Shown piece after piece: positions 1-64,000 of a stretch of 64,000 bases of DNA. Position numbers and translations under genes: made by a program. Under the pieces are notes generated by a model that saw only the letters and a list, made by a program, of their open reading frames with translations, was not told where the DNA came from and did no database searches. The stretch is from a virus. Position 1 is the stretch's first letter, and every line of letters begins with the position of its first letter. Location of the stretch: the IMG/VR virus record IMGVR_UViG_3300028535_000001. The stretch is one strand, 5' to 3'.

Positions 1-956
1 TCTGATAGAGTTTTTACTTTTGTTTTAGTAGTATTTATCTTTTGAGTTTTAAAATTTTGATCTATAGGTTGTGTACATGTAGGACAACTATCATTATTCT
101 CAAAAAACTCTAATGTCTTTTGATGTGTCTTTAAATTGGTCTCAATCTTAGCTTCTAGTTTTGTTAATTTACTTACCTTGGTAACTACTTTATTTTTATT
201 TTCTATTTCTTTTTTATGAGAACCTATTTGTTTGTTTAGTGATTCAATCTTTCTACCATACTCTTTATTATCTTCTTCGTTTTTGTTAATCAGCTGTTTT
301 TTACCATCTAGGTCGTTCATATTCAAGTTGGAAATAGCATTGAAGTGATTTAACTCTGTCTCATACTTGGTTTGTATAAGGTCAGCTCGGTGTTTCATTT
401 CAATAACTTTCTTAGCTAAATCTGATTGTTGACTTCTTAATATCAAGTCCATAAGACCAAACACTCTAATGTCTAAAATTTCCTCAACCACTTCTCGTCT
501 GTATCTAGGTTTCATTTTCATAAACGGCTCGTATGATGATGATCCTAATAATACAACTTGTAAGAAAGACCTATAGTTAAGTCTCATTATATTTTGTTCT
601 AGATATTTTTGATAGTCTATACTGTTGGCGTCTTGATTCATAAGAACACCATCTTGATATATTTCAAATAGATTTGGTTTAATACCTCTTACTATTTTAT
701 ATTCTTTCATACCTACATTAAATTCTATTTCTACAATAGTTTCTGTATTGTTTATTGAGTTTACTATTTGTTCTTTCTTTATAATTCTAAATGGTTTATT
801 AAATAAAACAAAACAAAGGGCGTCCAATAAAGTAGACTTACCTGATCCATTTGGTCCTATTACTAATGTTGTATGTGATTTATTTAAGTCTATTACTATA
901 GGCGTATTACCTGTAGATAGGAAATTCTTATATGATATTTTTTTAAAGACTATCAT
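1..956 (-). CDS. gp46: Recombination endonuclease ATPase subunit (Rad50/SbcC-like, T4 gp46), runs off the left edge
   Basis: Not in the ORF track; manual translation from ATG 956: MIVFKKISYKNFLSTGNTPIVIDLNKSHTTLVIGPNGSGKSTLLDALCFVLFNKPFR (Walker A GxNGSGKS), downstream of gp47. Confidence 0.95.
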   Translation of the reverse strand, partial: MIVFKKISYKNFLSTGNTPIVIDLNKSHTTLVIGPNGSGKSTLLDALCFVLFNKPFRIIKKEQIVNSINNTETIVEIEFNVGMKEYKIVRGIKPNLFEIYQDGVLMNQDANSIDYQKYLEQNIMRLNYRSFLQVVLLGSSSYEPFMKMKPRYRREVVEEILDIRVFGLMDLILRSQQSDLAKKVIEMKHRADLIQTKYETELNHFNAISNLNMNDLDGKKQLINKNEEDNKEYGRKIESLNKQIGSHKKEIENKNKVVTKVSKLTKLEAKIETNLKTHQKTLEFFENNDSCPTCTQPIDQNFKTQKINTTKTKVKTLS

Positions 957-1173
957 CTTTTCCTAAAACCGGATTAATAGGCCTAATTCTAAAGAAGTAT
1001 CTCCAACATGCTGATCTTACCATTGATACAACAGTAAATATTAACGCAATTCCTATACTATCTAAAATAGTTGGATATAATCCAAAGAATGGAAAGATAT
1101 ATAATTGAATAAGAATAGCTAAAATTAATCCACTACCTACATCTATAATACTTTCTATTATAGCTTTATTCAT
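943..1173 (-). CDS. Small hypothetical membrane protein (2 TM)
   Basis: 76 aa, two hydrophobic stretches, overlaps neighbours in the gp47-gp46 operon. Confidence 0.75.
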   Translation of the reverse strand: MNKAIIESIIDVGSGLILAILIQLYIFPFFGLYPTILDSIGIALIFTVVSMVRSACWRYFFRIRPINPVLGKDDSL

Positions 1174-1426
1174 CTGTTATTGGACATAAATCTGGTATTG
1201 GTTCCAACTCCTCTTGCATTTTTTCTGATGGTGTTTTTAATCTTTTTTCTGCCTCTTTAATAATAGCGTGTGTATCAGACACACTTTCTTCCTTCATTTT
1301 ACCTTCTGCTCTAATTTTATCCATTTCTTTTCTAACATACTCTTGATGTCTGGAAGATTTCATAGATGACTCTAATTCTTCTTTTTGTGATTCTAATGTT
1401 TCAACTTTTGGAATTTTATTATTCAC
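1166..1426 (-). CDS. Hypothetical charged protein
   Basis: ORF 1166..1453; probable GTG start at 1426 overlapping the gp47 stop. Confidence 0.65.
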   Translation of the reverse strand: MNNKIPKVETLESQKEELESSMKSSRHQEYVRKEMDKIRAEGKMKEESVSDTHAIIKEAEKRLKTPSEKMQEELEPIPDLCPITDE

Positions 1427-2462
1427 TGGCCTCCGTGTATAATTCTTTTGCAAACTCTTTTAGTTTTGTCTTATCTAAATCAGTATCTACCTGTTCAATA
1501 TAGTTACCTAAAAATGTTAATGTATCTTCGCCTTGATCTATAGTATCTACCTTAACTGTTTGTGTAATATCAGTTGTATCTTCATTAATAATCAATTCAT
1601 GTACATTGGTATTGTTGTAAAATCTTTCTACTAGATTGCTATACATTTCTTTATTTTTACACCTGTTTACAAATAGTTTTACAAAACAATTATCGTAAGA
1701 GGATAAATCTAAATTGTCATAGTTTTCTTTTGTATCATCATATATTAATTTTTTAAATATAGGTAAAGGGTTCTCTATTCGTTCTAATTCTCTTGTGTCT
1801 GTATCAAATATATGAAAACCTTTTGGACAATTATAATCTGACCACATAATTTGATATTGTGTACCTAGATAAAAGATATGGCCATCATCTGATTTCTTAT
1901 GAAAATGACCAGATAATACTTTTTCAAATCTTCTAAATTGTTCTCTATCAAGTCCTTGTTCATTTACAATTCCTCTATGCATTTCAAAGCCTTTTATTTC
2001 TAAATGACCCATAACAATTTGAGCTGTTGTATTATCTATTTTATATAAAGTATCTTCTATATTGGCTTCACATATCCATGGTATAAACAATATATCTAAT
2101 CCACCAAGATTTATATCTGTTGCTCTTGTATATGTTGTAATTTTTCCTAGATTTAAATTTTGTATAGCATTTACTTCGTTAGTATTTTTATAATAGGTAT
2201 CGTGATTACCCAATATAACGTGAGTATCTATATTCAATTCTTCTAATTTATCCCAAAAATTTAGTCTAAAATTGTGGGCTGTGTTGTGATTAATAAACTT
2301 ACGTCTATCAACAACGTCACCTAAATGTACTAAACATTTTATATCGTTATCAATAATATAAGGAAAAAATTGTTCCTCGTAAAACTTATTTTGATAGTTT
2401 ATAAAGTGTGGAGAATCATTACGGCAACCAAAGTGTGTATCATTTAATAGGGCTATTTTCAT
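1419..2462 (-). CDS. gp47: Recombination endonuclease nuclease subunit (Mre11/SbcD-like, T4 gp47)
   Basis: Metallophosphoesterase motifs DTHFG, GDVVDRR, GNHD, GHFH; synteny 55-47-46. Confidence 0.96.
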   Translation of the reverse strand: MKIALLNDTHFGCRNDSPHFINYQNKFYEEQFFPYIIDNDIKCLVHLGDVVDRRKFINHNTAHNFRLNFWDKLEELNIDTHVILGNHDTYYKNTNEVNAIQNLNLGKITTYTRATDINLGGLDILFIPWICEANIEDTLYKIDNTTAQIVMGHLEIKGFEMHRGIVNEQGLDREQFRRFEKVLSGHFHKKSDDGHIFYLGTQYQIMWSDYNCPKGFHIFDTDTRELERIENPLPIFKKLIYDDTKENYDNLDLSSYDNCFVKLFVNRCKNKEMYSNLVERFYNNTNVHELIINEDTTDITQTVKVDTIDQGEDTLTFLGNYIEQVDTDLDKTKLKEFAKELYTEASE

Positions 2463-3030
2463 CTTTTTTAAAAAAATAATCTAAACTATTCTTACTCGTC
2501 CTTTTTTTACGTTTTATTTTACTTTTTGCTACTTCTTCAGCTATTTTCTCTTGTGAATCCATAGGTAAGTTCTTTTGTAAATACTCTGTCATTTGATTTT
2601 TAAACTCTCTATCGTCACCTGGTTGGAGAGCAAAGTCATCTAAATTTGATTTACTAATAAGTTTGTGTTTAATCGTCACTTGTTTTTTCTCTTTTTGTAT
2701 TCTACGTATAAAAGCATAGTAGATTATTTGAGTAAAATAAGCGAAAGGATTGTTAGATTTTTTGCCATCAAAGTTGTCAAGGTATTGTAGACAGTTTTCT
2801 ATACCATCTGAAATCATGTCATCTTTGAATGTGTAATTTATGAAATTTGGTCTATATGAAAGGTGATTGGCAATCTTCAAAAAACAGGATCCAAGGTAGT
2901 TTCCTACTGCTGGTTTATCTTGTTTTTCTCTTATTGCTTTTCGTACAGCTTTTTTGTACTTGTTCATCGCTTCCAGAAACTCTTTATTATTAACGTAGTG
3001 TTCTTTCTTCGTTTTTGATTTTGCAGTCAT
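2440..3030 (-). CDS. gp55: Late-transcription sigma factor (T4 gp55)
   Basis: HYVNNKEFL, IANHLSYRPNFINYT, NPFAYFTQIIYYAFIRRIQKEKKQ signature. Confidence 0.97.
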   Translation of the reverse strand: MTAKSKTKKEHYVNNKEFLEAMNKYKKAVRKAIREKQDKPAVGNYLGSCFLKIANHLSYRPNFINYTFKDDMISDGIENCLQYLDNFDGKKSNNPFAYFTQIIYYAFIRRIQKEKKQVTIKHKLISKSNLDDFALQPGDDREFKNQMTEYLQKNLPMDSQEKIAEEVAKSKIKRKKRTSKNSLDYFFKKDENSPIK

Positions 3031-3036
3031 AATATA

Positions 3037-3065
3037 ACTATATACCTTTTCGTTCAGTTTGTCAA
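3037..3065 (-). promoter_or_regulatory. Sigma70-type promoter for gp55 (probably leaderless transcript)
   Basis: TTGACA-N17-TATAGT, then 6 nt to the gp55 ATG; no SD. Confidence 0.75.
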
Positions 3066-3118
3066 TGTTTTAAGGTTATAACACACCAAAAAAATTTCGG
3101 TTTTAGGCTAAATCAGCA

Positions 3119-3146
3119 TTGACTTTTTCTGGAAAATATGTATAAT
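3119..3146 (+). promoter_or_regulatory. Sigma70-type promoter divergent from gp55, no sense ORF downstream
   Basis: TTGACT-N16-TATAAT. Confidence 0.5.
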
Positions 3147-3191
3147 GAACGGTGTAGCCGGTTGATAGAGAACCTCCAGCTAGGGGGATTA

Positions 3192-3647
3192 TTAATGTAA
3201 AGTTCCTGGCTCATCATCTTCATCATAAAATCTGTCATCAAATATCTCATTTAACTTTCTATTTTCTTTAGTAGAAAACTTCATCATCATTGGCTGTCTT
3301 TTTCCATCTGCATTGGCCAATGGAATATCACCATACGTATCAACGACACCAAGATAACTCTTACTCATAGCCTCGTTGGCATTTGTAATAGTCATTATCT
3401 TATCTTTTGGAATTGTAATATGATTATCGTTAGTATAGGCCGTCCAACGTATCAATGCGATATAGTCTTTGAAACCATGCATTGTTATTTGTGGTACGTA
3501 TTTTATCTGTAAAGGTTTATCAATACAAATTGTTTGATGTGTGGTATCCATTTGACTCTTTGAATTTTCCACAACGGCAACAATATCGTCCCCATTAATC
3601 AACTTAATGATTTTTATTTTTTCGGTTGTTGTTTTACTTTGTTCCAT
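3192..3647 (-). CDS. Conserved marine T4-like hypothetical protein (Sm-like fold probable)
   Basis: IIKLINGDDIVA...PLQI...W pattern and position between uvsW and gp55. Confidence 0.75.
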   Translation of the reverse strand: MEQSKTTTEKIKIIKLINGDDIVAVVENSKSQMDTTHQTICIDKPLQIKYVPQITMHGFKDYIALIRWTAYTNDNHITIPKDKIMTITNANEAMSKSYLGVVDTYGDIPLANADGKRQPMMMKFSTKENRKLNEIFDDRFYDEDDEPGTLH

Positions 3648-3785
3648 TTATTGTACTATTTCATCTCCTGTTTTTACTTTAGGTCTTGGTTTATCACAAA
3701 TTGAACAATCACATTTCTTACACTTGCAATTCATACAAGTTTCGGGACAATGTGCCTCGCATTTACAGTTCTTACATTTTTCCAT
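3648..3785 (-). CDS. Metallothionein-like Cys-rich peptide (45 aa)
   Basis: MEKCKNCKCEAHCPETCMNCKCKKCDCSICDKPRPKVKTGDEIVQ; late-promoter-like GATAAATA 5 nt upstream of ATG 3785. Confidence 0.65.
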   Translation of the reverse strand: MEKCKNCKCEAHCPETCMNCKCKKCDCSICDKPRPKVKTGDEIVQ

Positions 3786-3822
3786 GTATATATTTATCCG
3801 TTCCCTAAAGTGTGCCAGTGTA
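3762..3822. repeat. Direct-repeat copy of the uvsW 3' segment plus the MEKCK start segment
   Basis: 3785-3822 matches 4654-4691 (35/38 nt); 3762-3785 matches 4573-4596 (23/24 nt). Confidence 0.9.
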
Positions 3823-3828
3823 ATTTTT

Positions 3829-4596
3829 TCATCGTACATACCAATCTTCAATGGGGTCAGAAAATTTTCTTTTATAACCATTATTAATTAACAGATTATA
3901 TATTTTTTTTCTATCAGGCATGCTATTATGTTCACAGGTAATTATTTTAATATCATATGAGTTGAAGTCAAATGCATTTAAAATTTCAAACTCACTTCCT
4001 TCGGTATCTATTGACAAATAATCAATTTGTTTTGGAGCATTATACTTAAGCAATAGGTCTATTAGAGAAATTGTTTTAACTTTATATTTTTTACCAAATG
4101 TGTTACGAAGTTTACTTCCTTTTCTGCCAACATTTGCATAAATATCAAGTGTTGAATATTCACTTTTGCCTGTATGTTTAGGAACTTCGTTAAAGACTAA
4201 TTCATCACCAGATGTTTTCCATATACAATTTGTTTCAATAGCAGTCGCATTTTTGGTAAAATCTTGTCTATTTTGTTTTAAATCTTTGTGCCAACATTTT
4301 GCCGGTTCTGCTAAAATACCTTTCCAATTAAATTTTTTCTCTAATAGATAAGTATTACTTGAGTCAAATCCATCAGCTGCGCCAAATTCAATAAAATAAC
4401 CATCACCCTTAAATTTAAATTCTTTAAGTACAAACATATCTTGTCTTTGTTGTGATCTAGATTCAGGCAAACAGTAAGCTTTGTAAAAATTTGATGTATT
4501 AATTTGATTAATAGGTCCAAACATATTCTGCCTTCTAACATTAAGAATAGTTTTAATTTTCATCATTTCCCTTTTACAGTACTTACATTTTTCCAT
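3829..4596 (-). CDS. FkbM family methyltransferase
   Basis: FIEFGAADG..SNT, WKGILAEP, IDYLSIDTEGSEFEIL motifs; true start may be the MMKIK ATG near 4566. Confidence 0.9.
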   Translation of the reverse strand: MEKCKYCKREMMKIKTILNVRRQNMFGPINQINTSNFYKAYCLPESRSQQRQDMFVLKEFKFKGDGYFIEFGAADGFDSSNTYLLEKKFNWKGILAEPAKCWHKDLKQNRQDFTKNATAIETNCIWKTSGDELVFNEVPKHTGKSEYSTLDIYANVGRKGSKLRNTFGKKYKVKTISLIDLLLKYNAPKQIDYLSIDTEGSEFEILNAFDFNSYDIKIITCEHNSMPDRKKIYNLLINNGYKRKFSDPIEDWYVR

Positions 4597-6082
4597 TTTT
4601 CCTCGGTGTATTTAAATCTATATTGTGTATTTCATAATTAAAGTCTTCATCATTGTATATGTTTATTCGTTCTCTAAAGTGTGCCAGTGTATAATTTTCT
4701 TTTTCTTTATAACTAATATCATCTGCTATATCGTATAAAGTCGCAGCTGAATTATTATCTTTTAATCTTAATCCTCTTCCAATAGATTGTAAGTTCCTTA
4801 TCCGTGACTTGCTAGGACTAGCAAAAATAATGTTATGCAAGTTCCGTATATTAATGCCTGTACTGAAAGTCCCATAACTTGCAACGATAATAGCTCCGTC
4901 AGACTTTTCGGTAATTTCTCGTATTTTTTCCCTATCGCCTGTATCCACTCCACCGTGGACATAAAATACTTGTTTGTCAACAGCTTTTGTTTTAATTGAT
5001 TCATATAACTCCTTTCCATGTTTTTCTACATATTGAAACAAACATAAAGTATTGCCTTGTAAACTAGAGGCTAAGTTTCTTATATACTTATTTCTTTTTT
5101 CACTTCGTACCAAATAATCCATTTCTTCTTGGTACGTTTTGTCTTTTAACATATGTCTAACATCTTTGTCATGTTGTAATACTAAACATATAATTTTTAA
5201 ATCGGCTAACTGTTTATTCTCTTGTAATTCTGTTGTTGAAGTTACCTTATTTACAGCACCAAACAATCCTTCTAATACCAACTTATGTGTTTTTGTACCA
5301 TCTAAAGTACCTGTAAGACCTATTCTATATTTACACTTCTCTAATTTAGTCATTATTTTTGTAAGTGAAACTGCTTTAAACAAGTGTGCTTCATCACCCA
5401 TTACCATACCAAATTGTTGAAACCATTTTTTAGGTTGATTGTATATTGATTGCCATGTAGATATTACTACATTTCTATCTGTATCTTTTTCATATCCTTG
5501 ATATATTTTATGTACATTTTTCTCTGGTGTCCAACCATATTCTTTAAAATCTTTATGTAATTGTTCAACCAATGATGTTGTTGGCACTATAATAAGTATC
5601 TTTTTGTTTTGTTCTTTTAGTCTTATCATATTATAACGCACTAACATATAAACTATAAGTGATTTACCAGAGGCTGTTGGAGATAATAATAAACATCTAT
5701 TCTTTTGTGTTGCATGGATAAAGGCCTCCTTTTGATAATCTCTTATTTCCATAGGTACTTTAAGTGCTTTTGTAAACTTATCTACCAATTCTAAATCAAC
5801 TTTAGTATCAACTATTTTAGCACCATCTACTACTTGTATCTTATTATCATCACACCATTTAAGTATATAAGGATATAAACCGGCGTAAATTTGACCAGTT
5901 GCATAAGAAAATAATCTTATCTTTCCATCCCATACTCTGTTTCTATAGGCAGGAACAAACTTATAACCTGGCACTTCAAAGCAAAAATATTCTGATAACT
6001 CTCTACGTATAGAGGCGTCAGCTTCTATCTTTAAATAAACTTCGTTTACCTTGTCTACTATGATGTATCTTATATCTGGCAT
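4583..6082 (-). CDS. uvsW: UvsW SF2 DNA helicase
   Basis: SPTASGKS, DEAH, GLTGT, QSIGRGLR; start at ATG 6082 (TAATG overlap with the upstream stop). Confidence 0.97.
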   Translation of the reverse strand: MPDIRYIIVDKVNEVYLKIEADASIRRELSEYFCFEVPGYKFVPAYRNRVWDGKIRLFSYATGQIYAGLYPYILKWCDDNKIQVVDGAKIVDTKVDLELVDKFTKALKVPMEIRDYQKEAFIHATQKNRCLLLSPTASGKSLIVYMLVRYNMIRLKEQNKKILIIVPTTSLVEQLHKDFKEYGWTPEKNVHKIYQGYEKDTDRNVVISTWQSIYNQPKKWFQQFGMVMGDEAHLFKAVSLTKIMTKLEKCKYRIGLTGTLDGTKTHKLVLEGLFGAVNKVTSTTELQENKQLADLKIICLVLQHDKDVRHMLKDKTYQEEMDYLVRSEKRNKYIRNLASSLQGNTLCLFQYVEKHGKELYESIKTKAVDKQVFYVHGGVDTGDREKIREITEKSDGAIIVASYGTFSTGINIRNLHNIIFASPSKSRIRNLQSIGRGLRLKDNNSAATLYDIADDISYKEKENYTLAHFRERINIYNDEDFNYEIHNIDLNTPRKNGKM

Positions 6083-6642
6083 TACACAAAAGGTGGACCT
6101 ACAATCCAACCTACCAAAACTTTTCTTATTCCTTTGGTCACCGGATGTACTTTATGCCACATAAATGATGGAAAGGTTACAATTGTACCAGTTGTAAATC
6201 TAGTTTTAAAATGTATATTCTTATTGATTCCTTTAGGATTTAAATTAGCTATTTCTAATTCACCACCCTCGTAATCTTCATTTAAACATAAAGTAAAACT
6301 TATCTTTCTAATAAAACCATTAGGGTAAGGCTTAATATGTGAATCTATATGCCAATCATAATGGTCTCCTTCTTCGTATACTGTATACTGAAAGGGTTCA
6401 AATTCTTTTATATTAAAATTCCAATCTGCTTTTACATTATGATTAAAGATAACATCTTCCATATCTTTATATAATTGATTATTTTCCTTAATCCATGCAA
6501 CCTTGGAACTTCTATTCTTATTATTGCCGTCTTGTATAGCGGCTTTTTTTAATCTTAATTTATCTGAATTTTCTATTATAGTACTACAATAGTTTTGATT
6601 GAATTTTGAAATTGAAACGCAATTGTTATTAGTTAAATACAT
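6082..6642 (-). CDS. 2OG-Fe(II) oxygenase (prolyl-4-hydroxylase-like)
   Basis: YDWHID, RKISFT, YEGGEL, FPS..WHKVHPVTKGIR..LVGW. Confidence 0.92.
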   Translation of the reverse strand: MYLTNNNCVSISKFNQNYCSTIIENSDKLRLKKAAIQDGNNKNRSSKVAWIKENNQLYKDMEDVIFNHNVKADWNFNIKEFEPFQYTVYEEGDHYDWHIDSHIKPYPNGFIRKISFTLCLNEDYEGGELEIANLNPKGINKNIHFKTRFTTGTIVTFPSFMWHKVHPVTKGIRKVLVGWIVGPPFV

Positions 6643-7070
6643 TATACAGCTCCACTAGTAAACCTTTTCCAGTCTATTGCGTTCTTGATAGTAAATGTTC
6701 TATTGGAGATTTGTCTTAATGATCTATCTAAAAAATCTACAACTGCTTCTAGATACTTAACTTTTTGATTTGCTTTTTGCCACTCTGGATCAGCTTCAAT
6801 ATATTGTCCTACATCTGCTTTAAGTATTTTTAAATGAAAAGGTTTAAGTATATAAACTTGTGGGTCTGATTTACCTGTGTAATATTCCCACTTATCCCTT
6901 TTAATTGTTCTAAACTCATCTTCAGCACGTACTAATAATAACTTAAATTTAGTTAAAAATTTTAAAAACTTATTGTGTATTTGAGGTGTTTGTAAAGACG
7001 CTATATCTAATTCAATATCATTAATCTTTAAATCTTTTTCAGCAATTTCTTGTAATTCTTCCAATGTCAT
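6642..7070 (-). CDS. uvsY: Recombination mediator UvsY
   Basis: KWEYYTGK, ILKAD...YIEAD, NRTFTIKNAIDW; synteny with uvsW. Confidence 0.95.
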   Translation of the reverse strand: MTLEELQEIAEKDLKINDIELDIASLQTPQIHNKFLKFLTKFKLLLVRAEDEFRTIKRDKWEYYTGKSDPQVYILKPFHLKILKADVGQYIEADPEWQKANQKVKYLEAVVDFLDRSLRQISNRTFTIKNAIDWKRFTSGAV

Positions 7071-7089
7071 AATTTATCCTTTTCACATT

Positions 7090-7118
7090 ATTATATCACA
7101 AAAACCTTTAAAAGTAAA
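7090..7118 (-). promoter_or_regulatory. Sigma70-type promoter of the uvsY-uvsW operon
   Basis: TTTACT-N17-TATAAT with TG extended -10. Confidence 0.65.
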
Positions 7119-7124
7119 GTCTGA

Positions 7125-7745
7125 TTAAGATGTTGTAATAGTTGTTTTTGATGATCCTGTTACAGCAAAATCATATATTTTATAGTCAAACGTAACAGAC
7201 GCCGTTAAATAATCAACATCTGTTGCTTGTTGATTGTAAGGAAGACCAGTTAATGAAATAGGAAATACATCACTAAATCTAACTTCTACAACTGAATTGT
7301 TTTTATTTGATAGTACAGATAACGTAGCATCCGAAAAAAGACCACCTGTTTTTGGTGGTGCATATTTTGATCGGCCAGCGTCACCTAATATGTTTGATGT
7401 ACTACCAGGAAATCTAGTATTACCACTTTTTAAAAGATTTGCATGTTCTTTATGGTCACCTGGAAATCCTAAGCCTCTTAACCAACCATGTATCTCTCTA
7501 TAATTTTCTAAATTTTCATCAACTAAAAATGAAATAGAAAGTCTCTCGTAATTTAACTTGTCACCAGGTAAAGGTATATCTTTAAGTGGTGTTGGTTGTG
7601 TTTGAGTATCAGCCAATGCAATGCCAGGTATATTAGCTGAAGTACAAAAATATTCTACTTTAGGTAACTTCATTATGCTAAATTTAAATTGTGTTGGACT
7701 AGCGTAATCTAACTTCGTTGGTTGTCTATCCATTGCTGTTGTCAT
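7125..7745 (-). CDS. gp3: Tail completion / tube terminator protein (T4 gp3-like)
   Basis: SPTQFKF..KLPKVEYFC..ANIPGI, FLVDENLENY.EIH.W, FPISL motifs; position next to uvsY. Confidence 0.88.
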   Translation of the reverse strand: MTTAMDRQPTKLDYASPTQFKFSIMKLPKVEYFCTSANIPGIALADTQTQPTPLKDIPLPGDKLNYERLSISFLVDENLENYREIHGWLRGLGFPGDHKEHANLLKSGNTRFPGSTSNILGDAGRSKYAPPKTGGLFSDATLSVLSNKNNSVVEVRFSDVFPISLTGLPYNQQATDVDYLTASVTFDYKIYDFAVTGSSKTTITTS

Positions 7746-7858
7746 AGTATTAAAATTCCTATTATTAAACCTATTATTATTCCTTCACACCAAAATGCCC
7801 ACCTATGTGAACCTCTGGCTGTGTGTTTGTTTATAAACTCTTTTGTCCAATCATTCAT
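7742..7858 (-). CDS. Small hypothetical membrane peptide (38 aa)
   Basis: Manual: MNDWTKEFINKHTARGSHRWAFWCEGIIIGLIIGILIL; GATAAATA-N5-ATG; ATGA overlap with gp3. Confidence 0.6.
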   Translation of the reverse strand: MNDWTKEFINKHTARGSHRWAFWCEGIIIGLIIGILIL

Positions 7859-7862
7859 ATTA

Positions 7863-8036
7863 CTATTTATCTGTCTCCTTTTCAACCTTTTCAATTATTA
7901 CTGAGCTATCTGTAGGTTTATTGAATAAATTGTTGTCAATAAATCCAACATAACACAAGATAACTAGTAGCATTATAACTTTAATACAAACTATTACAAG
8001 TAGTATTCCTAATATTGTTCTCAATAAACTTTTCAT
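7863..8036 (-). CDS. Small hypothetical membrane protein (57 aa)
   Basis: Manual: MKSLLRTILGILLVIVCIKVIMLLVILCYVGFID...; AATAAATA-N5-ATG. Confidence 0.55.
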   Translation of the reverse strand: MKSLLRTILGILLVIVCIKVIMLLVILCYVGFIDNNLFNKPTDSSVIIEKVEKETDK

Positions 8037-8048
8037 AAACATATTTAT

Positions 8049-8474
8049 TTATTTTCTTTCCCATACTTTTAGCTTACCATCTTTATCAGCAAACACCATT
8101 TCTTGTTTATCTTCTTCTGGTTTATTAGTACGACAAGTATCCCAGCAAGCTTTAGGACCTCTATTTTGTTTTAGTTGGTCATAAAATTGTTTCCAAACAT
8201 TCGATTCAATTATATCATCTATACTTTTATAATCTTTTAGTTGGCTTGCGTCTATCATTTTTTTAAATTCTGGATCGGTCATATTTTCATTTGTATCACA
8301 TCTACAACATGGTATTAATTGACCTCTATTTGTAATAGCAAGATTCATATTACCCTTAATACACATAGGTTCTATTTTAGTATCTTCCTGGTTAGGAAAT
8401 TTATTTTCTTCACTTATTTTTCCATATTTATTATATTCTGTTACATGTGGAAAATTTAATTTAATCTCTGTCAT
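8049..8474 (-). CDS. Stand-alone SPASM/twitch-like Fe-S protein (copy 1)
   Basis: C...LAITNRGQLIPCCRCD ... W..F..QL ... CWDTC; overlaps the rSAM gene. Confidence 0.8.
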   Translation of the reverse strand: MTEIKLNFPHVTEYNKYGKISEENKFPNQEDTKIEPMCIKGNMNLAITNRGQLIPCCRCDTNENMTDPEFKKMIDASQLKDYKSIDDIIESNVWKQFYDQLKQNRGPKACWDTCRTNKPEEDKQEMVFADKDGKLKVWERK

Positions 8475-9372
8475 TTTTTCTTTTCTTTAAGTCGTCTCTT
8501 TTTATATGTTCGGGTAAACCTAAATAATTAGAGCCATCTTTTAATGTAGGGTGTTGATACCTTGAACCATCTGGATTCGCATTCATAATAACATCTGGTG
8601 CCGCCCCAACTAGATTATTGTCTTTAGGATCCCATGTTTCAGCATAGTCACCTCTTGACTCTGTTTTATTTTCAGGCATTAACCAATCATCTGGACCTAA
8701 CCATCTACCACTATTTATTAAATTAAAAACTATTCCATTATCTTCAGCCAGTTTAACACATTCTTTTATTGAATTTTGATTATATCTAAAAACTATCATT
8801 TGCCATATTGGTGTTTTTTTTAAATATTTTTTAGACATGATCGCTCTTTTAAAATGCAATTCACCATCTTGATGTACTCTATATTTGTGACTATCTTTAG
8901 GAAGACCATCTATACCAAACCACCATTGAGCTTCAGGATTTGTTTCCCATGCTTTGATAAAAAAACTATCTGGTTTATGTGTAGAGGCATTATGTACTTG
9001 ACTTATTTTCTTTCTATCATGTATCATTTTTAAGAAATCAATAAAGTGTGGGTGATGTATAGGATCAGAGTATTGACCACAAAATTGTATTCTGTCAAAG
9101 TAATCAAGAATCTTTTCAAATTCTTCTATTGTTATATCTCTACCTGGTACTCTTTTACCTTTATTTCTCCAATGCATTTGTCTTGAACATCTAGGACATT
9201 CTAATGGACATCTATGAGATAAATCTAAATTTACTTTACTTGCTGGAAATAGTTTAGATTCATAGCGATTGCTGAACCTCGGTCCCATACCTTTGATAAT
9301 ACTTGGTGCATATGATTTAAAACTGCCTTCTTTGGCAGGTTTATATTTCATATATTCTTTTTCATCAATCAT
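8461..9372 (-). CDS. Radical SAM protein lacking a C-terminal SPASM domain (copy 1)
   Basis: CPLECPRC (CX3CX2C), FCGQYSDP, DGLPKDSHKYR; paralogous to 36307 and 37532. Confidence 0.88.
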   Translation of the reverse strand: MIDEKEYMKYKPAKEGSFKSYAPSIIKGMGPRFSNRYESKLFPASKVNLDLSHRCPLECPRCSRQMHWRNKGKRVPGRDITIEEFEKILDYFDRIQFCGQYSDPIHHPHFIDFLKMIHDRKKISQVHNASTHKPDSFFIKAWETNPEAQWWFGIDGLPKDSHKYRVHQDGELHFKRAIMSKKYLKKTPIWQMIVFRYNQNSIKECVKLAEDNGIVFNLINSGRWLGPDDWLMPENKTESRGDYAETWDPKDNNLVGAAPDVIMNANPDGSRYQHPTLKDGSNYLGLPEHIKRDDLKKRKNDRD

Positions 9373-9377
9373 AACAA

Positions 9378-9385
9378 TATTTATA
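9378..9385 (-). promoter_or_regulatory. T4-type late promoter
   Basis: TATAAATA, 5 nt before the rSAM ATG. Confidence 0.8.
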
Positions 9386-9390
9386 CGTGT

Positions 9391-9477
9391 TTAAAAAGCT
9401 AGGTTTCCGTGTATATAACCTAGACCAAGCGCTATTACTATCATTAATATCCAAAAATATATAAAGAGTTTAAGCAT
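9391..9477 (-). CDS. Tiny hydrophobic peptide (28 aa)
   Basis: Manual: MLKLFIYFWILMIVIALGLGYIHGNLAF; CCTAAATA-N5-ATG right after the gp23 terminator. Confidence 0.5.
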   Translation of the reverse strand: MLKLFIYFWILMIVIALGLGYIHGNLAF

Positions 9478-9492
9478 ATGATTATTTAGGCC

Positions 9493-9522
9493 AAAAAAAA
9501 AGGGGACCGAAGCCCCCTTTTT
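9493..9522 (-). terminator. Rho-independent terminator after gp23
   Basis: GGGGGC-TTCG-GTCCCC followed by T9; C(UUCG)G loop. Confidence 0.92.
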
Positions 9523-9545
9523 AATTTGTTTTCAATTAAACAATA

Positions 9546-10880
9546 TTACATTATGTTTGATACTTTAACTTTTTGGTAATATCTGTTTGAGTTAGGTGTA
9601 CCAGAATCAGTGATTCCAGTTACAGCACCCGAAGCAGCACCAGTTTCCGCAAAAGGATTAGCAACTAGACCGTATCTAGTTTTAAATCCAATTTTTGGTT
9701 GGAAAGTATCTTGACCAACAGCACGAACCATTTGTAATGGAACATACGGACAATAGAACATACCAGCGTCATAAGGTGAAGTACCTTTGTAACCGACAAC
9801 GTAATATTGACTAGCGCTTGAGTTAGCACTATATGGATCAATGTACACTTTAAATCTACCGTTTAATACACCAGCGAATGTGCTACCAGTGTCGTCAACG
9901 TTTAGATTGTTGTTTAATGCAGGCGTGTAATCTAAAACACCAGCCATTTGAAGAGCACTAGCAACATCAGCAGAGCAGATAATCATATTACCTTTTCCAC
10001 GTCTTGTTCTTTGTGCGATTCTGTTTGCGTCTCTTTCCAATTGGAACATAAGACCTTTGAATCTTTCAACTGACCATCTACCGTTTGAGTCTGTATCTAA
10101 ATCAAATACACCAGCAGTAGTTGTGTTTGTAGCAGCGCCTTTTTCTGAATTGATATAAACAGCTCTTACAACTTCTCTGTTGATTTCCGCAAGGATTTCA
10201 GCAGATAGAATGTTTGCAAGTTCTGTTTCAGCGTCTAAGCCATGGATTGCTTTTAAATCTTGAGCAAGTTCCATAGTATATTCTGCTTTAAGAGCTCTAC
10301 TTCTCGCCGTCACTGTAGTTTTCTCAATTGAGAAAGCCATTTCAGCAAATGCGTTTGCAGTAGCGTCGCCTAATGCCTCAGCCGCAGCTGTAGTCATACC
10401 TTGACCTCTAGTATACTCGCCAGCCGGTGCGTCATTAAGAACAGAAGGATTAGTTCCTCTATGCTCAGTAACACCATCGTGAGTAACTGAATCGCCAGCA
10501 GCATTTCTAGATGAGTAATCAGTGTCAGCTTCGTCAAATAGTGCTTCACCACCAGTTGCAGAAGTATATCTTGATCTCATTGCGAAAATAAGTCCTGTTG
10601 GACCAGTCATTGGTTGAACACCAGCAATATCGTATGCGATAAGGTTTGGCATTGCTCTTCGTACTAATGAAATTAAAATTGGATCCCAATTTGAAGTTCC
10701 AGCAGTATTATTCGTAGGAGCAGCTTCACTTAAAAATGCGCTGTCCTCCTTCATAGCTCTTTCTTGGTTTTCCAAGATAGTAGCCGTAACGGCACGTTTG
10801 TAAGAGTCTCCGATTTTTGGTAAATCAGGGTGCTCTAACACAGGCTGCCATTTTTTTTCGTATTGTTCTGATAAATACAT
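9546..10880 (-). CDS. gp23: Major capsid protein
   Basis: DPILISLVRRAMPNLIAYDIAGVQPMTGPTGLIFAMR, SRALKAEYTMELAQDLKAIHG, FQPKIGFKTRYG. Confidence 0.99.
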   Translation of the reverse strand: MYLSEQYEKKWQPVLEHPDLPKIGDSYKRAVTATILENQERAMKEDSAFLSEAAPTNNTAGTSNWDPILISLVRRAMPNLIAYDIAGVQPMTGPTGLIFAMRSRYTSATGGEALFDEADTDYSSRNAAGDSVTHDGVTEHRGTNPSVLNDAPAGEYTRGQGMTTAAAEALGDATANAFAEMAFSIEKTTVTARSRALKAEYTMELAQDLKAIHGLDAETELANILSAEILAEINREVVRAVYINSEKGAATNTTTAGVFDLDTDSNGRWSVERFKGLMFQLERDANRIAQRTRRGKGNMIICSADVASALQMAGVLDYTPALNNNLNVDDTGSTFAGVLNGRFKVYIDPYSANSSASQYYVVGYKGTSPYDAGMFYCPYVPLQMVRAVGQDTFQPKIGFKTRYGLVANPFAETGAASGAVTGITDSGTPNSNRYYQKVKVSNIM

Positions 10881-10903
10881 GTTATTTTATCTCCCTTTTT
10901 ATT

Positions 10904-12079
10904 TTACTTTGTTGATAATTTAATATCTTTTGTCTGACTTATAGCGGCACTATAAGCAGCCATTGCATTGCTAAGGTCTTCGTTTTGACCGTCGCCTGCC
11001 GCTACATCATCGTGTCCGTCACCAGCTGCGTCTTTAGTTTTAAAATAACTTTCTTTTATGATTGCTATCTTAGCTCTAAAATCTGCCTCTGTTGAATAAT
11101 CCACTTCTTCAGCAAGCTTGTTGAACTTTTCTTTAGCTGTGTCAGTTAAATCTTTAGATGTTTCATCTAAAATTTCAGCTGCTTTATACTTGTTAGCTGA
11201 CTTACTTAATTCAACATTCTTTTCAATTGATTCGTTAAGTTTCTTTTCTAACGTTTCAATCTTTGAAGCTTGATCTTCAAGTACATTATATTTTTCATCT
11301 GGAACATTTATGTAATGGTCTTCAAATAATTTTTTAAGACCACTGATAAAGTCCTCAGCGATTTCGCCTTTGATCCCTCTTTCTAAAGCAAGTTCATTTT
11401 CTTTCATCCACTCCTCTACCACGTATGATAGATAAGAGTCGACTTTTTCAACTAACTCAGCTTTAGTACTAGAAGTTTCGCTCTCGAATTTTTTATTATA
11501 ATCTGCTTCCATTTCTTCTGCAATTTCTTTAACTTTAGATTTAATTGCTGTTTCAAAAATCGTTGCAGCTTTTGTTTTGAACTCTTCCGATAAATCAGTA
11601 TTTCCAGCTACTAAAGCGTCAACATGTTCTTTTACGTCTATGTCTTTCTCTTTAGTTTCTTCTTTCTTCTCGTCATCTTTTTTCGCTTCAACTTCTTCAG
11701 TTTTAGCTTCCTTGTCATCTTTTTTGTCAAGGTGTTTTTTCAGACCAGCAGGAAGTTCGCCTTCTTTTACTGTAGATTTATCTTCGGTGTCCGTTGCTGT
11801 TTCTTTTTTCTCCTCTTTTTTTAATGTAGGCATACCGTCAGGTTTACCTTCATGTTTTTGAGCAGGTTGTCCAGAAACAGTTTTAACTGTTTTTGAAGCA
11901 TCCGGATTGCTGTCAGTAGGTTTAACTACAGGAGCACCTAAATCCTCGGCATCGTTTTTCAGATGAGTTGGTTCAGCTGCAACAGCATTTTTTTTCGGAA
12001 GATCAGCATTCGGGTTAGCATTCTCAGCTACCGCTTTTTGATCTTTTGTTGCCTCAATTTTTTTGTCTATTTCGGCCAT
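10904..12079 (-). CDS. gp22: Prohead core scaffold protein
   Basis: LSEEFK.KAATIFE.A, VDSYL.YVVEEWM.EN, F..GLK.LF..HYI; between gp21 and gp23. Confidence 0.93.
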   Translation of the reverse strand: MAEIDKKIEATKDQKAVAENANPNADLPKKNAVAAEPTHLKNDAEDLGAPVVKPTDSNPDASKTVKTVSGQPAQKHEGKPDGMPTLKKEEKKETATDTEDKSTVKEGELPAGLKKHLDKKDDKEAKTEEVEAKKDDEKKEETKEKDIDVKEHVDALVAGNTDLSEEFKTKAATIFETAIKSKVKEIAEEMEADYNKKFESETSSTKAELVEKVDSYLSYVVEEWMKENELALERGIKGEIAEDFISGLKKLFEDHYINVPDEKYNVLEDQASKIETLEKKLNESIEKNVELSKSANKYKAAEILDETSKDLTDTAKEKFNKLAEEVDYSTEADFRAKIAIIKESYFKTKDAAGDGHDDVAAGDGQNEDLSNAMAAYSAAISQTKDIKLSTK

Positions 12080-12144
12080 TGAGAAATCTCCTTTTTATGT
12101 TTAAACATTTATAATTTAACTAGTTATAAATTAATTCGTGGGAC

Positions 12145-12152
12145 TATTTATA
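12145..12152 (-). promoter_or_regulatory. T4-type late promoter (gp22/23)
   Basis: TATAAATA upstream of gp22, with AAGGAG SD. Confidence 0.8.
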
Positions 12153-12155
12153 AAA

Positions 12156-12800
12156 CTAGAGTTTTTTAAGAAAGCTTTTAAAGACATCCGCCTTCGCTTC
12201 CGCTAAAGCATGACTTTTTGCAGCCTCTATGTCTCGTTTCCAAGCGCTTAAGTCTTTTTCAACGAGCACACCATTGTCCCAAACCCACTCTTTACTCTCC
12301 ATTATGCCTTCTACGAAAGCGTCTGGAGCGCTAGGGTCTGCAACAATATCAGCGGCTGTAGCTAAATAAAAATCTCTACCTACATAATTTACACCACCTC
12401 TTGTTTGTAACGAACCCATACCTCGTGATGATACACCTAATTGAGCGCCTTCATCTATAAGACCTTTCACGATCTTACCGTATGGGGTATTCATTATCTT
12501 AGCTTCACCAATAAAATTAGTTCCATCTGGATGAAGTTTAGTTATCATATGACTAACTCTTTCCAAATTAACAGTTGGAGAATCAGGATGTCCTAACTCG
12601 CCAAAAGCCCTTCTTTTATTAATAAATTCTCTATTATATCTGTTTACTTCTTTTTCAAGTATGCTTTTTTCATAAACACGTCCATTTTTATTTCTAATTT
12701 CTGATTGTAAAAAGATACCTCTAATTTTGTAGTCCTTTTTTCCATTGTTATCTTCTACAATGTACTCTGCATTTTGGACTTCTTCGGATATTAATCTCAT
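12156..12800 (-). CDS. gp21: Prohead protease
   Basis: GIFLQ..N.NGRVY, GELGHP, GVSSRGMGS, DIVADPSAPDAFV. Confidence 0.97.
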   Translation of the reverse strand: MRLISEEVQNAEYIVEDNNGKKDYKIRGIFLQSEIRNKNGRVYEKSILEKEVNRYNREFINKRRAFGELGHPDSPTVNLERVSHMITKLHPDGTNFIGEAKIMNTPYGKIVKGLIDEGAQLGVSSRGMGSLQTRGGVNYVGRDFYLATAADIVADPSAPDAFVEGIMESKEWVWDNGVLVEKDLSAWKRDIEAAKSHALAEAKADVFKSFLKKL

Positions 12801-12827
12801 TTTCTCCCTCTTGTAGGTTCTAATGTA

Positions 12828-12835
12828 TATTTATA
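12828..12835 (-). promoter_or_regulatory. T4-type late promoter (gp21)
   Basis: TATAAATA. Confidence 0.75.
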
Positions 12836-12842
12836 AGAATTT

Positions 12843-13235
12843 CTATCTAAACTCAACAATAATTGTGTAATTATCGCCTATAGCAAAATCTTTTGTACTT
12901 AACAATACATCACCTGTTGGTGTGGTAGCATTGTTTATAATCTCATTTCCAGGTGTTCTTAAATCCCAATGACCATTTCCTGATAGTAAACATATAGTTG
13001 AATTGGTTACTCCGTCCCATAATAACTCAACGGCTGACTTATTATTTGACGTATTTACAGAATACCATATCTTACTTAATTTTCTCTTACCATCTTCTGT
13101 CATAAAAGTTAATGCGCTAGCGTCAACCTTTGTAACCATAGACTCACCTGTTCCATCTGAAACATTGGTTATTTTTACTACGTACTTGATACCAGATGTA
13201 TCAGCAATTGTTTGTGTTGTTACCGTATCAGCCAT
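12843..13235 (-). CDS. Conserved hypothetical virion-associated protein in the head cluster
   Basis: 130-aa beta-rich ORF, GAGGA SD, located between gp20 and gp21. Confidence 0.75.
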   Translation of the reverse strand: MADTVTTQTIADTSGIKYVVKITNVSDGTGESMVTKVDASALTFMTEDGKRKLSKIWYSVNTSNNKSAVELLWDGVTNSTICLLSGNGHWDLRTPGNEIINNATTPTGDVLLSTKDFAIGDNYTIIVEFR

Positions 13236-13238
13236 CTA

Positions 13239-13496
13239 TTATTCCTCTCCTAATTTCTCTATTATTTCTTCATCAAAATATTGTTCTATTTGTTCTTTTT
13301 CTAAACTGTTTAGAGTAGCAACATCATCTAAAGCACTTTCAAATTTTACTACTATATTATCAGCAGTAATATTTTTGTCTTTTTCTATAATTTCAAAAAT
13401 TTCTCTAACAGCAGACTGCATAACCGGAGGTAATCCTTTATATGCATTGCTATCAAATAGTTTATTATTTTCCACAATGTCACTAACTCTCAACAT
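13239..13496 (-). CDS. Small acidic protein, possibly prohead core (gp68 position)
   Basis: Real start probably ATG 13496 (MLRVSDIVENN...); the upstream QQLIL extension is an off-frame reading of the PAVDT repeat. Confidence 0.65.
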   Translation of the reverse strand: MLRVSDIVENNKLFDSNAYKGLPPVMQSAVREIFEIIEKDKNITADNIVVKFESALDDVATLNSLEKEQIEQYFDEEIIEKLGEE

Positions 13497-13500
13497 AATT

Positions 13501-13911
13501 TTATGTTTCTGTTGGTGCTTCTGCTGGAGCTTCAACTGCTGGAGTATCAACTGCTGGAGTATCAACTGCTGGAGTATCAACTGCTGGAGTTTCTGGTGCA
13601 GCTTGTACCGGTTCAGCAAATGGTTCTGCTATTTCAGGTTTAGTTTCTGCTGATAATTCTTCAGCTGATTTACCTGCTGTACCGTCAACATTTGTAATTG
13701 TTCCGTCTCTGTTGAATTGTCCTGGAGTTGCTACTTCAGGTTTTTTATCACTATGAGGTTCAACAAACATTTTACCAGCTATATCTTGTCTTCTCTGATC
13801 TAATGCGTCTCCTACTTTTCCTCTTAATGCGTCTTTGAAAGCGTCACCGGCTCCGGCATTATCGCCTGTACCTAATTTATCTATAAAGTTTTTTATTTCT
13901 TGATTTGGCAT
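13501..13911 (-). CDS. Prohead core protein (gp67-like) with a low-complexity C-terminus
   Basis: Acidic, directly downstream of the portal gene, AGGAA SD; A.DAF...L..KV..AL pattern. Confidence 0.7.
   Translation of the reverse strand: MPNQEIKNFIDKLGTGDNAGAGDAFKDALRGKVGDALDQRRQDIAGKMFVEPHSDKKPEVATPGQFNRDGTITNVDGTAGKSAEELSAETKPEIAEPFAEPVQAAPETPAVDTPAVDTPAVDTPAVEAPAEAPTET
13532..13590. repeat. 15-bp tandem repeat x4 encoding (T)PAVD/E
   Basis: tcaactgctggagta repeated. Confidence 0.95.
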
Positions 13912-13931
13912 GTTTCATTCCTTTCCATTTA

Positions 13932-15449
13932 TTAATAAGTATTTTCACTATCAACAACCTGATTTCCAGGTGATGATATGATTCCTTTATCAACTTCTGT
14001 TTTAATTTGTTTATCTATTTTTTCTATGTCTTGAGCTGATTGTTTTAATATATTTTTTCTAACATATTCAACTGAAAAATATTTTCCAACATAGTCTCTT
14101 ACATCATTTGCTAATGCTACTCTTTCTTTTAACATTTCAGACTGCTTTAATTCTGCAAAGTGACCGTCTTGTAAAAAGTCATAGAATATATTATCTCTAA
14201 TCATTGGCCATTCTTCTTCAGCAATGATTCCTTTTAATACTAATTGTGTTCTTAAAATATCATTAAACAGTTCAATAAATTTCTTTCTTAATCTTTGAAC
14301 AAATTTAGTAAATTTTAATTCGTCTCTTGTTATTTCTGTTGATCTTCCTAAATTAAATCCTGTTGAAGCTTCTAATCTACTTGATGGTACATTCAATGAT
14401 CTATAAAGTTTTGCTCTAAAGTATTCTATGTCTGTAATTTCTCCTAGATTTTGGCCTCCTGGTAATGTAGTAATATCTGTACCTCTACCACCTTCTCTAC
14501 TTGGTAACCAAAAGTCCTCTAACATTGACATATAGTTTCTATCGTCTCTAATTTCACCAGTAGCTGCGTCATATACAAGTTTGTTTCTATATCTTGCCAT
14601 AACGTCTCTTAAATATTGTTCAGCTTTCATTTTAGGCAAATTACCAACATCAATTTTAAATATTCTTCTTTCAGGTGCTCTTGCTATTCTGTAAATAACA
14701 GCAGCGTCTTCAATCATTCTTAATTGATTAACTGGTTTAATTGCTTTATGTAAATATGATAAAACTATATTTTTATTTTGATCTATTAATCCTGACGGAC
14801 AAAATGCGATTGTATCTATTGCTATTTTAATACCTTGTAAACTAGCACCACCTACACCTCTTTCATTATACAAAAAATACTCCATAGTTTCGTCTACTAA
14901 ATTCGTAGCCGATGGAGCAACTCCGTCTGGTCTTCTCTTTCTTACTTCTCTAATCTTTTTAATTTTTCGTGGGTCTATATATTTAAGTTCAGTAATACCC
15001 ATTTTGCCTGTTTCAGTATCTATTATTTTTTGGAAATAAATTCTACCATCAACATACCAACGTCTAAAAAGGTCGTGACCTCTAGTGTTGAATTGCATTA
15101 ATCTTAATATTTCTGAAAATTCTTCCTCTACTCGTCTCTTTACATCACGTCCATAAGGTACACCATCTGTTACTAATCTAACAGCTTGTCTATTTTCATT
15201 TGAAACTATAGCTTCATTGACAATATCCTCAATTGCCATATCACATTCTGGATGTATTGAAATTTCTCTGTATCTTCTTATGAGGTCTGCTTCAGTCTTT
15301 GCGTTACCTTCCATGTCAAGGTGAGACGCAAAATATCCTCCAGCGGCGACAACCTGTGTGCCGTCCTCTGCTTGAGGTGTACTAAAGTTTTGTTTTGGAT
15401 CGGATTTAGGTTTATCTCTGGTAATCTTAAATCCAAAAAATTCTGCCAT
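13932..15449 (-). CDS. gp20: Portal vertex protein
   Basis: FRRWYVDGR, YLHKAIKPVNQLRMIEDA.VIYR..RAPERRIF, EDFWLPSREGGRGT. Confidence 0.98.
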   Translation of the reverse strand: MAEFFGFKITRDKPKSDPKQNFSTPQAEDGTQVVAAGGYFASHLDMEGNAKTEADLIRRYREISIHPECDMAIEDIVNEAIVSNENRQAVRLVTDGVPYGRDVKRRVEEEFSEILRLMQFNTRGHDLFRRWYVDGRIYFQKIIDTETGKMGITELKYIDPRKIKKIREVRKRRPDGVAPSATNLVDETMEYFLYNERGVGGASLQGIKIAIDTIAFCPSGLIDQNKNIVLSYLHKAIKPVNQLRMIEDAAVIYRIARAPERRIFKIDVGNLPKMKAEQYLRDVMARYRNKLVYDAATGEIRDDRNYMSMLEDFWLPSREGGRGTDITTLPGGQNLGEITDIEYFRAKLYRSLNVPSSRLEASTGFNLGRSTEITRDELKFTKFVQRLRKKFIELFNDILRTQLVLKGIIAEEEWPMIRDNIFYDFLQDGHFAELKQSEMLKERVALANDVRDYVGKYFSVEYVRKNILKQSAQDIEKIDKQIKTEVDKGIISSPGNQVVDSENTY

Positions 15450-15494
15450 AATTTAACTCCTAGTTGTTTATACGATACTACTTATAATGGTTTT

Positions 15495-15520
15495 AAAAGG
15501 GCGATCCGAAGACCGCCCCC
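15495..15520 (-). terminator. Rho-independent terminator after gp19
   Basis: GGGCGGTC-TTCG-GATCGCCC-TTTT. Confidence 0.85.
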
Positions 15521-15530
15521 TAATTTTTTA

Positions 15531-16058
15531 TTACGTTGTAGTATTTGTTTCAAAGTATTGATATTCAAACGTAACACCAAAAGTTTCTATTTCTGTTGTT
15601 TCGCCCATACTTAAATCAATACCTGTTATCTCTGTCGGGTATAAACCTCTCAAAGTATATGATTTAACGTTATTACCGTTTCTGTCAAGATGATCTACAA
15701 ATGCGTCAACTTGGTAATCAACTGGATTAGTTAATCCCTCGTTGTCAGTCATATTATTAATACCATTCTGCCATCTTTCAAAAGCATTTCTGATTTTGAA
15801 ATTTGTATCGTTTAGTACCGTAATTGACCATGCCGGAATTGTTCTATCACCTGCTATTTTTATAGCTCTACCTCTAAAAGGAACATTGACGTTTGCAACT
15901 GTCATGCTCGGTATAGATGTAGCTGTACATAAAAACGCTAAGTCTTCTATTTCGCCACCAACTTGTGCGTAACCAGGAAAAGGCATTGTAACCTTAAACT
16001 GATTGGCTCTTGCGCCACCGCCTGCAAGTTTAGCTTTGAAGTCATTAATGTTTGCCAT
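15531..16058 (-). CDS. gp19: Tail tube protein
   Basis: GGGARANQF, VPFRGR.IKIAGDRT...W.ITV.ND, F.VTFEYQY. Confidence 0.97.
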   Translation of the reverse strand: MANINDFKAKLAGGGARANQFKVTMPFPGYAQVGGEIEDLAFLCTATSIPSMTVANVNVPFRGRAIKIAGDRTIPAWSITVLNDTNFKIRNAFERWQNGINNMTDNEGLTNPVDYQVDAFVDHLDRNGNNVKSYTLRGLYPTEITGIDLSMGETTEIETFGVTFEYQYFETNTTT

Positions 16059-16081
16059 TTTTTATTTCTCCTTCTCTACTA

Positions 16082-18007
16082 TTAACCGCCTGCGACTTCT
16101 TCAAAAGAAACGCCAGTCCGTGTTGCGATGAATTGTAATGTAATAAAGTTGATACTTCTTGCTGGTTTAATAAATATCTCAGCAATAAATTCATTTCTAT
16201 CAATTACTTCACCTGTGTTATTTGTTTCGTCACATACTACCATAAAGTCTGTGAGACCTCGTCTACCTTGTACTTCTCTTAAAAAAGGTTCTACAATGTT
16301 TCTAAAGTTAGCTCTTGTAAATTCATCATTGAACTCAAAGAGTTGATATTTAGAAGCAGTTGCTATTGCCTTCTCTAAAATAATAAACAATCTTCTAACA
16401 TTGATTCTGTCAAAAGCACTTGGAGCACTTAATCCAGTTTTGTCACCAAAAAGAACTGTGCCTTGTCCTGGGAAAGTTACCACAGGATTAACACGAGCTT
16501 TATATAACTCGTCTCTTTGTGCTTTATTTGGATTGTATGCTAGTTTAACTGCGCCTCTGATAATACCTCTGTTAAGACCTGCCGGTGACCACCAACTATC
16601 TGCGATTATATCGGTTCTAGCCGCTAGACCTGCAATATCTCCATTTAATGGTACATATCTATATACGTCATTATATCTGTCGTACATATACTTGTAACCA
16701 CTATCTAACACAACGTAAGATGAAGAACGGATACCGCTCATAAATGCTAGTACGTTTTGTGTTTGCGTGATTGAAGAAGCAACGTTAGCCACATCTGATC
16801 TCTCTGGAGATACGAATGCGATAGCGTCTTTTCTTTTCTCTGCTATAGAGATTAAGTCGTCAACTTTAGTAGCGTCACATTTACCGCCCATGATTAAACC
16901 AACGTCCACAGTTTCAGAATCTTCAAACATTTCGTATGCTGTTTTGATTTGACCTGTAGAAGCGGCTGAACCGTCAGCGCCTGCTTGTAGACTGTCAGAT
17001 TTTGGTGTATCAATAGCTGCGAAAGTAATTCCACTAGCTGCTGTTCCAAAATTTGATCCAGAAGCATGGTGATCCATCCAATAGATATAACTTGATCTAT
17101 TGAAAACTACGTTTGAGTAATAATTTGAATCTCCTTGTGGTGTTTTTGCGTCTGAAGCTTTTGATACTTTATCATAAACTTCTAACACTTCACCACGTGT
17201 TCCTGTTATGTCGCCATCTTCGTCTACCACGACCACGTGCATTTCATCGTTAGTAGCTGCTTTTGAAGTTGCAAATGGAGATGTTCCAGGAGCACTTGAC
17301 ACCATGTCATAGTATTCCCAAAGTCTCTTTACGTTTGCACCATTAGCTGGAACTATATGTAATCCACCTTGACCTGTGTCTGCTCTTGTAAATGTAATAT
17401 CGTTTGTTGCGATACTTGTTATTTTATATTTGTAACCATCATAATCTGAACCTGCAGCTGTTTTAGAAAACTCAACTATGTCTCCTACGTTAAAGCCTGT
17501 TCCAGATGTTAATGTTACTGTCGTATGACCAACAGCCATAGCTGCGTCAGCGAGTGTTGTTTTAGCGTTTTCTTGGAAACCTGTTGCGCTGTGACATACA
17601 GAAACTTTTAAGGTATTACCCCAAGCTCCTGCTGTTCTAGACGCCCATTCTCCAACTGTAGCCGCTCCACCAGAATAGTTATCCTGATAGTCTTGTGTGT
17701 TCTTTACTACAAACAAACTACCTGAAACGGTAGCGTTTGCTAAACCAGTATTTTGTGCTCGTACAACTCTTAATGCGTTAGAGTAAGATAAAAAGTTTGC
17801 AGCTGTAAAAAAAGATTCAAAATTATTTGAATCCGGTTTGCCGAAAACTGTTACTAACTCTTGCTCACTAGAGATTGATGTAACCTCATCTAAAGGACCT
17901 TTTCTGAACTCGCCAGCAAAGGCACCAATTGATGTTGATACAGCGGGAATGATTCTTGTTAAATCTTTCTCCTGAACGAGAACGCCTGGTGATACTTGAA
18001 ATGCCAT
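16082..18007 (-). CDS. gp18: Tail sheath protein
   Basis: SPGVLVQEKDLT, WWSPAG.NRG, FDRINVRRLF, FEFNDEFTR, KPARSINFI. Confidence 0.98.
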   Translation of the reverse strand: MAFQVSPGVLVQEKDLTRIIPAVSTSIGAFAGEFRKGPLDEVTSISSEQELVTVFGKPDSNNFESFFTAANFLSYSNALRVVRAQNTGLANATVSGSLFVVKNTQDYQDNYSGGAATVGEWASRTAGAWGNTLKVSVCHSATGFQENAKTTLADAAMAVGHTTVTLTSGTGFNVGDIVEFSKTAAGSDYDGYKYKITSIATNDITFTRADTGQGGLHIVPANGANVKRLWEYYDMVSSAPGTSPFATSKAATNDEMHVVVVDEDGDITGTRGEVLEVYDKVSKASDAKTPQGDSNYYSNVVFNRSSYIYWMDHHASGSNFGTAASGITFAAIDTPKSDSLQAGADGSAASTGQIKTAYEMFEDSETVDVGLIMGGKCDATKVDDLISIAEKRKDAIAFVSPERSDVANVASSITQTQNVLAFMSGIRSSSYVVLDSGYKYMYDRYNDVYRYVPLNGDIAGLAARTDIIADSWWSPAGLNRGIIRGAVKLAYNPNKAQRDELYKARVNPVVTFPGQGTVLFGDKTGLSAPSAFDRINVRRLFIILEKAIATASKYQLFEFNDEFTRANFRNIVEPFLREVQGRRGLTDFMVVCDETNNTGEVIDRNEFIAEIFIKPARSINFITLQFIATRTGVSFEEVAGG

Positions 18008-18100
18008 AGGTTATTCTCCTCTTAATTAGCTAATTATTAATTGTATATTTCACAAATCGTAAGTTTTCTTACGCCCATATTTAAACGTATCAGTTAAAGG

Positions 18101-18108
18101 TATTTATA
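18101..18108 (-). promoter_or_regulatory. T4-type late promoter (gp18/19)
   Basis: TATAAATA about 95 nt upstream of gp18; GAGGAG SD. Confidence 0.8.
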
Positions 18109-18126
18109 AATGTTGGATATTGTAGA

Positions 18127-19761
18127 CTATTGACCTTTTCTTGTTGCCGGAAACCACCTGGTACCATATTCATCAACAGCTTCCTCATCTTCCTCTGGAT
18201 CGTGAACACCATCGTCTACAAAACCAAACGGTGCCATGTCTTGCTCTATCAAATTCTTTTGTTCCTCGTACATTTTTAAACGAGCATTAGTATTAGACAA
18301 TTCTTTAAAGAAAGGTTGATTAGATAACCAACCAAATATGACTAAACACATCATTAAATCATCATTTGATCCATCTTCAGCCTGCCAACTTTGGCCTCTT
18401 TTAGTAAAGGTTGACATCTCCTGTATAATATGCCAATCATTTATTATAAGTTTATCTCCTTCAACTATAGTTTTTAAATTAGAACAACCAACTCTTTTTA
18501 TCATTTTTGTCATACGAACACCCATAGATGAACCACGACCACTAAACATTGCACCTAATATTTGACCAGCACGACCTTTTTGAGTAGTCATTAATATATT
18601 AGGATATTCAATCTCAAACTGTAAAGCCTCTGCTACTTGCTGACCTATATCATTAACCTCTGTTAATATATGTGCATGATTATATGCTAAACATACTCTG
18701 TTAATTATATTAGGAAATACAAAGGGTTTAATTTCGTTACTTCTATATTTGGCCACAACTTTGTAAGGCATTTTAGACACATCAAATACCAGAAAGGCAG
18801 AATAATCTTTATCAACACCTCTTGAAACGTCCACTGTACAGACATAAGTATGTCCTTCTATTTTATCTTCGTATATATCAACACCTTGAGCCGATTTTAT
18901 AGGATTTATAATAGGTATTTGTTTAATTTTTGTAGCTGATATTAAAGTATTTACAGAACCTAAAAACTCACACTCAAACTCTTGTTGAAATTGTTCCTCA
19001 CTTGTATTACGTATAGTTTGTTCTTTCCATTTTTCATCACGTCCTGGTACTTCACTCCAATGTACTTCAATAGGTATATAATCATTTTTTTTGGTTTGAG
19101 AATCCATCCAAAGTTTATAAAACATATTCATACCATAAGGTGTAGATACTATAACCATTTTAGTTTTTGTACCAGCAGATATTGTAGGATAAACTGAACT
19201 AAAAAACAATTCAGCAATATTAGTAGGTACGAAAGCAAACTCGTCAAGAAATATTATATTATATGAACCACCTCTTATAGCACTTGAAGATGTAGCAGCT
19301 GCCACAATAACTGATTTATTTTCTAATTCTATATTACCTTTGTTCCAATTAATTACACCTTGTTGTAACCACTTTGGTAAATTTTCATATGCTAATTGTA
19401 CTCTACTTAAAATATCTCTAGCAGTAGAGGACTTATTGGCAAGTATGGCAATATTACTGTTTGGATTAAATAATGCAAAGTGTAAAAGATATGATACTGT
19501 TGTTGTGGATTTTCCTGATTGTCTTGGTAGTTTACAGATTGTAAATCTATTATCATGTATCGTATTTACTATTGTCTTTTGAAAATCATACATCTTAAAA
19601 GGTATTAAACCCTCGTCAAGTGATACAATCTGGATATAATTTTCCATAAAGTAAATAGGGTTCTCAGCACACTTTTGATATTCTAATATTTGTTCTTTAC
19701 TAAAATGTTGTGGTGTATTAATCTTTTTTAAATTCGGGTTTCCTAAATATGCTTCACTCAT
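18127..19761 (-). CDS. gp17: Terminase large subunit
   Basis: YLGNPNLK, PRQSGKST, FLDEFAF, STPYG.N.FY, DDLMMCLV. Confidence 0.98.
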   Translation of the reverse strand: MSEAYLGNPNLKKINTPQHFSKEQILEYQKCAENPIYFMENYIQIVSLDEGLIPFKMYDFQKTIVNTIHDNRFTICKLPRQSGKSTTTVSYLLHFALFNPNSNIAILANKSSTARDILSRVQLAYENLPKWLQQGVINWNKGNIELENKSVIVAAATSSSAIRGGSYNIIFLDEFAFVPTNIAELFFSSVYPTISAGTKTKMVIVSTPYGMNMFYKLWMDSQTKKNDYIPIEVHWSEVPGRDEKWKEQTIRNTSEEQFQQEFECEFLGSVNTLISATKIKQIPIINPIKSAQGVDIYEDKIEGHTYVCTVDVSRGVDKDYSAFLVFDVSKMPYKVVAKYRSNEIKPFVFPNIINRVCLAYNHAHILTEVNDIGQQVAEALQFEIEYPNILMTTQKGRAGQILGAMFSGRGSSMGVRMTKMIKRVGCSNLKTIVEGDKLIINDWHIIQEMSTFTKRGQSWQAEDGSNDDLMMCLVIFGWLSNQPFFKELSNTNARLKMYEEQKNLIEQDMAPFGFVDDGVHDPEEDEEAVDEYGTRWFPATRKGQ

Positions 19762-20044
19762 TTATTACTATTGCCTCTATGTGTGTGTAACCTAATTTTA
19801 AGGCAGCTTTTAATCTTTGGTTGCCTTTATGTACACTCCACTTTTTCTCCATATATATTTTTCCATTAACTCCATATCTAATATTCTCACTTATTTTATG
19901 TGTGTAAACCTCTATCGGTTTAATCAATTCTTGTCCATCTAATAATTCTTTTAACGGTACGCCGTAGGTTTTAAGATAAGTTATATCACTTATCGGTATT
20001 ATCCTTTTGTTCGGGTGTAACGTTTTTGCTTTCAATATTCTCAT
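19754..20044 (-). CDS. Small ParB/Srx-like protein
   Basis: KPIEV...HKGNQRLKAALKLGYTHIEAI resembles the ParB-N G..R..A motif. Confidence 0.6.
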   Translation of the reverse strand: MRILKAKTLHPNKRIIPISDITYLKTYGVPLKELLDGQELIKPIEVYTHKISENIRYGVNGKIYMEKKWSVHKGNQRLKAALKLGYTHIEAIVINE

Positions 20045-20465
20045 CTTCTTGTTTTCTATTTAACATCTTTTGTAACTCAGCAGTTGATCCAATAAAAAGA
20101 GCATTCTTAACATTTGTACTTGCAATCTTTGGTACTTCTTTTAATTCTTTTAATTTCTTTTGTAAGTCTTGTAATTTATCAACTGTAGTTGCAACTTGTC
20201 CTAATAATTGTCCTGCAACTTCATATGCTCTAGGGTGTTGACCTTCCTTTGCAATTTCTAATATACCATCAATAGCTTCATTACCTTTATCAATTAAATG
20301 GAAATAGTTATCTCTACTATATTTGTAATCGTTATCTACGTCTGTCTTATCTTTATCTTCAACTCTAGGAACTAGAGGTTTAAATTCTTTTTTTTCTACC
20401 ACAGCGTTTTCAGTTGCAGTCTCAATACCTAAAATTTCATTTACTTTGTCTTCTATATTGTTCAT
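19986..20465 (-). CDS. gp16: Terminase small subunit
   Basis: DYKYSR.N...LI.KG.EA, HPRAYEVAGQL, NALFIGSTAELQK. Confidence 0.95.
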   Translation of the reverse strand: MNNIEDKVNEILGIETATENAVVEKKEFKPLVPRVEDKDKTDVDNDYKYSRDNYFHLIDKGNEAIDGILEIAKEGQHPRAYEVAGQLLGQVATTVDKLQDLQKKLKELKEVPKIASTNVKNALFIGSTAELQKMLNRKQEDENIESKNVTPEQKDNTDK

Positions 20466-20632
20466 TATAATACTTTACCTTTATTAGGTCCTACTTTAAT
20501 TCTATATTTTTGTGTACCTGTTGCACCAATATTAACTTCTTTTCTCATACTTTTAGTTAATTCTAAAGTTTTTTTTTCTCTATTATTTTTAGCAGTATGT
20601 TCATTCAGTTGTCTATGTCTATCTCTTTCCAT
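20465..20632 (-). CDS. Small basic hypothetical protein (55 aa)
   Basis: Manual: MERDRHRQLNEHTAKNNREKK...GATGTQKYRIKVGPNKGKVL; TAATG coupling at both ends. Confidence 0.7.
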   Translation of the reverse strand: MERDRHRQLNEHTAKNNREKKTLELTKSMRKEVNIGATGTQKYRIKVGPNKGKVL

Positions 20633-21582
20633 TACTCATCTTGTCCAGTTTTTGGGTTATATTTTTTACCATCGGTATAATTACTTATAGTTGTTGTAAA
20701 TCCAAAATCATCATCAGCGTCAGCTGTTATTGGATCAGGCACAACTATTATTCTTTCTTCACGTGAAGCAGTATCCCAATTTGAAGATGTATATAATTCT
20801 GATTGTACTTTTTTGATAACACCTTGATTAGAAGTAGGACCAAATAAGTATGTCTTCGCTGTAAAATTCATTGTATATATTACTGCTCTTCTATTTGTAA
20901 AAGCACCATCATAACTATCTTCATAATTAATAGTGTTAAGAATAATTGGTACGTCTCTTTTTATATTCATTTCAGGTAAAACATTTACTGTAACCGTATA
21001 ATCTGGTTGAAAGAAAGGTAAAATTTGTTCTACAATTTGTAAACCATTTTCAGCAGTTGCTGTAAAGGCATAAACATTTAAACTTATGTTATATGGTACA
21101 GGTGTATAGTTAAAACTATTTTTTGCTCCTGAAGAAGTTAAACCACTAGAATCTGTTTCATGTAATATATATTCTGCATGACCTGTAGTAGCATTTGCTT
21201 TTTCATTTATAATAAGACCACTCTCATCTTCCATTTGTACTCTATCTAATAAAGCGGCTGATTGTGATCTAGATAAATCTACTTTTGTTTTTCTAAATTT
21301 ATGAACTCTTGTTAACTTTCTACTAGGATCATATTGTAATCCTGATATTTCAAATCCTATTCTTGGTAAAGTTATTGCAAATGATCTATCAGTTAAATCT
21401 GGTTGTTGTTCTAAACGAACTAAAAACTTTTCTTTAGGTGCATATGCTAAAGGAACTTTTATTCTTTTTGTAACAGCGCCTGTTGTTCTATTGACATTTT
21501 CTATAACAATGTTATTGAATAATTGTCCAAATGCAATTATAATCTTTCTTAATCCTTCATTGTAAAATGGTGTTCCAAACAT
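20632..21582 (-). CDS. gp15: Tail sheath stabiliser / completion protein
   Basis: FGQLFNNI, VPLAYAPKEKFL, LPRIGFE, QIVEQILPFFQP, F.AKTYLFGP. Confidence 0.95.
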   Translation of the reverse strand: MFGTPFYNEGLRKIIIAFGQLFNNIVIENVNRTTGAVTKRIKVPLAYAPKEKFLVRLEQQPDLTDRSFAITLPRIGFEISGLQYDPSRKLTRVHKFRKTKVDLSRSQSAALLDRVQMEDESGLIINEKANATTGHAEYILHETDSSGLTSSGAKNSFNYTPVPYNISLNVYAFTATAENGLQIVEQILPFFQPDYTVTVNVLPEMNIKRDVPIILNTINYEDSYDGAFTNRRAVIYTMNFTAKTYLFGPTSNQGVIKKVQSELYTSSNWDTASREERIIVVPDPITADADDDFGFTTTISNYTDGKKYNPKTGQDE

Positions 21583-22388
21583 TATTGATCTACCTCTCCA
21601 AATGGATTTCTTTCAGTGAAATCTAATACATCATCTGTTACGGATTCTGTATCAAAACCGGCTGCCGTATCTAAATCTAAATTTTGTGCATAATCAGATT
21701 GAGTTTGTACAGTTGTTTTTGTTGCGTCATAACTTTCATTAATTAAGAAATTAGCATTACCAGATTTAGTGTCATCTTGTTCTAATTGTACTGTACCTTT
21801 TTCATCTTCTAAAGTAAATCTATCTACTAATAAGTTTACAGAATATTTAGCTTCTTTAGCGTCAATACCTGCAACGCCAGTAGCAATTGTTTCGTTTGCA
21901 TATTCCCAACGTGTAACTCTTAATTTATAAACAGGTAAATTACCTAATTGAAAGAAAGGTTCCTGATCTTCTACAAATTGAATTTCAAAGAAACTATTCA
22001 TCAAAGGAAAGAATAAAATATCTCCTTCGTTAGGTCTACCTGGTACTTCTAAATTTGTTTTTACGTTTACTTTATTATGGAATCTTCTTTTAGAAACCAT
22101 TAGAGTTGTATCTTCTCTAATTTCTAATCCAAATTTACTAATTAATTCTTGTTGACCTGCAAATCCTTCAGTACTTTCAAAATACATTTCAATAGGAAAA
22201 GCATTTTTAAATTTACTATTAACATCTTCACCTAAAACCAAAGATTGATTTACAATACTTCTTGGCATATAGTAAATTAAATTACCATATATTTTTAATC
22301 CTTCTATGATTAAATCTTCGTAAAGATATTTTTCGGATGCATTCCCAATACCATCGCCTGACTGAAAATATGGATTCATTACTACCAT
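21582..22388 (-). CDS. gp14: Neck protein
   Basis: DLIIEGLKIYG..YYMPR, SKFGLEIR, RPNEGD, FEIQFVE...PFFQLG, FTERNPFGE. Confidence 0.95.
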   Translation of the reverse strand: MVVMNPYFQSGDGIGNASEKYLYEDLIIEGLKIYGNLIYYMPRSIVNQSLVLGEDVNSKFKNAFPIEMYFESTEGFAGQQELISKFGLEIREDTTLMVSKRRFHNKVNVKTNLEVPGRPNEGDILFFPLMNSFFEIQFVEDQEPFFQLGNLPVYKLRVTRWEYANETIATGVAGIDAKEAKYSVNLLVDRFTLEDEKGTVQLEQDDTKSGNANFLINESYDATKTTVQTQSDYAQNLDLDTAAGFDTESVTDDVLDFTERNPFGEVDQ

Positions 22389-22394
22389 AGTTGT

Positions 22395-23207
22395 TTACCC
22401 TATCAGAAAGTTATGAGGCTCTTCAAATGTTGTTCTAATTTCTGTTTCTAATTTTTCTATATCTGTTAGTGATTCGGAGTATAATTGACCTCCGTTAAGT
22501 GATACTCCACCTATCATAGCAACGCCATTAAATTTAGATAAGTTTGCTCCCCATTGTTTTTTAAACAAAGCAGTTACATATCTTTTTAACCATTGATCGT
22601 TATATATATCGGTATTAGTTGCTGGATCTAATTTTCTAAAACAATCTATAACTAAATGTTCACCGACTCTTAAATCTTCTTTCCAATCCATATCAACAAA
22701 TAATTTGTTATCATTTTGATTAAATCTTAAAGGTTTTTCACCTACTAAAATATGATCTAAAAAATCTAAATGTCTTAATACAACATCATAGTTAACTACC
22801 GATGTTGAAGAAAAATCATACAAATCATTTAATCTCATTTGGTATCTTACATCAAATAAATTTAAACTTCCTTTACTTGAAAATGGAAAAATATTTGTAA
22901 CCGAAATAACTGTTTCAGGAACAATTATATAATTTTGATTTTCTTTCCAAGTATTTGTAATACCAGTTTTAGTTATTGATTCTGAAACATCTCCATTTGT
23001 TACAATTCTATCGTAATCTGTTTGTGTGTATTCGTATTTTAGATAACATCTTCTTATTGCATTCATATGAAATTGAGAATAGTATTGCATAGCTTCATCT
23101 ATTCTATCCTGCAATTGATCTTCATCAACGTTAATCTCTATAACTGGTTGACCTAATGATCTTAAAGCGTAATCTTTTAATTGTTCTCTTGTTGCTGGTG
23201 TTGCCAT
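22395..23207 (-). CDS. gp13: Neck protein
   Basis: LKDYALRSLG.PVIEINV, WLKRYVTAL.K.QWG.NLSKF, GGV.LNG. Confidence 0.96.
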   Translation of the reverse strand: MATPATREQLKDYALRSLGQPVIEINVDEDQLQDRIDEAMQYYSQFHMNAIRRCYLKYEYTQTDYDRIVTNGDVSESITKTGITNTWKENQNYIIVPETVISVTNIFPFSSKGSLNLFDVRYQMRLNDLYDFSSTSVVNYDVVLRHLDFLDHILVGEKPLRFNQNDNKLFVDMDWKEDLRVGEHLVIDCFRKLDPATNTDIYNDQWLKRYVTALFKKQWGANLSKFNGVAMIGGVSLNGGQLYSESLTDIEKLETEIRTTFEEPHNFLIG

Positions 23208-23225
23208 GTTTATATTTATCCTTAA

Positions 23226-23615
23226 TTAACTTGTTGTACCATACATAGTTTTTAATACATTACCACTTGAATCTTTAATCTGAATACTTGTTGAATTGGT
23301 AACTCCACTACTTAATGTTAGAGAACCTGTTATTGAAACATTACCACTTGATATTATTTTTAAATCTGTACCATCGCCATAGATATGTTCACCAGCGTCA
23401 CCAAATATTACTTTAATATTATTGTTTAATGTATTATCTGAAGCTGCTTCCAAGGTTCCTTTTGAACCTGAATAACCTATAAATCCTTGCGATCCTGTAA
23501 AACCACCTGTTAGTGGTTGTAAAGCCCACGCCTCACCATTCCATTTCCAAGTACGAGTACCTAGATTGTATGTATCATTGAGCGACGGACCACTCGGAAA
23601 ATTTATGCTTGGCAT
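23226..23615 (-). CDS. Short fibre-like virion protein
   Basis: N-terminus INFP..PSLND.Y.LGTR.WKWNG shared with 24749; short GFTGS stretch; shared C-terminal IK.SSG..KT motif. Confidence 0.75.
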   Translation of the reverse strand: MPSINFPSGPSLNDTYNLGTRTWKWNGEAWALQPLTGGFTGSQGFIGYSGSKGTLEAASDNTLNNNIKVIFGDAGEHIYGDGTDLKIISSGNVSITGSLTLSSGVTNSTSIQIKDSSGNVLKTMYGTTS

Positions 23616-23643
23616 TTTCTATCCTTTAATTGTTCTCTCACCA

Positions 23644-23660
23644 TATTTATAATATTTATA
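23644..23660 (-). promoter_or_regulatory. Tandem T4-type late promoters
   Basis: Two TATAAATA at 23644-51 and 23653-60. Confidence 0.75.
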
Positions 23661-23687
23661 CAATGCTTAAGTAAGCTATTTTCCAAT

Positions 23688-23719
23688 AAAAAACCCCCGG
23701 AACCGAAGTGCCGGGGGTT
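23688..23719 (-). terminator. Rho-independent terminator
   Basis: ACCCCCGGCAC-TTCG-GTTCCGGGGGT followed by a T-tract. Confidence 0.88.
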
Positions 23720-23752
23720 AATTTCGTTTAGTTAATTACTAGCGTATTTAGA

Positions 23753-24685
23753 TTATGCTTTTACAATCTTTAATACGTGAGTTGCCGCTGTGGATGTTGA
23801 TCCTCCAGGGAACTCCTGAGCTCTGTAATCATCGCCTCCAACTTGATTAGTTGCGTAAGTAGCACCATCTAGTATAGTATTAGCCATACCTGATCCTCTT
23901 GTCGTTCCTGATCCGTTGAAATTATATCTAATAGTATATCCGTCTCCTGAACTAGCAGCTGTATACTTAATCCAAGCTTGACAAAGTGTGTCAAAACTTG
24001 CACCAGTTTCCTGTAGATCATTTGATCCGTCTATATTTAAAAGACTTGCGTATGAAGACGTAGCACCATTTACTCTTTGTAAATAGTAACTAGTAATCGT
24101 TGTAGGGTTATCAAGTGCGTGTGATCCAATCGTACCAGCAGCATAAGAGCCTGTGTTGGCTCTTGTGTCTACAAATATCGGCGTGGATGCTCCACTAACT
24201 TCAGTGGCACCAGCAACAGAAGCAGCAGTTGATACAAAATATGTACCCCCTTGTTGCGTTGTTGTAGTACTTGCTGTAAGTAGATCAATAGCAGGATGTA
24301 AGAACGTATCCTTAATATCTGCTAAAGGCATTGCTTGAACTTCTCCACCACTTGTGTAGTAAATTGGCCAAGTTTTGCCTGAGTCAGCTGTCGGCGAACC
24401 GGGAGTGACTGTTTCTTCTACTTTGTCATAGTTAACTGTAACTGTTTGTGGGTCTTGTGTTGTTCCTTGACTAGGAAAAGAGGACGCATGAGTCGAATGC
24501 GTTCCTGCTTGTAGTCTAGTATCACTTATTGCTCCTAAACTACCACCACTACCTTGAACAGACAGAACAACTGACGGACTTTGAGAATATTGATAAACAA
24601 TATTATCAACGACAGCGTCAATCTGAGCTGAAGTCATTTCAATTAAATTTCCCCCACTGTATATTAATGGGTTTCGTGTAGCCAT
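23753..24685 (-). CDS. Virion structural protein (Ser/Thr/Gly-rich), probably abundant
   Basis: AAGGAG SD, own terminator, within the fibre cluster. Confidence 0.7.
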   Translation of the reverse strand: MATRNPLIYSGGNLIEMTSAQIDAVVDNIVYQYSQSPSVVLSVQGSGGSLGAISDTRLQAGTHSTHASSFPSQGTTQDPQTVTVNYDKVEETVTPGSPTADSGKTWPIYYTSGGEVQAMPLADIKDTFLHPAIDLLTASTTTTQQGGTYFVSTAASVAGATEVSGASTPIFVDTRANTGSYAAGTIGSHALDNPTTITSYYLQRVNGATSSYASLLNIDGSNDLQETGASFDTLCQAWIKYTAASSGDGYTIRYNFNGSGTTRGSGMANTILDGATYATNQVGGDDYRAQEFPGGSTSTAATHVLKIVKA

Positions 24686-24748
24686 ATTCTATTTTCTCCT
24701 TCTTTTTTCTGTTAAAGATAATTATTATTACGTAACTATCTGCTACTA

Positions 24749-25600
24749 TTACGTAGCGTTTCCTATGATTGTTTTTTGTGTAACACCACTAGAGTTTTTG
24801 ATTAACAACGTCACAGCTGAGCTGAAATTAGATGAATCAATAGTAGCTACTTGAGCACCTTTTGATCCAGTAAATCCAACAATACCTTGGTTTGATAATT
24901 CAACCCATTGAGTTGAGTTACCATCATTGTAGTAGAAATATTGTACGCCAGTAGCGTTATCTACCCAAATGTCTCCCTCTCCAACACCTGAAGTAGGTGG
25001 AGTAGCGGCAGTTGTAATATCAAGGTTTCCTTCTGATCCTGTAAATCCTATATCACCTTTTGATCCTGTAAATCCTATATCACCTTTTGATCCTGTAAAT
25101 CCTATATCACCTTTTGATCCTGTAAATCCTATAACTCCTTGAGCACCTGTAGCTCCTAGAGAACCTGTGAAACCAATGTCTCCTTTAGAACCTGTAAAAC
25201 CAATATCACCTTTAGAACCTGTGAAACCAATTGTACCAGAAAGATCAGATACATATGAGTATACTGTTCCGTTCCATAAATACAATCTAGAATTTTCGGC
25301 GTCTGTTAGTGATCCATTTTCAATTATAGCAAATTCACCAGTGACTATGCCACTTGGTGATGTGTCTGCTGATAGAGCTGCAACACTTGTATAAGTCTTC
25401 GCAATGTTGAATCCTAAACCAGTAGCACCTAAAGAGCCTGTAAAACCAATATCACCTTTAGAACCGGTGTAACCGATTGATCCAGTGAAACCTGCTGTTA
25501 ACGGCTGTAGCGCCCACCCATTTCCGTTCCATTTCCACTGACGTGTGCCGAGTGTGTATAGATCGTTTAACGAGGGACTATTTGGAAAGTTTATTGCCAT
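24749..25600 (-). CDS. Collagen-like fibre protein A
   Basis: G-X-Y runs GFTGSKGDI; modules shared with 23226, 25780 and 61379. Confidence 0.85.
   Translation of the reverse strand: MAINFPNSPSLNDLYTLGTRQWKWNGNGWALQPLTAGFTGSIGYTGSKGDIGFTGSLGATGLGFNIAKTYTSVAALSADTSPSGIVTGEFAIIENGSLTDAENSRLYLWNGTVYSYVSDLSGTIGFTGSKGDIGFTGSKGDIGFTGSLGATGAQGVIGFTGSKGDIGFTGSKGDIGFTGSKGDIGFTGSEGNLDITTAATPPTSGVGEGDIWVDNATGVQYFYYNDGNSTQWVELSNQGIVGFTGSKGAQVATIDSSNFSSAVTLLIKNSSGVTQKTIIGNAT
25034..25133. repeat. Perfect 27-bp tandem repeat (3 copies plus partial) encoding KGDIGFTGS
   Basis: tgatcctgtaaatcctatatcaccttt. Confidence 0.95.
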
Positions 25601-25717
25601 TTTGTTTGTCTCCTAATTTATTGTTATGTTTTGTCTTTTTTAATTAAAAAATTCAATACTATACATCTTATATCAATTATTTTATATTGTAAGAAAGGTT
25701 TCGTTCTTTCTACATTC

Positions 25718-25725
25718 TATTTATA
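25718..25725 (-). promoter_or_regulatory. T4-type late promoter
   Basis: TATAAATA about 118 nt upstream of ATG 25600. Confidence 0.7.
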
Positions 25726-25779
25726 ATACATAAACACTGCACAAGACATATAATACAGTATTTGTCAAATTTATTTTAA

Positions 25780-27390
25780 CTACGTACCAATTGTACCACC
25801 ATTTAGGCACCAACCGGTACCATCCCATACGCAGGAGAAGGTATTGGCATAAACGCCACCTGTAGTATCTAATCTCCATATATGTGAAGCTTTTAATTCT
25901 GTTGCACCTGTAACAATACTAACAACTTTTGCGTTAGAAACTGTAATATCGCTATATGTTGATGTTGTTATACCTGATTTATAGAAAATTAACTCTTGTC
26001 CTATATAAGTGCCGTCTGCAAGTGTATAATTTATACTTGATGTAATAAAGTGATTACGTTTTGTTATATCTAAAGTGCCTGGAGCTTCATTCGCTATGTA
26101 TTCACTTGTTGTTATATGAGAACCTGCTATTGTTAATTTATCACTTGTAAGTCCAATGCTTACTTCATTTTCTCCCATTTTTAAACTGTTATCGCTTAAG
26201 AATAAGTGTCTAACTTTTCTATCAGCACTACCTATGTCATATGTTGAATTTGCTACAGGTAATAAATGTCCACTATTTGTAATATCCCAACGGTCAGTAC
26301 CTTCAGTTTTTATAGTAACTTCGCCATCTGTACCAGTATCAACTACTGTCACAGCACTATTGCCAACTGTTATAGAACTTCCTCCTGTTCCTGCCGAACC
26401 TGTAAATCCAGTTGAGCCTGTAAATCCTACTATACCAGCATTTGCTAATTCTACCCATTGATTACTGTTGCCGTCATTCATGTAGAAGTATTGAATACCT
26501 GTTGCGTCATCTATCCAAACATCTCCAAGTCCTGCTGAAGCAGGTGGAACTGAATTTAATGTAACATCTAAATTTCCTTCTGATCCTGAATAACCAATTA
26601 CACCTTGATCGCCTTTTGATCCTGAATACCCAATTGATCCTGTATAACCAATTGATCCAAGATCACCTTTTGATCCTGTAAATCCTATTATACCTTGAAT
26701 ACCTTGATCGCCTTTTGATCCTGTATATCCTAAATTTCCTTTTGATCCAGTAAAACCAACGGCGCCAGCTGTACCTGCTGTACCTTTTGATCCTGTGAAA
26801 CCTACACTACCAATATCTCCTTTTGATCCTGTAAATCCTGTTGCACCTGTTCCACCATCAGCACCTTTTGATCCTGTAAAACCTACAGTACCAATATCTC
26901 CTTTTGATCCTGTAAAACCTACAGCGCCAGTATCTCCTTTTGATCCTGTATAACCTAAATTTCCTTTTGAGCCAGTGAAACCAACGGCGCCGGCTGTACC
27001 AGTATCTCCTTTTGATCCTGTAAAACCAATTGCACCTGCTGATCCTGTATAACCTACTCCACCACTTGTACTGAATAATGACCAGTTACCGTCCGCATTT
27101 GGAACAGCACCTGTTATGGTACTACGAACTTCTGAACCTAAAAGTTTATAAGTGTAATACTTGTCGCCTGTGTAAGTTGTGGAACCGGAAGTATATGTGT
27201 TCTTAACATAAACTAACATACCTTCCTGGATTCTTGCTCCAGCAATATCTGTTAATCTATCACTAACGTTACCTGTTATGGAATGGAGTGTACCTCTAAC
27301 TTCTGTATCTAATACAATTGGAGCATTAGTGCCGGTACTCCATGTACCTGGCCAGACGTTTCGGGTTAATCCATCGTAATTACTTGCCAT
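25780..27390 (-). CDS. Collagen-like fibre protein B
   Basis: Long uninterrupted G-X-Y tract of G[FY][TS]GSKG units flanked by globular domains. Confidence 0.85.
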   Translation of the reverse strand: MASNYDGLTRNVWPGTWSTGTNAPIVLDTEVRGTLHSITGNVSDRLTDIAGARIQEGMLVYVKNTYTSGSTTYTGDKYYTYKLLGSEVRSTITGAVPNADGNWSLFSTSGGVGYTGSAGAIGFTGSKGDTGTAGAVGFTGSKGNLGYTGSKGDTGAVGFTGSKGDIGTVGFTGSKGADGGTGATGFTGSKGDIGSVGFTGSKGTAGTAGAVGFTGSKGNLGYTGSKGDQGIQGIIGFTGSKGDLGSIGYTGSIGYSGSKGDQGVIGYSGSEGNLDVTLNSVPPASAGLGDVWIDDATGIQYFYMNDGNSNQWVELANAGIVGFTGSTGFTGSAGTGGSSITVGNSAVTVVDTGTDGEVTIKTEGTDRWDITNSGHLLPVANSTYDIGSADRKVRHLFLSDNSLKMGENEVSIGLTSDKLTIAGSHITTSEYIANEAPGTLDITKRNHFITSSINYTLADGTYIGQELIFYKSGITTSTYSDITVSNAKVVSIVTGATELKASHIWRLDTTGGVYANTFSCVWDGTGWCLNGGTIGT

Positions 27391-29426
27391 TAGCTAATCT
27401 CCACATATGTTGTTCCTGGTTGTAAAGTAAATCCGTATAAGTGATAATCTTCAGCAACGAATCCTGATGGCGCTGCTGTTTGTATTAAGCCAATTGTTCC
27501 ACCATCTGTAGTAGATACATCACTTAATAATCCAGCACTAGCACCAGTTTTAAATGTTGTTGGTTGTGTAACCGAATTCCTGACAGCAAACCAAAAAGCA
27601 CGAGGATTAGAATCACTATTGTTCACTGCTTGGACGGAAAAATCATGAGTCTGATTGGCTAGTTGATTTGCTGCTGAGTCGAAACCGGTTGACGTACTAT
27701 CATCTATTATATCTGTAAGTGTGGGAGGGGATCCTACACTTGTACTCCAAATCCAAAAACTTGGATATGAAAATGTAGCAGATACGTTTGAAGTTGTTGA
27801 TGATTGCGTGTCGGTGTACGATGAACCGGTTACGTTTACAGGTCTAGTGAAAGTCGTTGTGTTTGAAATTGTACGTGTTGTTCCAGTATTATTCTTATGT
27901 ATTGGATCAGTAAACGTAAAAGTTCCACTAACGTATCCACTTCCTGATGTGTTGTTCAAAGAACCTCCTGCTGATGTTAACAAATGTGAAGTATTACTAT
28001 TAGTTAAAATATTACTTACATTAGTAGAGTAAGAGGTACTTGAATATGTTTTTAAAAATGTTTCGCCTGAAACATTGCTTTTAGATAAACTATGAGAAGC
28101 TGTTCCCCAATTGAGTGAGAAACTAGTATCTGAAACTGTATATTCTGATTCAGAACCATCGTTATGATTAAATTTAATTGTAGCTCCTGCTGAACCACCA
28201 GTACGAGTAGTTGATGTTGATCTAATAAATGAACTTGAATTGTTTGTAGTGAAAGATTGATTCCAATCTACACCACCAGCTGGCGTTGATGAATAACTAC
28301 CTGCTGAATAATTACTTAAAGTACCGTTAACACTTCCACTTGTTTGAGTGATAGAGTAAACTGAACTTATAAAATCCGATGTAACGTCACTAGGGTTATC
28401 TACTGATACAGAAAATCCTGTAACTGGTTGATCCCATTTTGGAGAAGTTGGAGAACTACTTGCTGAAAAAGTTGGAGTAAATGTTGCTAAAGTTAATCTT
28501 AAAAGATCACTTGAAAATTCTGCTGTTCTAATTGTATTTGTTGTACTACCTTCTTTATAACCTGTAAGTGTTCTATAATCTCCTGAAGTTGTAAATACAA
28601 ATGGAGAACCTGTACCTGTACCTGCTGAACCAGTAAAACCAATTACACCTACTGATCCTGTAAATCCTGCTCCTACTGAACCAGTGAAACCAACAGCGCC
28701 GGCTGTTCCTGCGTCACCTTTTGATCCTGAATAACCTAAATCACCTTTTGAACCTGAAAATCCAACTGCACCTGTAGCTCCTGAATCTCCTTTTGATCCT
28801 GAATAACCTAAAGTTCCTTTTGAACCTGTAAAACCAACTGCACCAGCAGCTCCTGAATCTCCTTTTGATCCAGTATAACCACCACCTGGTCCTTGAGCAC
28901 CAACTGATCCTGTGAAACCTGCACCTGTTGATCCAGTAAAACCTAAACCTCCAGTATCTCCTTTTGAACCTGAAAATCCAACTACACCAGCAGCTCCTGT
29001 ATCTCCTTTTGAACCTGAAAATCCAATTGCACCTGTAGCTCCAATATCACCTTTTGAACCAGTGAAACCTGCACCTGTTGATCCTGTAAAACCAACGGCG
29101 CCATCCGAACCATCTGTACCATCAACACCTTTTGATCCTGTGTATCCTGCACCTACTGATCCAGTGAAACCTACTGTACCTAGATCGCCTTTTGATCCAG
29201 TATAACCAACAGCACCTGCTGATCCAGTGTAACCTGCACCTGCTGATCCTGTATAACCTAAACCTCCGACTGATCCTGAATATCCTTGTGAACCGGAATA
29301 ACCACCGGGTGAGCCTGCAACTCCAGCAGCTCCAGATGAACCTGTGAAACCTGCTGTACCCGCCGATCCAGTATAACCTATACGCCCTAGGCCTACTCTT
29401 ACTCCTGCGCCTTTAATTACTGGCAT
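27390..29426 (-). CDS. Collagen-like fibre protein C with a Ser/Thr-rich beta C-terminal region
   Basis: About 260 aa of G[FY][TS]GS repeats, then an S/T-rich domain. Confidence 0.85.
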   Translation of the reverse strand: MPVIKGAGVRVGLGRIGYTGSAGTAGFTGSSGAAGVAGSPGGYSGSQGYSGSVGGLGYTGSAGAGYTGSAGAVGYTGSKGDLGTVGFTGSVGAGYTGSKGVDGTDGSDGAVGFTGSTGAGFTGSKGDIGATGAIGFSGSKGDTGAAGVVGFSGSKGDTGGLGFTGSTGAGFTGSVGAQGPGGGYTGSKGDSGAAGAVGFTGSKGTLGYSGSKGDSGATGAVGFSGSKGDLGYSGSKGDAGTAGAVGFTGSVGAGFTGSVGVIGFTGSAGTGTGSPFVFTTSGDYRTLTGYKEGSTTNTIRTAEFSSDLLRLTLATFTPTFSASSSPTSPKWDQPVTGFSVSVDNPSDVTSDFISSVYSITQTSGSVNGTLSNYSAGSYSSTPAGGVDWNQSFTTNNSSSFIRSTSTTRTGGSAGATIKFNHNDGSESEYTVSDTSFSLNWGTASHSLSKSNVSGETFLKTYSSTSYSTNVSNILTNSNTSHLLTSAGGSLNNTSGSGYVSGTFTFTDPIHKNNTGTTRTISNTTTFTRPVNVTGSSYTDTQSSTTSNVSATFSYPSFWIWSTSVGSPPTLTDIIDDSTSTGFDSAANQLANQTHDFSVQAVNNSDSNPRAFWFAVRNSVTQPTTFKTGASAGLLSDVSTTDGGTIGLIQTAAPSGFVAEDYHLYGFTLQPGTTYVEIS

Positions 29427-29463
29427 GTCTTAATTCTTATCCCCCTCATGTTAAGTCCAAGCA

Positions 29464-29492
29464 TTGACTTTTTTTTGTAACTCTGTTATAGT
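29464..29492 (+). promoter_or_regulatory. Sigma70-type promoter for the glycosyltransferase arm
   Basis: TTGACT-N17-TATAGT with TG extension. Confidence 0.65.
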
Positions 29493-29493
29493 A

Positions 29494-29505
29494 TATTTAT
29501 AAATA
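29494..29505. promoter_or_regulatory. Palindromic bidirectional late promoter
   Basis: TATTTATAAATA contains TATAAATA on both strands, between divergent fibre and GT genes. Confidence 0.75.
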
Positions 29506-29543
29506 ATCTGTAGTGAATTGATACTCAAAATGAAAAATTATAA

Positions 29544-31604
29544 ATGATTTCTATCGCATTTTTAGATATAATTGGTCTTCCCTATGATGGAGACACTTTA
29601 AAGAAACGTGGCCTTGGAGGTTCCGAGTCTGCGACTATCTTAATGGCTAGAGAACTAGCCAAATTCGGTTTCAAAGTTACTATATTTAATAACTGTTTAA
29701 GTGATCCTAATCTTGCAAAAGAAGGTATTTATGATGGTGTACAATATTTAGATAATTCAATTTTTGATTATAAAAGTGATTTTAGTTTTGATGTTGTTAT
29801 ATCTTTAAGAACAATCGTTCCATTTTTACCAAGTACTTTATACAACCAATTCAAACAATTCAATCCTAGAAGGTATTCTGCAATAGTTCAAAATGCAAAA
29901 TGGAAAGTAATGTGGATGCATGATACATTTGCAACCGGAGATCACTTATTAGAAAGCTTACTTGTAAATGAACATATAAATGAAATATTTACTTTGTCTG
30001 ATTTCCATTCAACTTATGTTTTAAATTGTGACCATGGTAAAAGAAGAAACATGGAAGTATTAAAACATAAATTTTTTCAAACTAGAAATGGAATAGTAAC
30101 CTATAGAAATGATATTGATATAAGAAAAAAGGATCCTCACTTATATGTTTTCAATGCAGCTTACACAAAAGGTATGAAACCTTTAGTTGTGGATATATGG
30201 CCAAAAATAAAAGCAAAAATACCTGAAGCTAAATTAATATGTATTGGTGGTTTTTATACATTTAAGGGTGGACAAATGGATGCTCAAGGAAAAGAATGGA
30301 CTATATTGAAAAACAATCCTCTTTATAAAAAATTAAGTGTAACATTTACAGGCGTTATTAGACAAGATGAAATAGCAAATATATTGGCCATGGCAAGTTA
30401 TAAATTATTTCCAGGTGCCTTTCCTGAAACATTTGGTATATCATCTTTAGAAGCAATAGCATATAATACACCTATCATTGGTACACGTTTTGGTGCTTTA
30501 GAAGAAACAGCAGTTAGTGAAGCTTGTTATTTAATAGATTATGCAATAGAACCTAATAGTTTATTTCCATCTATTCCTAAAGTAAACCAAATAAATAGAT
30601 TTGTCACCACTGTAATAAAGGCTCATCACAATAGATATTTACACCAACAAAAACAATATGCTTGTAATCAAATTAAAGGTTGTGTTGGTTGGGATACGGT
30701 TGCCTTACAATGGAAACAACATTTATTTAAAAAATTAGGCCATTACTTATCAAAAGAAGATTATAGAAAAGTAAGTCACATTAATTCTAGAGTCAGAAAA
30801 GTATTTGGTAGAAGAATTACAAATTTAGAAGAAAACTATTTACCAAGAAAACCAGAACAAAAGATAGTTATAATAACGCCTACTTATAACTCTGATAAAT
30901 ATATTGATAGATGTATTAAGTCAGTTATTTCACAAGACTATGATAATTATGAAATGATTATAATTGATGACGCTTCTACGGATAATACACATTACATTGC
31001 CCAAAAATATGAAAGTGATAAGATAAAAATTATTAGAAATGAAGTTAATAAAGGAGCTGTTTGTAACCAAATAGAAACTATAAGAATATATCGCCAGTTT
31101 GAAAAGAAGTACAAAGGTAGAAATGCCAAAGATGATATAGTAATGTTTTTAGATGGTGATGACTCTTTTATAAATGATAATCAAATATTACAATATTATA
31201 ATAACCTTTATGACGGCACTACAGAATTTTCATATGGATCATGTTGGTCAGAGGTAGACAAAATACCTTTAGTAGCACAAAACTATCCAGAGGAAGTTAA
31301 ACAAAAAAGAGAATATAGAAAATATAAATTTAATTGGAATATGCCATACACCCATTTAAGAACATTTAAAGCAGGTCTTTTAGATGACGTAGATGATAGT
31401 AATTTCCAAGATGAAAATAAAAAATGGTACAGAGCCGGCGGTGATGGTTCTATATTTTATACTCTAATTGAGAAAGCTGATCCCGCTAAAATTAAAGTTG
31501 TAACAGATATAGTATATTCTTATAATGATATTAATCCTTTAAATGATTATAAAATTAACAGTGACGAACAAACAAAAAATGCAAATAGGATACTTACCCA
31601 ATGA
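29544..31604 (+). CDS. Bifunctional glycosyltransferase (GT-B/GT4-like + GT-A/GT2)
   Basis: N-terminal GLGGSE and ETFGISSLEA; C-terminal TPTYN, IIDDASTD, FLDGDD. Confidence 0.92.
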   Translation: MISIAFLDIIGLPYDGDTLKKRGLGGSESATILMARELAKFGFKVTIFNNCLSDPNLAKEGIYDGVQYLDNSIFDYKSDFSFDVVISLRTIVPFLPSTLYNQFKQFNPRRYSAIVQNAKWKVMWMHDTFATGDHLLESLLVNEHINEIFTLSDFHSTYVLNCDHGKRRNMEVLKHKFFQTRNGIVTYRNDIDIRKKDPHLYVFNAAYTKGMKPLVVDIWPKIKAKIPEAKLICIGGFYTFKGGQMDAQGKEWTILKNNPLYKKLSVTFTGVIRQDEIANILAMASYKLFPGAFPETFGISSLEAIAYNTPIIGTRFGALEETAVSEACYLIDYAIEPNSLFPSIPKVNQINRFVTTVIKAHHNRYLHQQKQYACNQIKGCVGWDTVALQWKQHLFKKLGHYLSKEDYRKVSHINSRVRKVFGRRITNLEENYLPRKPEQKIVIITPTYNSDKYIDRCIKSVISQDYDNYEMIIIDDASTDNTHYIAQKYESDKIKIIRNEVNKGAVCNQIETIRIYRQFEKKYKGRNAKDDIVMFLDGDDSFINDNQILQYYNNLYDGTTEFSYGSCWSEVDKIPLVAQNYPEEVKQKREYRKYKFNWNMPYTHLRTFKAGLLDDVDDSNFQDENKKWYRAGGDGSIFYTLIEKADPAKIKVVTDIVYSYNDINPLNDYKINSDEQTKNANRILTQ

Positions 31605-33034
31605 AAATAAAAAAAATATTAATAGCCATACCAACAAACAAGTACATAGAACCAACAACATACAAATCAATATATGATCTTATTATTCCACAAGGATATA
31701 AAGTTGAATTTCAATTTTTCTTTGGATATCAAATAGATCAAATAAGAAATTTAATAGCACATTGGGCAACCCACTACGATTATTTATTTTCTGTAGACAG
31801 TGATATATCTTTTGAAAAAGATACGTTAGTTAAACTGTTATCACATGATAAAGATATTGTTTCAGGTCTTTATATTCAAAGAATACCAGGAACTCACTCT
31901 TTAGAAATTTATGAGGCTAAAGAAAATGGTGGTTCTAAACGTATTCCTTGGGAAAGAATTAAAAATCTTCCTTTGGTAGAGATAGTGGCCTGTGGTATGG
32001 GCTGTGCTCTAATTAAAGGTCATGTATTAAGAAAAGTTGGTTATCCTTATTACACATATCATTCTGCATTAGATCATAAAAATACAGTATCCGAAGATGT
32101 TGATTTTTGTAGAAAGGTACAGTTAAATGGTTTTAAAATTTTTGCTGATACTACAATACGTTGTGAACACACAGGAGCAAGTACATATAAAGTAGGAGAA
32201 ATCCAAAACAACAAACCATTGATTGAGGAAGAGGTACGAGCACCTATTCAAATAGGAGGAGTTCCAAAAGCTACAGCTGTACCTGCACCTGTACAAAAAA
32301 CATTGCACCCAAAAACTGCCAATCTTTCCAAGCCTTTGGCTAGATATGATGATAGTACATCTAAAAAAATAAAAAGAACTTATCCAGGTATTGATCCTAA
32401 AACTGGTAAATATGCATTAGAAGTAAATGAAGGAGAGAAATTTACAGGCGATAGTGTAGAGTATACTTCATTAGCAGAAGCAGTACAAAGTTTAAAAAAT
32501 CCTATTGGTGCTAGTGTAGAACTTGGCGTTAGATTAGGATTAGGTAGTAAAACTATTATAGACGCATATAGAAATTTTCATCCTAACATTAGATTAAATC
32601 ATTTAGGTATAGACCCATATGGTGATATTGACTATGCAGCTTCTGATAGTGTATTGGCAAGAAAGTTTAACTATGATAACTTAATGAAAAAGACAACATT
32701 AATAAACTTTGCTGAAGAATATCCAGAATTTCATCTAGTTAATTTTGAAGATACAGAATTTTTTAATAGATTTAGTGATGGTTATCCTGTTTATGAAGAA
32801 AAGAAACATATGATAACTCATTATGAACTTGTTCACTTTGACGGTCCACATGATACTAAAAGTGTTATGAGAGAAGCCGTTTTCTTCAATCAAAAAAAAG
32901 CAGATCAAACATTTTGGATATTTGATGATATTTCAGGTTTAAGATGGAGTGTTTTAAATGGCTTTATGGGAAAAGCAGGATTTAAACTTGTTAATAAAGG
33001 ATTGAATAAAGCTGTATACGAATATAATATTTAA
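31601..33034 (+). CDS. GT2-like glycosyltransferase fused to a class I methyltransferase
   Basis: FSVDSDI, GMGCALIK, SEDVDFC; C-terminal ELGVRLGLGS, GIDPY, HFDGPH. Confidence 0.85.
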   Translation: MKIKKILIAIPTNKYIEPTTYKSIYDLIIPQGYKVEFQFFFGYQIDQIRNLIAHWATHYDYLFSVDSDISFEKDTLVKLLSHDKDIVSGLYIQRIPGTHSLEIYEAKENGGSKRIPWERIKNLPLVEIVACGMGCALIKGHVLRKVGYPYYTYHSALDHKNTVSEDVDFCRKVQLNGFKIFADTTIRCEHTGASTYKVGEIQNNKPLIEEEVRAPIQIGGVPKATAVPAPVQKTLHPKTANLSKPLARYDDSTSKKIKRTYPGIDPKTGKYALEVNEGEKFTGDSVEYTSLAEAVQSLKNPIGASVELGVRLGLGSKTIIDAYRNFHPNIRLNHLGIDPYGDIDYAASDSVLARKFNYDNLMKKTTLINFAEEYPEFHLVNFEDTEFFNRFSDGYPVYEEKKHMITHYELVHFDGPHDTKSVMREAVFFNQKKADQTFWIFDDISGLRWSVLNGFMGKAGFKLVNKGLNKAVYEYNI

Positions 33035-33372
33035 AAAGCTTTTACTACAGACGGAGTCACAACAGCAATACCCTCTAATAAACGAGTAACCGTACTATCA
33101 GCGTGAGTAGCGACAACGTCAAATACCCAACGGCCTGGTGATAATGCTTTTGTTTGATCGGCAGTTAAACTTACAGTTACCACACCTTCTGTTGGATTAT
33201 CAACAGTACATGAAAATATTGTCCGAGGATACGTTGTTGCATATCCCTTAGCCAACTTACCCACCATTGTGAAACCAGTAAGATCGTAATCTGTACCGTC
33301 AGCATTAGTGACTTCTAGGTCGTAAGTAAAATTAGAGCCTTGATCTATTGTTAAATTTGCTATTCCTGCCAT
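33031..33372 (-). CDS. Small virion structural / adaptor protein (BppU-like Ig fold)
   Basis: NLTIDQG..F, DLTG, G.V.VSLTA.QT..L..GRWVFDV, R.LEG...VTP; TATAAATA-N5-ATG. Confidence 0.8.
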   Translation of the reverse strand: MAGIANLTIDQGSNFTYDLEVTNADGTDYDLTGFTMVGKLAKGYATTYPRTIFSCTVDNPTEGVVTVSLTADQTKALSPGRWVFDVVATHADSTVTRLLEGIAVVTPSVVKAF

Positions 33373-33396
33373 ACCATTATTTATAATGGAAATTTG

Positions 33397-34749
33397 TTAA
33401 GATTGTATGTGTAATTCGTTTTTCTTTTTAGGGTGTTCAAATCCAATTGATCTTCTATCTTCATTAAGTTTATCAGATTTATATCTTTCAATTTTTTCAA
33501 GACAATGTTCTTGGAATTGGTAACCTAGTTCAACTCCTAATTCATAAAGTTTTATAAATCTTTCAAATCTTATATCAAAATTAGAGTTTTTATTCTTCCA
33601 TTTAAAACCAAACTCACTATCAAATAACTCTCTATGTTCAAAATCTAATGGAGTATTTTTAAAAGTCATCATCACGTGGTGAGATATACTTATTAAATGT
33701 GAATACTTTTTATAATCTCTCAAAAGTTGTAGAGTATCTTCAAACATTTTTTCCGTTTCCGTAGGATATCCGACAATAAGTAAAAACTTCATAGTAATAT
33801 TCCGTTTTCCAAGGTTGTCAACAAAGTATTTTATATCTTCGTTTGTAAATTTTTTTCTCATATGATTTCTAACTTCTTCATTACCTGCCTCTAAACCCAT
33901 TTCTAAACCATTGCAACCAGAGTTTTTTAAATTATTAAAGTCTTCTTGTGAAAAAGTTTTGGCGGATCTAACAATGAACTGTGCCTCCCATTTTATTTTT
34001 TTAGGTCTACTTGATAACTCAGCACATAAGTCCCTAAAGTGTTTCATTGATCCATTAATTAATGAATCTGAAAAATGTATTTTTTTTGTGCCTGTTTGTT
34101 CAGAAACATGGTGCATTTCATCAGCGATTTTCTTACCTGTCTTCCATCTAAATTTAGGCCATATACTTGCAACATCACAAAAGGTACAGTTACGAACACA
34201 ACCTCTTGATCCTGATATTACAAATTTCCTATAATTTTGATGTTGTATTACGTCTGAATAATCTGGTGGTGGTAAGTCTTCTATGTTTTCAATTTGTACT
34301 GGTTTTTTTCCATTGATACCAGGATAATCAAAGTTGCCATTTAAAAATTCTCGTAAGGCATACTCTCCTTCTCCTGTTATATAATATTTTGTAGGCCAAT
34401 CTATATCAACTCCTGATCCACCATAAAATGCATTTTCAAATTTTTTACCTAACTTTAGGCCATCTTCTTTTTGCATAAAAGAAAATACTGATATACCTAA
34501 CCATCTAAAATTGTATTTGTTTATTTCTTTTTCAATGTTGTCTAGTGTATCATACATATGACCATCAATAACTTTAATTTTAAATCCTAATGGTTCTAGA
34601 TACCCTTTTAAAAAAGATGGACCAGGTGCCGGTTTAGATTTATCCATTCCTGGTAGTGACGTTATAACAGCGTCATATAATATATTTTCTTTAATAACTT
34701 CTCCTGCTCTAGGCCATCTTTCTTCAGCCGTAGGAAATCTATCAATCAC
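33397..34749 (-). CDS. B12-binding-domain-like radical SAM protein
   Basis: SRGCVRNCTFC, FSDSLING, GLEAG, IVGYPTET; N-terminal GISVFS, GG, GEGE; probable GTG start at 34749. Confidence 0.88.
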   Translation of the reverse strand: MIDRFPTAEERWPRAGEVIKENILYDAVITSLPGMDKSKPAPGPSFLKGYLEPLGFKIKVIDGHMYDTLDNIEKEINKYNFRWLGISVFSFMQKEDGLKLGKKFENAFYGGSGVDIDWPTKYYITGEGEYALREFLNGNFDYPGINGKKPVQIENIEDLPPPDYSDVIQHQNYRKFVISGSRGCVRNCTFCDVASIWPKFRWKTGKKIADEMHHVSEQTGTKKIHFSDSLINGSMKHFRDLCAELSSRPKKIKWEAQFIVRSAKTFSQEDFNNLKNSGCNGLEMGLEAGNEEVRNHMRKKFTNEDIKYFVDNLGKRNITMKFLLIVGYPTETEKMFEDTLQLLRDYKKYSHLISISHHVMMTFKNTPLDFEHRELFDSEFGFKWKNKNSNFDIRFERFIKLYELGVELGYQFQEHCLEKIERYKSDKLNEDRRSIGFEHPKKKNELHIQS

Positions 34750-35203
34750 TTGGCAATGCTCCAACTATATGTGTTCTTAAACAATCTTTAGAACAATTTA
34801 ATGCTGTATGAAATTTTGTTGTATCAACAACATATGCCTCTCCTGTGGCTGGCAAATGTATTCTTTCATTATCAACTAATAAAAAACAATGTTCATGTGT
34901 GTTTACTGGTATGTGTAATCTTTTTGTTAAGTCAGCATGCCAAAGATAACATGCTTTAGGTTTCATTTTCATTATCCTTGTTCGTAATAGATTATGGTCA
35001 TCCATGATAGCGTTGATATAAGGGAGATCAAATAGTGGAACATTATACAAATGTTCAGCATTATCTATTTCATATCCTTTACCAGCGCCTGCTTGAGGAT
35101 CCATATCCTTGGAATCACCTTGTAAATATATTTGTTTACCATACTCTGGTAAACTTTCTACTTCTTTTTTAATTCTTTCTAAATCGTATTGATAAGTTTT
35201 CAT
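34742..35203 (-). CDS. Aspartyl/asparaginyl beta-hydroxylase-like 2OG-Fe(II) oxygenase
   Basis: R.RIM.M.P...Y.WHAD...RLHIP..T, DTTKFHTALN, R.HIV. Confidence 0.85.
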   Translation of the reverse strand: MKTYQYDLERIKKEVESLPEYGKQIYLQGDSKDMDPQAGAGKGYEIDNAEHLYNVPLFDLPYINAIMDDHNLLRTRIMKMKPKACYLWHADLTKRLHIPVNTHEHCFLLVDNERIHLPATGEAYVVDTTKFHTALNCSKDCLRTHIVGALPSD

Positions 35204-35358
35204 GCTTTACTTATAACTAATTTATCTTTAGCTGCTAGTTTTAATTTTTTTAAGGTTCTTATATCCGCCCAACTTTTTGGACCTCTTCTGATTTTTCGTT
35301 TCACTTCGGCTTCATTAACTTGTTTTTTTAACTCTTTATGTTTTTCTTTTACCGTCAT
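35200..35358 (-). CDS. Small basic coiled-coil protein (DUF465/YdcH-like)
   Basis: Manual: MTVKEKHKELKKQVNEAE...DIRTLKKLKLAAKDKL; GGAGG SD. Confidence 0.65.
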   Translation of the reverse strand: MTVKEKHKELKKQVNEAEVKRKIRRGPKSWADIRTLKKLKLAAKDKLVISKA

Positions 35359-35381
35359 TTGGCCTCCATTCTCTATACAAG

Positions 35382-35402
35382 TATTTATACGCCTTATAAA
35401 TA
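35382..35402. promoter_or_regulatory. Back-to-back late promoters
   Basis: TATAAATA on minus (35382-89) and on plus (35395-402) at the divergence point; also TTGCCA-N17-TAATAT (35411-35439) on plus. Confidence 0.72.
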
Positions 35403-35444
35403 TGACCAGGTTGCCAAAAATAGAAAAAAATGTTAATATAATAT

Positions 35445-36320
35445 ATGACCAGATTAAATATAATTGTCACAAGTAAACCTGGAGATGGACTATTACACTA
35501 TAGTTATGAACAATGTAGCTATTTAAAAAAACTAGGAATTGACGCAAGAGTTGTGGTAATACCACACCCAAAATATTCAGAAGAATCTTATATAACTGCA
35601 ATGTCAGAAAAGTATATAAATTATGAACCTATGTATTTTGATTATGAAGAAAATGAAAAAGAAGTCAATTTAATTATGGGTAGAAGTATGATAACTCTAG
35701 CATATAGGAGTATTAAAGATTACGATAAAGATACACAATTGACTTTACGTTTATTATTTAAACTACCTCTTATATCTGTTTATTCAGAAAACCACCCAAA
35801 AGATTATCCATTAGCATTAGAATTTTTTAAACCTAAAAAAATAATTGACTTATGCGATCACGAAGTTTATACCAATGGTGTAGGTAGACAATTTGAAAAA
35901 ATTATTAACTATAGTGTATATAAACCTATAGTAAAAGATGTCAAGTTTAAATATCTATTTTTAGGCACAAATGAAAGTTATTATACTGAAATAAAAAAAC
36001 ATATTCATAAGTATCAAAATCATGGTATCCTGGCATACAAAGATAAGTACATTGATTATAATTTAAATCACGTATTTGTACCTGTAAAAAATTTATTAGG
36101 TATGTTTGATACTTACGTTTATACTAAACATACTTTTGATCCGGCACCAAGATTAATGCAAGAGTGTCGTTTCTTTGGAATGAATTTTATATATGCAAGA
36201 GATAAAAATATTAAAGACGGAGGACCTGTTTACTATAAAAGGCCTGCTAACTGTCTTACTGATCCTGTTAATAAACCAAATATAGAAGTAATTATAAAGG
36301 CAATGAATGACCTATTTTAA
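35445..36320 (+). CDS. Putative GT-B-like glycosyltransferase
   Basis: C-terminal FDTYVY....DPAPRLMQECRFFG resembles the GT4 sugar-nucleotide-binding motif. Confidence 0.5.
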   Translation: MTRLNIIVTSKPGDGLLHYSYEQCSYLKKLGIDARVVVIPHPKYSEESYITAMSEKYINYEPMYFDYEENEKEVNLIMGRSMITLAYRSIKDYDKDTQLTLRLLFKLPLISVYSENHPKDYPLALEFFKPKKIIDLCDHEVYTNGVGRQFEKIINYSVYKPIVKDVKFKYLFLGTNESYYTEIKKHIHKYQNHGILAYKDKYIDYNLNHVFVPVKNLLGMFDTYVYTKHTFDPAPRLMQECRFFGMNFIYARDKNIKDGGPVYYKRPANCLTDPVNKPNIEVIIKAMNDLF

Positions 36321-36972
36321 AACTAGAACAACAATAAATGTAGACTCTTCTCATAGATGTCCTTTAGAATGTCCTAATTGCCAAAGACAAACTGCTTTTA
36401 CATTTAGAGGTAAAGTGGTTCATGGCCGTGATTTAAAAATGGATGAAATAGAAAAATTAGCAAAACATTTTAAGTCTTTTGATTTCTGTGGACAATTATC
36501 TGATCCAATACATCACCCTAAATTTCCTACAATATTAAATAGATTACATGAACTTGAAATACCGGAAGTTTTAGTACACAATGCCTCTACAGCAAAACCT
36601 ATGGCATGGTACATTAAATCTTGGAAAGCAAATCCAAATGCTTTGTGGACTTTTGCGTGTGACGGTTTACCTAAAGATAGTCACAAGTATAGGAAAAATC
36701 AAAACGGGGAAAAAATGTTTGAAATAATGAAAGAGTCAATTAAACATTTAAATACAATACCAATATGGCAGTTTATAATATTTAATTATAATGAAAATGA
36801 TATAGAAGAAGCTAAGATTATGGCTAATAGTAATGGAATAGATTTTCTGTTAACACAATCTTCCAGATGGAAAGATAGAGACGGAAAACCAGACCCATTG
36901 TTACCAACAGGAAAATATAAACCAGTATTAAAAAATAAATTACCAGGCAGGAGATTATATGAAGAATATTAA
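36307..36972 (+). CDS. Radical SAM protein without SPASM (copy 2)
   Basis: HRCPLECPNCQRQ, FCGQLSDP, DGLPKDSHKYR. Confidence 0.88.
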   Translation: MTYFKTRTTINVDSSHRCPLECPNCQRQTAFTFRGKVVHGRDLKMDEIEKLAKHFKSFDFCGQLSDPIHHPKFPTILNRLHELEIPEVLVHNASTAKPMAWYIKSWKANPNALWTFACDGLPKDSHKYRKNQNGEKMFEIMKESIKHLNTIPIWQFIIFNYNENDIEEAKIMANSNGIDFLLTQSSRWKDRDGKPDPLLPTGKYKPVLKNKLPGRRLYEEY

Positions 36973-37342
36973 ATTGAGACCTCGCTGTCTTCCTAATCCA
37001 GATGATCCAAATTATATAGAAATGCCTGTAGCAATAAACAATAGAGGTTATTTGTTACCTTGTTGTTGGTGTGATGAAAGAGTTGTGACTAATAGTGAAA
37101 AGTTTAAAAAAATATATGACGTAAGTAAACTTGAAAACTTTGATACAGTTAAACAATTGATGGATCAACCAGAATGGAAAGAATTTGAAAATGATTTAAT
37201 CAGAGCTAGAGACGTAGGAGATAATCTAGAAAAAATAAATGGTGTCTGTATTCATCACTGTAAAACAAGAGAAGAAGCAGATAAGATAAAAGTAGAAACA
37301 ACATTTAGAGACGGAAAAGAATTAAAGAAAGAAACGAAATAA
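36959..37342 (+). CDS. Stand-alone SPASM/twitch-like protein (copy 2)
   Basis: PRC...AINNRGYLLPCCWCD ... CIHHC. Confidence 0.8.
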   Translation: MKNIKLRPRCLPNPDDPNYIEMPVAINNRGYLLPCCWCDERVVTNSEKFKKIYDVSKLENFDTVKQLMDQPEWKEFENDLIRARDVGDNLEKINGVCIHHCKTREEADKIKVETTFRDGKELKKETK

Positions 37343-37527
37343 TGGTATTCAGTATTAGCAGTCATCAAATATATCGTTTTCCTTGTATAGGTGTTTGTAG
37401 TATTGATGTAAATAGTGGTTACTGTTTAGGTTGTAGTCGTACTGAAAAAGAAGTGTACAAATGGGAAGATACAAACACAACCGATGAATGGAAAAAGAAA
37501 AACGAAGAAGAATTAAAAAATAGATAA
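37342..37527 (+). CDS. DUF1289 (YdhL-like) predicted Fe-S protein
   Basis: PCIGVCSID...GYCLGCSRT..EV..W. Confidence 0.85.
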   Translation: MVFSISSHQIYRFPCIGVCSIDVNSGYCLGCSRTEKEVYKWEDTNTTDEWKKKNEEELKNR

Positions 37528-37531
37528 AATA

Positions 37532-38170
37532 ATGGAGAGATATTTTAAAAAAAGACGTAGGTTAAATTTAGATGTGACCCATAGATGTCCTCTTGAATGT
37601 CCTAACTGTCAAAGACAAACATCGTTTACCAATGATGGTTTGGTACCTCATGGACGTGATCTAACGTTAGATGAATTAGATATGATAGCAAAACATTTTA
37701 TAGATATTGGTTTTTGTGGACAGTTATCGGATCCAGTACATCACCCTAAATTTAATGAAATAATGAAAATGCTTAAAGATGTGCCAGAGGTTTTTGTTCA
37801 TAATGCAGCTACAGCTAAACCTATATCTTGGTATATTAAATCTTGGCAGGCAAATCCAAAAGCAGTTTGGATATTTGCTTGTGATGGTCTTCCTAAAGAC
37901 AGCCATAAATATAGGAAGAATCAAGATGGTATTAAAATGTTTGAGATAATGAAAGAGGCCAAAAAACACTTATTGAGTACACCAGTGTGGCAATATATTA
38001 GATTTAAATATAATGAAAACGATATTGAAACAGCAAAGAAAATGGCCGAAGATGAAGGATTAAGTTTTATACAAATAGAATCTTCAAGGTGGTTGGGTGA
38101 TGATGATCCTTTTAAACCTACAAACTCATTAAAATCAAAGGCGGCTGTTTATAAAGGTACAACTAAATGA
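37532..38170 (+). CDS. Radical SAM protein without SPASM (copy 3)
   Basis: HRCPLECPNCQRQ, FCGQLSDP, DGLPKDSHKYR. Confidence 0.88.
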   Translation: MERYFKKRRRLNLDVTHRCPLECPNCQRQTSFTNDGLVPHGRDLTLDELDMIAKHFIDIGFCGQLSDPVHHPKFNEIMKMLKDVPEVFVHNAATAKPISWYIKSWQANPKAVWIFACDGLPKDSHKYRKNQDGIKMFEIMKEAKKHLLSTPVWQYIRFKYNENDIETAKKMAEDEGLSFIQIESSRWLGDDDPFKPTNSLKSKAAVYKGTTK

Positions 38171-38541
38171 AATTAAAACCTAAATGTTTACCTGATCCAG
38201 ATAACAAAGACTTTCAACCTATGCCTTTGGCAATAGATAATAGAGGTCATTTAATACCTTGTTGTTGGTGCGATCACCCTAAAACAACAAAGGCTGAGTT
38301 ATATAAACCTCTTTATAAAGTTAGTAAGCTTAAAGATTATAATAGTATAGATGAAATACTTGATACAAAAGAATGGAAACAATTTGAAGATGATCTAGTC
38401 CAAGCTAGAGATATAGGAGACAACATAAATAGAATTAACCAAACTTGTCTCTTTCATTGTAAGGCAAGAAAGTCAGATGACAATATAAAAATTGAAACTT
38501 ATTATGAAAAAGGTAAAGAAGTAGCGAAGGATATTAAATAA
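38167..38541 (+). CDS. Stand-alone SPASM/twitch-like protein (copy 3)
   Basis: PKC...AIDNRGHLIPCCWCD ... CLFHC. Confidence 0.8.
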   Translation: MKLKPKCLPDPDNKDFQPMPLAIDNRGHLIPCCWCDHPKTTKAELYKPLYKVSKLKDYNSIDEILDTKEWKQFEDDLVQARDIGDNINRINQTCLFHCKARKSDDNIKIETYYEKGKEVAKDIK

Positions 38542-39593
38542 TGGACGCATGGCATAAAGAATATGAATGGAACAAAGATGAATATATTAAACTCTTTGAT
38601 GAAGCAATGCAAGAAAAACAGGAACAAAATATAGAGTTCCTAGAAAAAACAATAACAAACACAATTGGAAGAAAATATGCTGTTGCTTGTCAAAACGGTA
38701 CAGACGCCTTAATGTTTTCTTTAATAACATTAGGAATAAAACCAGGTGATGAAGTAATAACAACAAACTTTTCTTGGATATCAACAGCGTCTTGTATATC
38801 TATGGTAGGTGCTAAACCTGTGTTTTGTGATATTGATTTAAAAAACTATCATATGACATTAGATAGTATAAAAAGAATGTATCAACCTGAAGTAAAAGCA
38901 ATTGTTTATCCTCATTTATTTGGCAACATGTCTAATATAACAGATATATTAGAATTTTGTAAAGAGAAAAATATATTTTTTATTGAAGACGCAGCTCAAG
39001 CCATAGGATCAAGTATCAATGGTGTAAAAGCAGGTACACTAGGAGATTTCAGTACTATAAGTTTCAATGCAAACAAAACTATTGGTGGTATCGCTGGTGG
39101 AGGAGTTGTACTAACAGATAACAAAGAACATGCCGATACAATAATAAAATTAAGAAAACATGGTAACCACGAAATGTTAGGATACAATTCTAAAATGTTA
39201 TTTTTTAATGCCAAGTTTATTGATTATAGATTAAAAAAATTAAATGTATATGTAGAAAGAAAACAAATCGTAGCAAAACTATATGATAATCATTTACAAG
39301 ATTACGTACAGGTACAAAAAACTACAAATGGAGTTAATCATACTTATCACAAATATATTATAAGGTTTGAAGATAAAGAAACAAGAAATAGAGTAAAGAA
39401 AAGAATAAATGCAAATGTTCATTATGAAAAACCTCTTTCAGAAAGACCTATGTACAAGAGTATAGATCATAGAAGTGATAATTGTATTAATTGTAAAACA
39501 ACCGGTGATACAATTTTAACCTTACCAATTGACCCATACTTAACAAAAGAAGAAATAGATAAAACGTGTAATACAATATTAGCCTCATTATGA
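38541..39593 (+). CDS. DegT/DnrJ/EryC1/StrS PLP-dependent sugar aminotransferase
   Basis: NGTDAL, GIKPGDEVI, IEDAAQA.G, SFNANK (PLP lysine), GGGVV. Confidence 0.93.
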   Translation: MDAWHKEYEWNKDEYIKLFDEAMQEKQEQNIEFLEKTITNTIGRKYAVACQNGTDALMFSLITLGIKPGDEVITTNFSWISTASCISMVGAKPVFCDIDLKNYHMTLDSIKRMYQPEVKAIVYPHLFGNMSNITDILEFCKEKNIFFIEDAAQAIGSSINGVKAGTLGDFSTISFNANKTIGGIAGGGVVLTDNKEHADTIIKLRKHGNHEMLGYNSKMLFFNAKFIDYRLKKLNVYVERKQIVAKLYDNHLQDYVQVQKTTNGVNHTYHKYIIRFEDKETRNRVKKRINANVHYEKPLSERPMYKSIDHRSDNCINCKTTGDTILTLPIDPYLTKEEIDKTCNTILASL

Positions 39594-39898
39594 TAGAAAT
39601 AATAGCAAGTCCAGATTTAGATAAAATTAGTTATATTGACAGTAACGAAAATCCTGTTCCTATAACAGATCAAAATCTTATCAAGACTTGTCAAATGATG
39701 AAAAGAATATTAGGCACTAGTGATATATTTGATGAGAAATTAATTAATGAATATAATGAACCAGTGTATGAATATATTGTTGAGAAAACTTATATAATGC
39801 CAGAGTATGATTATGGTCCAGTATATTTTAAAGATAAACCAAAACAAAAAATGAAGATTGCATTTAATAAATTATTTTATGAAAAAATTAATAGTTAG
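39590..39898 (+). CDS. Hypothetical protein
   Basis: 102-aa ORF translationally coupled within the operon. Confidence 0.65.
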   Translation: MIEIIASPDLDKISYIDSNENPVPITDQNLIKTCQMMKRILGTSDIFDEKLINEYNEPVYEYIVEKTYIMPEYDYGPVYFKDKPKQKMKIAFNKLFYEKINS

Positions 39899-40679
39899 TG
39901 GAGATAGTTTTACAGATTTAGATTTTGAATCTATGCCCCACCCTACATGGGACGTCTCATGGCCAAAATGGCCTGAACATTTAGCAAAACATTTAGGTAT
40001 GGAACTAGTTTGTTTAGCTAAAGGTGGGCAAGGCAATCAATTTATATACAGCACACTATTAGATGAAATAACTAAAACAAGAAAGGATGAAATAGGTATG
40101 GTTATAGCTGCATGGTCTCAATGTCATAGAAAAGATTGGGAAATAGGCCATGTAACTGGTAGTTTAAATAATCCCTACGATAGAAAAGGTAAATTATGGA
40201 GATCAAAACTAGTAGATGAAGACGGCGATCTACCAAATTGGGTAACTAAAAGTTTAAGAACATTTTTAAGTTTTCAGATACTTTGTGAAAGATACAACCT
40301 ACCTTACTATCATTTTCAAATGACATCATTATTTGAGCAATATCTTTATGGACCAATTTATAATTATGAATTAATAGAAGGAAAAAAATACAAAGTAAAA
40401 AAAAGCGATGGAGTTTTTGATAAAAAAAAATATATAATAAGAATACTACAAAGGGTAAGTGAATATGGGAAATGGATAAATAAATTCATAGGTTGGCCAG
40501 GACTAGAAGACCAATTTGATATGGCTGGATTCAATATGGCCCAACACATATTAGGTAGAGATCAAGAAACTAAAATAGCAAACGGTACTATAATATCTGA
40601 ACAAGATATTCATCCGAATGCAAAAGGACATAAATTAATTGCTACATTTTTAGCAAATTATATAGAGGAGAAAAAATGA
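39879..40679 (+). CDS. SGNH/GDSL-like esterase or acyltransferase
   Basis: N-terminal SGDSFT, G.GN, C-terminal DIHPNAKGHKLIA. Confidence 0.8.
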   Translation: MKKLIVSGDSFTDLDFESMPHPTWDVSWPKWPEHLAKHLGMELVCLAKGGQGNQFIYSTLLDEITKTRKDEIGMVIAAWSQCHRKDWEIGHVTGSLNNPYDRKGKLWRSKLVDEDGDLPNWVTKSLRTFLSFQILCERYNLPYYHFQMTSLFEQYLYGPIYNYELIEGKKYKVKKSDGVFDKKKYIIRILQRVSEYGKWINKFIGWPGLEDQFDMAGFNMAQHILGRDQETKIANGTIISEQDIHPNAKGHKLIATFLANYIEEKK

Positions 40680-40885
40680 ATATTTTTAGAAAATTAAAAA
40701 ATTTATTCTTTTCAAATGCTTTAGTATTAACAAATGAAGTTAAGAAAATTGATATTAAAGGTTTAGCAAAGAAGTCTAAAATAGAGTTAGAGAAGATAGG
40801 TAGAAAAATTGGTATTGAATTAGATAGAAGATTTACCAAAGATAAACTTATCAAGTTAATCAAAAAACAAAATAAAAAATTATAA
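40676..40885 (+). CDS. Small basic protein (Rho-N/HeH-like)
   Basis: SKIELEKIGRKIGIELDRRFTKDKLI. Confidence 0.6.
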   Translation: MNIFRKLKNLFFSNALVLTNEVKKIDIKGLAKKSKIELEKIGRKIGIELDRRFTKDKLIKLIKKQNKKL

Positions 40886-40901
40886 TATTGAGGAATATAT
40901 A

Positions 40902-41792
40902 ATGTCTATAACTTATGATGATAAAGAAATTGAGTTTTTTAACTTTCCAATAAAGCAAGTCATACTAGCCTTATCAGGCGGAACGGATTCAGCTGCTATT
41001 CTTTATTTAATATGTAAAAAATTTCCAGAAATAGAAATTATACCATATAATTGTCAAGATGTTAATAATCCATATGACATACAGGCAGCCGAAAAAATTA
41101 TAGAAATTGTTAAAGGTAAGTTTCCTAATAATAATATTAGAGATTTGGTAAGAGGAACTTATAATGATGGTGACGATTCACTCTTTCCAGAGGCAATAGA
41201 AGCCATTAAAAGAAGGCCAGAATGGTCTACCGAACAAGATAAAGCAGATGGTACAAAGTCTGAACATTTAGCTTTATTAAAAAAATATTGTCCTAGTAGA
41301 CATACTTTAGAGTATTATATTGAATATTTTAACCGGAAGAATGTATTATTAACACTTACCATTTTAAATAGAGTGACAAAAACTTTATTTTTAAATAAAT
41401 TAAAAGATGAATTACGTGTCAAATATATTGATGGTCCGTTGGACAACAGGCTCCTGGTGGCTCCTGACTCATACCATGTAAATGGTATGACCAATAATCC
41501 ACCAATAGAAGTACAAAAAAAATATCCTGTAATGCTTCAATGGGCTGAAACAAGAAGAAACCCTAGTGATAAAATTAGAAACACAAGAGATTATAGGACG
41601 TATTATCCTTTTGCTAATGTTGATAAAAAGTTTATAGCAGCTATATTTAAGGATGAAAAATTAATGGAGACTATATTTCCTCTCACAAGATCATGTGTAG
41701 GTATAGCAGAATTAACTGATAACTATACGAAAGAATGCCACCAATGTTTTTGGTGTTATGAAAAAAAATGGGCGTTTGATTTAAAATGGTAA
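40902..41792 (+). CDS. QueC-like PP-loop ATPase (paralogue 1)
   Basis: LSGGTDSA PP-loop; C-terminal TRSC...CHQCFWCYEK Zn motif. Confidence 0.82.
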   Translation: MSITYDDKEIEFFNFPIKQVILALSGGTDSAAILYLICKKFPEIEIIPYNCQDVNNPYDIQAAEKIIEIVKGKFPNNNIRDLVRGTYNDGDDSLFPEAIEAIKRRPEWSTEQDKADGTKSEHLALLKKYCPSRHTLEYYIEYFNRKNVLLTLTILNRVTKTLFLNKLKDELRVKYIDGPLDNRLLVAPDSYHVNGMTNNPPIEVQKKYPVMLQWAETRRNPSDKIRNTRDYRTYYPFANVDKKFIAAIFKDEKLMETIFPLTRSCVGIAELTDNYTKECHQCFWCYEKKWAFDLKW

Positions 41793-41804
41793 TAAATATT
41801 AATA

Positions 41805-42644
41805 ATGAAGTTTGATCTTACATATGCACAAAAAAACTATTTAGCGGTAGATTTCTTTCTATCAATGTCTTGTAATAAAGACTGCCACTATTGTACAAGT
41901 TATACTTTAGAAATGAGAAACTTGACAGTAGATTTAAATTTTTTAAGAAAATGTTTAGAGGCTTTAAAACCTTATAAAACTAGGATATGTTTACTTGGTG
42001 GAGAACCAGGTTTAATTAAGAACTTACGTGAAGTTATATCAATGATAAAAGAATATCCTAATTTTATTTGTCAAGTTTTATCTAACTCTTTTATAAGAAA
42101 AAGGTATCCTGAAATACTAGAAGATCCAGAAATATTATATGTAGAACACTTAACATTAGATTTTTATCCAGATGAAATAAAAAAATTAGGTAACTATGAA
42201 TATTTAGAGCCAAATGAAATGAATAACTACAACGTAGTACTTAAAACACCTAATTACTTTAAATATATAGCAAACTATCCAAAATTTAAAAAGAAATTAG
42301 CCCATAAAAATACTATGTTCAAAGCATTTAATGGTAGAACACCATCTAAAGGTGACGTAGAAGAAGTACACCAACAGGCGGCTGAAATAGACCGTAAAAT
42401 GTGTGCCGCTTTTCCAATGGTGCCTGTTATTGATTTTGAGAAAAGACACATAGTACACTGTAGTAAAAAATTTGCAAATAACACCGAATTGTCTAGGTCT
42501 TTCCCTATAACAAAAGAAAATATTGATAAGATGATGAATTTTCAATTATTTAAATACGAAAAGTATTGTGTAACATGTAAGGAGTATGTACAACCAAAGG
42601 GACACTTCCCTATTGAGAAGTACGCTAATATATTAAATAGATAA
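41805..42644 (+). CDS. Radical SAM protein with a twitch-like C-terminus
   Basis: CNKDCHYC, LLGGEPG, C-terminal C..(HC)..CVTC. Confidence 0.88.
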   Translation: MKFDLTYAQKNYLAVDFFLSMSCNKDCHYCTSYTLEMRNLTVDLNFLRKCLEALKPYKTRICLLGGEPGLIKNLREVISMIKEYPNFICQVLSNSFIRKRYPEILEDPEILYVEHLTLDFYPDEIKKLGNYEYLEPNEMNNYNVVLKTPNYFKYIANYPKFKKKLAHKNTMFKAFNGRTPSKGDVEEVHQQAAEIDRKMCAAFPMVPVIDFEKRHIVHCSKKFANNTELSRSFPITKENIDKMMNFQLFKYEKYCVTCKEYVQPKGHFPIEKYANILNR

Positions 42645-42654
42645 GGAGTAAATT

Positions 42655-43053
42655 ATGAATGAAACAGATGATCCAGATTTAAGAGTGCCTAAACCCGCTG
42701 TTGACGCACAACTTAATGCTACACTAGACGATATTACAGACCACCAAGAAACTCGTTTAGAGTATATTAATCATATTACAGAGAAACTTAAAACTTGTTA
42801 TGATCCTGAAATTGATACAGACATTTATACACTTGGACTTATATATGATGTTAAGGTTACCTCTGAAAGATACGTATTTGTATTAATGAGTTTAACGTCT
42901 GCTTTTTGTCCAGCAGTAGATGAAATAGTTAATGGAGTTAAAATGGCAGTTGATAGTATTCCAGGACTAAAATGTACTGTTAGAATTACAATGACACCTA
43001 TGTGGTCTAGAGATATGATTGATCCCGAAATAAGAGAAGTAATGGGACTGTAA
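42655..43053 (+). CDS. SufT/MIP18/PaaD-like (DUF59) Fe-S assembly protein
   Basis: LKTCYDPEI..DIYTLGLIY, MSLTSAFCP, PMWS.DMI. Confidence 0.92.
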   Translation: MNETDDPDLRVPKPAVDAQLNATLDDITDHQETRLEYINHITEKLKTCYDPEIDTDIYTLGLIYDVKVTSERYVFVLMSLTSAFCPAVDEIVNGVKMAVDSIPGLKCTVRITMTPMWSRDMIDPEIREVMGL

Positions 43054-43076
43054 TAAATAAGTATGAGGAGAACATT

Positions 43077-44597
43077 ATGAAAATTTACGCTGTTGCTATA
43101 AACTTACACGACCATAACACCTATGACGGTGTTTATCATAATCAATTAGAAAGACACACAAGATTTAAACATAACTTACCATACAAAGCAGAAGCTTATA
43201 ATCATCAATCAGATATATTAAATCCTGGTGATTATACTTTAAATGATAAATTTGTAGCAGAGCATGTTAAAAAAGAACCTGATACACTTTTCGCATTTAC
43301 ATATACTTATGGTGGTATAAGAAAAGCAAAAAAAGAATTATGGAATACTATATTTAAAGGTCACGATGAAATTTTAGATTATGAAGTTAAAACATTATGG
43401 CAAAGACACTATAAAGATGGCATTTATTATATTGACCATCATCAATCACATGCCGCTTATGCATTTTTAAATTCAGGTTATAAACAAAGTGATATACTTG
43501 CAATAGATGGTATTGGCTCAAGATATAGATGTGTATTCTTTGACAGAGACGGCAACGCAACTGATTTATCATCAAAACTTCCTATTGGGTGGTTATGGAA
43601 TCATATGTCTAACTTGACAGGATTTGGAACATTAGGTGCAAGTAAACTTATGGGTAAAGTTGGTTATGGAAAACATAGTGACTATTACTATAATGTATTA
43701 TCTCAAATTTTAGAAGGACCTATATTAGAAAGAAAATATCCAGAATGGAAACAAATTAAAATTTCTACACATGGTATAGATGACCTAGCATACACACTAC
43801 AAGAAATTACAATGGAAAAAATTAAAGAACATATCTATCCATTAAAAACATCCGATAATCTTTGTCTTGCTGGTGGTGTTGCTTACAATGGTTATGTAAA
43901 TGAAATGTTTACCGAAAAATGGGATAATGTTTTTATTCCACCTGCAATTGGTGATGAAGGCCAAGCTATTGGTACTTATCAACATGCTGAATATACAATA
44001 AACAATAGAGTACACAAGTCTAACGTATATGCCGGCAAATCATACGAGTATATAGGCGAAAAAAAATTAACGTCTTATAAAGAAATAGCACAAGAAATCG
44101 CCGATGGTAAGATAGTAGGTTGGTTTCAAGGTAAATCAGAAAGTGGTAACAGAGCATTAGGTAATAGAAGTATATTAGCTGATCCTAGAAATCCAGAAAT
44201 AAAAGATATTATCAATAGTACAATAAAAATGAGAGAAGATTTTAGACCATTCGCTCCAGCAGTTTTAGAAGAACATTATAAAGAATATTTTGAGACAAAT
44301 AGTCCTAGTCCTTATATGTCAAGAATATGTAAAGTAAAAAAAGATAAAAAATCAGTAGTACCTGGAATTACTCACGTTGATGGTACTGCTAGAATACAGA
44401 CAGTTAACAAAGAAGATAATAATAAATTTTATGAACTTATACGAGAGTTTGGTGTTATCACTGGTGTTCCTATGTTGCTTAATACAAGTTTCAATTGTCA
44501 AGAGCCTATAGTAGAAACACCTCAAAATGCATTAAGAACTTTTAAAAGAACAGGATTAGATATATTAATTATTAATGATTATGTGGTAAGAAAATGA
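43077..44597 (+). CDS. NodU/CmcH-family carbamoyltransferase
   Basis: HHQSHAAYA, DGIG, KLMG, LAGGVAYN, RALGNRSILADPR, RPFAP, THVDGTARIQTV, LNTSFN. Confidence 0.95.
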   Translation: MKIYAVAINLHDHNTYDGVYHNQLERHTRFKHNLPYKAEAYNHQSDILNPGDYTLNDKFVAEHVKKEPDTLFAFTYTYGGIRKAKKELWNTIFKGHDEILDYEVKTLWQRHYKDGIYYIDHHQSHAAYAFLNSGYKQSDILAIDGIGSRYRCVFFDRDGNATDLSSKLPIGWLWNHMSNLTGFGTLGASKLMGKVGYGKHSDYYYNVLSQILEGPILERKYPEWKQIKISTHGIDDLAYTLQEITMEKIKEHIYPLKTSDNLCLAGGVAYNGYVNEMFTEKWDNVFIPPAIGDEGQAIGTYQHAEYTINNRVHKSNVYAGKSYEYIGEKKLTSYKEIAQEIADGKIVGWFQGKSESGNRALGNRSILADPRNPEIKDIINSTIKMREDFRPFAPAVLEEHYKEYFETNSPSPYMSRICKVKKDKKSVVPGITHVDGTARIQTVNKEDNNKFYELIREFGVITGVPMLLNTSFNCQEPIVETPQNALRTFKRTGLDILIINDYVVRK

Positions 44598-45400
44598 TTT
44601 ATAAAAATAAATTTGGTGAAATTGATATATTAAATTCAAAATATAATTTTAATAATAAAACTATAGCCATATCTATGTCTGGCGGATGTGATAGCACTAT
44701 GTTATGTTATTTGCTTGCAAAAACTATACAAAAGGAAAAATTAAATATTATTATACAACCATATAATGGTTACGATATTGATATACCACACGATTCTGAA
44801 AATGTGCCAAACATTATAAAATATATGCAAAATAAATTTCCAGGTGTAATAAGATGGCCAATAGGGGTGGTTTATAAAACTTTAAGTAATGAAAAAACTG
44901 TTCTAGGTACAGGTACAGGAGATAGTATAGTATTTGAAGATGAGATAATTAGACAAGATTTGCCATTTAAAGGAAATAAAATTCTTTTTGAATCAGATAA
45001 AGATAAAAATAATTGGATCCGCCCATTAAGAGATTTAATTGAAAAAAAAGTAGTTGATAATATAGTAATTGTAGCACTTTCACAAGGTCCTCCTTTAAAA
45101 GTACAACTAGATATGATAAAAAAATACAATATGGTAGGTCCAAAATTAATACAAAGAATAGAAGGATATTTAGATAAAGAAGATTTAAATGAAATCCAAC
45201 AATTGAAGCAGAGCTCTAATCTTGTAAATAATGCACCATTTAAATTTATTGATAAACGATTTATAATACAATGTTATAAAGATTTTAAAATGATGGATGT
45301 TTTAAATGAAATGACCGAATCGTGTACAAAACCTGGTGGAAAATGTGGAACCTGTTGGTGGTGTAGAGAAAGAGAATGGGCAATGGAAGAAGTATGTTAG
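44594..45400 (+). CDS. QueC-like PP-loop ATPase (paralogue 2)
   Basis: SMSGGCDST; TESC...CGTCWWCRER. Confidence 0.82.
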   Translation: MIYKNKFGEIDILNSKYNFNNKTIAISMSGGCDSTMLCYLLAKTIQKEKLNIIIQPYNGYDIDIPHDSENVPNIIKYMQNKFPGVIRWPIGVVYKTLSNEKTVLGTGTGDSIVFEDEIIRQDLPFKGNKILFESDKDKNNWIRPLRDLIEKKVVDNIVIVALSQGPPLKVQLDMIKKYNMVGPKLIQRIEGYLDKEDLNEIQQLKQSSNLVNNAPFKFIDKRFIIQCYKDFKMMDVLNEMTESCTKPGGKCGTCWWCREREWAMEEVC

Positions 45401-46056
45401 ATTTAAATTTATTAAAAAATATAATGAGTGAGATTAGAGAGAATGATGATCTATTAGATTCGTTAAGTCCTAATCAATTCGCTACTAAACTAAAACTTGT
45501 TGAACATGTAGACAAATTAGATTTTTTAAATAAAGATTCAAAAATAGTTATATTTGGTAGTTGGTATGGCAGTATATTAATACCTGCTTTTTATCATAAA
45601 GTAAAACAAATAGTATGTGTTGATACAGACGCACAAGTAATTAGTAGATCAAAGTATAGAATATTTCCAGAATGGAATATTGATTGGATAACAGGTGATG
45701 TATTTGAAAAGTATAGAGATCAATACGATGGTGTTGATTTGTTTATTAATACATCTTGCGAACATATGAAACCTATGAAAGAATGGGGACCGGCACCAAT
45801 AATGAAAAATCCTTGGTGGGGTAGAACTTCACCTACACACTTTGCTTTTACATCAAACAACATGTTTGATATTGAAGGCCATATTAATTGTGTAGATACA
45901 ATAGAAAATTTTAAGAAACAATTGCCTAGTAATGCAACTGTATTATCAGAGGAAAAGGTAACAGATTATAGAGGTACAAGATTTATTATAGTAGGAAAAA
46001 TGGAAGGAAAACCTGATCCGATTATGTCATGGGAAGAAGCTAAGAAAATAAAATAA
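45394..46056 (+). CDS. Class I SAM-dependent methyltransferase-like protein
   Basis: VIFGSWYG motif I, VDTD, GDVF, INTSCEHM. Confidence 0.7.
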   Translation: MLDLNLLKNIMSEIRENDDLLDSLSPNQFATKLKLVEHVDKLDFLNKDSKIVIFGSWYGSILIPAFYHKVKQIVCVDTDAQVISRSKYRIFPEWNIDWITGDVFEKYRDQYDGVDLFINTSCEHMKPMKEWGPAPIMKNPWWGRTSPTHFAFTSNNMFDIEGHINCVDTIENFKKQLPSNATVLSEEKVTDYRGTRFIIVGKMEGKPDPIMSWEEAKKIK

Positions 46057-46934
46057 TGAAATTATTTGATAATGAAACTAAAAAAAGAGTTATATTCTCC
46101 TTGTATATTAATATACCTAAAGAGGAGTTAGACTTATTTGATAAACATATAAAGAAACCAGAAACAGAGTTTACAAATATTAATACTAAAAATGAATTTG
46201 AAACTCATTACCAAAGACTAATAGATTGTAAAAAAGAATATGCTGATAAAATAGGCGTAGACTTTTTTATGCATGAAGAATATAAAGAATATTACGATCA
46301 CTTTCAAAAAAACTATCCAGAAATTACAAGTTATAATATAGTTAACTTTTTTAAAATACATTTACTATATGAGTATAGTAAAAAATATGATGAAGTATTA
46401 TACCTAGACTTTGATGTTGTTCCTAATACAGACGAAAACTTTTTTGACCATTGGGATTTATCAAAAGGTGTTTGTGTTTTAAATAATAATGAAAGAGTAT
46501 CTCCTATTCAAAAGATTACAGAAAGAACACAAACAATAAGAAGTCCAAACGCAAAATTTTATAATGCTCAAGCTATGTTAATAGAAAAAGGTTTAAGTCC
46601 TGAAAATGATGTTATTAATACAGGTATAATAGGTATTGATAAAGAACATTTAGATCAATTAGAATATTTTACAAATTTTAAAGAAACTCTTAATGAAATG
46701 ACAAGTCTTATAGGTGTATATGATATATTTCCTAAAAAGATTGCTGATTTCTTTGGTTATGATAATGAAACAATATTTGCTGTGAAACTAAAAGAAAAGA
46801 AAGTACCAGTACAATGGTTAGATAAAGATTGGCACTATTTCTTTGATACAAATCTTTTTATTCCTAAAACTGCCAAACTTATACATGCTATTAATAAAAG
46901 GTTTGATATAATTTGGAGAAACATTGATGATTAA
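46056..46934 (+). CDS. GT-A glycosyltransferase-like protein
   Basis: VLYLDFDVV (DXD), INTGII, DNETIF, W, H. Confidence 0.75.
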   Translation: MKLFDNETKKRVIFSLYINIPKEELDLFDKHIKKPETEFTNINTKNEFETHYQRLIDCKKEYADKIGVDFFMHEEYKEYYDHFQKNYPEITSYNIVNFFKIHLLYEYSKKYDEVLYLDFDVVPNTDENFFDHWDLSKGVCVLNNNERVSPIQKITERTQTIRSPNAKFYNAQAMLIEKGLSPENDVINTGIIGIDKEHLDQLEYFTNFKETLNEMTSLIGVYDIFPKKIADFFGYDNETIFAVKLKEKKVPVQWLDKDWHYFFDTNLFIPKTAKLIHAINKRFDIIWRNIDD

Positions 46935-47706
46935 AATATGTACTGTATACTTCAAAGGCATGTATACACCAGATTATGTTGCTAACTTATATGATGGACT
47001 GAAAAGAAACAGTACAATACCTTTTCAATTTATTTGTTTAAGTGATGACCCTAACGTAAAGGCCGATGTAGTATTACCATATAATCATCATAGTACTATT
47101 GTAAAGCACTGGCACAAATTAAAATTTTTTAGTCCTTTATTTGGTGGTCAACAACCAGGCGATGAGATTGTTATAATGGATATAGATCAAGTTATTGTAG
47201 GTAATGTAGATGATCTTATAGGACATCCAGTTGGCGATGATGAGTTAGTATCATATGGTGTATTTTGGAATGAAAGATTACATACTAACAGATTAAAAGA
47301 TAATAACATATTACCTTTGAATGGTGGTTTTTATAAATTTAAATCTGGCCAATTCAAGCATATATGGGATGATTTCGCACTTAATCCTGAATATTGGCAA
47401 TTGCATTATTACAATGTAGGTAAAGTACACTTTAAATATTATGGCGAACAAAACTATGTTGATTGGAAAATATTTGAAAAGAAAAGTAAACTTACTAATA
47501 CACCACAAGAATGGTTAGGTAAGTATACAGAAAACGGAAAAGATATGATAAATCTGAACAAGATGTATGCAAAAAAATTTGATACAGATTATATGTTGTT
47601 AGATGAACCAAATGAAAAATTAAAGATTGTACACTATACAGGTCCGAATCGTGTTATTCACGAACTAAAAGACAGCCCTTTGTATAGTAAGTGGATAAAT
47701 AGGTAA
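46924..47706 (+). CDS. GT-A glycosyltransferase-like protein
   Basis: Y...YV.NLY, WHKLKFF, MDIDQVI, GEQNYV, IVHYTG. Confidence 0.78.
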   Translation: MMIKICTVYFKGMYTPDYVANLYDGLKRNSTIPFQFICLSDDPNVKADVVLPYNHHSTIVKHWHKLKFFSPLFGGQQPGDEIVIMDIDQVIVGNVDDLIGHPVGDDELVSYGVFWNERLHTNRLKDNNILPLNGGFYKFKSGQFKHIWDDFALNPEYWQLHYYNVGKVHFKYYGEQNYVDWKIFEKKSKLTNTPQEWLGKYTENGKDMINLNKMYAKKFDTDYMLLDEPNEKLKIVHYTGPNRVIHELKDSPLYSKWINR

Positions 47707-48993
47707 ATGGACGAGAAACAAAAAAAAGAATTTGAACAAAAGTTAAAGGATAAGAAACTATGGTTTTGTCCTTTACCTTTCACACATGTATTCTCTAGTT
47801 TAAGTGGTAGATTTGCACCTTGCTATGACGCACTAGCAAGAACTGGCCATAATATGGAAGATACTACAATAAGAGAATGGTATACTTCTGACTATCAAAA
47901 CACTTTAAGAAAAGAAATGTTAAAAGAGGATTATAATGGTAAATTCTTTAAACATCATTGTACAGGTTGTTGGAAACAAGAATCAAAATATGGTCGTTCA
48001 GATAGACAAAAATATGTTGAACAAATATTAGCAGGTACATTTGATAGTAAAGTACCAGAGTTATTAAGAGCTGTTCAAAAATTTCAAGATGACGGTAAGT
48101 TAGATTTAGATGAAAGAATATTAGACATTAAAATGAAGATGTTTGGTAATGCTTGTAATCTAGATTGTTATATGTGTACACCAAGAAGTGCTAACACTAG
48201 AACTATATCTTTAAAAAAATTAAAGAAAGTATATGATCCTGATTTAGACCCTAAAGACGGTGATAGAATGAATACTTTAAAACATGATGATATAGAATAT
48301 CTAGATGATATTGCCTCTGTAGCAAAATATACTAGATCAATCAAACTAATTGGTGGCGAACCTTTAGTTATGGTAAATCATTATAAACTATTAGACAAAT
48401 TAGTAAAAACAGGTTACTCAAAAGGTATAGACTTAATCTATAAAACAAACTTATCAGTATTTGATATGGACGGTTACAACTTTAGAGATTACTTTGACCA
48501 CTTCAAAGAATTTGTAATGAAAATATCTATAGATAGTTATGGTAAATATAATGACTATATAAGAAAGAAATCAGATTGGCCTTCACTTTTAGATAATATG
48601 AAAACAATGAGAGCAAGAAGAAATGCAAGAGTTAATGTTCACTCTGTAATATCTTTTTTAAGTGTATTAGAAAATTATAAACTAATTGCATTATTAAAAG
48701 ATATGGGTATAGCACATACGTTCTATATTATAGAATATCCAAAAATCTTACAAGTTAAAAATTTACCATATGATATAAAACAAAAATTAATACCTTTTTA
48801 TAAAGACTATCCTAACATTATAAGATCATTAGAAAAGGAACAAGATGAAGCAGAATTTATTAAGACTATTGAGTATTGTCAAGATTTAGATGAAAATGGC
48901 TTCAGTAAGGAAAAAGGACATGATTTATTTGCACTACATCCAGAACTAGAAGAACATTATATAAAGGCGAAACAACGTGAGACAAGACATTAA
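47707..48993 (+). CDS. Radical SAM protein with an N-terminal twitch/SPASM domain
   Basis: FCPLPF..PC..CTGCW N-terminal; GNACNLDCYMC; IGGEPL; SIDS; GATAAATA-N5-ATG. Confidence 0.9.
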   Translation: MDEKQKKEFEQKLKDKKLWFCPLPFTHVFSSLSGRFAPCYDALARTGHNMEDTTIREWYTSDYQNTLRKEMLKEDYNGKFFKHHCTGCWKQESKYGRSDRQKYVEQILAGTFDSKVPELLRAVQKFQDDGKLDLDERILDIKMKMFGNACNLDCYMCTPRSANTRTISLKKLKKVYDPDLDPKDGDRMNTLKHDDIEYLDDIASVAKYTRSIKLIGGEPLVMVNHYKLLDKLVKTGYSKGIDLIYKTNLSVFDMDGYNFRDYFDHFKEFVMKISIDSYGKYNDYIRKKSDWPSLLDNMKTMRARRNARVNVHSVISFLSVLENYKLIALLKDMGIAHTFYIIEYPKILQVKNLPYDIKQKLIPFYKDYPNIIRSLEKEQDEAEFIKTIEYCQDLDENGFSKEKGHDLFALHPELEEHYIKAKQRETRH

Positions 48994-49014
48994 ATAATAA
49001 TTGAAGGAGATATT

Positions 49015-49770
49015 ATGAAGCTAACATACGGCGAACAGACAATAGACTTATTTGGAGAAGACATTTTTCCAGATGGACCCCCAGAAAAGGTTGTAATCTC
49101 ATTATCAGGAGGTTGTGACTCATCATCACTTACATATTTAATTGGAACTAATTTTCCAAATATTCAAATGTATCCTTTTCATTCAAAAGATGAAGACTGC
49201 ACTATAGATACTGAACGTGCTATAGAAGTACATAAATTTTTACAAGACAAATTTCCTACAGTTAATGATTTAGAAGTCTTTAATGTAAGAACAAGTGATC
49301 CTAGTTGGCAAAAAAAGGCCAAAGAAGCAATGGCTAATCCAAAAAATAGTCCTACAGTAAATGGTAAAAAAGTTTCTATGTGGGGATCATTAAACGGTTG
49401 TTCAAAAGCTCTACAAAACAGAAACGTAAGATCAATTATGTCAACAAGATATTCAGCACCTGTTGTTATGGCCATGACTTCTAATCCTCCAGTAGATGTA
49501 CAAAAAGAAAGAGGATTTTATGATGTAGCAGAAAGAAAAAGGGATCCAGGCGACAGTAATTTAAAAATGATGGATATAATGCCAGCTGGTGGTAAAACAT
49601 ATCAACCATATCTAAAAGTTAATAAAAAGTTTGTAGCAGGTATCTTTAAAGAAAATAATTTAATGGAAACTTTATTTCCAAAAACTAAATCATGTGCTTG
49701 GTCAAAAACACTTGAAATATGTGGTAAATGTTTTTGGTGTAATGAAAAAGCTTGGGCATTTGAGGATTAG
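49015..49770 (+). CDS. QueC-like PP-loop ATPase (paralogue 3)
   Basis: SLSGGCDSS; TKSC...CGKCFWCNEK. Confidence 0.82.
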   Translation: MKLTYGEQTIDLFGEDIFPDGPPEKVVISLSGGCDSSSLTYLIGTNFPNIQMYPFHSKDEDCTIDTERAIEVHKFLQDKFPTVNDLEVFNVRTSDPSWQKKAKEAMANPKNSPTVNGKKVSMWGSLNGCSKALQNRNVRSIMSTRYSAPVVMAMTSNPPVDVQKERGFYDVAERKRDPGDSNLKMMDIMPAGGKTYQPYLKVNKKFVAGIFKENNLMETLFPKTKSCAWSKTLEICGKCFWCNEKAWAFED

Positions 49771-49779
49771 ACGTACATT

Positions 49780-50247
49780 ATGGTTGCTACAATACGATAC
49801 ATAAATGTCAATCCTGATGGTGGCGTACCAAAGCGTCATGTCACTACAGCTAATATAGAAAAATTAGGTCTTAAAGAAGATAAACAAAATTCTCATGGAG
49901 GACTTAATCGTGCTGTTTTATTATATGATAATCAAAAAATTATCAAATTACAGGCAGACGGACACCCTATTGCTCCTGGAACAGCCGGAGAAAATATAAC
50001 TATAGATTTTTGGAGAGAAGGATTATCATATGATAATTTTAAAAAAGGAGATATAGTTAAAGTAGGAAAAACAATACTTGAATTAACTTTTACAGCACCA
50101 CCATGTAAAGGAATTGGTAAGTCATTTTTAAATGGCAACTGCAAATTAGTAGATGAAAAAGTTAATCCAACATATGGCAGATGGTGTGCCAAAGTTTTAA
50201 AAGAAGGCCAAATAAGTATAGGAGATGTAATAGAGATTGATACATAA
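49780..50247 (+). CDS. MOSC-domain protein (YiiM-like)
   Basis: GGVPK, D.Q..HGG.NRAV, PG..GENIT, PPC, VLKEG.I..GD. Confidence 0.9.
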   Translation: MVATIRYINVNPDGGVPKRHVTTANIEKLGLKEDKQNSHGGLNRAVLLYDNQKIIKLQADGHPIAPGTAGENITIDFWREGLSYDNFKKGDIVKVGKTILELTFTAPPCKGIGKSFLNGNCKLVDEKVNPTYGRWCAKVLKEGQISIGDVIEIDT

Positions 50248-50867
50248 TGTACACTATAAAAAAACTTAAAACCTGTACGCTATTGAATTTAATTGATTTT
50301 GAAAGCCATAATCTATTATCAGGTGATAGGGCTTTAAATGATTTGCGTTTTAGTAAATTAAAACAATTGTTGTTTGAAACTCCGAAATTTGATGACTTAT
50401 GTATAGTAACTGAAAATTTAGATGAGTATGGTTATAATACTAGAATGAATGAACTATTTACTGAAGTTAATAACAGATATTATTGGCTAGAGTTACCAAA
50501 CTTCAACGAGGGATATGATAGATTTAACAAAGAAAATCCATTTAACTCCATTAAATTTATTAAAAAAGAATTTAAAATTTTAGGAGCTGAAATTAAAAAT
50601 GTAATTGTGGCAGGTCAAAACTTACCAGGTTGTGTTTTTAAATCATTAGATCACTCTGCTTTACGTTGGGCTGAACAAGGACATCATGTACAGATAGTAT
50701 TATCTATGTGTGGCGATTATGAAGTGTCTGGTGTTGGACCAGAAAAATATATGAACTCATTTGCTAATTTATATAAACAAATTAAAAAATCTGGACAATG
50801 GGCTAATATTGATTTAGTATCTGAAATTAAAGATATAAAATTTTTTAAAAATGGTGAAGTAATATGA
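50247..50867 (+). CDS. Putative isochorismatase-like cysteine hydrolase
   Basis: LIDF (Asp), VIVAGQNLPGCV (nucleophile Cys), QGHHVQIV..MC pattern. Confidence 0.55.
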   Translation: MYTIKKLKTCTLLNLIDFESHNLLSGDRALNDLRFSKLKQLLFETPKFDDLCIVTENLDEYGYNTRMNELFTEVNNRYYWLELPNFNEGYDRFNKENPFNSIKFIKKEFKILGAEIKNVIVAGQNLPGCVFKSLDHSALRWAEQGHHVQIVLSMCGDYEVSGVGPEKYMNSFANLYKQIKKSGQWANIDLVSEIKDIKFFKNGEVI

Positions 50868-50879
50868 GAAGAATAATTT

Positions 50880-51083
50880 ATGATTAGAGATAGTAATAAT
50901 GCAGCTAATGATGAGTTTGGTATAAGTGAAGAAGAATTTAACAAGCGTCATAAGAAAGCACTCAAAGACGCAGAACCAACAGGCATTAAGCGAAGAAAAA
51001 AGAAAAGAATACCTAAAGAAAAACCTAATCCTTTTAGAGGGCTAGGTAACGGTGGCAGTAGCAGAGGACCTTGGCCTAAATGA
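50880..51083 (+). CDS. Small basic hypothetical protein
   Basis: 67-aa ORF within the operon. Confidence 0.55.
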   Translation: MIRDSNNAANDEFGISEEEFNKRHKKALKDAEPTGIKRRKKKRIPKEKPNPFRGLGNGGSSRGPWPK

Positions 51084-51089
51084 TTTAAT

Positions 51090-51674
51090 ATGAGAAGAAT
51101 AATAGCTTGTAGATTCGGTAATAAGTTTACACAATGGCATGTTGATAATTTAAAATATATGATAGATTTCCATTCTGGAATATCATATGATTCTTTTGAA
51201 GTTATTGAAAATGATATTTACGGTAATTGGTATAATAAATTCCAAATGTACGATAAGTTCCGGGATGGGGAGAACTTATACTTTGATTTAGACGTTATTA
51301 TATGGAAAAAGTTACCAGATTTATTCAGAAAAGACTTTACTTTATTAAATGATTTATGGTGGAGAGAAGAAGCTCATACTCCATTAAACTCAACTATTGT
51401 CTCTTGGACAGGAGATGTTTCTCACATATGGAAAAAATTTAAAGAAGCTGACACGTGTTACCTGGAGATGTATAATAAAGGTAGTGATGAGTTTTATTAT
51501 AAAGAAATAGAATACAAAAACTATGATAAAGTTTGTCCTTCTATTAAAAACTATATGTATGAAATTCCACCAAAAGAATTTAGTATCTGTACTCTAGGTC
51601 AAATGAACCACCTTTTAGAACCTGGTTGGAAAGGTTGGTGGTCAGATTTTATTCTACCTCACTATAAAGATTAA
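51090..51674 (+). CDS. GT-A glycosyltransferase-like protein
   Basis: G.KF...HV..L, WYNK, LYFDLDVII, NSTIVSW, GSDEF. Confidence 0.75.
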   Translation: MRRIIACRFGNKFTQWHVDNLKYMIDFHSGISYDSFEVIENDIYGNWYNKFQMYDKFRDGENLYFDLDVIIWKKLPDLFRKDFTLLNDLWWREEAHTPLNSTIVSWTGDVSHIWKKFKEADTCYLEMYNKGSDEFYYKEIEYKNYDKVCPSIKNYMYEIPPKEFSICTLGQMNHLLEPGWKGWWSDFILPHYKD

Positions 51675-52170
51675 GAGCACTCTTTAATAATTCAATTCTA
51701 GTTTTACATTTTCTTAATGCTTTTTTACCTTCAAGATTTTTAGAATCTTTTATCTTATCTATTTCAAACAATCCAATCTTTAAAGCAAACATTTCATCTT
51801 CGGTTGCTTCTTCAGGATTAAAAATAAAATCAAGAACTCTATTAGGAGAAGTATCATCTGTTTGTACAAGACCCTCTCTTTTAGCAATAGCTAAAGCTAC
51901 CTGTTCAAATTCTTTTTTTTGTTCTTCATTGTGACGATATGTACTCTCATGTATTTTTTCTATATTGGTAACTTTCATTAATGATATAAAGTATGGATGT
52001 TTTTCATCAAACTCAACGTGAGTAGATGTAAGACTTTCTTTATTTTCATTAGTTAATACTTCAATCCAATCTCTATTACTACTAGTAAATCTAGCGTCAA
52101 CGAAATATTTTAACATTTCATCACCAAATCCTACTTCTTTATGTTCTCTTTTCATTATTTCAATTGACAT
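51649..52170 (-). CDS. Hypothetical protein
   Basis: 173-aa ORF convergent with the island, coupled to the epimerase gene. Confidence 0.7.
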   Translation of the reverse strand: MSIEIMKREHKEVGFGDEMLKYFVDARFTSSNRDWIEVLTNENKESLTSTHVEFDEKHPYFISLMKVTNIEKIHESTYRHNEEQKKEFEQVALAIAKREGLVQTDDTSPNRVLDFIFNPEEATEDEMFALKIGLFEIDKIKDSKNLEGKKALRKCKTRIELLKSALNLYSEVE

Positions 52171-52894
52171 TTTTATTTTCCTTTATATAATTGTATAGGT
52201 CAGTTTTAACCGACCAGTTTAGTTTATTCAAAATTTTAGTATCTGCTGTATTATCTTCTCTTTCAAATTCATTACCTACCCTTTTTTCTTTGAAATCAAT
52301 TCCAAAATACGTTATCATCTCCAGCAAATTATAAGATTTTCCTATACCTATATCTGTTACACCTGTAAATTCACTTTTCATTAAAGTGTCAATAGCAGAT
52401 ATTATATCATCTACATGTATAAAATCTCTTGTATGATTAGTATGTACAAATGGTACATCGTTTCTTAATATTCTTGGTATCAACATATGCTCTCTAGCGC
52501 CTGGTCCGTATACAGTTGTAAATCTCATACCGATACTGTTTTCTGGTGCCATTTGTTCCAAAGAATATTTACTCATAGCATAAGGGTTACGCCAAGGCTC
52601 TATGGCCGTTGAAGAACTTGCATATAATATTTTTGTATTTGGAAAATAATCAAATAGTCTTTGACCTGCAATTACATTTTCTTTCCAGTATTCTGTAGGT
52701 CTATCTAAACTATCTCTAACTCCTGAAAGGCCAGCCAAGTGTATGACTAAACCTACATCGTATTTAAGGTCACAATTTAATAAATCGTTACCTGATAATT
52801 TGTCTATTGGGATTACTTTGTGATCGTTGTTTTTTAAATGCTTATGAAGGTGTTTTCCTATAAATCCTTCACTGCCTGTTAATAATATATTCAT
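52160..52894 (-). CDS. NAD-dependent epimerase/dehydratase (extended SDR)
   Basis: TGSEGFIG, HLAG, YASSS, YAMSK, RFTTVYGP, RDFIHV.D. Confidence 0.93.
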   Translation of the reverse strand: MNILLTGSEGFIGKHLHKHLKNNDHKVIPIDKLSGNDLLNCDLKYDVGLVIHLAGLSGVRDSLDRPTEYWKENVIAGQRLFDYFPNTKILYASSSTAIEPWRNPYAMSKYSLEQMAPENSIGMRFTTVYGPGAREHMLIPRILRNDVPFVHTNHTRDFIHVDDIISAIDTLMKSEFTGVTDIGIGKSYNLLEMITYFGIDFKEKRVGNEFEREDNTADTKILNKLNWSVKTDLYNYIKENKNVN

Positions 52895-52910
52895 AATAAA
52901 TTCTCATTGT

Positions 52911-53447
52911 TTAAACGCCAGCGGCGTGTAGTGTTTTCAATAAACCACCAGCACTATTCTTAATTAATAAAGTTGATAGCGATTTCATTTGTGTTGAACC
53001 GACAGAGTCATCAGCCATCATACTCTCTGCAACAAGGTCAATTGATCCTGTTGATATTAATTCTCCAGCTGCACTTGGAAAAGTAATTGCTTGTCCATTT
53101 AAAGTACCACTAACTGTTAAATTAGTCATTGTTACGTTTGTTGGAAACGCAAGTGTGACTGTATCTGGACTTGAAACTGTAGCAGTAATCTGATTACTTG
53201 TACCTAGAAAAGATACAGTATTACCTGGAGCAATTAACTGAATAGTTGAGCTTGCGTCTCTAATATAGTGACCTTGTCCAGTACCTATTTGAGAAGATAA
53301 CTCTACTACAGCACCAACAACAGACGTTGCTGATATTCCTGCTCCTGGTAATAGAGCTGCGTCACCAAAATCATTAGCCGCTAAATCGTTAAATTGCGTT
53401 CTAAATGTTTCTAGTGTATCCGTTCCTAGTATATTTTTTACTGCCAT
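52911..53447 (-). CDS. Virion structural / fibre-like protein
   Basis: TDTLETFR..FN N-terminus typical of fibre attachment; shared C-terminal LLIKNS.G..LKT. Confidence 0.7.
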   Translation of the reverse strand: MAVKNILGTDTLETFRTQFNDLAANDFGDAALLPGAGISATSVVGAVVELSSQIGTGQGHYIRDASSTIQLIAPGNTVSFLGTSNQITATVSSPDTVTLAFPTNVTMTNLTVSGTLNGQAITFPSAAGELISTGSIDLVAESMMADDSVGSTQMKSLSTLLIKNSAGGLLKTLHAAGV

Positions 53448-53462
53448 TGTTCTACTTTATCT

Positions 53463-53588
53463 TTAATCTTTTTTCTTTTTAAATAAGCCCATAACTTTAG
53501 AAGGTGCTTTTTTAACAACTTCTGGTACCTTTAGTTTAGGTAACGTAATTTTAGGCATTTTCATTTTCGCTTTTAATTTCTCTAGCAT
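53463..53588 (-). CDS. Small Lys-rich peptide (41 aa)
   Basis: Manual: MLEKLKAKMKMPKITLPKLKVPEVVKKAPSKVMGLFKKKKD; fills the gap between genes. Confidence 0.5.
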   Translation of the reverse strand: MLEKLKAKMKMPKITLPKLKVPEVVKKAPSKVMGLFKKKKD

Positions 53589-53589
53589 A

Positions 53590-53820
53590 TTATCCTTTTC
53601 TATTATTTTCTAACTCTTTCTTAATCTCAAATAATTCTTTCTTTAATATATTTATCTCTTTACAAAGGCTTCTTATTGTATCACTATTAGTTTCTCTTGA
53701 TTTTACTCTAACCATATATGAGTTGTATTCTGATCTATTAGTGTTAATAATAGCTTTAGTGTCTACATCTTTAATTAGACTTTCAAATCCTTCAACTCTT
53801 AATGTATTATAATTTGCCAT
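53590..53820 (-). CDS. Conserved small coiled-coil protein after the large structural gene
   Basis: RVEG...LIKD..TKAIINTN..EY..Y; start ATG 53820. Confidence 0.75.
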   Translation of the reverse strand: MANYNTLRVEGFESLIKDVDTKAIINTNRSEYNSYMVRVKSRETNSDTIRSLCKEINILKKELFEIKKELENNRKG

Positions 53821-53824
53821 ATTT

Positions 53825-56800
53825 TTATACTGCCAATGCAATACCTCTTAAATCTTTCATTACAGGTGGGTATGATGAGTTAGTACCTTTCATAACAACT
53901 TTTAATTGGAATGTAGTGAACTCATTTAAACCATCTGCACTATATTTGTATTCTCTAAACGTATCATCATCTTCAGCAGGTGTAACAGTTGTATCTTCTA
54001 AACCTGTATCATTAAATGCTGTCCAACTTATATCGTCAATATTTCTTGCTTCTTCCGAAGAAGATAATCTATAATAAACGAGGACACTAGAAGTTGCTCT
54101 AACGTTTGAAGTCATTCTAACATCTAAAGCAGTTGATAAGTTTTCTAAAACAATTGGTTTAGTAACATAAACTCCTGCTGTTGATGTACCACTAGCTTCC
54201 GTATCTGCTACATAATTTGGTGTGTTAAAGCTAGTTGCTGAATTTAATCTATTCTGAATTGTATATGCACTTACTCTTGCCATATCTAATACTGGAGATA
54301 GTTTAGTATTTGTTGTTGTAAACGTTAAGTTAACGAATAAAGATTTATTACCTGACATTTCATTAGTTTCGTTTACAGAACTTGCAACCATATTAGGTGC
54401 ATTAAAGTAAATGTTATCACCAGCAATAGTTGGTATTGCTTCAGTTGATGTTGTTAAACTAAACTCTGACTCATTACCATGAATTGATCTTCCAGTTGTA
54501 GGTCTAATTGAATATGTTATATTTGTTCCTGGAACTGTTGCTGTAGCTAAATTTAAATTTAGTATATCATATGATCTATTTTGTGTAGCAGTGATAGTAG
54601 ATCCCCCTATATCTCCTGTCGCTGTTGCTGTTCCTGAAGTAGTAACATCGTAACTATCTAAAGTTACATTAGAAATACTTGTATATGTTCCATTAATATC
54701 TGAATGGACAATACCATTGTAAGTTGCTGATGGAACACCTGCAATTGTAACGTTGTTTGCTGTACCATGCATACCGTGACTAGGATGTGAAATTCTAATT
54801 ACACTAGACGTATCAGTTGTTCTAATTGCATTTGTTGTTAATGTTCTTGTAGGTAAAACGTCATTACATAGAGTAACCGTACCTGTTACGTTTTCAAATT
54901 CCGCTCTCTTTATTTTAAACTTAATGTCCTCGTTTTGTTCAGCCGTCCAAGTTGAACCATTTTGTGATTTGAATAGAACACCAGCATAAGGCTGTTGAGA
55001 AATTGTTCTATCTGAATTTATTACTTTTTCACCTAATCTACCAACATAACAATTGTAATTGTTGGTCATTGCCATAACAACAAAACAGTATTCTGTATTT
55101 TCTTGTAAGTAAACTGGTGAGTCAAAAGTAAATGTTGTAGCCGTTGTTGCGTCTGTACTTGTATTTACTGAACTTGGATTTAAAGTTTTTTCACTGAAAG
55201 GAACTATTCTCTTTCCAGGATATCCGTTTACTACTTCTCTAATTTGTATTGTTACCGGAATATTAGTATCTTTTGAACTAAAATATAAATCTACTGAAGT
55301 TGCAAATACACCACCTACGTCATCAATCATAAATGTTTGTGCTAATGGGTCATGCCAACCTATTGTTGTTTCGGTAATTCTTGTTCTTGTTTGTGTTCCT
55401 CTACTAACTGTTTCAACAGTACTTTCTCTAACAGTTTGAGCTTCTCTTGTAGAAATAATTGTTTCTTGTATTGTATCTAAAGCACCTTTAGCAACATAAT
55501 CAGCCTCTGCTGAAGTTTGAACTGCCGTACTTAAATTGTTTGTAACTGAACTTGTTAATCTGAATACTCTTTGACCTGTTCTCCATCTTGGATTACTATT
55601 CACTTTTGGATCAGGTATTGAAAATGTTCCTGTAACCATTCCATTAATATTTGTAACCAAATTGCCACCTAACGAACCACCGTTTGGTGTAATATAACTT
55701 GCTATGTCAATGTTATCAAAGAAAGGATAAACTCTTGTTTCAGGTTTCATTCTAGTTGCTATAAATGTTAATGTTCTACTTCTTATAAATGGAACAAAAC
55801 CAACACTAACAACTCTATCGCCTATTGATGTTCTTATTACTTGTGGTACTATTCTTGATCTTATACCTGTTCTTGTTGCTGATAATTGACCTTGTTCAGT
55901 AATTGATGTACGTTGGTTTATTGCTCTACCACGTCTAACTCTTCCTAAATTTTGTCTTGATACTTCTTGTGGTGTTCCTGACCAGAACTCTTGCCAATCA
56001 TTCCATACAGTACCTATTGCTACACTTGTTAAATTTGTATTACCTAAACCTAGTATTAACGTATCAAAACTACCTGTTCTATTAATTACCAATTCTGGTA
56101 TTCTTTCAGTTTCTTTCCATTCATCACTTGGTGGAGTTAATTGAACATTACCTGCCCATGAGAATACATCAAATGGGTTTACGTTAACAAATTTACTTGC
56201 AAAAGGTTGATCTATTAAAGTTGTTTCACTGTAAGGCAAAGTCATACAATCACCTGTTTTTGCATACTTAGCGTCTGTTCTATCTAAAGCAGTTATTGAA
56301 GTACCGTCATCATCAGCTTCTATTAACTGTACGGCATCCTCATGGAACATAGGTCTCATTTCACCTCTTGCCATATCCATAGATATTTTGTAATCTAAAT
56401 TTCCTACGTCACCAACGCTATGACCTGTAAAGTTATCTACTAAAAATCCATTTTTAAATCTGTCAAAACCTTCGGCGTCTTGTATTTGTAAATTTGCTGC
56501 TTGTATTTCTAAAAGAGATAATTGAGTATAATATTCTGTATTTTCAAGTCTGTTTTCTAATCTACCAATGTCTCTCATTGTATATCTCTTATTATCTACT
56601 TTAGTAATATCAATAGTGTCTGTAGTTAAAGTGTAAGCAGGTATATCTAAAGTGTATAAATGCATTGCACCATCTAAATTTTTAGGCGATTGTGGTATTA
56701 AAGCACTTGCACCTCTAGCTACTTGAAACTTACCATCTTTGTCTACAAAAATTTTATCTATTCTTGATAAGTAATATTCTAAATCTGAAGATATATCAGA

Positions 56801-59800
56801 ACCAAATTTAGCAACATCTACAGTTGAAGCACCAGCACCGTTATAATATCTATCTTGTTCCCCTTTATTAATTGTAGAGTTATCGTCAACTCTAGGTCTA
56901 AAATCTAAACAATCTCTTAACTCATAAGTGTCTCCAGTTGTATCCGAAGTATGAGAAGGAATATCTGCATAATCAACAGCACCTGAATAACTATCAACAG
57001 TAAATACTTCACCTGAACCATGAGAAAAGTAATCTACATCAACTTTTATAGAACCTGTTGGTTCAACAGCACCTTTTTTTAAGTGTACTCTGCCTTGGTC
57101 ATAGAAGTTATCTCTTTGACCATTGTCTAAAGTGAATCTATCTGAAATATCTATTTCTCCTGAACCTGTGTAAGTACCAAAAGCAGTTGCCATTTTAACA
57201 GAATTTAATTTGTAAATATCACTTCTACCTAATCTCACACCACCTTGTTTAGTAATATCTGCTAAACTAGTAGCACGTTTTGTATAATTTAAAACTAAAG
57301 TTTTTGTTTTTTCTTCTACAACTGATCTAACAATAGTAGCTAAAACTTTGATTTTATGTCCTGCATAATTAGCACCAAAATCTAAAATTATTGATTTACC
57401 TACTGGCGAACCAGTTAATGAAAATATTACATCACCTTCATGGTTATTTCCAGTTAAACTTAAAAAATCTCCTGTCGTACCTGTGCTACCTGAACCTGTT
57501 GACATTATTGAAACAGAAAAATCATATTCACCCATAGAAGGGAATACTTCGTTTGTACCTGCTGAAAGAGTTGCGTCTCCATTTGATCCTAATGTTGCTG
57601 TAAAGTGTCTTCTAACTTTAAAGTTTGTATCACTAGCACCAGAGTTAACAGTTGTTTTTAATGTCTTAACATTTTCATAAGGTAATTTGAATATTGAAAT
57701 ATTTTTACCTGAATCTTTAAATGTTGCTCTGTTTCTATTTGCACTTGTTTTAGTTGAAACATCTGAACCACCAACTGCACTAGATATTTCTAAAGAAGTA
57801 TTTGAAATAATAGCTTCAATAATTCTTGTTAGTGAAGTACCTGCGTCTGTAGTAAATGTGATTGAATCACCTACTCTTAATTCTGTATTAAATTTTGTAC
57901 CAAAACCTGTAATTGCATTGCCACTGTTTGCAACTGATATTGTACCTGTAATCTGTAAACTTTCTCCGTATGTAGAATCTATAAGAGTATCTGCTGTAAA
58001 TGCCGGAGTACCAGCCATACCAATTTGTTTTGTAGATGAGAAATCATATGAAGTAACACCTTTAAATCCTCTAGCGTCTGCTTGAATAGTAGCAGTGTTT
58101 GATGAAATACCACCTGTTATAGTTTCTCCAGCTGTAAATGTTCCGTTTACACTAGATAAAATAACAACTGATTGATCTGCCGTACCACCACTTGTATATG
58201 AAGTAAAACCAGAACCGTTTACATCTAATTCAAAATTTGAACTAGTTGGATTTTTTACTGTATATATGTTACCATTTAATTCTGTCATACCAACAACACC
58301 ATTGATTGTCACTTGTTGACCATCTTTTAAAGTGTTTGTAGAAGTTATTACAACAGGATTAGCTGCTGTTGCAGCTGTTATTGAATGTTGATTATTTGTT
58401 GATATACTTTCAAATGTACCTTTAGCACCTGAAGTACCACCTGTAATTTCTTCTCCATTTGTAAATGCTTGATTTTTTGCAACGTTGATATGAGTAAACA
58501 TAACAACATCAAATAGATAATGTTTGAAAACTGCACTTGTTAATGATGAACTTGCAAATATATTTGATGTAGCTGTACCTGAAGCATATTCAAATCCTTT
58601 AGACTTAGCACGACCTATTATAGGTATATTAGAACCTAATCCTGTATTTTCTGTTCCTCTTGCTGATGTTGCTGTATTATATAAACCAACTTTTTTAAAA
58701 GCTTCAACATCACCTGAAACAAATCCAATATCTGGAGAACCATATACGTTATTAACATACACATAGTTTCCTACATCAAATCTAGTATTAGAATTGTTTT
58801 GTGTATCAAAATCTCTTGCCTTATCTATATCTGCAAATCTTGTTCCAATAGTACTTATTTCAAAACCTTTAACGTATGCTTTACCTGGTGCTAAACCAGC
58901 AGCAATTTTAGTTTCTAATCCACCATCAGCTGAAGTGTAAATACCTCTATTATCTCCTGATAGTAAATGTTCTCTTAAATCTAAATCAAAATCTTTTATT
59001 GAATAATCACCTGATTCGTCAAATGTTCGTCTTGCTAATGTTTCTTCTAATATTGCATAATCAGTTGTTCTAACTTGGTTTTGAATAATACCATTTTTTA
59101 ATCTTAATAACTCTACAAAGTTTGAATCGTCTGTAGCAGTTAAAGATTTTTTAGTTAATGTTAAATCTATTTTAAATCTATGAGCACCTGGAGCATTTGT
59201 ATTTGAAACTCCTTGAGCATTATCATTTAAAGTTGTATCATCGTTTTGAGTTATAAAACTTTCTGTTATTATTAATCCTACTCTATAAGAAGGAGTGTTT
59301 GAATATTTTTCCAGTACTAAATTTTGTTTACTTACTTGAACATGAAATCCATTAATGTAATAAACACCTTCATTAACAGCGGCCATACTACCATCTGCTG
59401 TGGTATTAACTACTGCTGAAACTATTGTTGCTGTTGATTGTAAAGTTGTATTTGCTGATATAGTTTCTCCATCTGTAAATGCTGATGAAGTATTATTTGT
59501 ACCTGAATTTATATATTTAACAAGTAAAGTGTTTGGATCTGATCCATCTGTTGCTACAGTTTTAACAACTCTTGCTTTTAAACCTGAAGAAGCACCTGTT
59601 AAAGTTAAACCAACGAAATCTGTTAATACAACACCAACTGAAGCTGAATCTGTAAATGAAGTTAACTTAACAGCACCTACTATTAAGTCATAAGAAATAT
59701 CGCCAGGTATAACCATAGCGCCTTGTTCAAAGACGTGATCTGATAATCTCTCAATCTGATTTTGTAAAATTGATTGTGATTGTGTTAACTCTCTACCTTG

Positions 59801-59899
59801 TACAGCAAATGCTGGTCTATAAAGAACTCTATGAAACTTTTTAGTTTCAGTAAAGTCATCGTAGTAAGGCGAAAGATTAAAGTCAGTTGGACTTGGCAT
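53825..59899 (-). CDS. Large virion structural protein (DUF4815/VrlC-like, baseplate/tail associated)
   Basis: FNLSPYYDDF...FHRVLYRP..AVQ.RELTQ.QSILQNQ, APGAHR, LARRTFDESGDY, RFKNGFLVDNF, DPLAQTF. Confidence 0.92.
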   Translation of the reverse strand: MPSPTDFNLSPYYDDFTETKKFHRVLYRPAFAVQGRELTQSQSILQNQIERLSDHVFEQGAMVIPGDISYDLIVGAVKLTSFTDSASVGVVLTDFVGLTLTGASSGLKARVVKTVATDGSDPNTLLVKYINSGTNNTSSAFTDGETISANTTLQSTATIVSAVVNTTADGSMAAVNEGVYYINGFHVQVSKQNLVLEKYSNTPSYRVGLIITESFITQNDDTTLNDNAQGVSNTNAPGAHRFKIDLTLTKKSLTATDDSNFVELLRLKNGIIQNQVRTTDYAILEETLARRTFDESGDYSIKDFDLDLREHLLSGDNRGIYTSADGGLETKIAAGLAPGKAYVKGFEISTIGTRFADIDKARDFDTQNNSNTRFDVGNYVYVNNVYGSPDIGFVSGDVEAFKKVGLYNTATSARGTENTGLGSNIPIIGRAKSKGFEYASGTATSNIFASSSLTSAVFKHYLFDVVMFTHINVAKNQAFTNGEEITGGTSGAKGTFESISTNNQHSITAATAANPVVITSTNTLKDGQQVTINGVVGMTELNGNIYTVKNPTSSNFELDVNGSGFTSYTSGGTADQSVVILSSVNGTFTAGETITGGISSNTATIQADARGFKGVTSYDFSSTKQIGMAGTPAFTADTLIDSTYGESLQITGTISVANSGNAITGFGTKFNTELRVGDSITFTTDAGTSLTRIIEAIISNTSLEISSAVGGSDVSTKTSANRNRATFKDSGKNISIFKLPYENVKTLKTTVNSGASDTNFKVRRHFTATLGSNGDATLSAGTNEVFPSMGEYDFSVSIMSTGSGSTGTTGDFLSLTGNNHEGDVIFSLTGSPVGKSIILDFGANYAGHKIKVLATIVRSVVEEKTKTLVLNYTKRATSLADITKQGGVRLGRSDIYKLNSVKMATAFGTYTGSGEIDISDRFTLDNGQRDNFYDQGRVHLKKGAVEPTGSIKVDVDYFSHGSGEVFTVDSYSGAVDYADIPSHTSDTTGDTYELRDCLDFRPRVDDNSTINKGEQDRYYNGAGASTVDVAKFGSDISSDLEYYLSRIDKIFVDKDGKFQVARGASALIPQSPKNLDGAMHLYTLDIPAYTLTTDTIDITKVDNKRYTMRDIGRLENRLENTEYYTQLSLLEIQAANLQIQDAEGFDRFKNGFLVDNFTGHSVGDVGNLDYKISMDMARGEMRPMFHEDAVQLIEADDDGTSITALDRTDAKYAKTGDCMTLPYSETTLIDQPFASKFVNVNPFDVFSWAGNVQLTPPSDEWKETERIPELVINRTGSFDTLILGLGNTNLTSVAIGTVWNDWQEFWSGTPQEVSRQNLGRVRRGRAINQRTSITEQGQLSATRTGIRSRIVPQVIRTSIGDRVVSVGFVPFIRSRTLTFIATRMKPETRVYPFFDNIDIASYITPNGGSLGGNLVTNINGMVTGTFSIPDPKVNSNPRWRTGQRVFRLTSSVTNNLSTAVQTSAEADYVAKGALDTIQETIISTREAQTVRESTVETVSRGTQTRTRITETTIGWHDPLAQTFMIDDVGGVFATSVDLYFSSKDTNIPVTIQIREVVNGYPGKRIVPFSEKTLNPSSVNTSTDATTATTFTFDSPVYLQENTEYCFVVMAMTNNYNCYVGRLGEKVINSDRTISQQPYAGVLFKSQNGSTWTAEQNEDIKFKIKRAEFENVTGTVTLCNDVLPTRTLTTNAIRTTDTSSVIRISHPSHGMHGTANNVTIAGVPSATYNGIVHSDINGTYTSISNVTLDSYDVTTSGTATATGDIGGSTITATQNRSYDILNLNLATATVPGTNITYSIRPTTGRSIHGNESEFSLTTSTEAIPTIAGDNIYFNAPNMVASSVNETNEMSGNKSLFVNLTFTTTNTKLSPVLDMARVSAYTIQNRLNSATSFNTPNYVADTEASGTSTAGVYVTKPIVLENLSTALDVRMTSNVRATSSVLVYYRLSSSEEARNIDDISWTAFNDTGLEDTTVTPAEDDDTFREYKYSADGLNEFTTFQLKVVMKGTNSSYPPVMKDLRGIALAV

Positions 59900-59909
59900 T
59901 TAATTCTCC

Positions 59910-61379
59910 CTAAAATTCAATAACTAGTTTGATATTTTCTGTTTGGTCTGTTGCTCTTTGAATCGGAGCTCTATTTTCTACGTATAAAATATCACCAGTA
60001 TCGTGGTCTATTTCAGAAGCAGAATAACCACCTGAAAATACAACGTTATTAATTGTACTTGTAACACTTGTTTCCGGTGTACCTGTTGCTGATGAAGTTT
60101 GTCCTGTTATAACTTCGGTACTAGAAAATGCTGTTAAATTACCTGATGAGTCTACACCGGCGTCATTGTGTCTTGATTGCATATAATATAAAATTCTATT
60201 TGTTGCGTCCCATTCTACAACTTTACCAACAGCACCTGTAGTTGCTTGATTCAATTCTTCATCTACTACAAAAGTACCTGGAGTTGGAGTTGAGTTAATT
60301 CTAACTGCTTTAGTACCTCTTAATGTTGAAGCTATAGCGGTTGAACCACCAGCTGCTGGGTCTCTTATTAAAGTAATTTTTCTGAAATCATTACCAGCAT
60401 GGAAATCTCCAGAGTTTGCTGATTCTGTTCCTTCTAAATTTATATTTAGCATTACAAAAAAACCACCTAATTCTTCTACTGCATTAAATCCATTACCACC
60501 ATTTGGTGAGATAATAACATCTAATTCAGCACCTGTTAAACCTGTTGCACCAGCGGCTACAATTTCTGTATTTGAAACTGTACCAAAAGTGTAACCTGAT
60601 CCAACGTTAGTCATAGTTACCGAAGTAATAATACCACCTGCAACTACAACATTAGCTGTTGCACTTGATCCGTCACCTTTAATAGTAACTGAATGTGTAC
60701 CGTTTGCTCCACCTGAACCACTTGCTTTAATTTTTATACAATCAATTGATCCGTCTATAGCAGCTGCACTAACAGTTGAGTTAGTTGATACTCCCATAAA
60801 GTCTGTTGATAAAAAATTTGATTGTTGAGAAGCTGACATAGTGAACATGTATTTCCATTTATATCCGTCAGCAGTTGTTATGACACTTGTTGATGTACCA
60901 GATGGCTCAGTAGTTGAAGCTGTTGTACCATCGTTGTCTATGCACTTATAAACATTTCTGTCTGTAGTTAATACATAGAAATTAGCGTCATGTAAAATTG
61001 TTGCACCACTATTAGCAGTAATTCTTGTAGATGTACTACCTGTTAAGTATTCGCCATAGTCGTGTCTGTAAATATCGTATGTTGTTCCTGTTGCCCAATT
61101 TCTTCTTGGTATTGCAAAAGAAATATCTGAAGTTGTAATTTTCTTAGCTGCTAATAAATCATCGTAGGTATTGAACTCTGCAACAACACTGTCGCCTGGA
61201 GTTATTGGAGCTGCGTCTGTTCCTTCGTAATCTGTACGAGAATCAGCTCTTGTTAAAGTACCCCAAGGTTGAGGTCTTCCAAGTCCTAGGTAGTAAATGT
61301 TTGGCGAAGCTTCCGTGAAAGATTCGTGAAACTGTTCACTATTATTAATTCTGAATTTTGTTGTTATAATCGCTGGCAT
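59910..61379 (-). CDS. gp8: Baseplate wedge subunit
   Basis: MPAIIT.KFRI.N, IPRRNW..G..YD.YR, NVYKCIDN, DGYKWKYMF, GDILYVENR.PI.R..DQTE.IKLVIEF. Confidence 0.92.
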   Translation of the reverse strand: MPAIITTKFRINNSEQFHESFTEASPNIYYLGLGRPQPWGTLTRADSRTDYEGTDAAPITPGDSVVAEFNTYDDLLAAKKITTSDISFAIPRRNWATGTTYDIYRHDYGEYLTGSTSTRITANSGATILHDANFYVLTTDRNVYKCIDNDGTTASTTEPSGTSTSVITTADGYKWKYMFTMSASQQSNFLSTDFMGVSTNSTVSAAAIDGSIDCIKIKASGSGGANGTHSVTIKGDGSSATANVVVAGGIITSVTMTNVGSGYTFGTVSNTEIVAAGATGLTGAELDVIISPNGGNGFNAVEELGGFFVMLNINLEGTESANSGDFHAGNDFRKITLIRDPAAGGSTAIASTLRGTKAVRINSTPTPGTFVVDEELNQATTGAVGKVVEWDATNRILYYMQSRHNDAGVDSSGNLTAFSSTEVITGQTSSATGTPETSVTSTINNVVFSGGYSASEIDHDTGDILYVENRAPIQRATDQTENIKLVIEF

Positions 61380-62305
61380 TATGATGTTGTTCCTATAATT
61401 GTTTTTTGTGTAACGCCACTAGAATTTTTTACTAGTAGAGTTGACGCATTAGATAAGTTAGCCATAGTGATAGAACCACCAGTTATACTAACTGCATTGG
61501 CATTTTGACCAGCCATAGTACCTATTGTACCTAAAGCAAAATTGACAAATTGACTACCATTCCATTGCAAAATGTCGCCACTTGCAATACTTGACAAAAC
61601 AACATCGTTCATTTCAGTTAATTCATCATTTGCTGTAACACTTGAATCAACGTATTGTTTTGTTGCAATACCTAAATTTTTTGTTGGGTTACCGAATACT
61701 ACTACCTCGCCTGTACTATCTCCTTCTAACCAAGTTGTAGTTGTCGTACCATCCCAACCTGCAATTATCATTGCTCTAGTTTCACTGGCAGTATTACCAG
61801 AAGCATTTCCTATAATGACATTACCTGATCCAGTTTCTATAGTTTGACCTGCACCATGACCTACAAAAGTGTTGAGTTGTCCTGTATTTATTCTTAAACC
61901 TGCGTCTGAACCTATAACAGTATTTTTTTCTCCTGTTGCGTCTTTACCTGCTGAGTGACCTACAGCTGTACTTTTTCCTGAAGATGTGACTGATTCTAAA
62001 GCTGCAAACCCCACGGCAACGTTATCGTCTCCTGAAGTAATTGCTCTTAAAGATGTTTTACCAACGGCAACGTTTTCTTGTGCTGAACTCAAAGTACCTG
62101 TCACCGAGTGACCGATAATTATAGAGTTTGAAAAGTTTGTTCCCTCTTGTTTACCTGTAATAATACCAGTACTTAAAGTTGTACCGTTTCCTAAAGAAGT
62201 ATAAATTTCGGTAAAGTTATCGTTGATTAAAATACCACCGTCTCTAATAGTAGAACCTGTACCGTCATTTGGAGCTGAGCCGATGTTTATTGTTTGTTTT
62301 GCCAT
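61379..62305 (-). CDS. Baseplate-attached fibre protein (gp9/gp10-type N-terminus, adhesin-head-like repeats)
   Basis: MAKQTINIG..PNDGTG..IRDG...INDNFTEIY; N.AVG..A repeats; ATKQYVD. Confidence 0.8.
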   Translation of the reverse strand: MAKQTINIGSAPNDGTGSTIRDGGILINDNFTEIYTSLGNGTTLSTGIITGKQEGTNFSNSIIIGHSVTGTLSSAQENVAVGKTSLRAITSGDDNVAVGFAALESVTSSGKSTAVGHSAGKDATGEKNTVIGSDAGLRINTGQLNTFVGHGAGQTIETGSGNVIIGNASGNTASETRAMIIAGWDGTTTTTWLEGDSTGEVVVFGNPTKNLGIATKQYVDSSVTANDELTEMNDVVLSSIASGDILQWNGSQFVNFALGTIGTMAGQNANAVSITGGSITMANLSNASTLLVKNSSGVTQKTIIGTTS

Positions 62306-62314
62306 TTGTACCTT

Positions 62315-62334
62315 TATTTATAGTTATATTTATA
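62315..62334 (-). promoter_or_regulatory. Tandem late promoters
   Basis: TATAAATA at 62315-22 and 62327-34. Confidence 0.75.
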
Positions 62335-62368
62335 CGTTCATTGTGTCACTATTTACAATTTTATTTTA

Positions 62369-64000
62369 TTATATGTCTGTTTGGTCAAATTTATCAGTAT
62401 TACTATCCCATTTATTTATACCACCACTAAACGATTCATCTCCTGCCCAATACCTATCGTATTGGTCCCATGTTTCATTTCTGCTATCAAATGTATTAGT
62501 ATTACCACTAAACGATTTTTCTCCTGGGAATGTAATATCTGCTGGAAAAGTGAAGTTGGTCTTTAACATAAAACCATTATCATCTTCATTTACATTAGTA
62601 CCACTTATCATATTAAGTAGAGCTGTTGTACCATCTAAACTTGATCTAGTACCAATAACCTTTAATTCGTTTAATCTATCAAAAGTAATACCAGTTGTAC
62701 CATTAATACCAGTTGATCTATTACCTGTAACACCGTATGCTGTATTAGCCCACTTGTTTATTGAAGCAAATCTAGGACCACAATATGCAAATCCTTGATT
62801 TATATTTTTGTTCGTTCCAACTTTTCTTCTTAATCTTAAATTTAATTTAACACCTATAGGCGCTCTTGTTAAAGTCACAGCTCTAGTTGTAGAAGGAAAA
62901 TATGGATTTATTACTTCTGTAGAAGCAATCCATGGATCTTCTCTTAAACTTGTTCCATCATCTATTGTTCCTAATCTTCTACCAAATACAGTAGAAAATA
63001 TTAATTTCATCATTGAAATTATTGGTTCGCCAATTGTACCAGTGTTAAGAGCTTCTGCTATGCTAACTTGCATATTAATTCTACTCTCTAAATCAACTTG
63101 ACCTGTAAAATAAAAACCTGCTGTATGCATTGTTTTTTTAAATGCGTCTCTCCATAAATTAATTGAGTTACCTACTTTTAATACATAAGAATAATCTTGA
63201 TAGTATTTACTATCTTGGACTTTCATAGTATTTTCAGAAAGGTATCCTTTTTCATTTAAGAAAGTACCATCTGTATCTACTACAGCAGCGACATCTACAT
63301 TTATTGTAGTTAAATCTAAATATTTTAAAGTACCATCACCTCCTCCAGTTGATACTGTTTCATTTAATTGAAAAGTACCTGATACATTTTTTAATTTTAA
63401 TATATTTCTATCTGAATCCCAATCTGTTATTAATCCTGTTGCACCTGAAGAAGCACCTGTTAAAGTTAATCCGGTTCCAAAACTTCCTGTAACACCTATC
63501 AAAAATAAATTATTTACAAAAGATAATGTTGGAGGTGTAGGAGAATTTTGATATTTAATACCTAAATTTGTTGTTGTTATTCCTAAAACTTTTCCTACTT
63601 CTGTACCATAAGATAATAAGTTTGCATTTGCACCAGCTGAAGATGTTACCGTAACTGTTGGTAAAGTTTTATATCCGTCACCACCATTATATAAGTAAAC
63701 GTCTGTAATATCTCCTGTACCTGTATCTGATTCAAAAACAATTTTATCTCCTGTAAGATGATCTCCTGAAGTTGTCTGATCTTCTAATACTACATGATCT
63801 GTATCTTCATGTGCTACAGCACCATTAACAACAGTAACTACACCTTTAGCACCTGATCCAAATGTTCCTGTATTTACAAAACTTAATTCATCTCCAATTT
63901 CATAACCAGAACCCCCGGCGTCAACAATAACTTCCGTTAATTTACCAGAACCAACATCACTAACTTGAAAAGCAGCTTGTTCTCCACCACCTGTGACTGT
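62369..64000 (-). CDS. Baseplate wedge initiator (gp7-like), 5' end beyond the window
   Basis: Frame open to position 64000; QDSKYYQDYSYVLK..W...K.MH.AGF motif; upstream of gp8. Confidence 0.8.
   Translation of the reverse strand, partial: TVTGGGEQAAFQVSDVGSGKLTEVIVDAGGSGYEIGDELSFVNTGTFGSGAKGVVTVVNGAVAHEDTDHVVLEDQTTSGDHLTGDKIVFESDTGTGDITDVYLYNGGDGYKTLPTVTVTSSAGANANLLSYGTEVGKVLGITTTNLGIKYQNSPTPPTLSFVNNLFLIGVTGSFGTGLTLTGASSGATGLITDWDSDRNILKLKNVSGTFQLNETVSTGGGDGTLKYLDLTTINVDVAAVVDTDGTFLNEKGYLSENTMKVQDSKYYQDYSYVLKVGNSINLWRDAFKKTMHTAGFYFTGQVDLESRINMQVSIAEALNTGTIGEPIISMMKLIFSTVFGRRLGTIDDGTSLREDPWIASTEVINPYFPSTTRAVTLTRAPIGVKLNLRLRRKVGTNKNINQGFAYCGPRFASINKWANTAYGVTGNRSTGINGTTGITFDRLNELKVIGTRSSLDGTTALLNMISGTNVNEDDNGFMLKTNFTFPADITFPGEKSFSGNTNTFDSRNETWDQYDRYWAGDESFSGGINKWDSNTDKFDQTDI

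Follow-up and report, generated by a model that had tools for sequence, protein, structure and literature searches.

The phages of SAR11 rank with the most abundant viruses of the sea, and their large variable gene cluster is assumed to set host range. Glycosylation of viral fibrils and collagen-like proteins is known from Mimivirus L230, the R135 fibril sugar cluster and chlorovirus A064R, and the exosporium collagen-like glycoprotein BclA of Bacillus anthracis carries O-linked oligosaccharides with unusual amino sugars on its Thr residues. Phage O-antigen conversion (GtrABC, Oac) uses the flippase GtrA, a membrane-anchored GtrB and a polytopic GtrC or acyltransferase. Mycobacteriophages reportedly encode soluble glycosyltransferases beside their structural genes that modify the C-termini of capsid and tail-tube proteins, the glycans being said to have been seen by mass spectrometry in the 2023 work of Freeman et al. 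(cited in PMC12801897). In pelagimyophages, the "host recognition cluster" between neck gene gp14 and VrlC has already been published as a whole (Zaragoza-Solas et al. 2020, PMC7029224), as one hypervariable island whose transferases were read as modifiers of the host O-chain.

The window analyzed here is a stretch of 64,000 nucleotides (IMG/VR record IMGVR_UViG_3300028535_000001) from an uncultured T4-like pelagimyophage of the SAR11 type, the kin of which are the Pelagibacter phages Mosig and HTVC008M; its structural genes have about 75% nucleotide identity to those of Mosig. The open reading frames of the initial annotation were confirmed, as was its placing of an island between neck (gp13) and baseplate genes. 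On the left, the variable cluster is bordered by gp14 (21582-22388) and gp13 (22395-23207), both on the minus strand and syntenic with the Mosig neck genes; the pair matches phrog_460/679 (head closure) and phrog_211 (head-tail adaptor). The right border is a VrlC-like baseplate protein of 2024 aa (53825-59899, minus strand; Pfam DUF4815, 189.3 bits), with Mosig VrlC at the syntenic place. The stretch between these borders is syntenic with the Mosig region and corresponds to the host recognition cluster in place and in classes of content, namely tail-fibre genes, collagen repeats, glycosyltransferases and radical SAM cassettes. A 23-nt repeat in the region is a trace of cassette insertion.

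The published cluster was described as one island; here it resolves into a glycosyltransferase module linked to the fibres and a conserved core cassette that is inherited apart from it. We interpret the island as these two independently inherited modules, A (24749-33372) and B (35445-53447), rather than as one system. All of the evidence is genomic (gene content, folds, promoter motifs, synteny and co-occurrence), and from it we infer every enzymatic step and both acceptors discussed below.

Collagen-like fibres

Three collagen-like fibre genes diverge from the island on the minus strand, as initially annotated, and all have long G-X-Y repeats that score above the Pfam Collagen (PF01391) cut-off of 27.2 bits: fibre A (24749-25600; 37 triplets, 49.7 bits), fibre B (25780-27390; 62 triplets, 87.4 bits) and fibre C (27390-29426; 82 triplets, 87.6 bits). 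The triplets are of the G[FY]T-GSK-GDx type and almost free of proline. BclA shares this proline-poor G-X-T type of collagen-like filament, but is a bacterial spore protein. All three fibres match PHROG tail-fibre families, and for fibre B the C-terminal part has a match in gp28, a fibre of cyanophage P-SCSP1u (PDB 8i4m, E 9.4e-5); a PDB profile search with the C-terminal part of fibre C found no sequence relative. The 8i4m match, the PHROG families and the late motifs described below mark fibres A-C as predicted virion parts.

Two further minus-strand genes lie between fibre A and gp13. The first, a fourth collagen-motif gene (23226-23615), encodes a 129-aa protein with six G-X-Y triplets, the N-terminal ~35 aa of which match those of fibre A; late motifs are found 28 and 37 nt upstream of it. 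The second, h310 (23753-24685), encodes a Ser/Thr/Gly-rich protein of 310 aa with matches in 42 of the 80 core-cassette loci considered below, and no relative in Pfam, PHROG or PDB. In relatives it lies between the epimerase gene and VrlC, and the late motif stands upstream of it in 19 of 24 distinct relatives. It is probably a late structural protein.

Transferases and small gene of module A

On the plus strand, 29544-31604 encodes a 686-aa fusion of a GT4 (GT-B) and a GT2 (GT-A) glycosyltransferase (Pfam Glycos_transf_1, 47.2 bits; Glycos_transf_2, 80 bits), soluble in that a hydropathy scan detects no transmembrane segment. The next gene (31601-33034, plus strand) encodes a two-domain GT-A-like/methyltransferase protein. 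A profile built from its N-terminal domain of ~200 aa, which bears a DSD motif, matches STIV glycosyltransferase A197 (PDB 2c0n; E 4.5e-5 over about 50 residues), likewise a small viral GT-A enzyme, though one that comes from an archaeal virus and stands alone. Profile comparison of this domain with the GT8-like family gave nothing. The domain accompanies the GT4-GT2 fusion and in one locus, L121, is joined to it. For the methyltransferase domains initially annotated, the evidence here is a weak C-terminal Methyltransf_24 match of 21.9 bits, which is under the cut-off.

The opposite strand carries, at 33031-33372, a small virion-type protein of 113 aa that matches phrog_1084 (E 6e-23) and phrog_3304 (E 1e-17; 'L-shaped tail fiber protein assembly') and, weakly, T5 p132 by profile (E 0.009). 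These matches bear out the suggestion that a small structural gene is embedded in the island. The late motif TATAAATA is located 5 nt before its ATG, and in distant phages, too, the gene comes after the GT genes. Between the modules, on the minus strand, are a B12-binding radical SAM enzyme (33397-34764; 29/80 loci) and a 153-aa AspH-like 2OG oxygenase (34742-35203; 18/80 loci), both assigned by Pfam/NCBIfam, the latter in agreement with the initial annotation. The two form a semi-conserved pair beside the core cassette.

Pairing of fibre and transferase genes

The GT4-GT2 fusion was found in 61 viral loci, and a divergent collagen gene adjoins it in 39 of the 46 that have at least 1 kb of upstream sequence. 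When 71 distinct fusions were placed in a tree, the pairing was present on every deep branch (47-56% identity), with about seven losses; among 50,697 GenBank phage records there was no full-length relative of the fusion. The order collagen gene, fusion, GT-A partner, 113-aa gene, baseplate recurs in four distant T4-like phages (L137, L147, L150 and L134) whose contigs are without module B, and the fusion keeps its collagen neighbour even where the phage has no other sugar gene nearby. In several phages the module A pair stands without the remainder of the island. A Rhodospirillales MAG contig has a distant GT2 homologue immediately before a collagen-repeat gene, the two separated by 3 nt. When the search was started from collagen DNA, the fusion was present in 43 of 82 informative loci, G[FY]T-GSK collagen genes in about half of them being without it. 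The composition of the X and Y positions is the same in collagen genes with and without the fusion (Thr at Y 0.29 versus 0.34); a Thr-rich repeat therefore does not set the paired genes apart.

Because the fusion, its GT-A partner and the 113-aa gene travel with collagen genes across distant phages, the arrangement fits glycosylation of the fibres, and a role of module A in modifying them has good comparative support. More broadly, the pairing of collagen and fusion genes in many aquatic phages suggests sugar-coated fibres. As in the mycobacteriophages, soluble phage-encoded transferases stand beside structural genes, in synteny with that of the presumed acceptor; unlike there, collagen-like fibres are presumed to be the acceptors, each transferase has several domains, and the system is predicted from genes. 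With the giant viruses the locus shares collagen-like or fibril proteins, NDP-sugar genes (dehydratase, DegT-type aminotransferase, methylation) and multi-domain transferases; those viruses are eukaryotic, however, the lysyl-hydroxylase-type domain was not found here, and the likeness drawn is one of gene types.

Adjacency could also mean co-mobility of a fibre cassette instead of an enzyme and its substrate. At its extreme, the region would be a hypervariable dump in which fusion and collagen genes form a mobile fibre cassette without any enzyme-substrate link, a reading consistent with the hypervariability of the region (PMC7029224), with the insertion trace left by the 23-nt repeat and with the varying radical SAM and PP-loop inserts of relatives. 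We consider it improbable, since the pairing holds over 47-98% identity despite different fibre lengths and neighbours, and a distant GT2-collagen pair is found on a bacterial MAG contig.

Gene content of the core cassette

Module B comprises about 17 conserved soluble genes. In its plus arm (35445-51674), conserved genes are interspersed with clade-specific inserts; its minus arm (51649-53447), co-directional with VrlC, holds h173, an SDR epimerase/dehydratase (52160-52894; Pfam Epimerase, 91.5 bits) and h178, present in 63, 51 and 44 of the 80 loci, respectively. The plus arm begins with a conserved GT-B-like protein (35445-36320), for whose model (pLDDT 75) the best Foldseek matches listed were GT-B enzymes and UDP-GlcNAc 2-epimerases, with one UbiX-like match lower, at TM-scores of only 0.33-0.40. 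A split radical SAM enzyme with a Cys-rich partner follows twice, as a conserved tandem duplication (36307-38541; radical SAMs at 36307 and 37532). The representative search with the 36307 enzyme returned 1350 clusters; fused forms of ~315 aa occur in which the C-terminus matches the 127-aa partner, and the ten relatives of fused length that were looked up all came from marine metagenome contigs. The other conserved genes of this arm encode a DegT aminotransferase (38541; 264.9 bits), closest to the LegC/PseC sugar aminotransferases, h102, an SGNH-like protein (39858), a radical SAM enzyme (41805), a NodU-type carbamoyltransferase (43077), a methyltransferase-like protein (45376), a GT8-like protein (46056; match under cut-off), a GT-A protein (46924-47706) and a DxD protein (51090). 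Inserts specific to certain clades encode a DUF1289 protein (37342), three QueC-like PP-loop proteins (40902, 44594 and 49015; weak matches of 22.7-27.3 bits), a SufT-like DUF59 protein (42655), a twitch radical SAM enzyme (47707; NF033640, 292.7 bits), a MOSC protein (49780), h206 and h67.

The model of the 46924-47706 protein (pLDDT 73) matched ABO transferases, UGGT, LgtC and glycogenin in Foldseek with probability 1.00 and a TM-score of about 0.5; its Rossmann-like fold and invariant D86-I-D88, a DxD motif, point to a GT-A enzyme of the GT6/GT8/GT24-like kind. PDB profile searches with the 260-, 291- and 194-aa proteins found no sequence relative, and the 260-aa and 194-aa families aligned in hhalign with a probability of only 24%. 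Homologues of the 41805 radical SAM were marine metagenome proteins only, at no less than 70% identity and with no named cellular relative among them; records G021-G025, which are fragments, had no match. In the ESM Atlas, the 44594 PP-loop protein matched only viral QueC-like clusters. A simple Kyte-Doolittle hydropathy scan detected no convincing transmembrane segment in any island protein.

The initial annotation had counted five radical SAM enzymes, an epimerase, a DegT protein and a NodU-type carbamoyltransferase, three QueC-like proteins and Fe-S helpers. Pfam and NCBIfam searches recovered the five radical SAM enzymes (33397-34764, the B12 type, 36307, 37532, 41805 and 47707), the epimerase, the DegT protein, the carbamoyltransferase and, each weakly, the QueC-like proteins; they also assigned the DUF1289, SufT-like DUF59 and MOSC proteins. 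Of its approximately six GT-type genes, five to six are supported, the GT8 match being under cut-off and the GT-B fold weaker; the SGNH protein likewise retains a match, with a score under cut-off.

Phage transferases glucosylate DNA in T4, and the three weak QueC-like matches could point to 7-deazaguanine or sugar-modified bases. Hypermodification of DNA, already disfavoured in the initial annotation, is nevertheless extremely improbable: PF01702 (DpdA/TGT) is absent from two complete relatives (G007 and G010), Mosig and the nearest record (G001), all 14 control genomes having matched; searches of the island detected no FolE, QueD or QueE, and its QueC matches are weak and partial; the PP-loop genes are clade-specific inserts; and the DegT protein belongs with those acting on NDP-sugars. 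Module B might instead make a diffusible, aminoglycoside- or nucleoside-like small molecule, or the radical SAM, PP-loop and AspH proteins might modify a protein without glycans. The combination of DegT, O-carbamoyltransferase and twitch and B12 radical SAM enzymes does recall aminoglycoside pathways. In NCBIfam, AprD4 and RiPP maturases gave matches well below cut-off. With four GT-type genes in the core and neither cyclitol synthase, precursor peptide nor exporter found in the island, we see only a slim chance that this reading applies.

Distribution of the core cassette

Relatives of the module B carbamoyltransferase were found on 297 viral contigs, from which 80 loci were kept; gene order is conserved in these, presence and absence were counted over them, and their radical SAM and PP-loop inserts differ. 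HTVC008M has a different cluster of carbamoyltransferase, PP-loop, UDP-glucose dehydrogenase and GT genes, in its replication module. We read module B as a cassette that is soluble throughout and spread across the pelagimyophages.

Among 20 records with module B, 17 have neither a collagen gene nor the GT fusion, two complete genomes and Mosig among them, and the fusion is present in exactly the 3 collagen-bearing records. Since module B exists without these genes, a single 23-kb system is not supported. The initial annotation had proposed such a system, with all enzymes serving the collagen fibres, and had named occurrence of the island independently of collagen genes as evidence against it; such occurrence was found for 35445-53447. 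In this phage and its close kin the two modules adjoin, and late motifs stand at both divergence points, but with module A also found without module B we regard one integrated system as quite unlikely. The proposal that the phage glycosylates its own fibres is retained for the left part, module A, and not for the whole island: the fusion, its GT-A partner and the 113-aa gene track collagen genes, whereas module B does not.

Promoters and transcription

The late motif occurs 15 times, versus 15.7 expected by chance, and 11 of the 15 precede a gene start by no more than 100 nt in the sense orientation, versus 12% for 8-mers of the same composition. This is the placement of T4-type late units; it includes both divergence points and sites inside the island, as had been annotated. 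In the control region shared by the fibres and the GT fusion (29464-29505), a promoter of the sigma70 type (TTGACT-17-TATAGT, with TG) points towards the GT gene and adjoins the palindrome TATTTATAAATA, which presents the late motif on both strands. This arrangement is kept in the window's clade and in a clade at 66-69% identity. The second divergent region (35382-35444) has late motifs at 35382-35389 (minus) and 35395-35402 (plus) and a sigma70-type promoter at 35411-35439, ending just before the ATG of 35445. The sequence TTGACA-N17-TGnTATAAT before the core cassette is conserved across clades; the exact late motif is found there in just 5 of 28 distinct relatives.

A scan of 24-40 kb gave 72 sigma70 sites versus 77.6 expected. 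As their number is not enriched, only the comparative conservation of the two sites counts, and on that basis the sigma70-like promoters first noted at both arms hold up. Their conservation before both enzyme arms implies that the arms would not be purely late. The supposed co-regulation of fibres and enzymes thus agrees with the late motifs at both divergence points, but not with the sigma70-type promoter before each enzyme arm. Four marine RNA libraries (three studies) yielded contigs over the promoter gap with the GT start and over portions of the fibre genes and the core cassette. Contig depth in two metatranscriptomes was ~90-130 over 24000-25770 versus 1-5 elsewhere, a measure that cannot rank genes or show timing, may include DNA carry-over and says nothing of uncovered parts.

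LPS pathways typically employ enzymes of the GT8 and AspH/LpxO types, and conserved sigma70-type promoters before both enzyme arms would fit early functions such as host remodelling as well. The enzymes might rebuild the SAR11 O-chain or capsule, blocking superinfection or re-adsorption, which is the published reading of the cluster (PMC7029224). Module B occurs regardless of fibre type, HTVC008M has its analogue in an early/replication region, and cyanomyophages carry LPS gene clusters of unknown role (PMC3037559). We nonetheless find envelope remodelling unlikely: late motifs are present too, the fusion is tightly paired with collagen genes where no other sugar genes are nearby, and a flippase, polymerase, ligase or polyprenyl-phosphate transferase is missing from the island, as is any transmembrane protein. 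GtrABC and Oac systems also have a phage GT2-type transferase and change a surface glycan, but their membrane components were not found in the island by the Kyte-Doolittle scan.

Proposed roles of the two modules

We tentatively favor, at somewhat short of even confidence, a two-module host recognition cluster in which A would glycosylate the fibres and B would be a separate sugar cassette with an acceptor not tied to collagen. In module A, the fibres would be transcribed leftward from the late promoter, and the sigma70-type and late promoters of the 117-bp gap would drive the GT4-GT2 fusion and the GT-A/methyltransferase gene rightward. The three soluble transferase domains would add a short, possibly methyl-capped oligosaccharide to the fibres in the cytoplasm before assembly, probably at Thr or Ser of the G-X-T/G-S-X repeats; the p132-like small protein would belong to the fibre set. 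In module B, an amino-deoxy NDP-sugar would be produced by the SDR epimerase/dehydratase and the DegT aminotransferase and tailored by carbamoyl-, methyl- and perhaps acyl-transferases together with the small radical SAM enzymes; its transfer would fall to one GT-B and as many as three GT-A-like proteins. As its destination, another virion protein, or supply of donor sugar to module A in this phage, seems slightly likelier than the host envelope.

A wider proposal, possible but doubtful, is that a widespread, as yet uncultured group of aquatic T4-like phages coats proline-free collagen-like fibres with an oligosaccharide of viral making by means of the GT4-GT2-GT-A set, with the core cassette supplying carbamoylated, methylated amino sugars in the present pelagimyophage lineage. 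Equally doubtful, as part of the same proposal, the coat would be what Mimivirus fibril glycosylation is among giant viruses, here in a virus of bacteria, and sugars linked to Thr would take the place of hydroxyproline in stabilizing the helix.

The division gives two clean testable units, one of which, module B, occurs in the cultured phage Mosig. If the phage itself sugar-coats its fibres, a viral glycan would govern adsorption and stability as well as how grazers or host defences recognize the phage, and the many "LPS genes" of marine myophages would need rereading.

Location and gene content of the cluster

The window has a G+C content of about 30%, and the structural genes to the left of the cluster are about 75% identical in nucleotide sequence to those of Pelagibacter phage Mosig EXVC030M, with weaker matches to Pelagibacter phage HTVC008M and to cyanomyophages. 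The nearest IMG/VR fragment, G001, is 96% identical across the fiber genes and most of the enzyme island. The cluster is bordered on the left by the neck genes gp14 and gp13 (21582-23207) and on the right by a VrlC-like DUF4815 protein of 2024 aa (53825-59899), residues 521-576 of which match the FCCH domain of ubiquitin-activating enzyme (40.3 bits). This is the pelagimyophage host recognition cluster as named by Zaragoza-Solas et al. (PMC7029224), who reported that it contains tail fibers, collagen repeats, numerous glycosyltransferases and cassettes of radical SAM genes, and who interpreted the transferases as modifying the host O-chain. The syntenic cluster of Mosig includes a related enzyme core, but its fibers differ from those of the window.

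Family profiles and structure models bear out the gene content described in the initial annotation, collagen-like fibers beside an island of enzymes. The island encodes a GT4-GT2 fusion (29544-31604) and a second two-domain protein (31601-33034), the N-terminal domain of which has a profile match to the viral GT-A enzyme A197. Also present are five radical SAM enzymes, including one B12-type and one twitch-type (NF033640), a DegT aminotransferase nearest to the LegC/PseC families, a NodU-type carbamoyltransferase, an AspH-like oxygenase, an SDR epimerase, DUF1289, SufT-like and MOSC proteins, and three QueC-like PP-loop proteins, for which the matches are weak and partial. In structure models, 46924-47706 adopts a GT-A fold, and 35445-36320 is assigned with less confidence to GT-B. 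The segment 36307-38541 holds two tandem pairs, each a radical SAM core of about 215 aa followed by a Cys-rich protein of about 125 aa; the pairs are duplicates of one another (64% and 49% identity). Since relatives of about 315 aa in marine metagenomes are fused, with a C-terminus matching the small Cys-rich partner (E 5e-14), the phage genes represent a split form. A 23-nt direct repeat (50855-50877 and 51081-51103, 91% identical) flanks a 67-aa ORF, consistent with a mini-gene having inserted where two genes meet.

Collagen-like fibers and a linked glycosyltransferase fusion

Three minus-strand genes, encoding fibers A (24749-25600), B (25780-27390) and C (27390-29426), contain collagen repeats well above the Pfam cut-off, with 37, 62 and 82 G-X-Y triplets, respectively, of the type G[FY]T-GSK-GDx and with proline nearly absent. 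All three match PHROGs tail-fiber families, largely via the repeats, and the C-terminal part of fiber B matches the solved fiber gp28 of cyanophage P-SCSP1u (E 9.4e-5). The gene order from the fibers through gp13 to gp14 corresponds to that of T4 gp12/wac, gp13 and gp14. From their sequences, the collagen-like fibers are predicted to be virion parts. The 113-aa gene at 33031-33372 is a member of phrog_3304 with a weak match to T5 p132. A 129-aa protein (23226-23615) shares its N-terminal 35 or so residues with fiber A and carries six collagen triplets, and may represent either a fiber adaptor or a truncated paralog.

A search with the GT fusion found 61 viral loci at 47-98% identity, and in 39 of the 46 with at least 1 kb of upstream sequence a divergent collagen-like ORF adjoins the fusion. 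The initial annotation had proposed examining whether island and collagen genes occur together, and for the GT fusion they do. In distant T4-like contigs with neck proteins 35-44% identical (L137, L147, L150, L134), the order is collagen fiber(s), GT fusion, A197-like domain (separate from or fused to the GT fusion), 113-aa gene and baseplate genes, and the core cassette described below does not intervene. In a phylogeny of 71 distinct fusions, every deep branch shows the pairing with collagen, and about seven losses are seen. In the reverse direction, a DNA pattern for GFTGSKGD matched at least 118 contigs; among the matches listed, 43 of 82 informative loci had the GT fusion, divergently adjacent in 32. 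The X/Y composition of the collagen genes did not differ between GT-linked and GT-free loci.

No full-length relative of the fusion was found in the GenBank phage records searched, and the full-length matches in prokaryote genome collections come from phage contigs that had been binned into MAGs and that likewise have collagen genes (L267, L268). One is assigned to a Gammaproteobacteria MAG (NZZP01000034.1) and the other, a 201-kb contig, to a Cellvibrionaceae MAG; both carry the set of collagen, GT fusion and 113-aa genes and were probably carried over in binning. More distantly, on a Rhodospirillales MAG contig (L271:1614-7340), the gene for a 687-aa GT2 homolog, which has a TPR region in addition to two GT2 domains, lies 3 nt directly before the gene for a 754-aa collagen-repeat protein (123.9 bits), and a VWA protein comes next. 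Relatives of the GT2 half at 26-32% identity (L270-L290) occur in MAGs assigned to Chlamydiae, Dependentiae/Babeliales and Phycisphaerales, groups whose lifestyle is mostly intracellular in protists.

Conserved divergent gene pairs usually reflect a functional link, and the simplest link here would be that of enzyme and substrate. On comparative evidence, the earlier proposal of fiber glycosylation is supported for the module made up of the fibers, the GT fusion, its two-domain neighbor and the 113-aa gene (24749-33372), and it is not supported for the island as a single system.

A core cassette independent of collagen

A carbamoyltransferase search found relatives in 297 viral contigs, of which 80, all at least 72% identical, were kept. 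Across these 80 loci a fixed gene set recurs in fixed order. One strand carries the GT-B-like gene, a radical SAM gene with its Cys-rich partner, the SGNH-like gene, DegT, the conserved ORF h102, the radical SAM gene at 41805, the carbamoyltransferase, methyltransferase-like, GT8-like and GT-A genes, and a DxD protein; the other carries the conserved ORF h173, the epimerase, an h310-like gene, the conserved ORF h178 and VrlC. Genes for the DUF1289, SufT-like, MOSC and PP-loop proteins and for the twitch-type radical SAM enzyme either were inserted in the window's clade or have only distant matches elsewhere.

Among 20 longer core-bearing records, a collagen-repeat gene is present in three, the window's closest kin, and the GT fusion is confined to the same three; neither Mosig nor two genomes rated 100% complete has a collagen-repeat gene. 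Because 17 of the 20 lack both, the core cassette (35445-53447) is independent of the collagen fibers. The initial annotation had treated the island as one integrated system and had named occurrence apart from collagen genes as evidence against this; the core cassette does so occur, and the island consists of two modules. HTVC008M has a separate cluster of glycosyltransferase, methyltransferase, carbamoyltransferase (30% identical), PP-loop "NAD synthetase" and UDP-glucose dehydrogenase genes (125017-132312; L090:17018-24313), adjoining ribonucleotide reductase genes in the replication module, so such cassettes are not tied to the structural region.

Putative promoters

The T4-type late motif TATAAATA occurs at chance frequency in the window (15 observed vs 15.7 expected), but 11 of these copies are sense-oriented and no more than 100 nt upstream of a gene start, compared with 12% for composition-matched 8-mers. 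It precedes fibers C and A, the short gene at 23226, the GT fusion, the 113-aa gene and the first core gene (35445); for the AspH gene, the copy is 178 nt upstream. At the 113-aa gene it lies 5 nt before the ATG (33372-33385), an arrangement conserved in 9 of 13 relatives, and the motif is also found upstream of 8461-9372. Its proximity to the ATG suggests near-leaderless late mRNAs or another true start.

In the gap between fiber C and the GT fusion, a σ70-type promoter, TTGACA-17-TGTTATAGT, abuts the palindrome TATTTATAAATA; the window's clade keeps this whole arrangement, as does another with 66-69% identity in the fusion. The first core gene is preceded in most clades by TTGACA-N17-TGnTATAAT, often with NATAAATA just upstream. 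In this region (35411-35444 in the window), the conserved -10 element of most clades stops about 6 nt short of the ATG, which implies either a leaderless mRNA or translation from a start codon farther into the gene. Only 5 of 28 distinct relatives keep the exact late motif before the first core gene, whereas 19 of 24 keep it at the h310-like gene. Because of this difference and the conserved σ70-type promoters, the enzymes look early-plus-late and the fibers late. The suggested co-regulation therefore holds in part: late motifs precede both fiber and enzyme genes, but a σ70-type promoter is conserved before each enzyme arm, and most relatives lack the exact late motif at the core cassette. Marine metatranscriptome contigs contain this phage's sequence, including the fiber genes and the start of the GT fusion, and give neither timing nor rank.

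Possible acceptors

Early transcription would be as compatible with a biosynthetic pathway as with remodeling of the host. No convincing transmembrane segment was found in any island protein, and no flippase, polymerase, ligase or GtrABC-type component in the island; thus its chemistry is predicted to be cytoplasmic, and a role in modifying host LPS would need borrowed host export machinery. The QueC-like proteins might instead point to 7-deazaguanine modification of DNA, which is unlikely because their matches are weak and partial and because searches of two complete relatives, of Mosig and of G001 gave no DpdA/TGT. The core cassette may act on a different virion protein, on the host envelope or on some other acceptor. 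One candidate structural protein and glycan acceptor is h310 (23753-24685), a conserved Ser/Thr/Gly-rich protein of 310 aa for which no relative was found in Pfam, PHROGs or the PDB. In the window its gene lies beside gp13, whereas other pelagimyophages have it between the genes for the epimerase and VrlC (L021:15548-16489, L043:16071-17006). In Mosig, which is in culture and has the core cassette but neither collagen genes nor the GT fusion, the candidate acceptors are two h310-like proteins, VrlC and the fibers.

The host recognition cluster itself is already known (PMC7029224). The conserved pairing of collagen fiber and GT fusion, for which the evidence is comparative, appears to be new with respect to the GenBank phage records and literature searched.

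Follow-up and report, generated by a model that had tools for sequence, protein, structure and literature searches.

Enzymes of the SPASM and twitch classes make up about 165,000 of the 570,000 sequences of the radical SAM superfamily (PMC9012708). The full SPASM motif, CX9-15GX4C-gap-CX2CX5CX3C-gap-C, belongs to domains with two auxiliary clusters (PMC6231123), and our definitions of the SPASM and twitch motifs follow these two sources. The twitch enzymes BtrN, MoaA, SkfB and BlsE combine a partial TIM-barrel core with one accessory Fe-S domain that runs Cys, beta-hairpin, Gly, Cys, helix, two Cys. The gene pairs described here, from a 64,000-nt stretch of phage DNA (the window), appear to have the same composition, and the small protein has this layout, with the difference that the twitch domain is a separate gene and polypeptide. 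The phage proteins are further set apart by an identity of just 12-18% to solved twitch enzymes, by a conserved CC pair plus CxxxC in the small subunit where BtrN has CxxC, and by an extra invariant Cys in the GGE-like motif of the core. SPASM enzymes (anSME, PqqE, SuiB and CteB) share the CX(12-19)GX4C start of their motif with the phage small proteins, which nevertheless lack the CX2CX5CX3C block and the final Cys, making a second auxiliary cluster unlikely; the phage domain is moreover unfused, and there is no peptide-recognition domain.

Other described arrangements come close in different respects. In PqqD/PqqE, a SPASM-class enzyme has an accessory domain that occurs either fused or as a separate small protein (PMC6231123), but PqqD is peptide-binding and free of metal clusters, whereas the part detached in the phages would be the Fe-S domain by which the active site is completed. 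The NCBIfam family NF033640 (N_Twi_rSAM) carries its twitch domain at the N-terminus, so that it precedes the core, and in a single polypeptide. Our loci with reversed gene order and a fused relative in the order small-then-core (P0085; 35.8 bits) matched it weakly, every score falling far under the 170-bit cut-off; the small protein of L072 matched its N-terminal twitch part (E 0.0026), and the window proteins gave no match at E <= 1. Campylobacter phage CP220 gp083 (YP_009169217), the sole match in the phage collection besides Pelagibacter phage Mosig, is 25-28% identical over the core, ends in a C...G.ILPC...CxxCCxxC tail and stands in an array with genes for radical SAM proteins, amidinotransferase and sugar transferase; it differs in being fused (326 aa) and in having a canonical GEP motif. 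In the open-access literature we found no relevant report of a SPASM domain that stands alone, or of a radical SAM enzyme that is split.

Three split gene pairs and their junctions

The source phage is a pelagimyophage, a marine T4-like phage of SAR11 hosts, with Mosig as its closest named relative, and its window holds three gene pairs, in each of which a radical SAM core of ~210 aa is accompanied by a Cys-rich protein of ~125 aa (Table 1). An earlier, sequence-only reading of the window had described the genes at 36307-38541, and its coordinates, its overlaps and the DUF1289 gene between the pairs all proved exact; the third copy that it claimed was found as well, on the minus strand. Pair C comes straight after the major capsid gene, apart from the sugar genes, and coreC matches coreA and coreB at E 1e-58 to 1e-64 (tblastn), with homology that begins near residue 40 and a C-terminal tail of ~70 aa. 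Identities of 64% between coreA and coreB and 49% between smallA and smallB are both far above chance. Cores and small proteins follow the same pattern, with A and B close and C distant.

Table 1. Genes of the three core/small pairs, and genes beside pairs A and B, in the window
Gene	Position	Strand	Description
GT4-like gene	35445..36320	+	291-aa conserved gene upstream of coreA; probably a GT4-like glycosyltransferase (lead only)
coreA	36307..36972	+	Radical SAM core subunit, 221 aa; C18-x3-C22-x2-C25, FC61GQLSDP
smallA	36959..37342	+	Stand-alone twitch-type Fe-S subunit, 127 aa; other frame than coreA, 14-nt overlap with its stop
DUF1289 gene	37342..37527	+	Small Cys-rich protein, 61 aa, between pairs A and B
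coreB	37532..38170	+	Radical SAM core subunit, 212 aa
smallB	38167..38541	+	Stand-alone twitch-type Fe-S subunit, 124 aa; ATGA, 4-nt overlap with coreB
DegT gene	38541..39593	+	DegT/DnrJ/EryC1-family sugar aminotransferase; Pfam PF01041 E 1.6e-78; directly 3' of smallB
coreC	8461..9372	-	Third core; ORF of 303 aa counted from first ATG
smallC	8049..8474	-	Small subunit of the third pair, 141 aa; canonical C-x12-G-x4-C spacing; overlaps the coreC stop by 14 nt

The gene between pairs A and B matches the DUF1289 family (Pfam PF06945) at 51.9 bits (E 7e-14; cut-off 27). None of 79 related phage loci carries it, on which ground we rejected it as a dedicated partner of the pairs, and it is missing from the nearest relative (G001), whose two pairs abut; it is a recent insert peculiar to the source phage that stands outside the conserved module.

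In none of the three window pairs is the auxiliary domain a C-terminal extension of the same polypeptide, and the junctions of relatives revealed that this is the habit of the family. Among 125 cores from 91 sources, 98 have a small gene overlapping the core stop, by 4-32 nt, and these 98 pairs have 11 junction lengths, none of them in frame, with the small gene in the +1 frame relative to the core in 78 and in the +2 frame in 20. Gene order is reversed (small then core) at ten loci, a QueC-like gene sits between core and small at two (L016 and L019), and in Mosig, a cultured phage, core and small protein are likewise annotated as separate genes. Stand-alone small proteins of 58-182 aa account for 145 of the best 150 representative clusters (274 matches), and fused core-small forms for 3 (P0100, P0027 and P0096). 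Such fused homologues had been named beforehand as what would speak against the split; they do exist, but they are rare, and rather than exposing an error they confirm the homology of the small proteins to the C-terminal part of a single-chain enzyme.

A broken gene could in principle leave such a trace. If the pairs had arisen from a normal fused radical SAM-SPASM gene by frameshift or pseudogenisation, or were errors of assembly, one would expect fused relatives, such as P0100, P0027 and P0096, and a small gene that always overlaps the core stop, this being the outcome of a single indel. A single cause of this kind hardly yields 11 different lengths of overlap among 98 independently assembled pairs, nor does it account for the ATG that each small gene has of its own (at smallA preceded, 6 nt upstream, by the Shine-Dalgarno sequence AGGAG), for the reversed and interrupted loci, for halves that are both kept over >50% sequence divergence, for an equally split cultured phage, or for fused forms being so few, and we regard it as extremely improbable. 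Almost as hard to sustain is programmed ribosomal frameshifting, by which the overlapping genes would be read as a single chain and the enzyme would amount to a normal one with its twitch domain at the C-terminus. Where the core gene comes first, short overlaps are universal, and an A-rich run (AGAAAAAATG) is present at the coreC/smallC junction; a -1 slip on that run, however, hits a TGA at once, no single slip direction suits both the +1 and the +2 pairs, loci with reversed or interrupted order are not fusable by slipping, and the overlaps resemble those of ordinary termination-reinitiation coupling. We therefore rejected both explanations. The sequence-only reading had thought a sequencing frameshift unlikely, and the split is indeed not one: the many junction types, the reversed order, the inserted gene, the colinear fused relatives and the predicted docking (below) show a radical SAM family made of two polypeptides, in which the SPASM/twitch-type subunit is free-standing. 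The family appears almost confined to marine T4-like phages, as 475 loci came from IMG/VR and the 185,579 cellular genomes yielded 5 doubtful MAG contigs.

The two halves and their predicted complex

Near its N-terminus, each core carries a CxxxCxxC motif (CPLECPNC in coreA and coreB, CPLECPRC in coreC), two of whose three Cys are invariant in relatives and the third at least 90% conserved. Motif alignment agrees with the earlier description of the core as atypical: the position before the last Cys, usually aromatic, is N in coreA and coreB and R in coreC, and FCGQLSDP, invariant across the core family with its one extra Cys, aligns with the GGE-type MVGSVGEP of CP220 gp083, D replacing E. In profile searches, coreA matched Pfam Radical_SAM (PF04055) at E 1.3e-5, and the window cores scored 25.9 (coreA), 18.3 and 19.8 bits, each under the gathering cut-off of 29.5, though some relatives carry PF04055; coreA also matched PHROG 21308 'radical SAM domain' (E 2.7e-19). 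At present the cores are annotated as 'MoaA-like' or hypothetical and the small proteins as hypothetical, the existing profiles missing both halves. There are 499 relatives of coreB, the best 120 of which are almost all 201-232 aa long; a word-index search gave none of >= 372 aa, and fused forms run only to ~314-349 aa.

We judged the fold on a model of the fused relative P0100 (pLDDT 89; 41% identical to the window protein), which is seen on 5 independent contigs. Foldseek ranked BlsE first (E 2e-8), followed by SuiB, anSME and MoaA, while VIA-align returned MoaA (Z 14.5, rmsd 3.3, 194 residues), BlsE (PDB 7vob; Z 14.3, rmsd 3.0, 180 residues) and viperin (Z 14.2), the MoaA and BlsE scores being tied with those of many other radical SAM cores. 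On this relative, then, rather than on a window protein, a partial (beta/alpha)6 TIM-barrel fold is predicted to be present. The VIA alignments covered mainly core residues 1-201, such that the small part had no clean superposition.

For the small protein, sequence profiles, predicted secondary structure and the long Foldseek alignments together indicate a detached twitch-type (half-SPASM) domain. Its family (274 representative relatives of smallB) is colinear with residues ~212-314 of the fused P0100, P0027 and P0096, all five Cys matching, and 40 of 51 members matched Pfam SPASM at E <= 0.1 (best 2.7e-6), with no other Pfam family recurring in more than 3 of the 51. Against the SPASM profile (PF13186; cut-off 21.5 bits), smallC reached 18.9 bits (E 0.0018, profile positions 1-66 of 67) and smallB 15.0 bits (E 0.031), and smallA gave no match; neighbours in the ESM Atlas are viral SPASM clusters of ~110 aa. 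The secondary structure predicted for the small part leads from a hairpin through helices to CxxxC, and in smallB the order is C7, strands 19-23 and 28-31 with G27, C32/C33, helices and C94-x3-C98, which reproduces the twitch sequence of Cys, beta-hairpin, Gly, Cys, helix alpha2' and two Cys. These positions are strongly conserved (C7 in 135/135, G27 in 124/143, C32 in 141/143, C94 in 128/130 and C98 in 129/130). Of the earlier assignment to SPASM/twitch, the twitch-like accessory domain thus stands and the full SPASM domain does not: in place of the seven-Cys motif we found only C-x12..19-G-x4-C and a later CxxxC, five conserved Cys in all. Together with the one in the core, these exceed the need of one cluster, so we can only infer the cluster content. 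Comparison of the small family with PDB chains by sequence gave chance-level matches only, and smallB modelled alone from 8 sequences (pLDDT 55) was too poor for a fold search.

Modelled together, coreB and smallB gave a confident complex. The ipSAE was 0.92 in three runs, compared with 0.00 for the best of 3 controls, at least 84% of contacts were in common between runs, and partner pLDDT was at least 87; the ipSAE mark that we applied is attained by 58 of 80 solved complexes versus 2 of 110 mismatched pairs. Contacts of lowest error join core residues 10-16 to small residues 20-25, such that the small strand beta1' is predicted to pack beside core strand beta1 and to extend the sheet where fused twitch domains sit, a placement that matches beta1' next to beta1 in SkfB. 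The interaction that the sequence-only reading had supposed between partners is thus predicted for the cognate pair, although, since these are halves of a split domain enzyme, the passing score may in part reflect likeness to solved fused structures.

Pairing, neighbourhood and candidate chemistry

Evaluating cores and small proteins side by side revealed that they diverge together. Across 69 distinct pairs, core and small distances were correlated at a Mantel r of 0.91 (permutation maximum 0.06), core clusters equalled small clusters at five clusters (ARI 1.0), and no clade-level shuffling was seen. The earlier suggestion of interchangeable small subunits that might set specificity is not supported by this pattern. 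That any small subunit might serve any core as an exchangeable, specificity-tuning Fe-S subunit would fit the strongly conserved docking surface of the core (strand beta1 and the FCGQ motif) and the few loci in which a core lacks an adjacent small gene or two small genes stand in tandem (Css, CssC, sCCss); given coinciding clades and a paralogue order in the window that is equal for both parts, we consider it decidedly improbable. Co-divergence does not prove specificity, because neighbouring genes share their history.

The surroundings of the pairs point to sugars. Of 79 related phage loci, 62 have a DegT homologue within 3 kb, 62 a homologue of the GT4-like gene and 55 a GDSL-like gene. The 291-aa protein upstream of coreA has no Pfam match, and its ESM Atlas neighbours carry Glycos_transf_1 (score 0.91). 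The island also carries GT4-GT2, GT8, carbamoyltransferase and methyltransferase genes, and published work (PMC7029224) describes it as a host-recognition cluster of pelagimyophages that includes radical SAM cassettes.

We propose, with a probability of roughly 80%, that the pairs encode a two-subunit radical SAM enzyme with cognate partners and a detached twitch subunit, working in a phage sugar-tailoring module. Each pair would supply the two subunits of one enzyme. The ~210-aa core, a partial TIM barrel, would hold the SAM-cleaving [4Fe-4S] cluster on CxxxCxxC and bind SAM through the GGE-like GQLSDP, and the ~125-aa twitch subunit, probably coupled to it in translation by the overlapping stop and start codons, would dock with its first beta-strand beside core beta1 and carry an auxiliary Fe-S cluster on the near-invariant C7, C32/C33, C94 and C98 (smallB numbering). 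The pairs, which diverge together, would have been duplicated as units, so that each core would have a small subunit of its own. The conserved module consists of the GT4-like gene, one to three pairs and then DegT, in the host-recognition island of pelagimyophages.

BtrN and BlsE act on sugar-like substrates, with an adjoining aminotransferase step. By gene neighbourhood, a sugar oxidation step feeding DegT is likely, and the chemistry that we favour would be a radical step that oxidises or dehydrates a sugar or nucleotide-sugar, giving a keto intermediate for DegT to aminate; the auxiliary cluster would accept the electron, as happens in BtrN, or in BlsE ahead of its aminotransferase. The same two-subunit enzyme could instead act on a protein or peptide, for instance in a tail fibre, in the capsid or in the host envelope, and perform formylglycine formation, epimerisation or cross-linking as most SPASM/twitch enzymes do (anSME, SuiB, SkfB). 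SuiB and anSME rank just after BlsE in Foldseek, pair C follows the major capsid gene directly, and the island, beside fibre genes, holds protein-modifying enzymes of the Asp/Arg beta-hydroxylase type. On the other hand, the core is minimal (~200 aa), an RRE or peptide-binding domain is absent, no precursor-like small ORF accompanies the pairs, and their steady companions are the DegT sugar aminotransferase and glycosyltransferase-like genes; we hold a protein substrate to be unlikely, yet deserving of serious weight. A bolder and improbable variant would place the auxiliary cluster, or a second small one, at the subunit interface, ligated jointly by the Cys of FCGQLSDP and by Cys of the small subunit. 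Its assembly would glue the heterodimer, the free small protein would be an exchangeable Fe-S cartridge, and the chemistry would be an undescribed one on sugars for SAR11-phage surface glycans, in host recognition or remodelling. If true, this would be a new way to build a radical SAM active site.

The role of auxiliary clusters is still debated, partly because clusters within one polypeptide are hard to study apart. In hundreds of ocean phages the split form is the norm, and a natural and widespread two-polypeptide enzyme would allow each cluster to be separately loaded, isotope-labelled and mutated, and would reveal the part of the twitch domain in cleaving SAM and in binding the substrate. 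The pairs are amplified to two or three per genome within the host-recognition island of SAR11 phages, and their product may matter for recognition of the host or for superinfection exclusion in a very abundant ocean virus-host system.

Three core/small gene pairs in the window

The window is a segment of a T4-like myophage genome with a G+C content of ~30%, and in the phage collection the one genome to match it substantially at the DNA level was Pelagibacter phage Mosig EXVC030M (60% of the region at 69% identity). Each pair consists of a radical SAM protein (the core) and a separate Cys-rich protein (the small protein), and for pairs A and B and the DUF1289 gene our open reading frames agreed exactly in position with those of the sequence-only reading. 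Core and small genes overlap by 14 nt in pair A, where AGGAG precedes the smallA ATG, by 4 nt (ATGA) in pair B, and by 14 nt in pair C. Sequence identity reaches 64% between coreA and coreB and 49% between smallA and smallB, with pair C being the outlier for core and small protein alike. Both proteins of pair C have extra residues that pairs A and B lack: a C-terminal tail of ~70 aa in coreC and an N-terminal extension of ~35 aa in smallC. Pair C is far from the sugar island; it directly follows the major capsid gene (9546-10880), and on its other flank is a gene with a weak tail-tube match (7125-7745; Pfam E 0.0028, below the cut-off).

Coordinates of the pair genes and of further genes in the window
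Feature	Coordinates	Strand	Remarks
coreA	36307-36972	+	ORF, 221 aa
smallA	36959-37342	+	ORF, 127 aa
DUF1289 protein	37342-37527	+	ORF, 61 aa; Pfam E 7e-14
coreB	37532-38170	+	ORF, 212 aa
smallB	38167-38541	+	ORF, 124 aa
coreC	8461-9372	minus	third pair, found by tblastn of pair proteins against the window
smallC	8049-8474	minus	third pair, found by tblastn of pair proteins against the window
SufT-like Fe-S assembly protein	42655-43053		PF01883, E 2e-12; amid radical SAM genes
MOSC-domain protein	49780-50247		E 5e-14; amid radical SAM genes

Separate genes, fused relatives and co-divergence

The split between core and small protein is real on several independent grounds. The nearest relative examined, G001, which shares 42% of the 31-letter words sampled from the window, carries the same three pairs, likewise in separate frames, and in cultured Mosig core and small protein are also annotated as two genes (Mosig_00084, 211 aa; Mosig_00085, 112 aa). 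A small-protein profile, run with HMMER against all 1.84 billion representative proteins, matched 274 clusters, and among the best 150 of these, 145 were stand-alone proteins of 58-182 aa; core relatives were almost all 201-232 aa (best 120 of 499), and 475 loci in IMG/VR encode a core. Surveying junctions across 91 sources (the window, 79 viral loci and a set of additional loci) revealed a small gene overlapping the core stop codon for 98 of 125 unfused cores. These 98 pairs comprised 11 distinct junctions, with overlaps of 4, 8, 11, 14, 17, 20 and 23 nt among others, and the small gene stood in the +1 frame relative to the core in 78, in +2 in 20, and in frame in 0. Some contigs possessed three consecutive pairs.

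Gene order varied too. Ten loci, among them L072, L066, L068 and L080, place the small gene before the core, and in L072 (2622-3642) the small gene ends 1 nt ahead of the core start. At two further loci, L016 (2995-4748) and L019, a QueC-like PP-loop gene (261 aa) sits between a coreB orthologue (85-88% identical to coreB) and its small gene, so insertions at the junction are tolerated and QueC-like paralogues are linked to the module. Neither a sequencing frameshift, nor a pseudogene, nor programmed frameshifting can account for the loci in which gene order is reversed or interrupted. The earlier judgement that a sequencing frameshift was unlikely is borne out by the many junctions, the reversed and interrupted orders, Mosig and G001.

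A search for fused homologues, proposed as a check on the split, showed that they exist but are rare (P0100, P0027 and P0096 from the profile scan), and the split is not thereby undone. P0100 (314 aa) occurs on five independent contigs, Tara samples among them, and in a joint alignment its residues 1-205 correspond to the cores and ~212-314 to the small proteins with all conserved Cys in register; P0027 has 349 aa and P0096 343 aa. The metagenomic P0085 (335 aa) is fused in small-then-core order, and a distant fused relative, gp083 of Campylobacter phage CP220, ends in a C...G.ILPC...CxxCCxxC tail. This gp083 is one of five radical SAM genes in an array (L002; 70.7-77.7 kb of the CP220 record) that also holds an amidinotransferase and a sugar-transferase-like gene. 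Another metagenomic protein, P0120 (352 aa), has the small-subunit domain N-terminal to an unrelated ~240-aa domain and no radical SAM core.

The core family looks viral. Scanning 185,579 cellular species genomes with the same motifs returned 5 matches, all MAG contigs (L091-L095, one of 174 kb) labelled Planctomycetota, Verrucomicrobiales, Hyphomicrobiales, Gammaproteobacteria and Balneola, which are probably mis-binned phage DNA.

Core-core and small-small distances were correlated (r 0.91 over 69 distinct pairs; maximum of 500 permutations 0.06), and clustering into five groups gave identical core and small partitions (ARI 1.0; finer cuts 0.67-0.85), so the pairs duplicated and diverged as units. 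Such co-divergence tells against small subunits having been freely exchanged during evolution, contrary to the suggestion that they are interchangeable. Linkage of neighbouring genes alone could also be its source.

A twitch-like small protein and its predicted fit to the core

Small proteins had no significant Pfam match of their own, with smallB reaching the SPASM profile at E 0.031 and smallC at E 0.0018 over the whole profile. Across the family, 40 of 51 members matched PF13186 SPASM with an E of 0.1 or less (2.7e-6 for the strongest), and any other family recurred in 3 members at most; ESM Atlas neighbours were viral clusters of ~110 aa carrying SPASM. Among 150 representative clusters, C7, G27, P31, C32, C33, D36, W70, C94 and C98 were near-invariant and C35 was present in only half. 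The resulting layout (Cys, predicted beta-hairpin, Gly, Cys, helices, two Cys) has the same Cys/hairpin arrangement as the canonical twitch of SkfB, BtrN and MoaA (Cys/beta-hairpin/Gly/Cys/helix/two Cys; PMC6231123). The small proteins lack CX2CX5CX3C, the defining block of a full SPASM domain, so we narrow the original SPASM/twitch designation to twitch-like.

The pair system would work as twitch-domain radical SAM enzymes do, but with the domain on a separate chain. It departs from the SPASM/twitch class in that the domain is not a C-terminal extension of the same chain and the seven-Cys SPASM motif is lacking. Within this enzyme class, the nearest parallel to such a detachable accessory domain is PqqD, which is without a cluster, and our literature search of open-access text found no paper on a stand-alone SPASM or twitch subunit.

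Structure prediction for the fused P0100 (pLDDT 89, pTM 0.68) gave SPASM/twitch enzymes as best Foldseek matches, namely BlsE 7vob (E 2e-8), SuiB, anSME, MoaA and SkfB; in VIA-align its core scored Z ~14 against many radical SAM enzymes, all tied, with the C-terminal part mostly unaligned. The coreB-smallB complex, predicted with family alignments for both chains, reached ipSAE 0.92 in three runs (best of three controls 0.00), a mark that 58 of 80 solved complexes attained, as did 2 of 110 mismatched pairs. The runs had at least 84% of contacts in common with partner pLDDT of at least 87, which supports, but does not show, binding of smallB by coreB. Since the two proteins are halves of a split domain enzyme, their resemblance to fused enzymes of solved structure may be part of the reason for the high score.

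The tightest predicted contacts join core residues 10-16 (strand beta1) to small residues 20-25, and the predicted interface includes core 62-66 and small 7-9, 31-33 and 96. Such a placement at the core's N-terminal edge would explain how four positions of the twitch module have come to be tolerated in evolution: C-terminal (classic, P0100), N-terminal (NCBIfam NF033640, like the small-then-core fusion of P0085), encoded downstream, and encoded upstream. Five near-invariant Cys in the small subunit plus one invariant core Cys in FCGQLSDP exceed the need of one [4Fe-4S] cluster, and the extra thiols may serve as a subunit bridge, a second metal site or in catalysis.

Island context and likely function

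Pairs A and B sit inside a large variable island, the host recognition cluster of pelagimyophages in the terms of Zaragoza-Solas et al. Besides the two pairs, the island in the window encodes a GT4-GT2 fusion, a GT2-methyltransferase, a B12-type radical SAM, an Asp/Arg hydroxylase, a DegT aminotransferase, a GDSL-like protein, three QueC-like PP-loop proteins, two further radical SAMs, a SufT-like Fe-S assembly protein, a carbamoyltransferase, a GT8 and a MOSC protein. Within 3 kb either side of the pairs in 79 related phage loci, a DegT homologue was found in 62, a homologue of the 291-aa upstream protein (ESM Atlas neighbours GT4-like) in 62, a GDSL-like protein in 55, and a DUF1289 homologue in 0. 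Because it is absent from these loci, the DUF1289 gene is probably a recent insert in this phage and outside the system, and it looks like a single-gene insertion at a gene junction. The G001 relative has no DUF1289 gene, and its counterparts of smallA and coreB abut.

The QueC-like paralogues are divergent (40902-41792, 44594-45400 and 49015-49770; Pfam QueC E 5e-6 to 8e-5), and the proteins scanned included no further members of the 7-deazaguanine pathway; the substrates of these paralogues may be sugar carboxylates instead of preQ0.

As for the pairs themselves, their regular association with a sugar aminotransferase and the position of BlsE as nearest solved structure lead us to a tentative reading (roughly one chance in three) in which a sugar or nucleotide-sugar would be oxidised or dehydrated by a radical mechanism, creating a keto group that is then transaminated. 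Such is the chemistry of BtrN and BlsE. A protein as substrate of the pair enzymes is a serious, if somewhat less likely, rival to this reading, and pair C's place beside the capsid gene stays unexplained. Finally, the SufT-like and MOSC genes among the radical SAM genes suggest that the phage helps to supply its own Fe-S demand.
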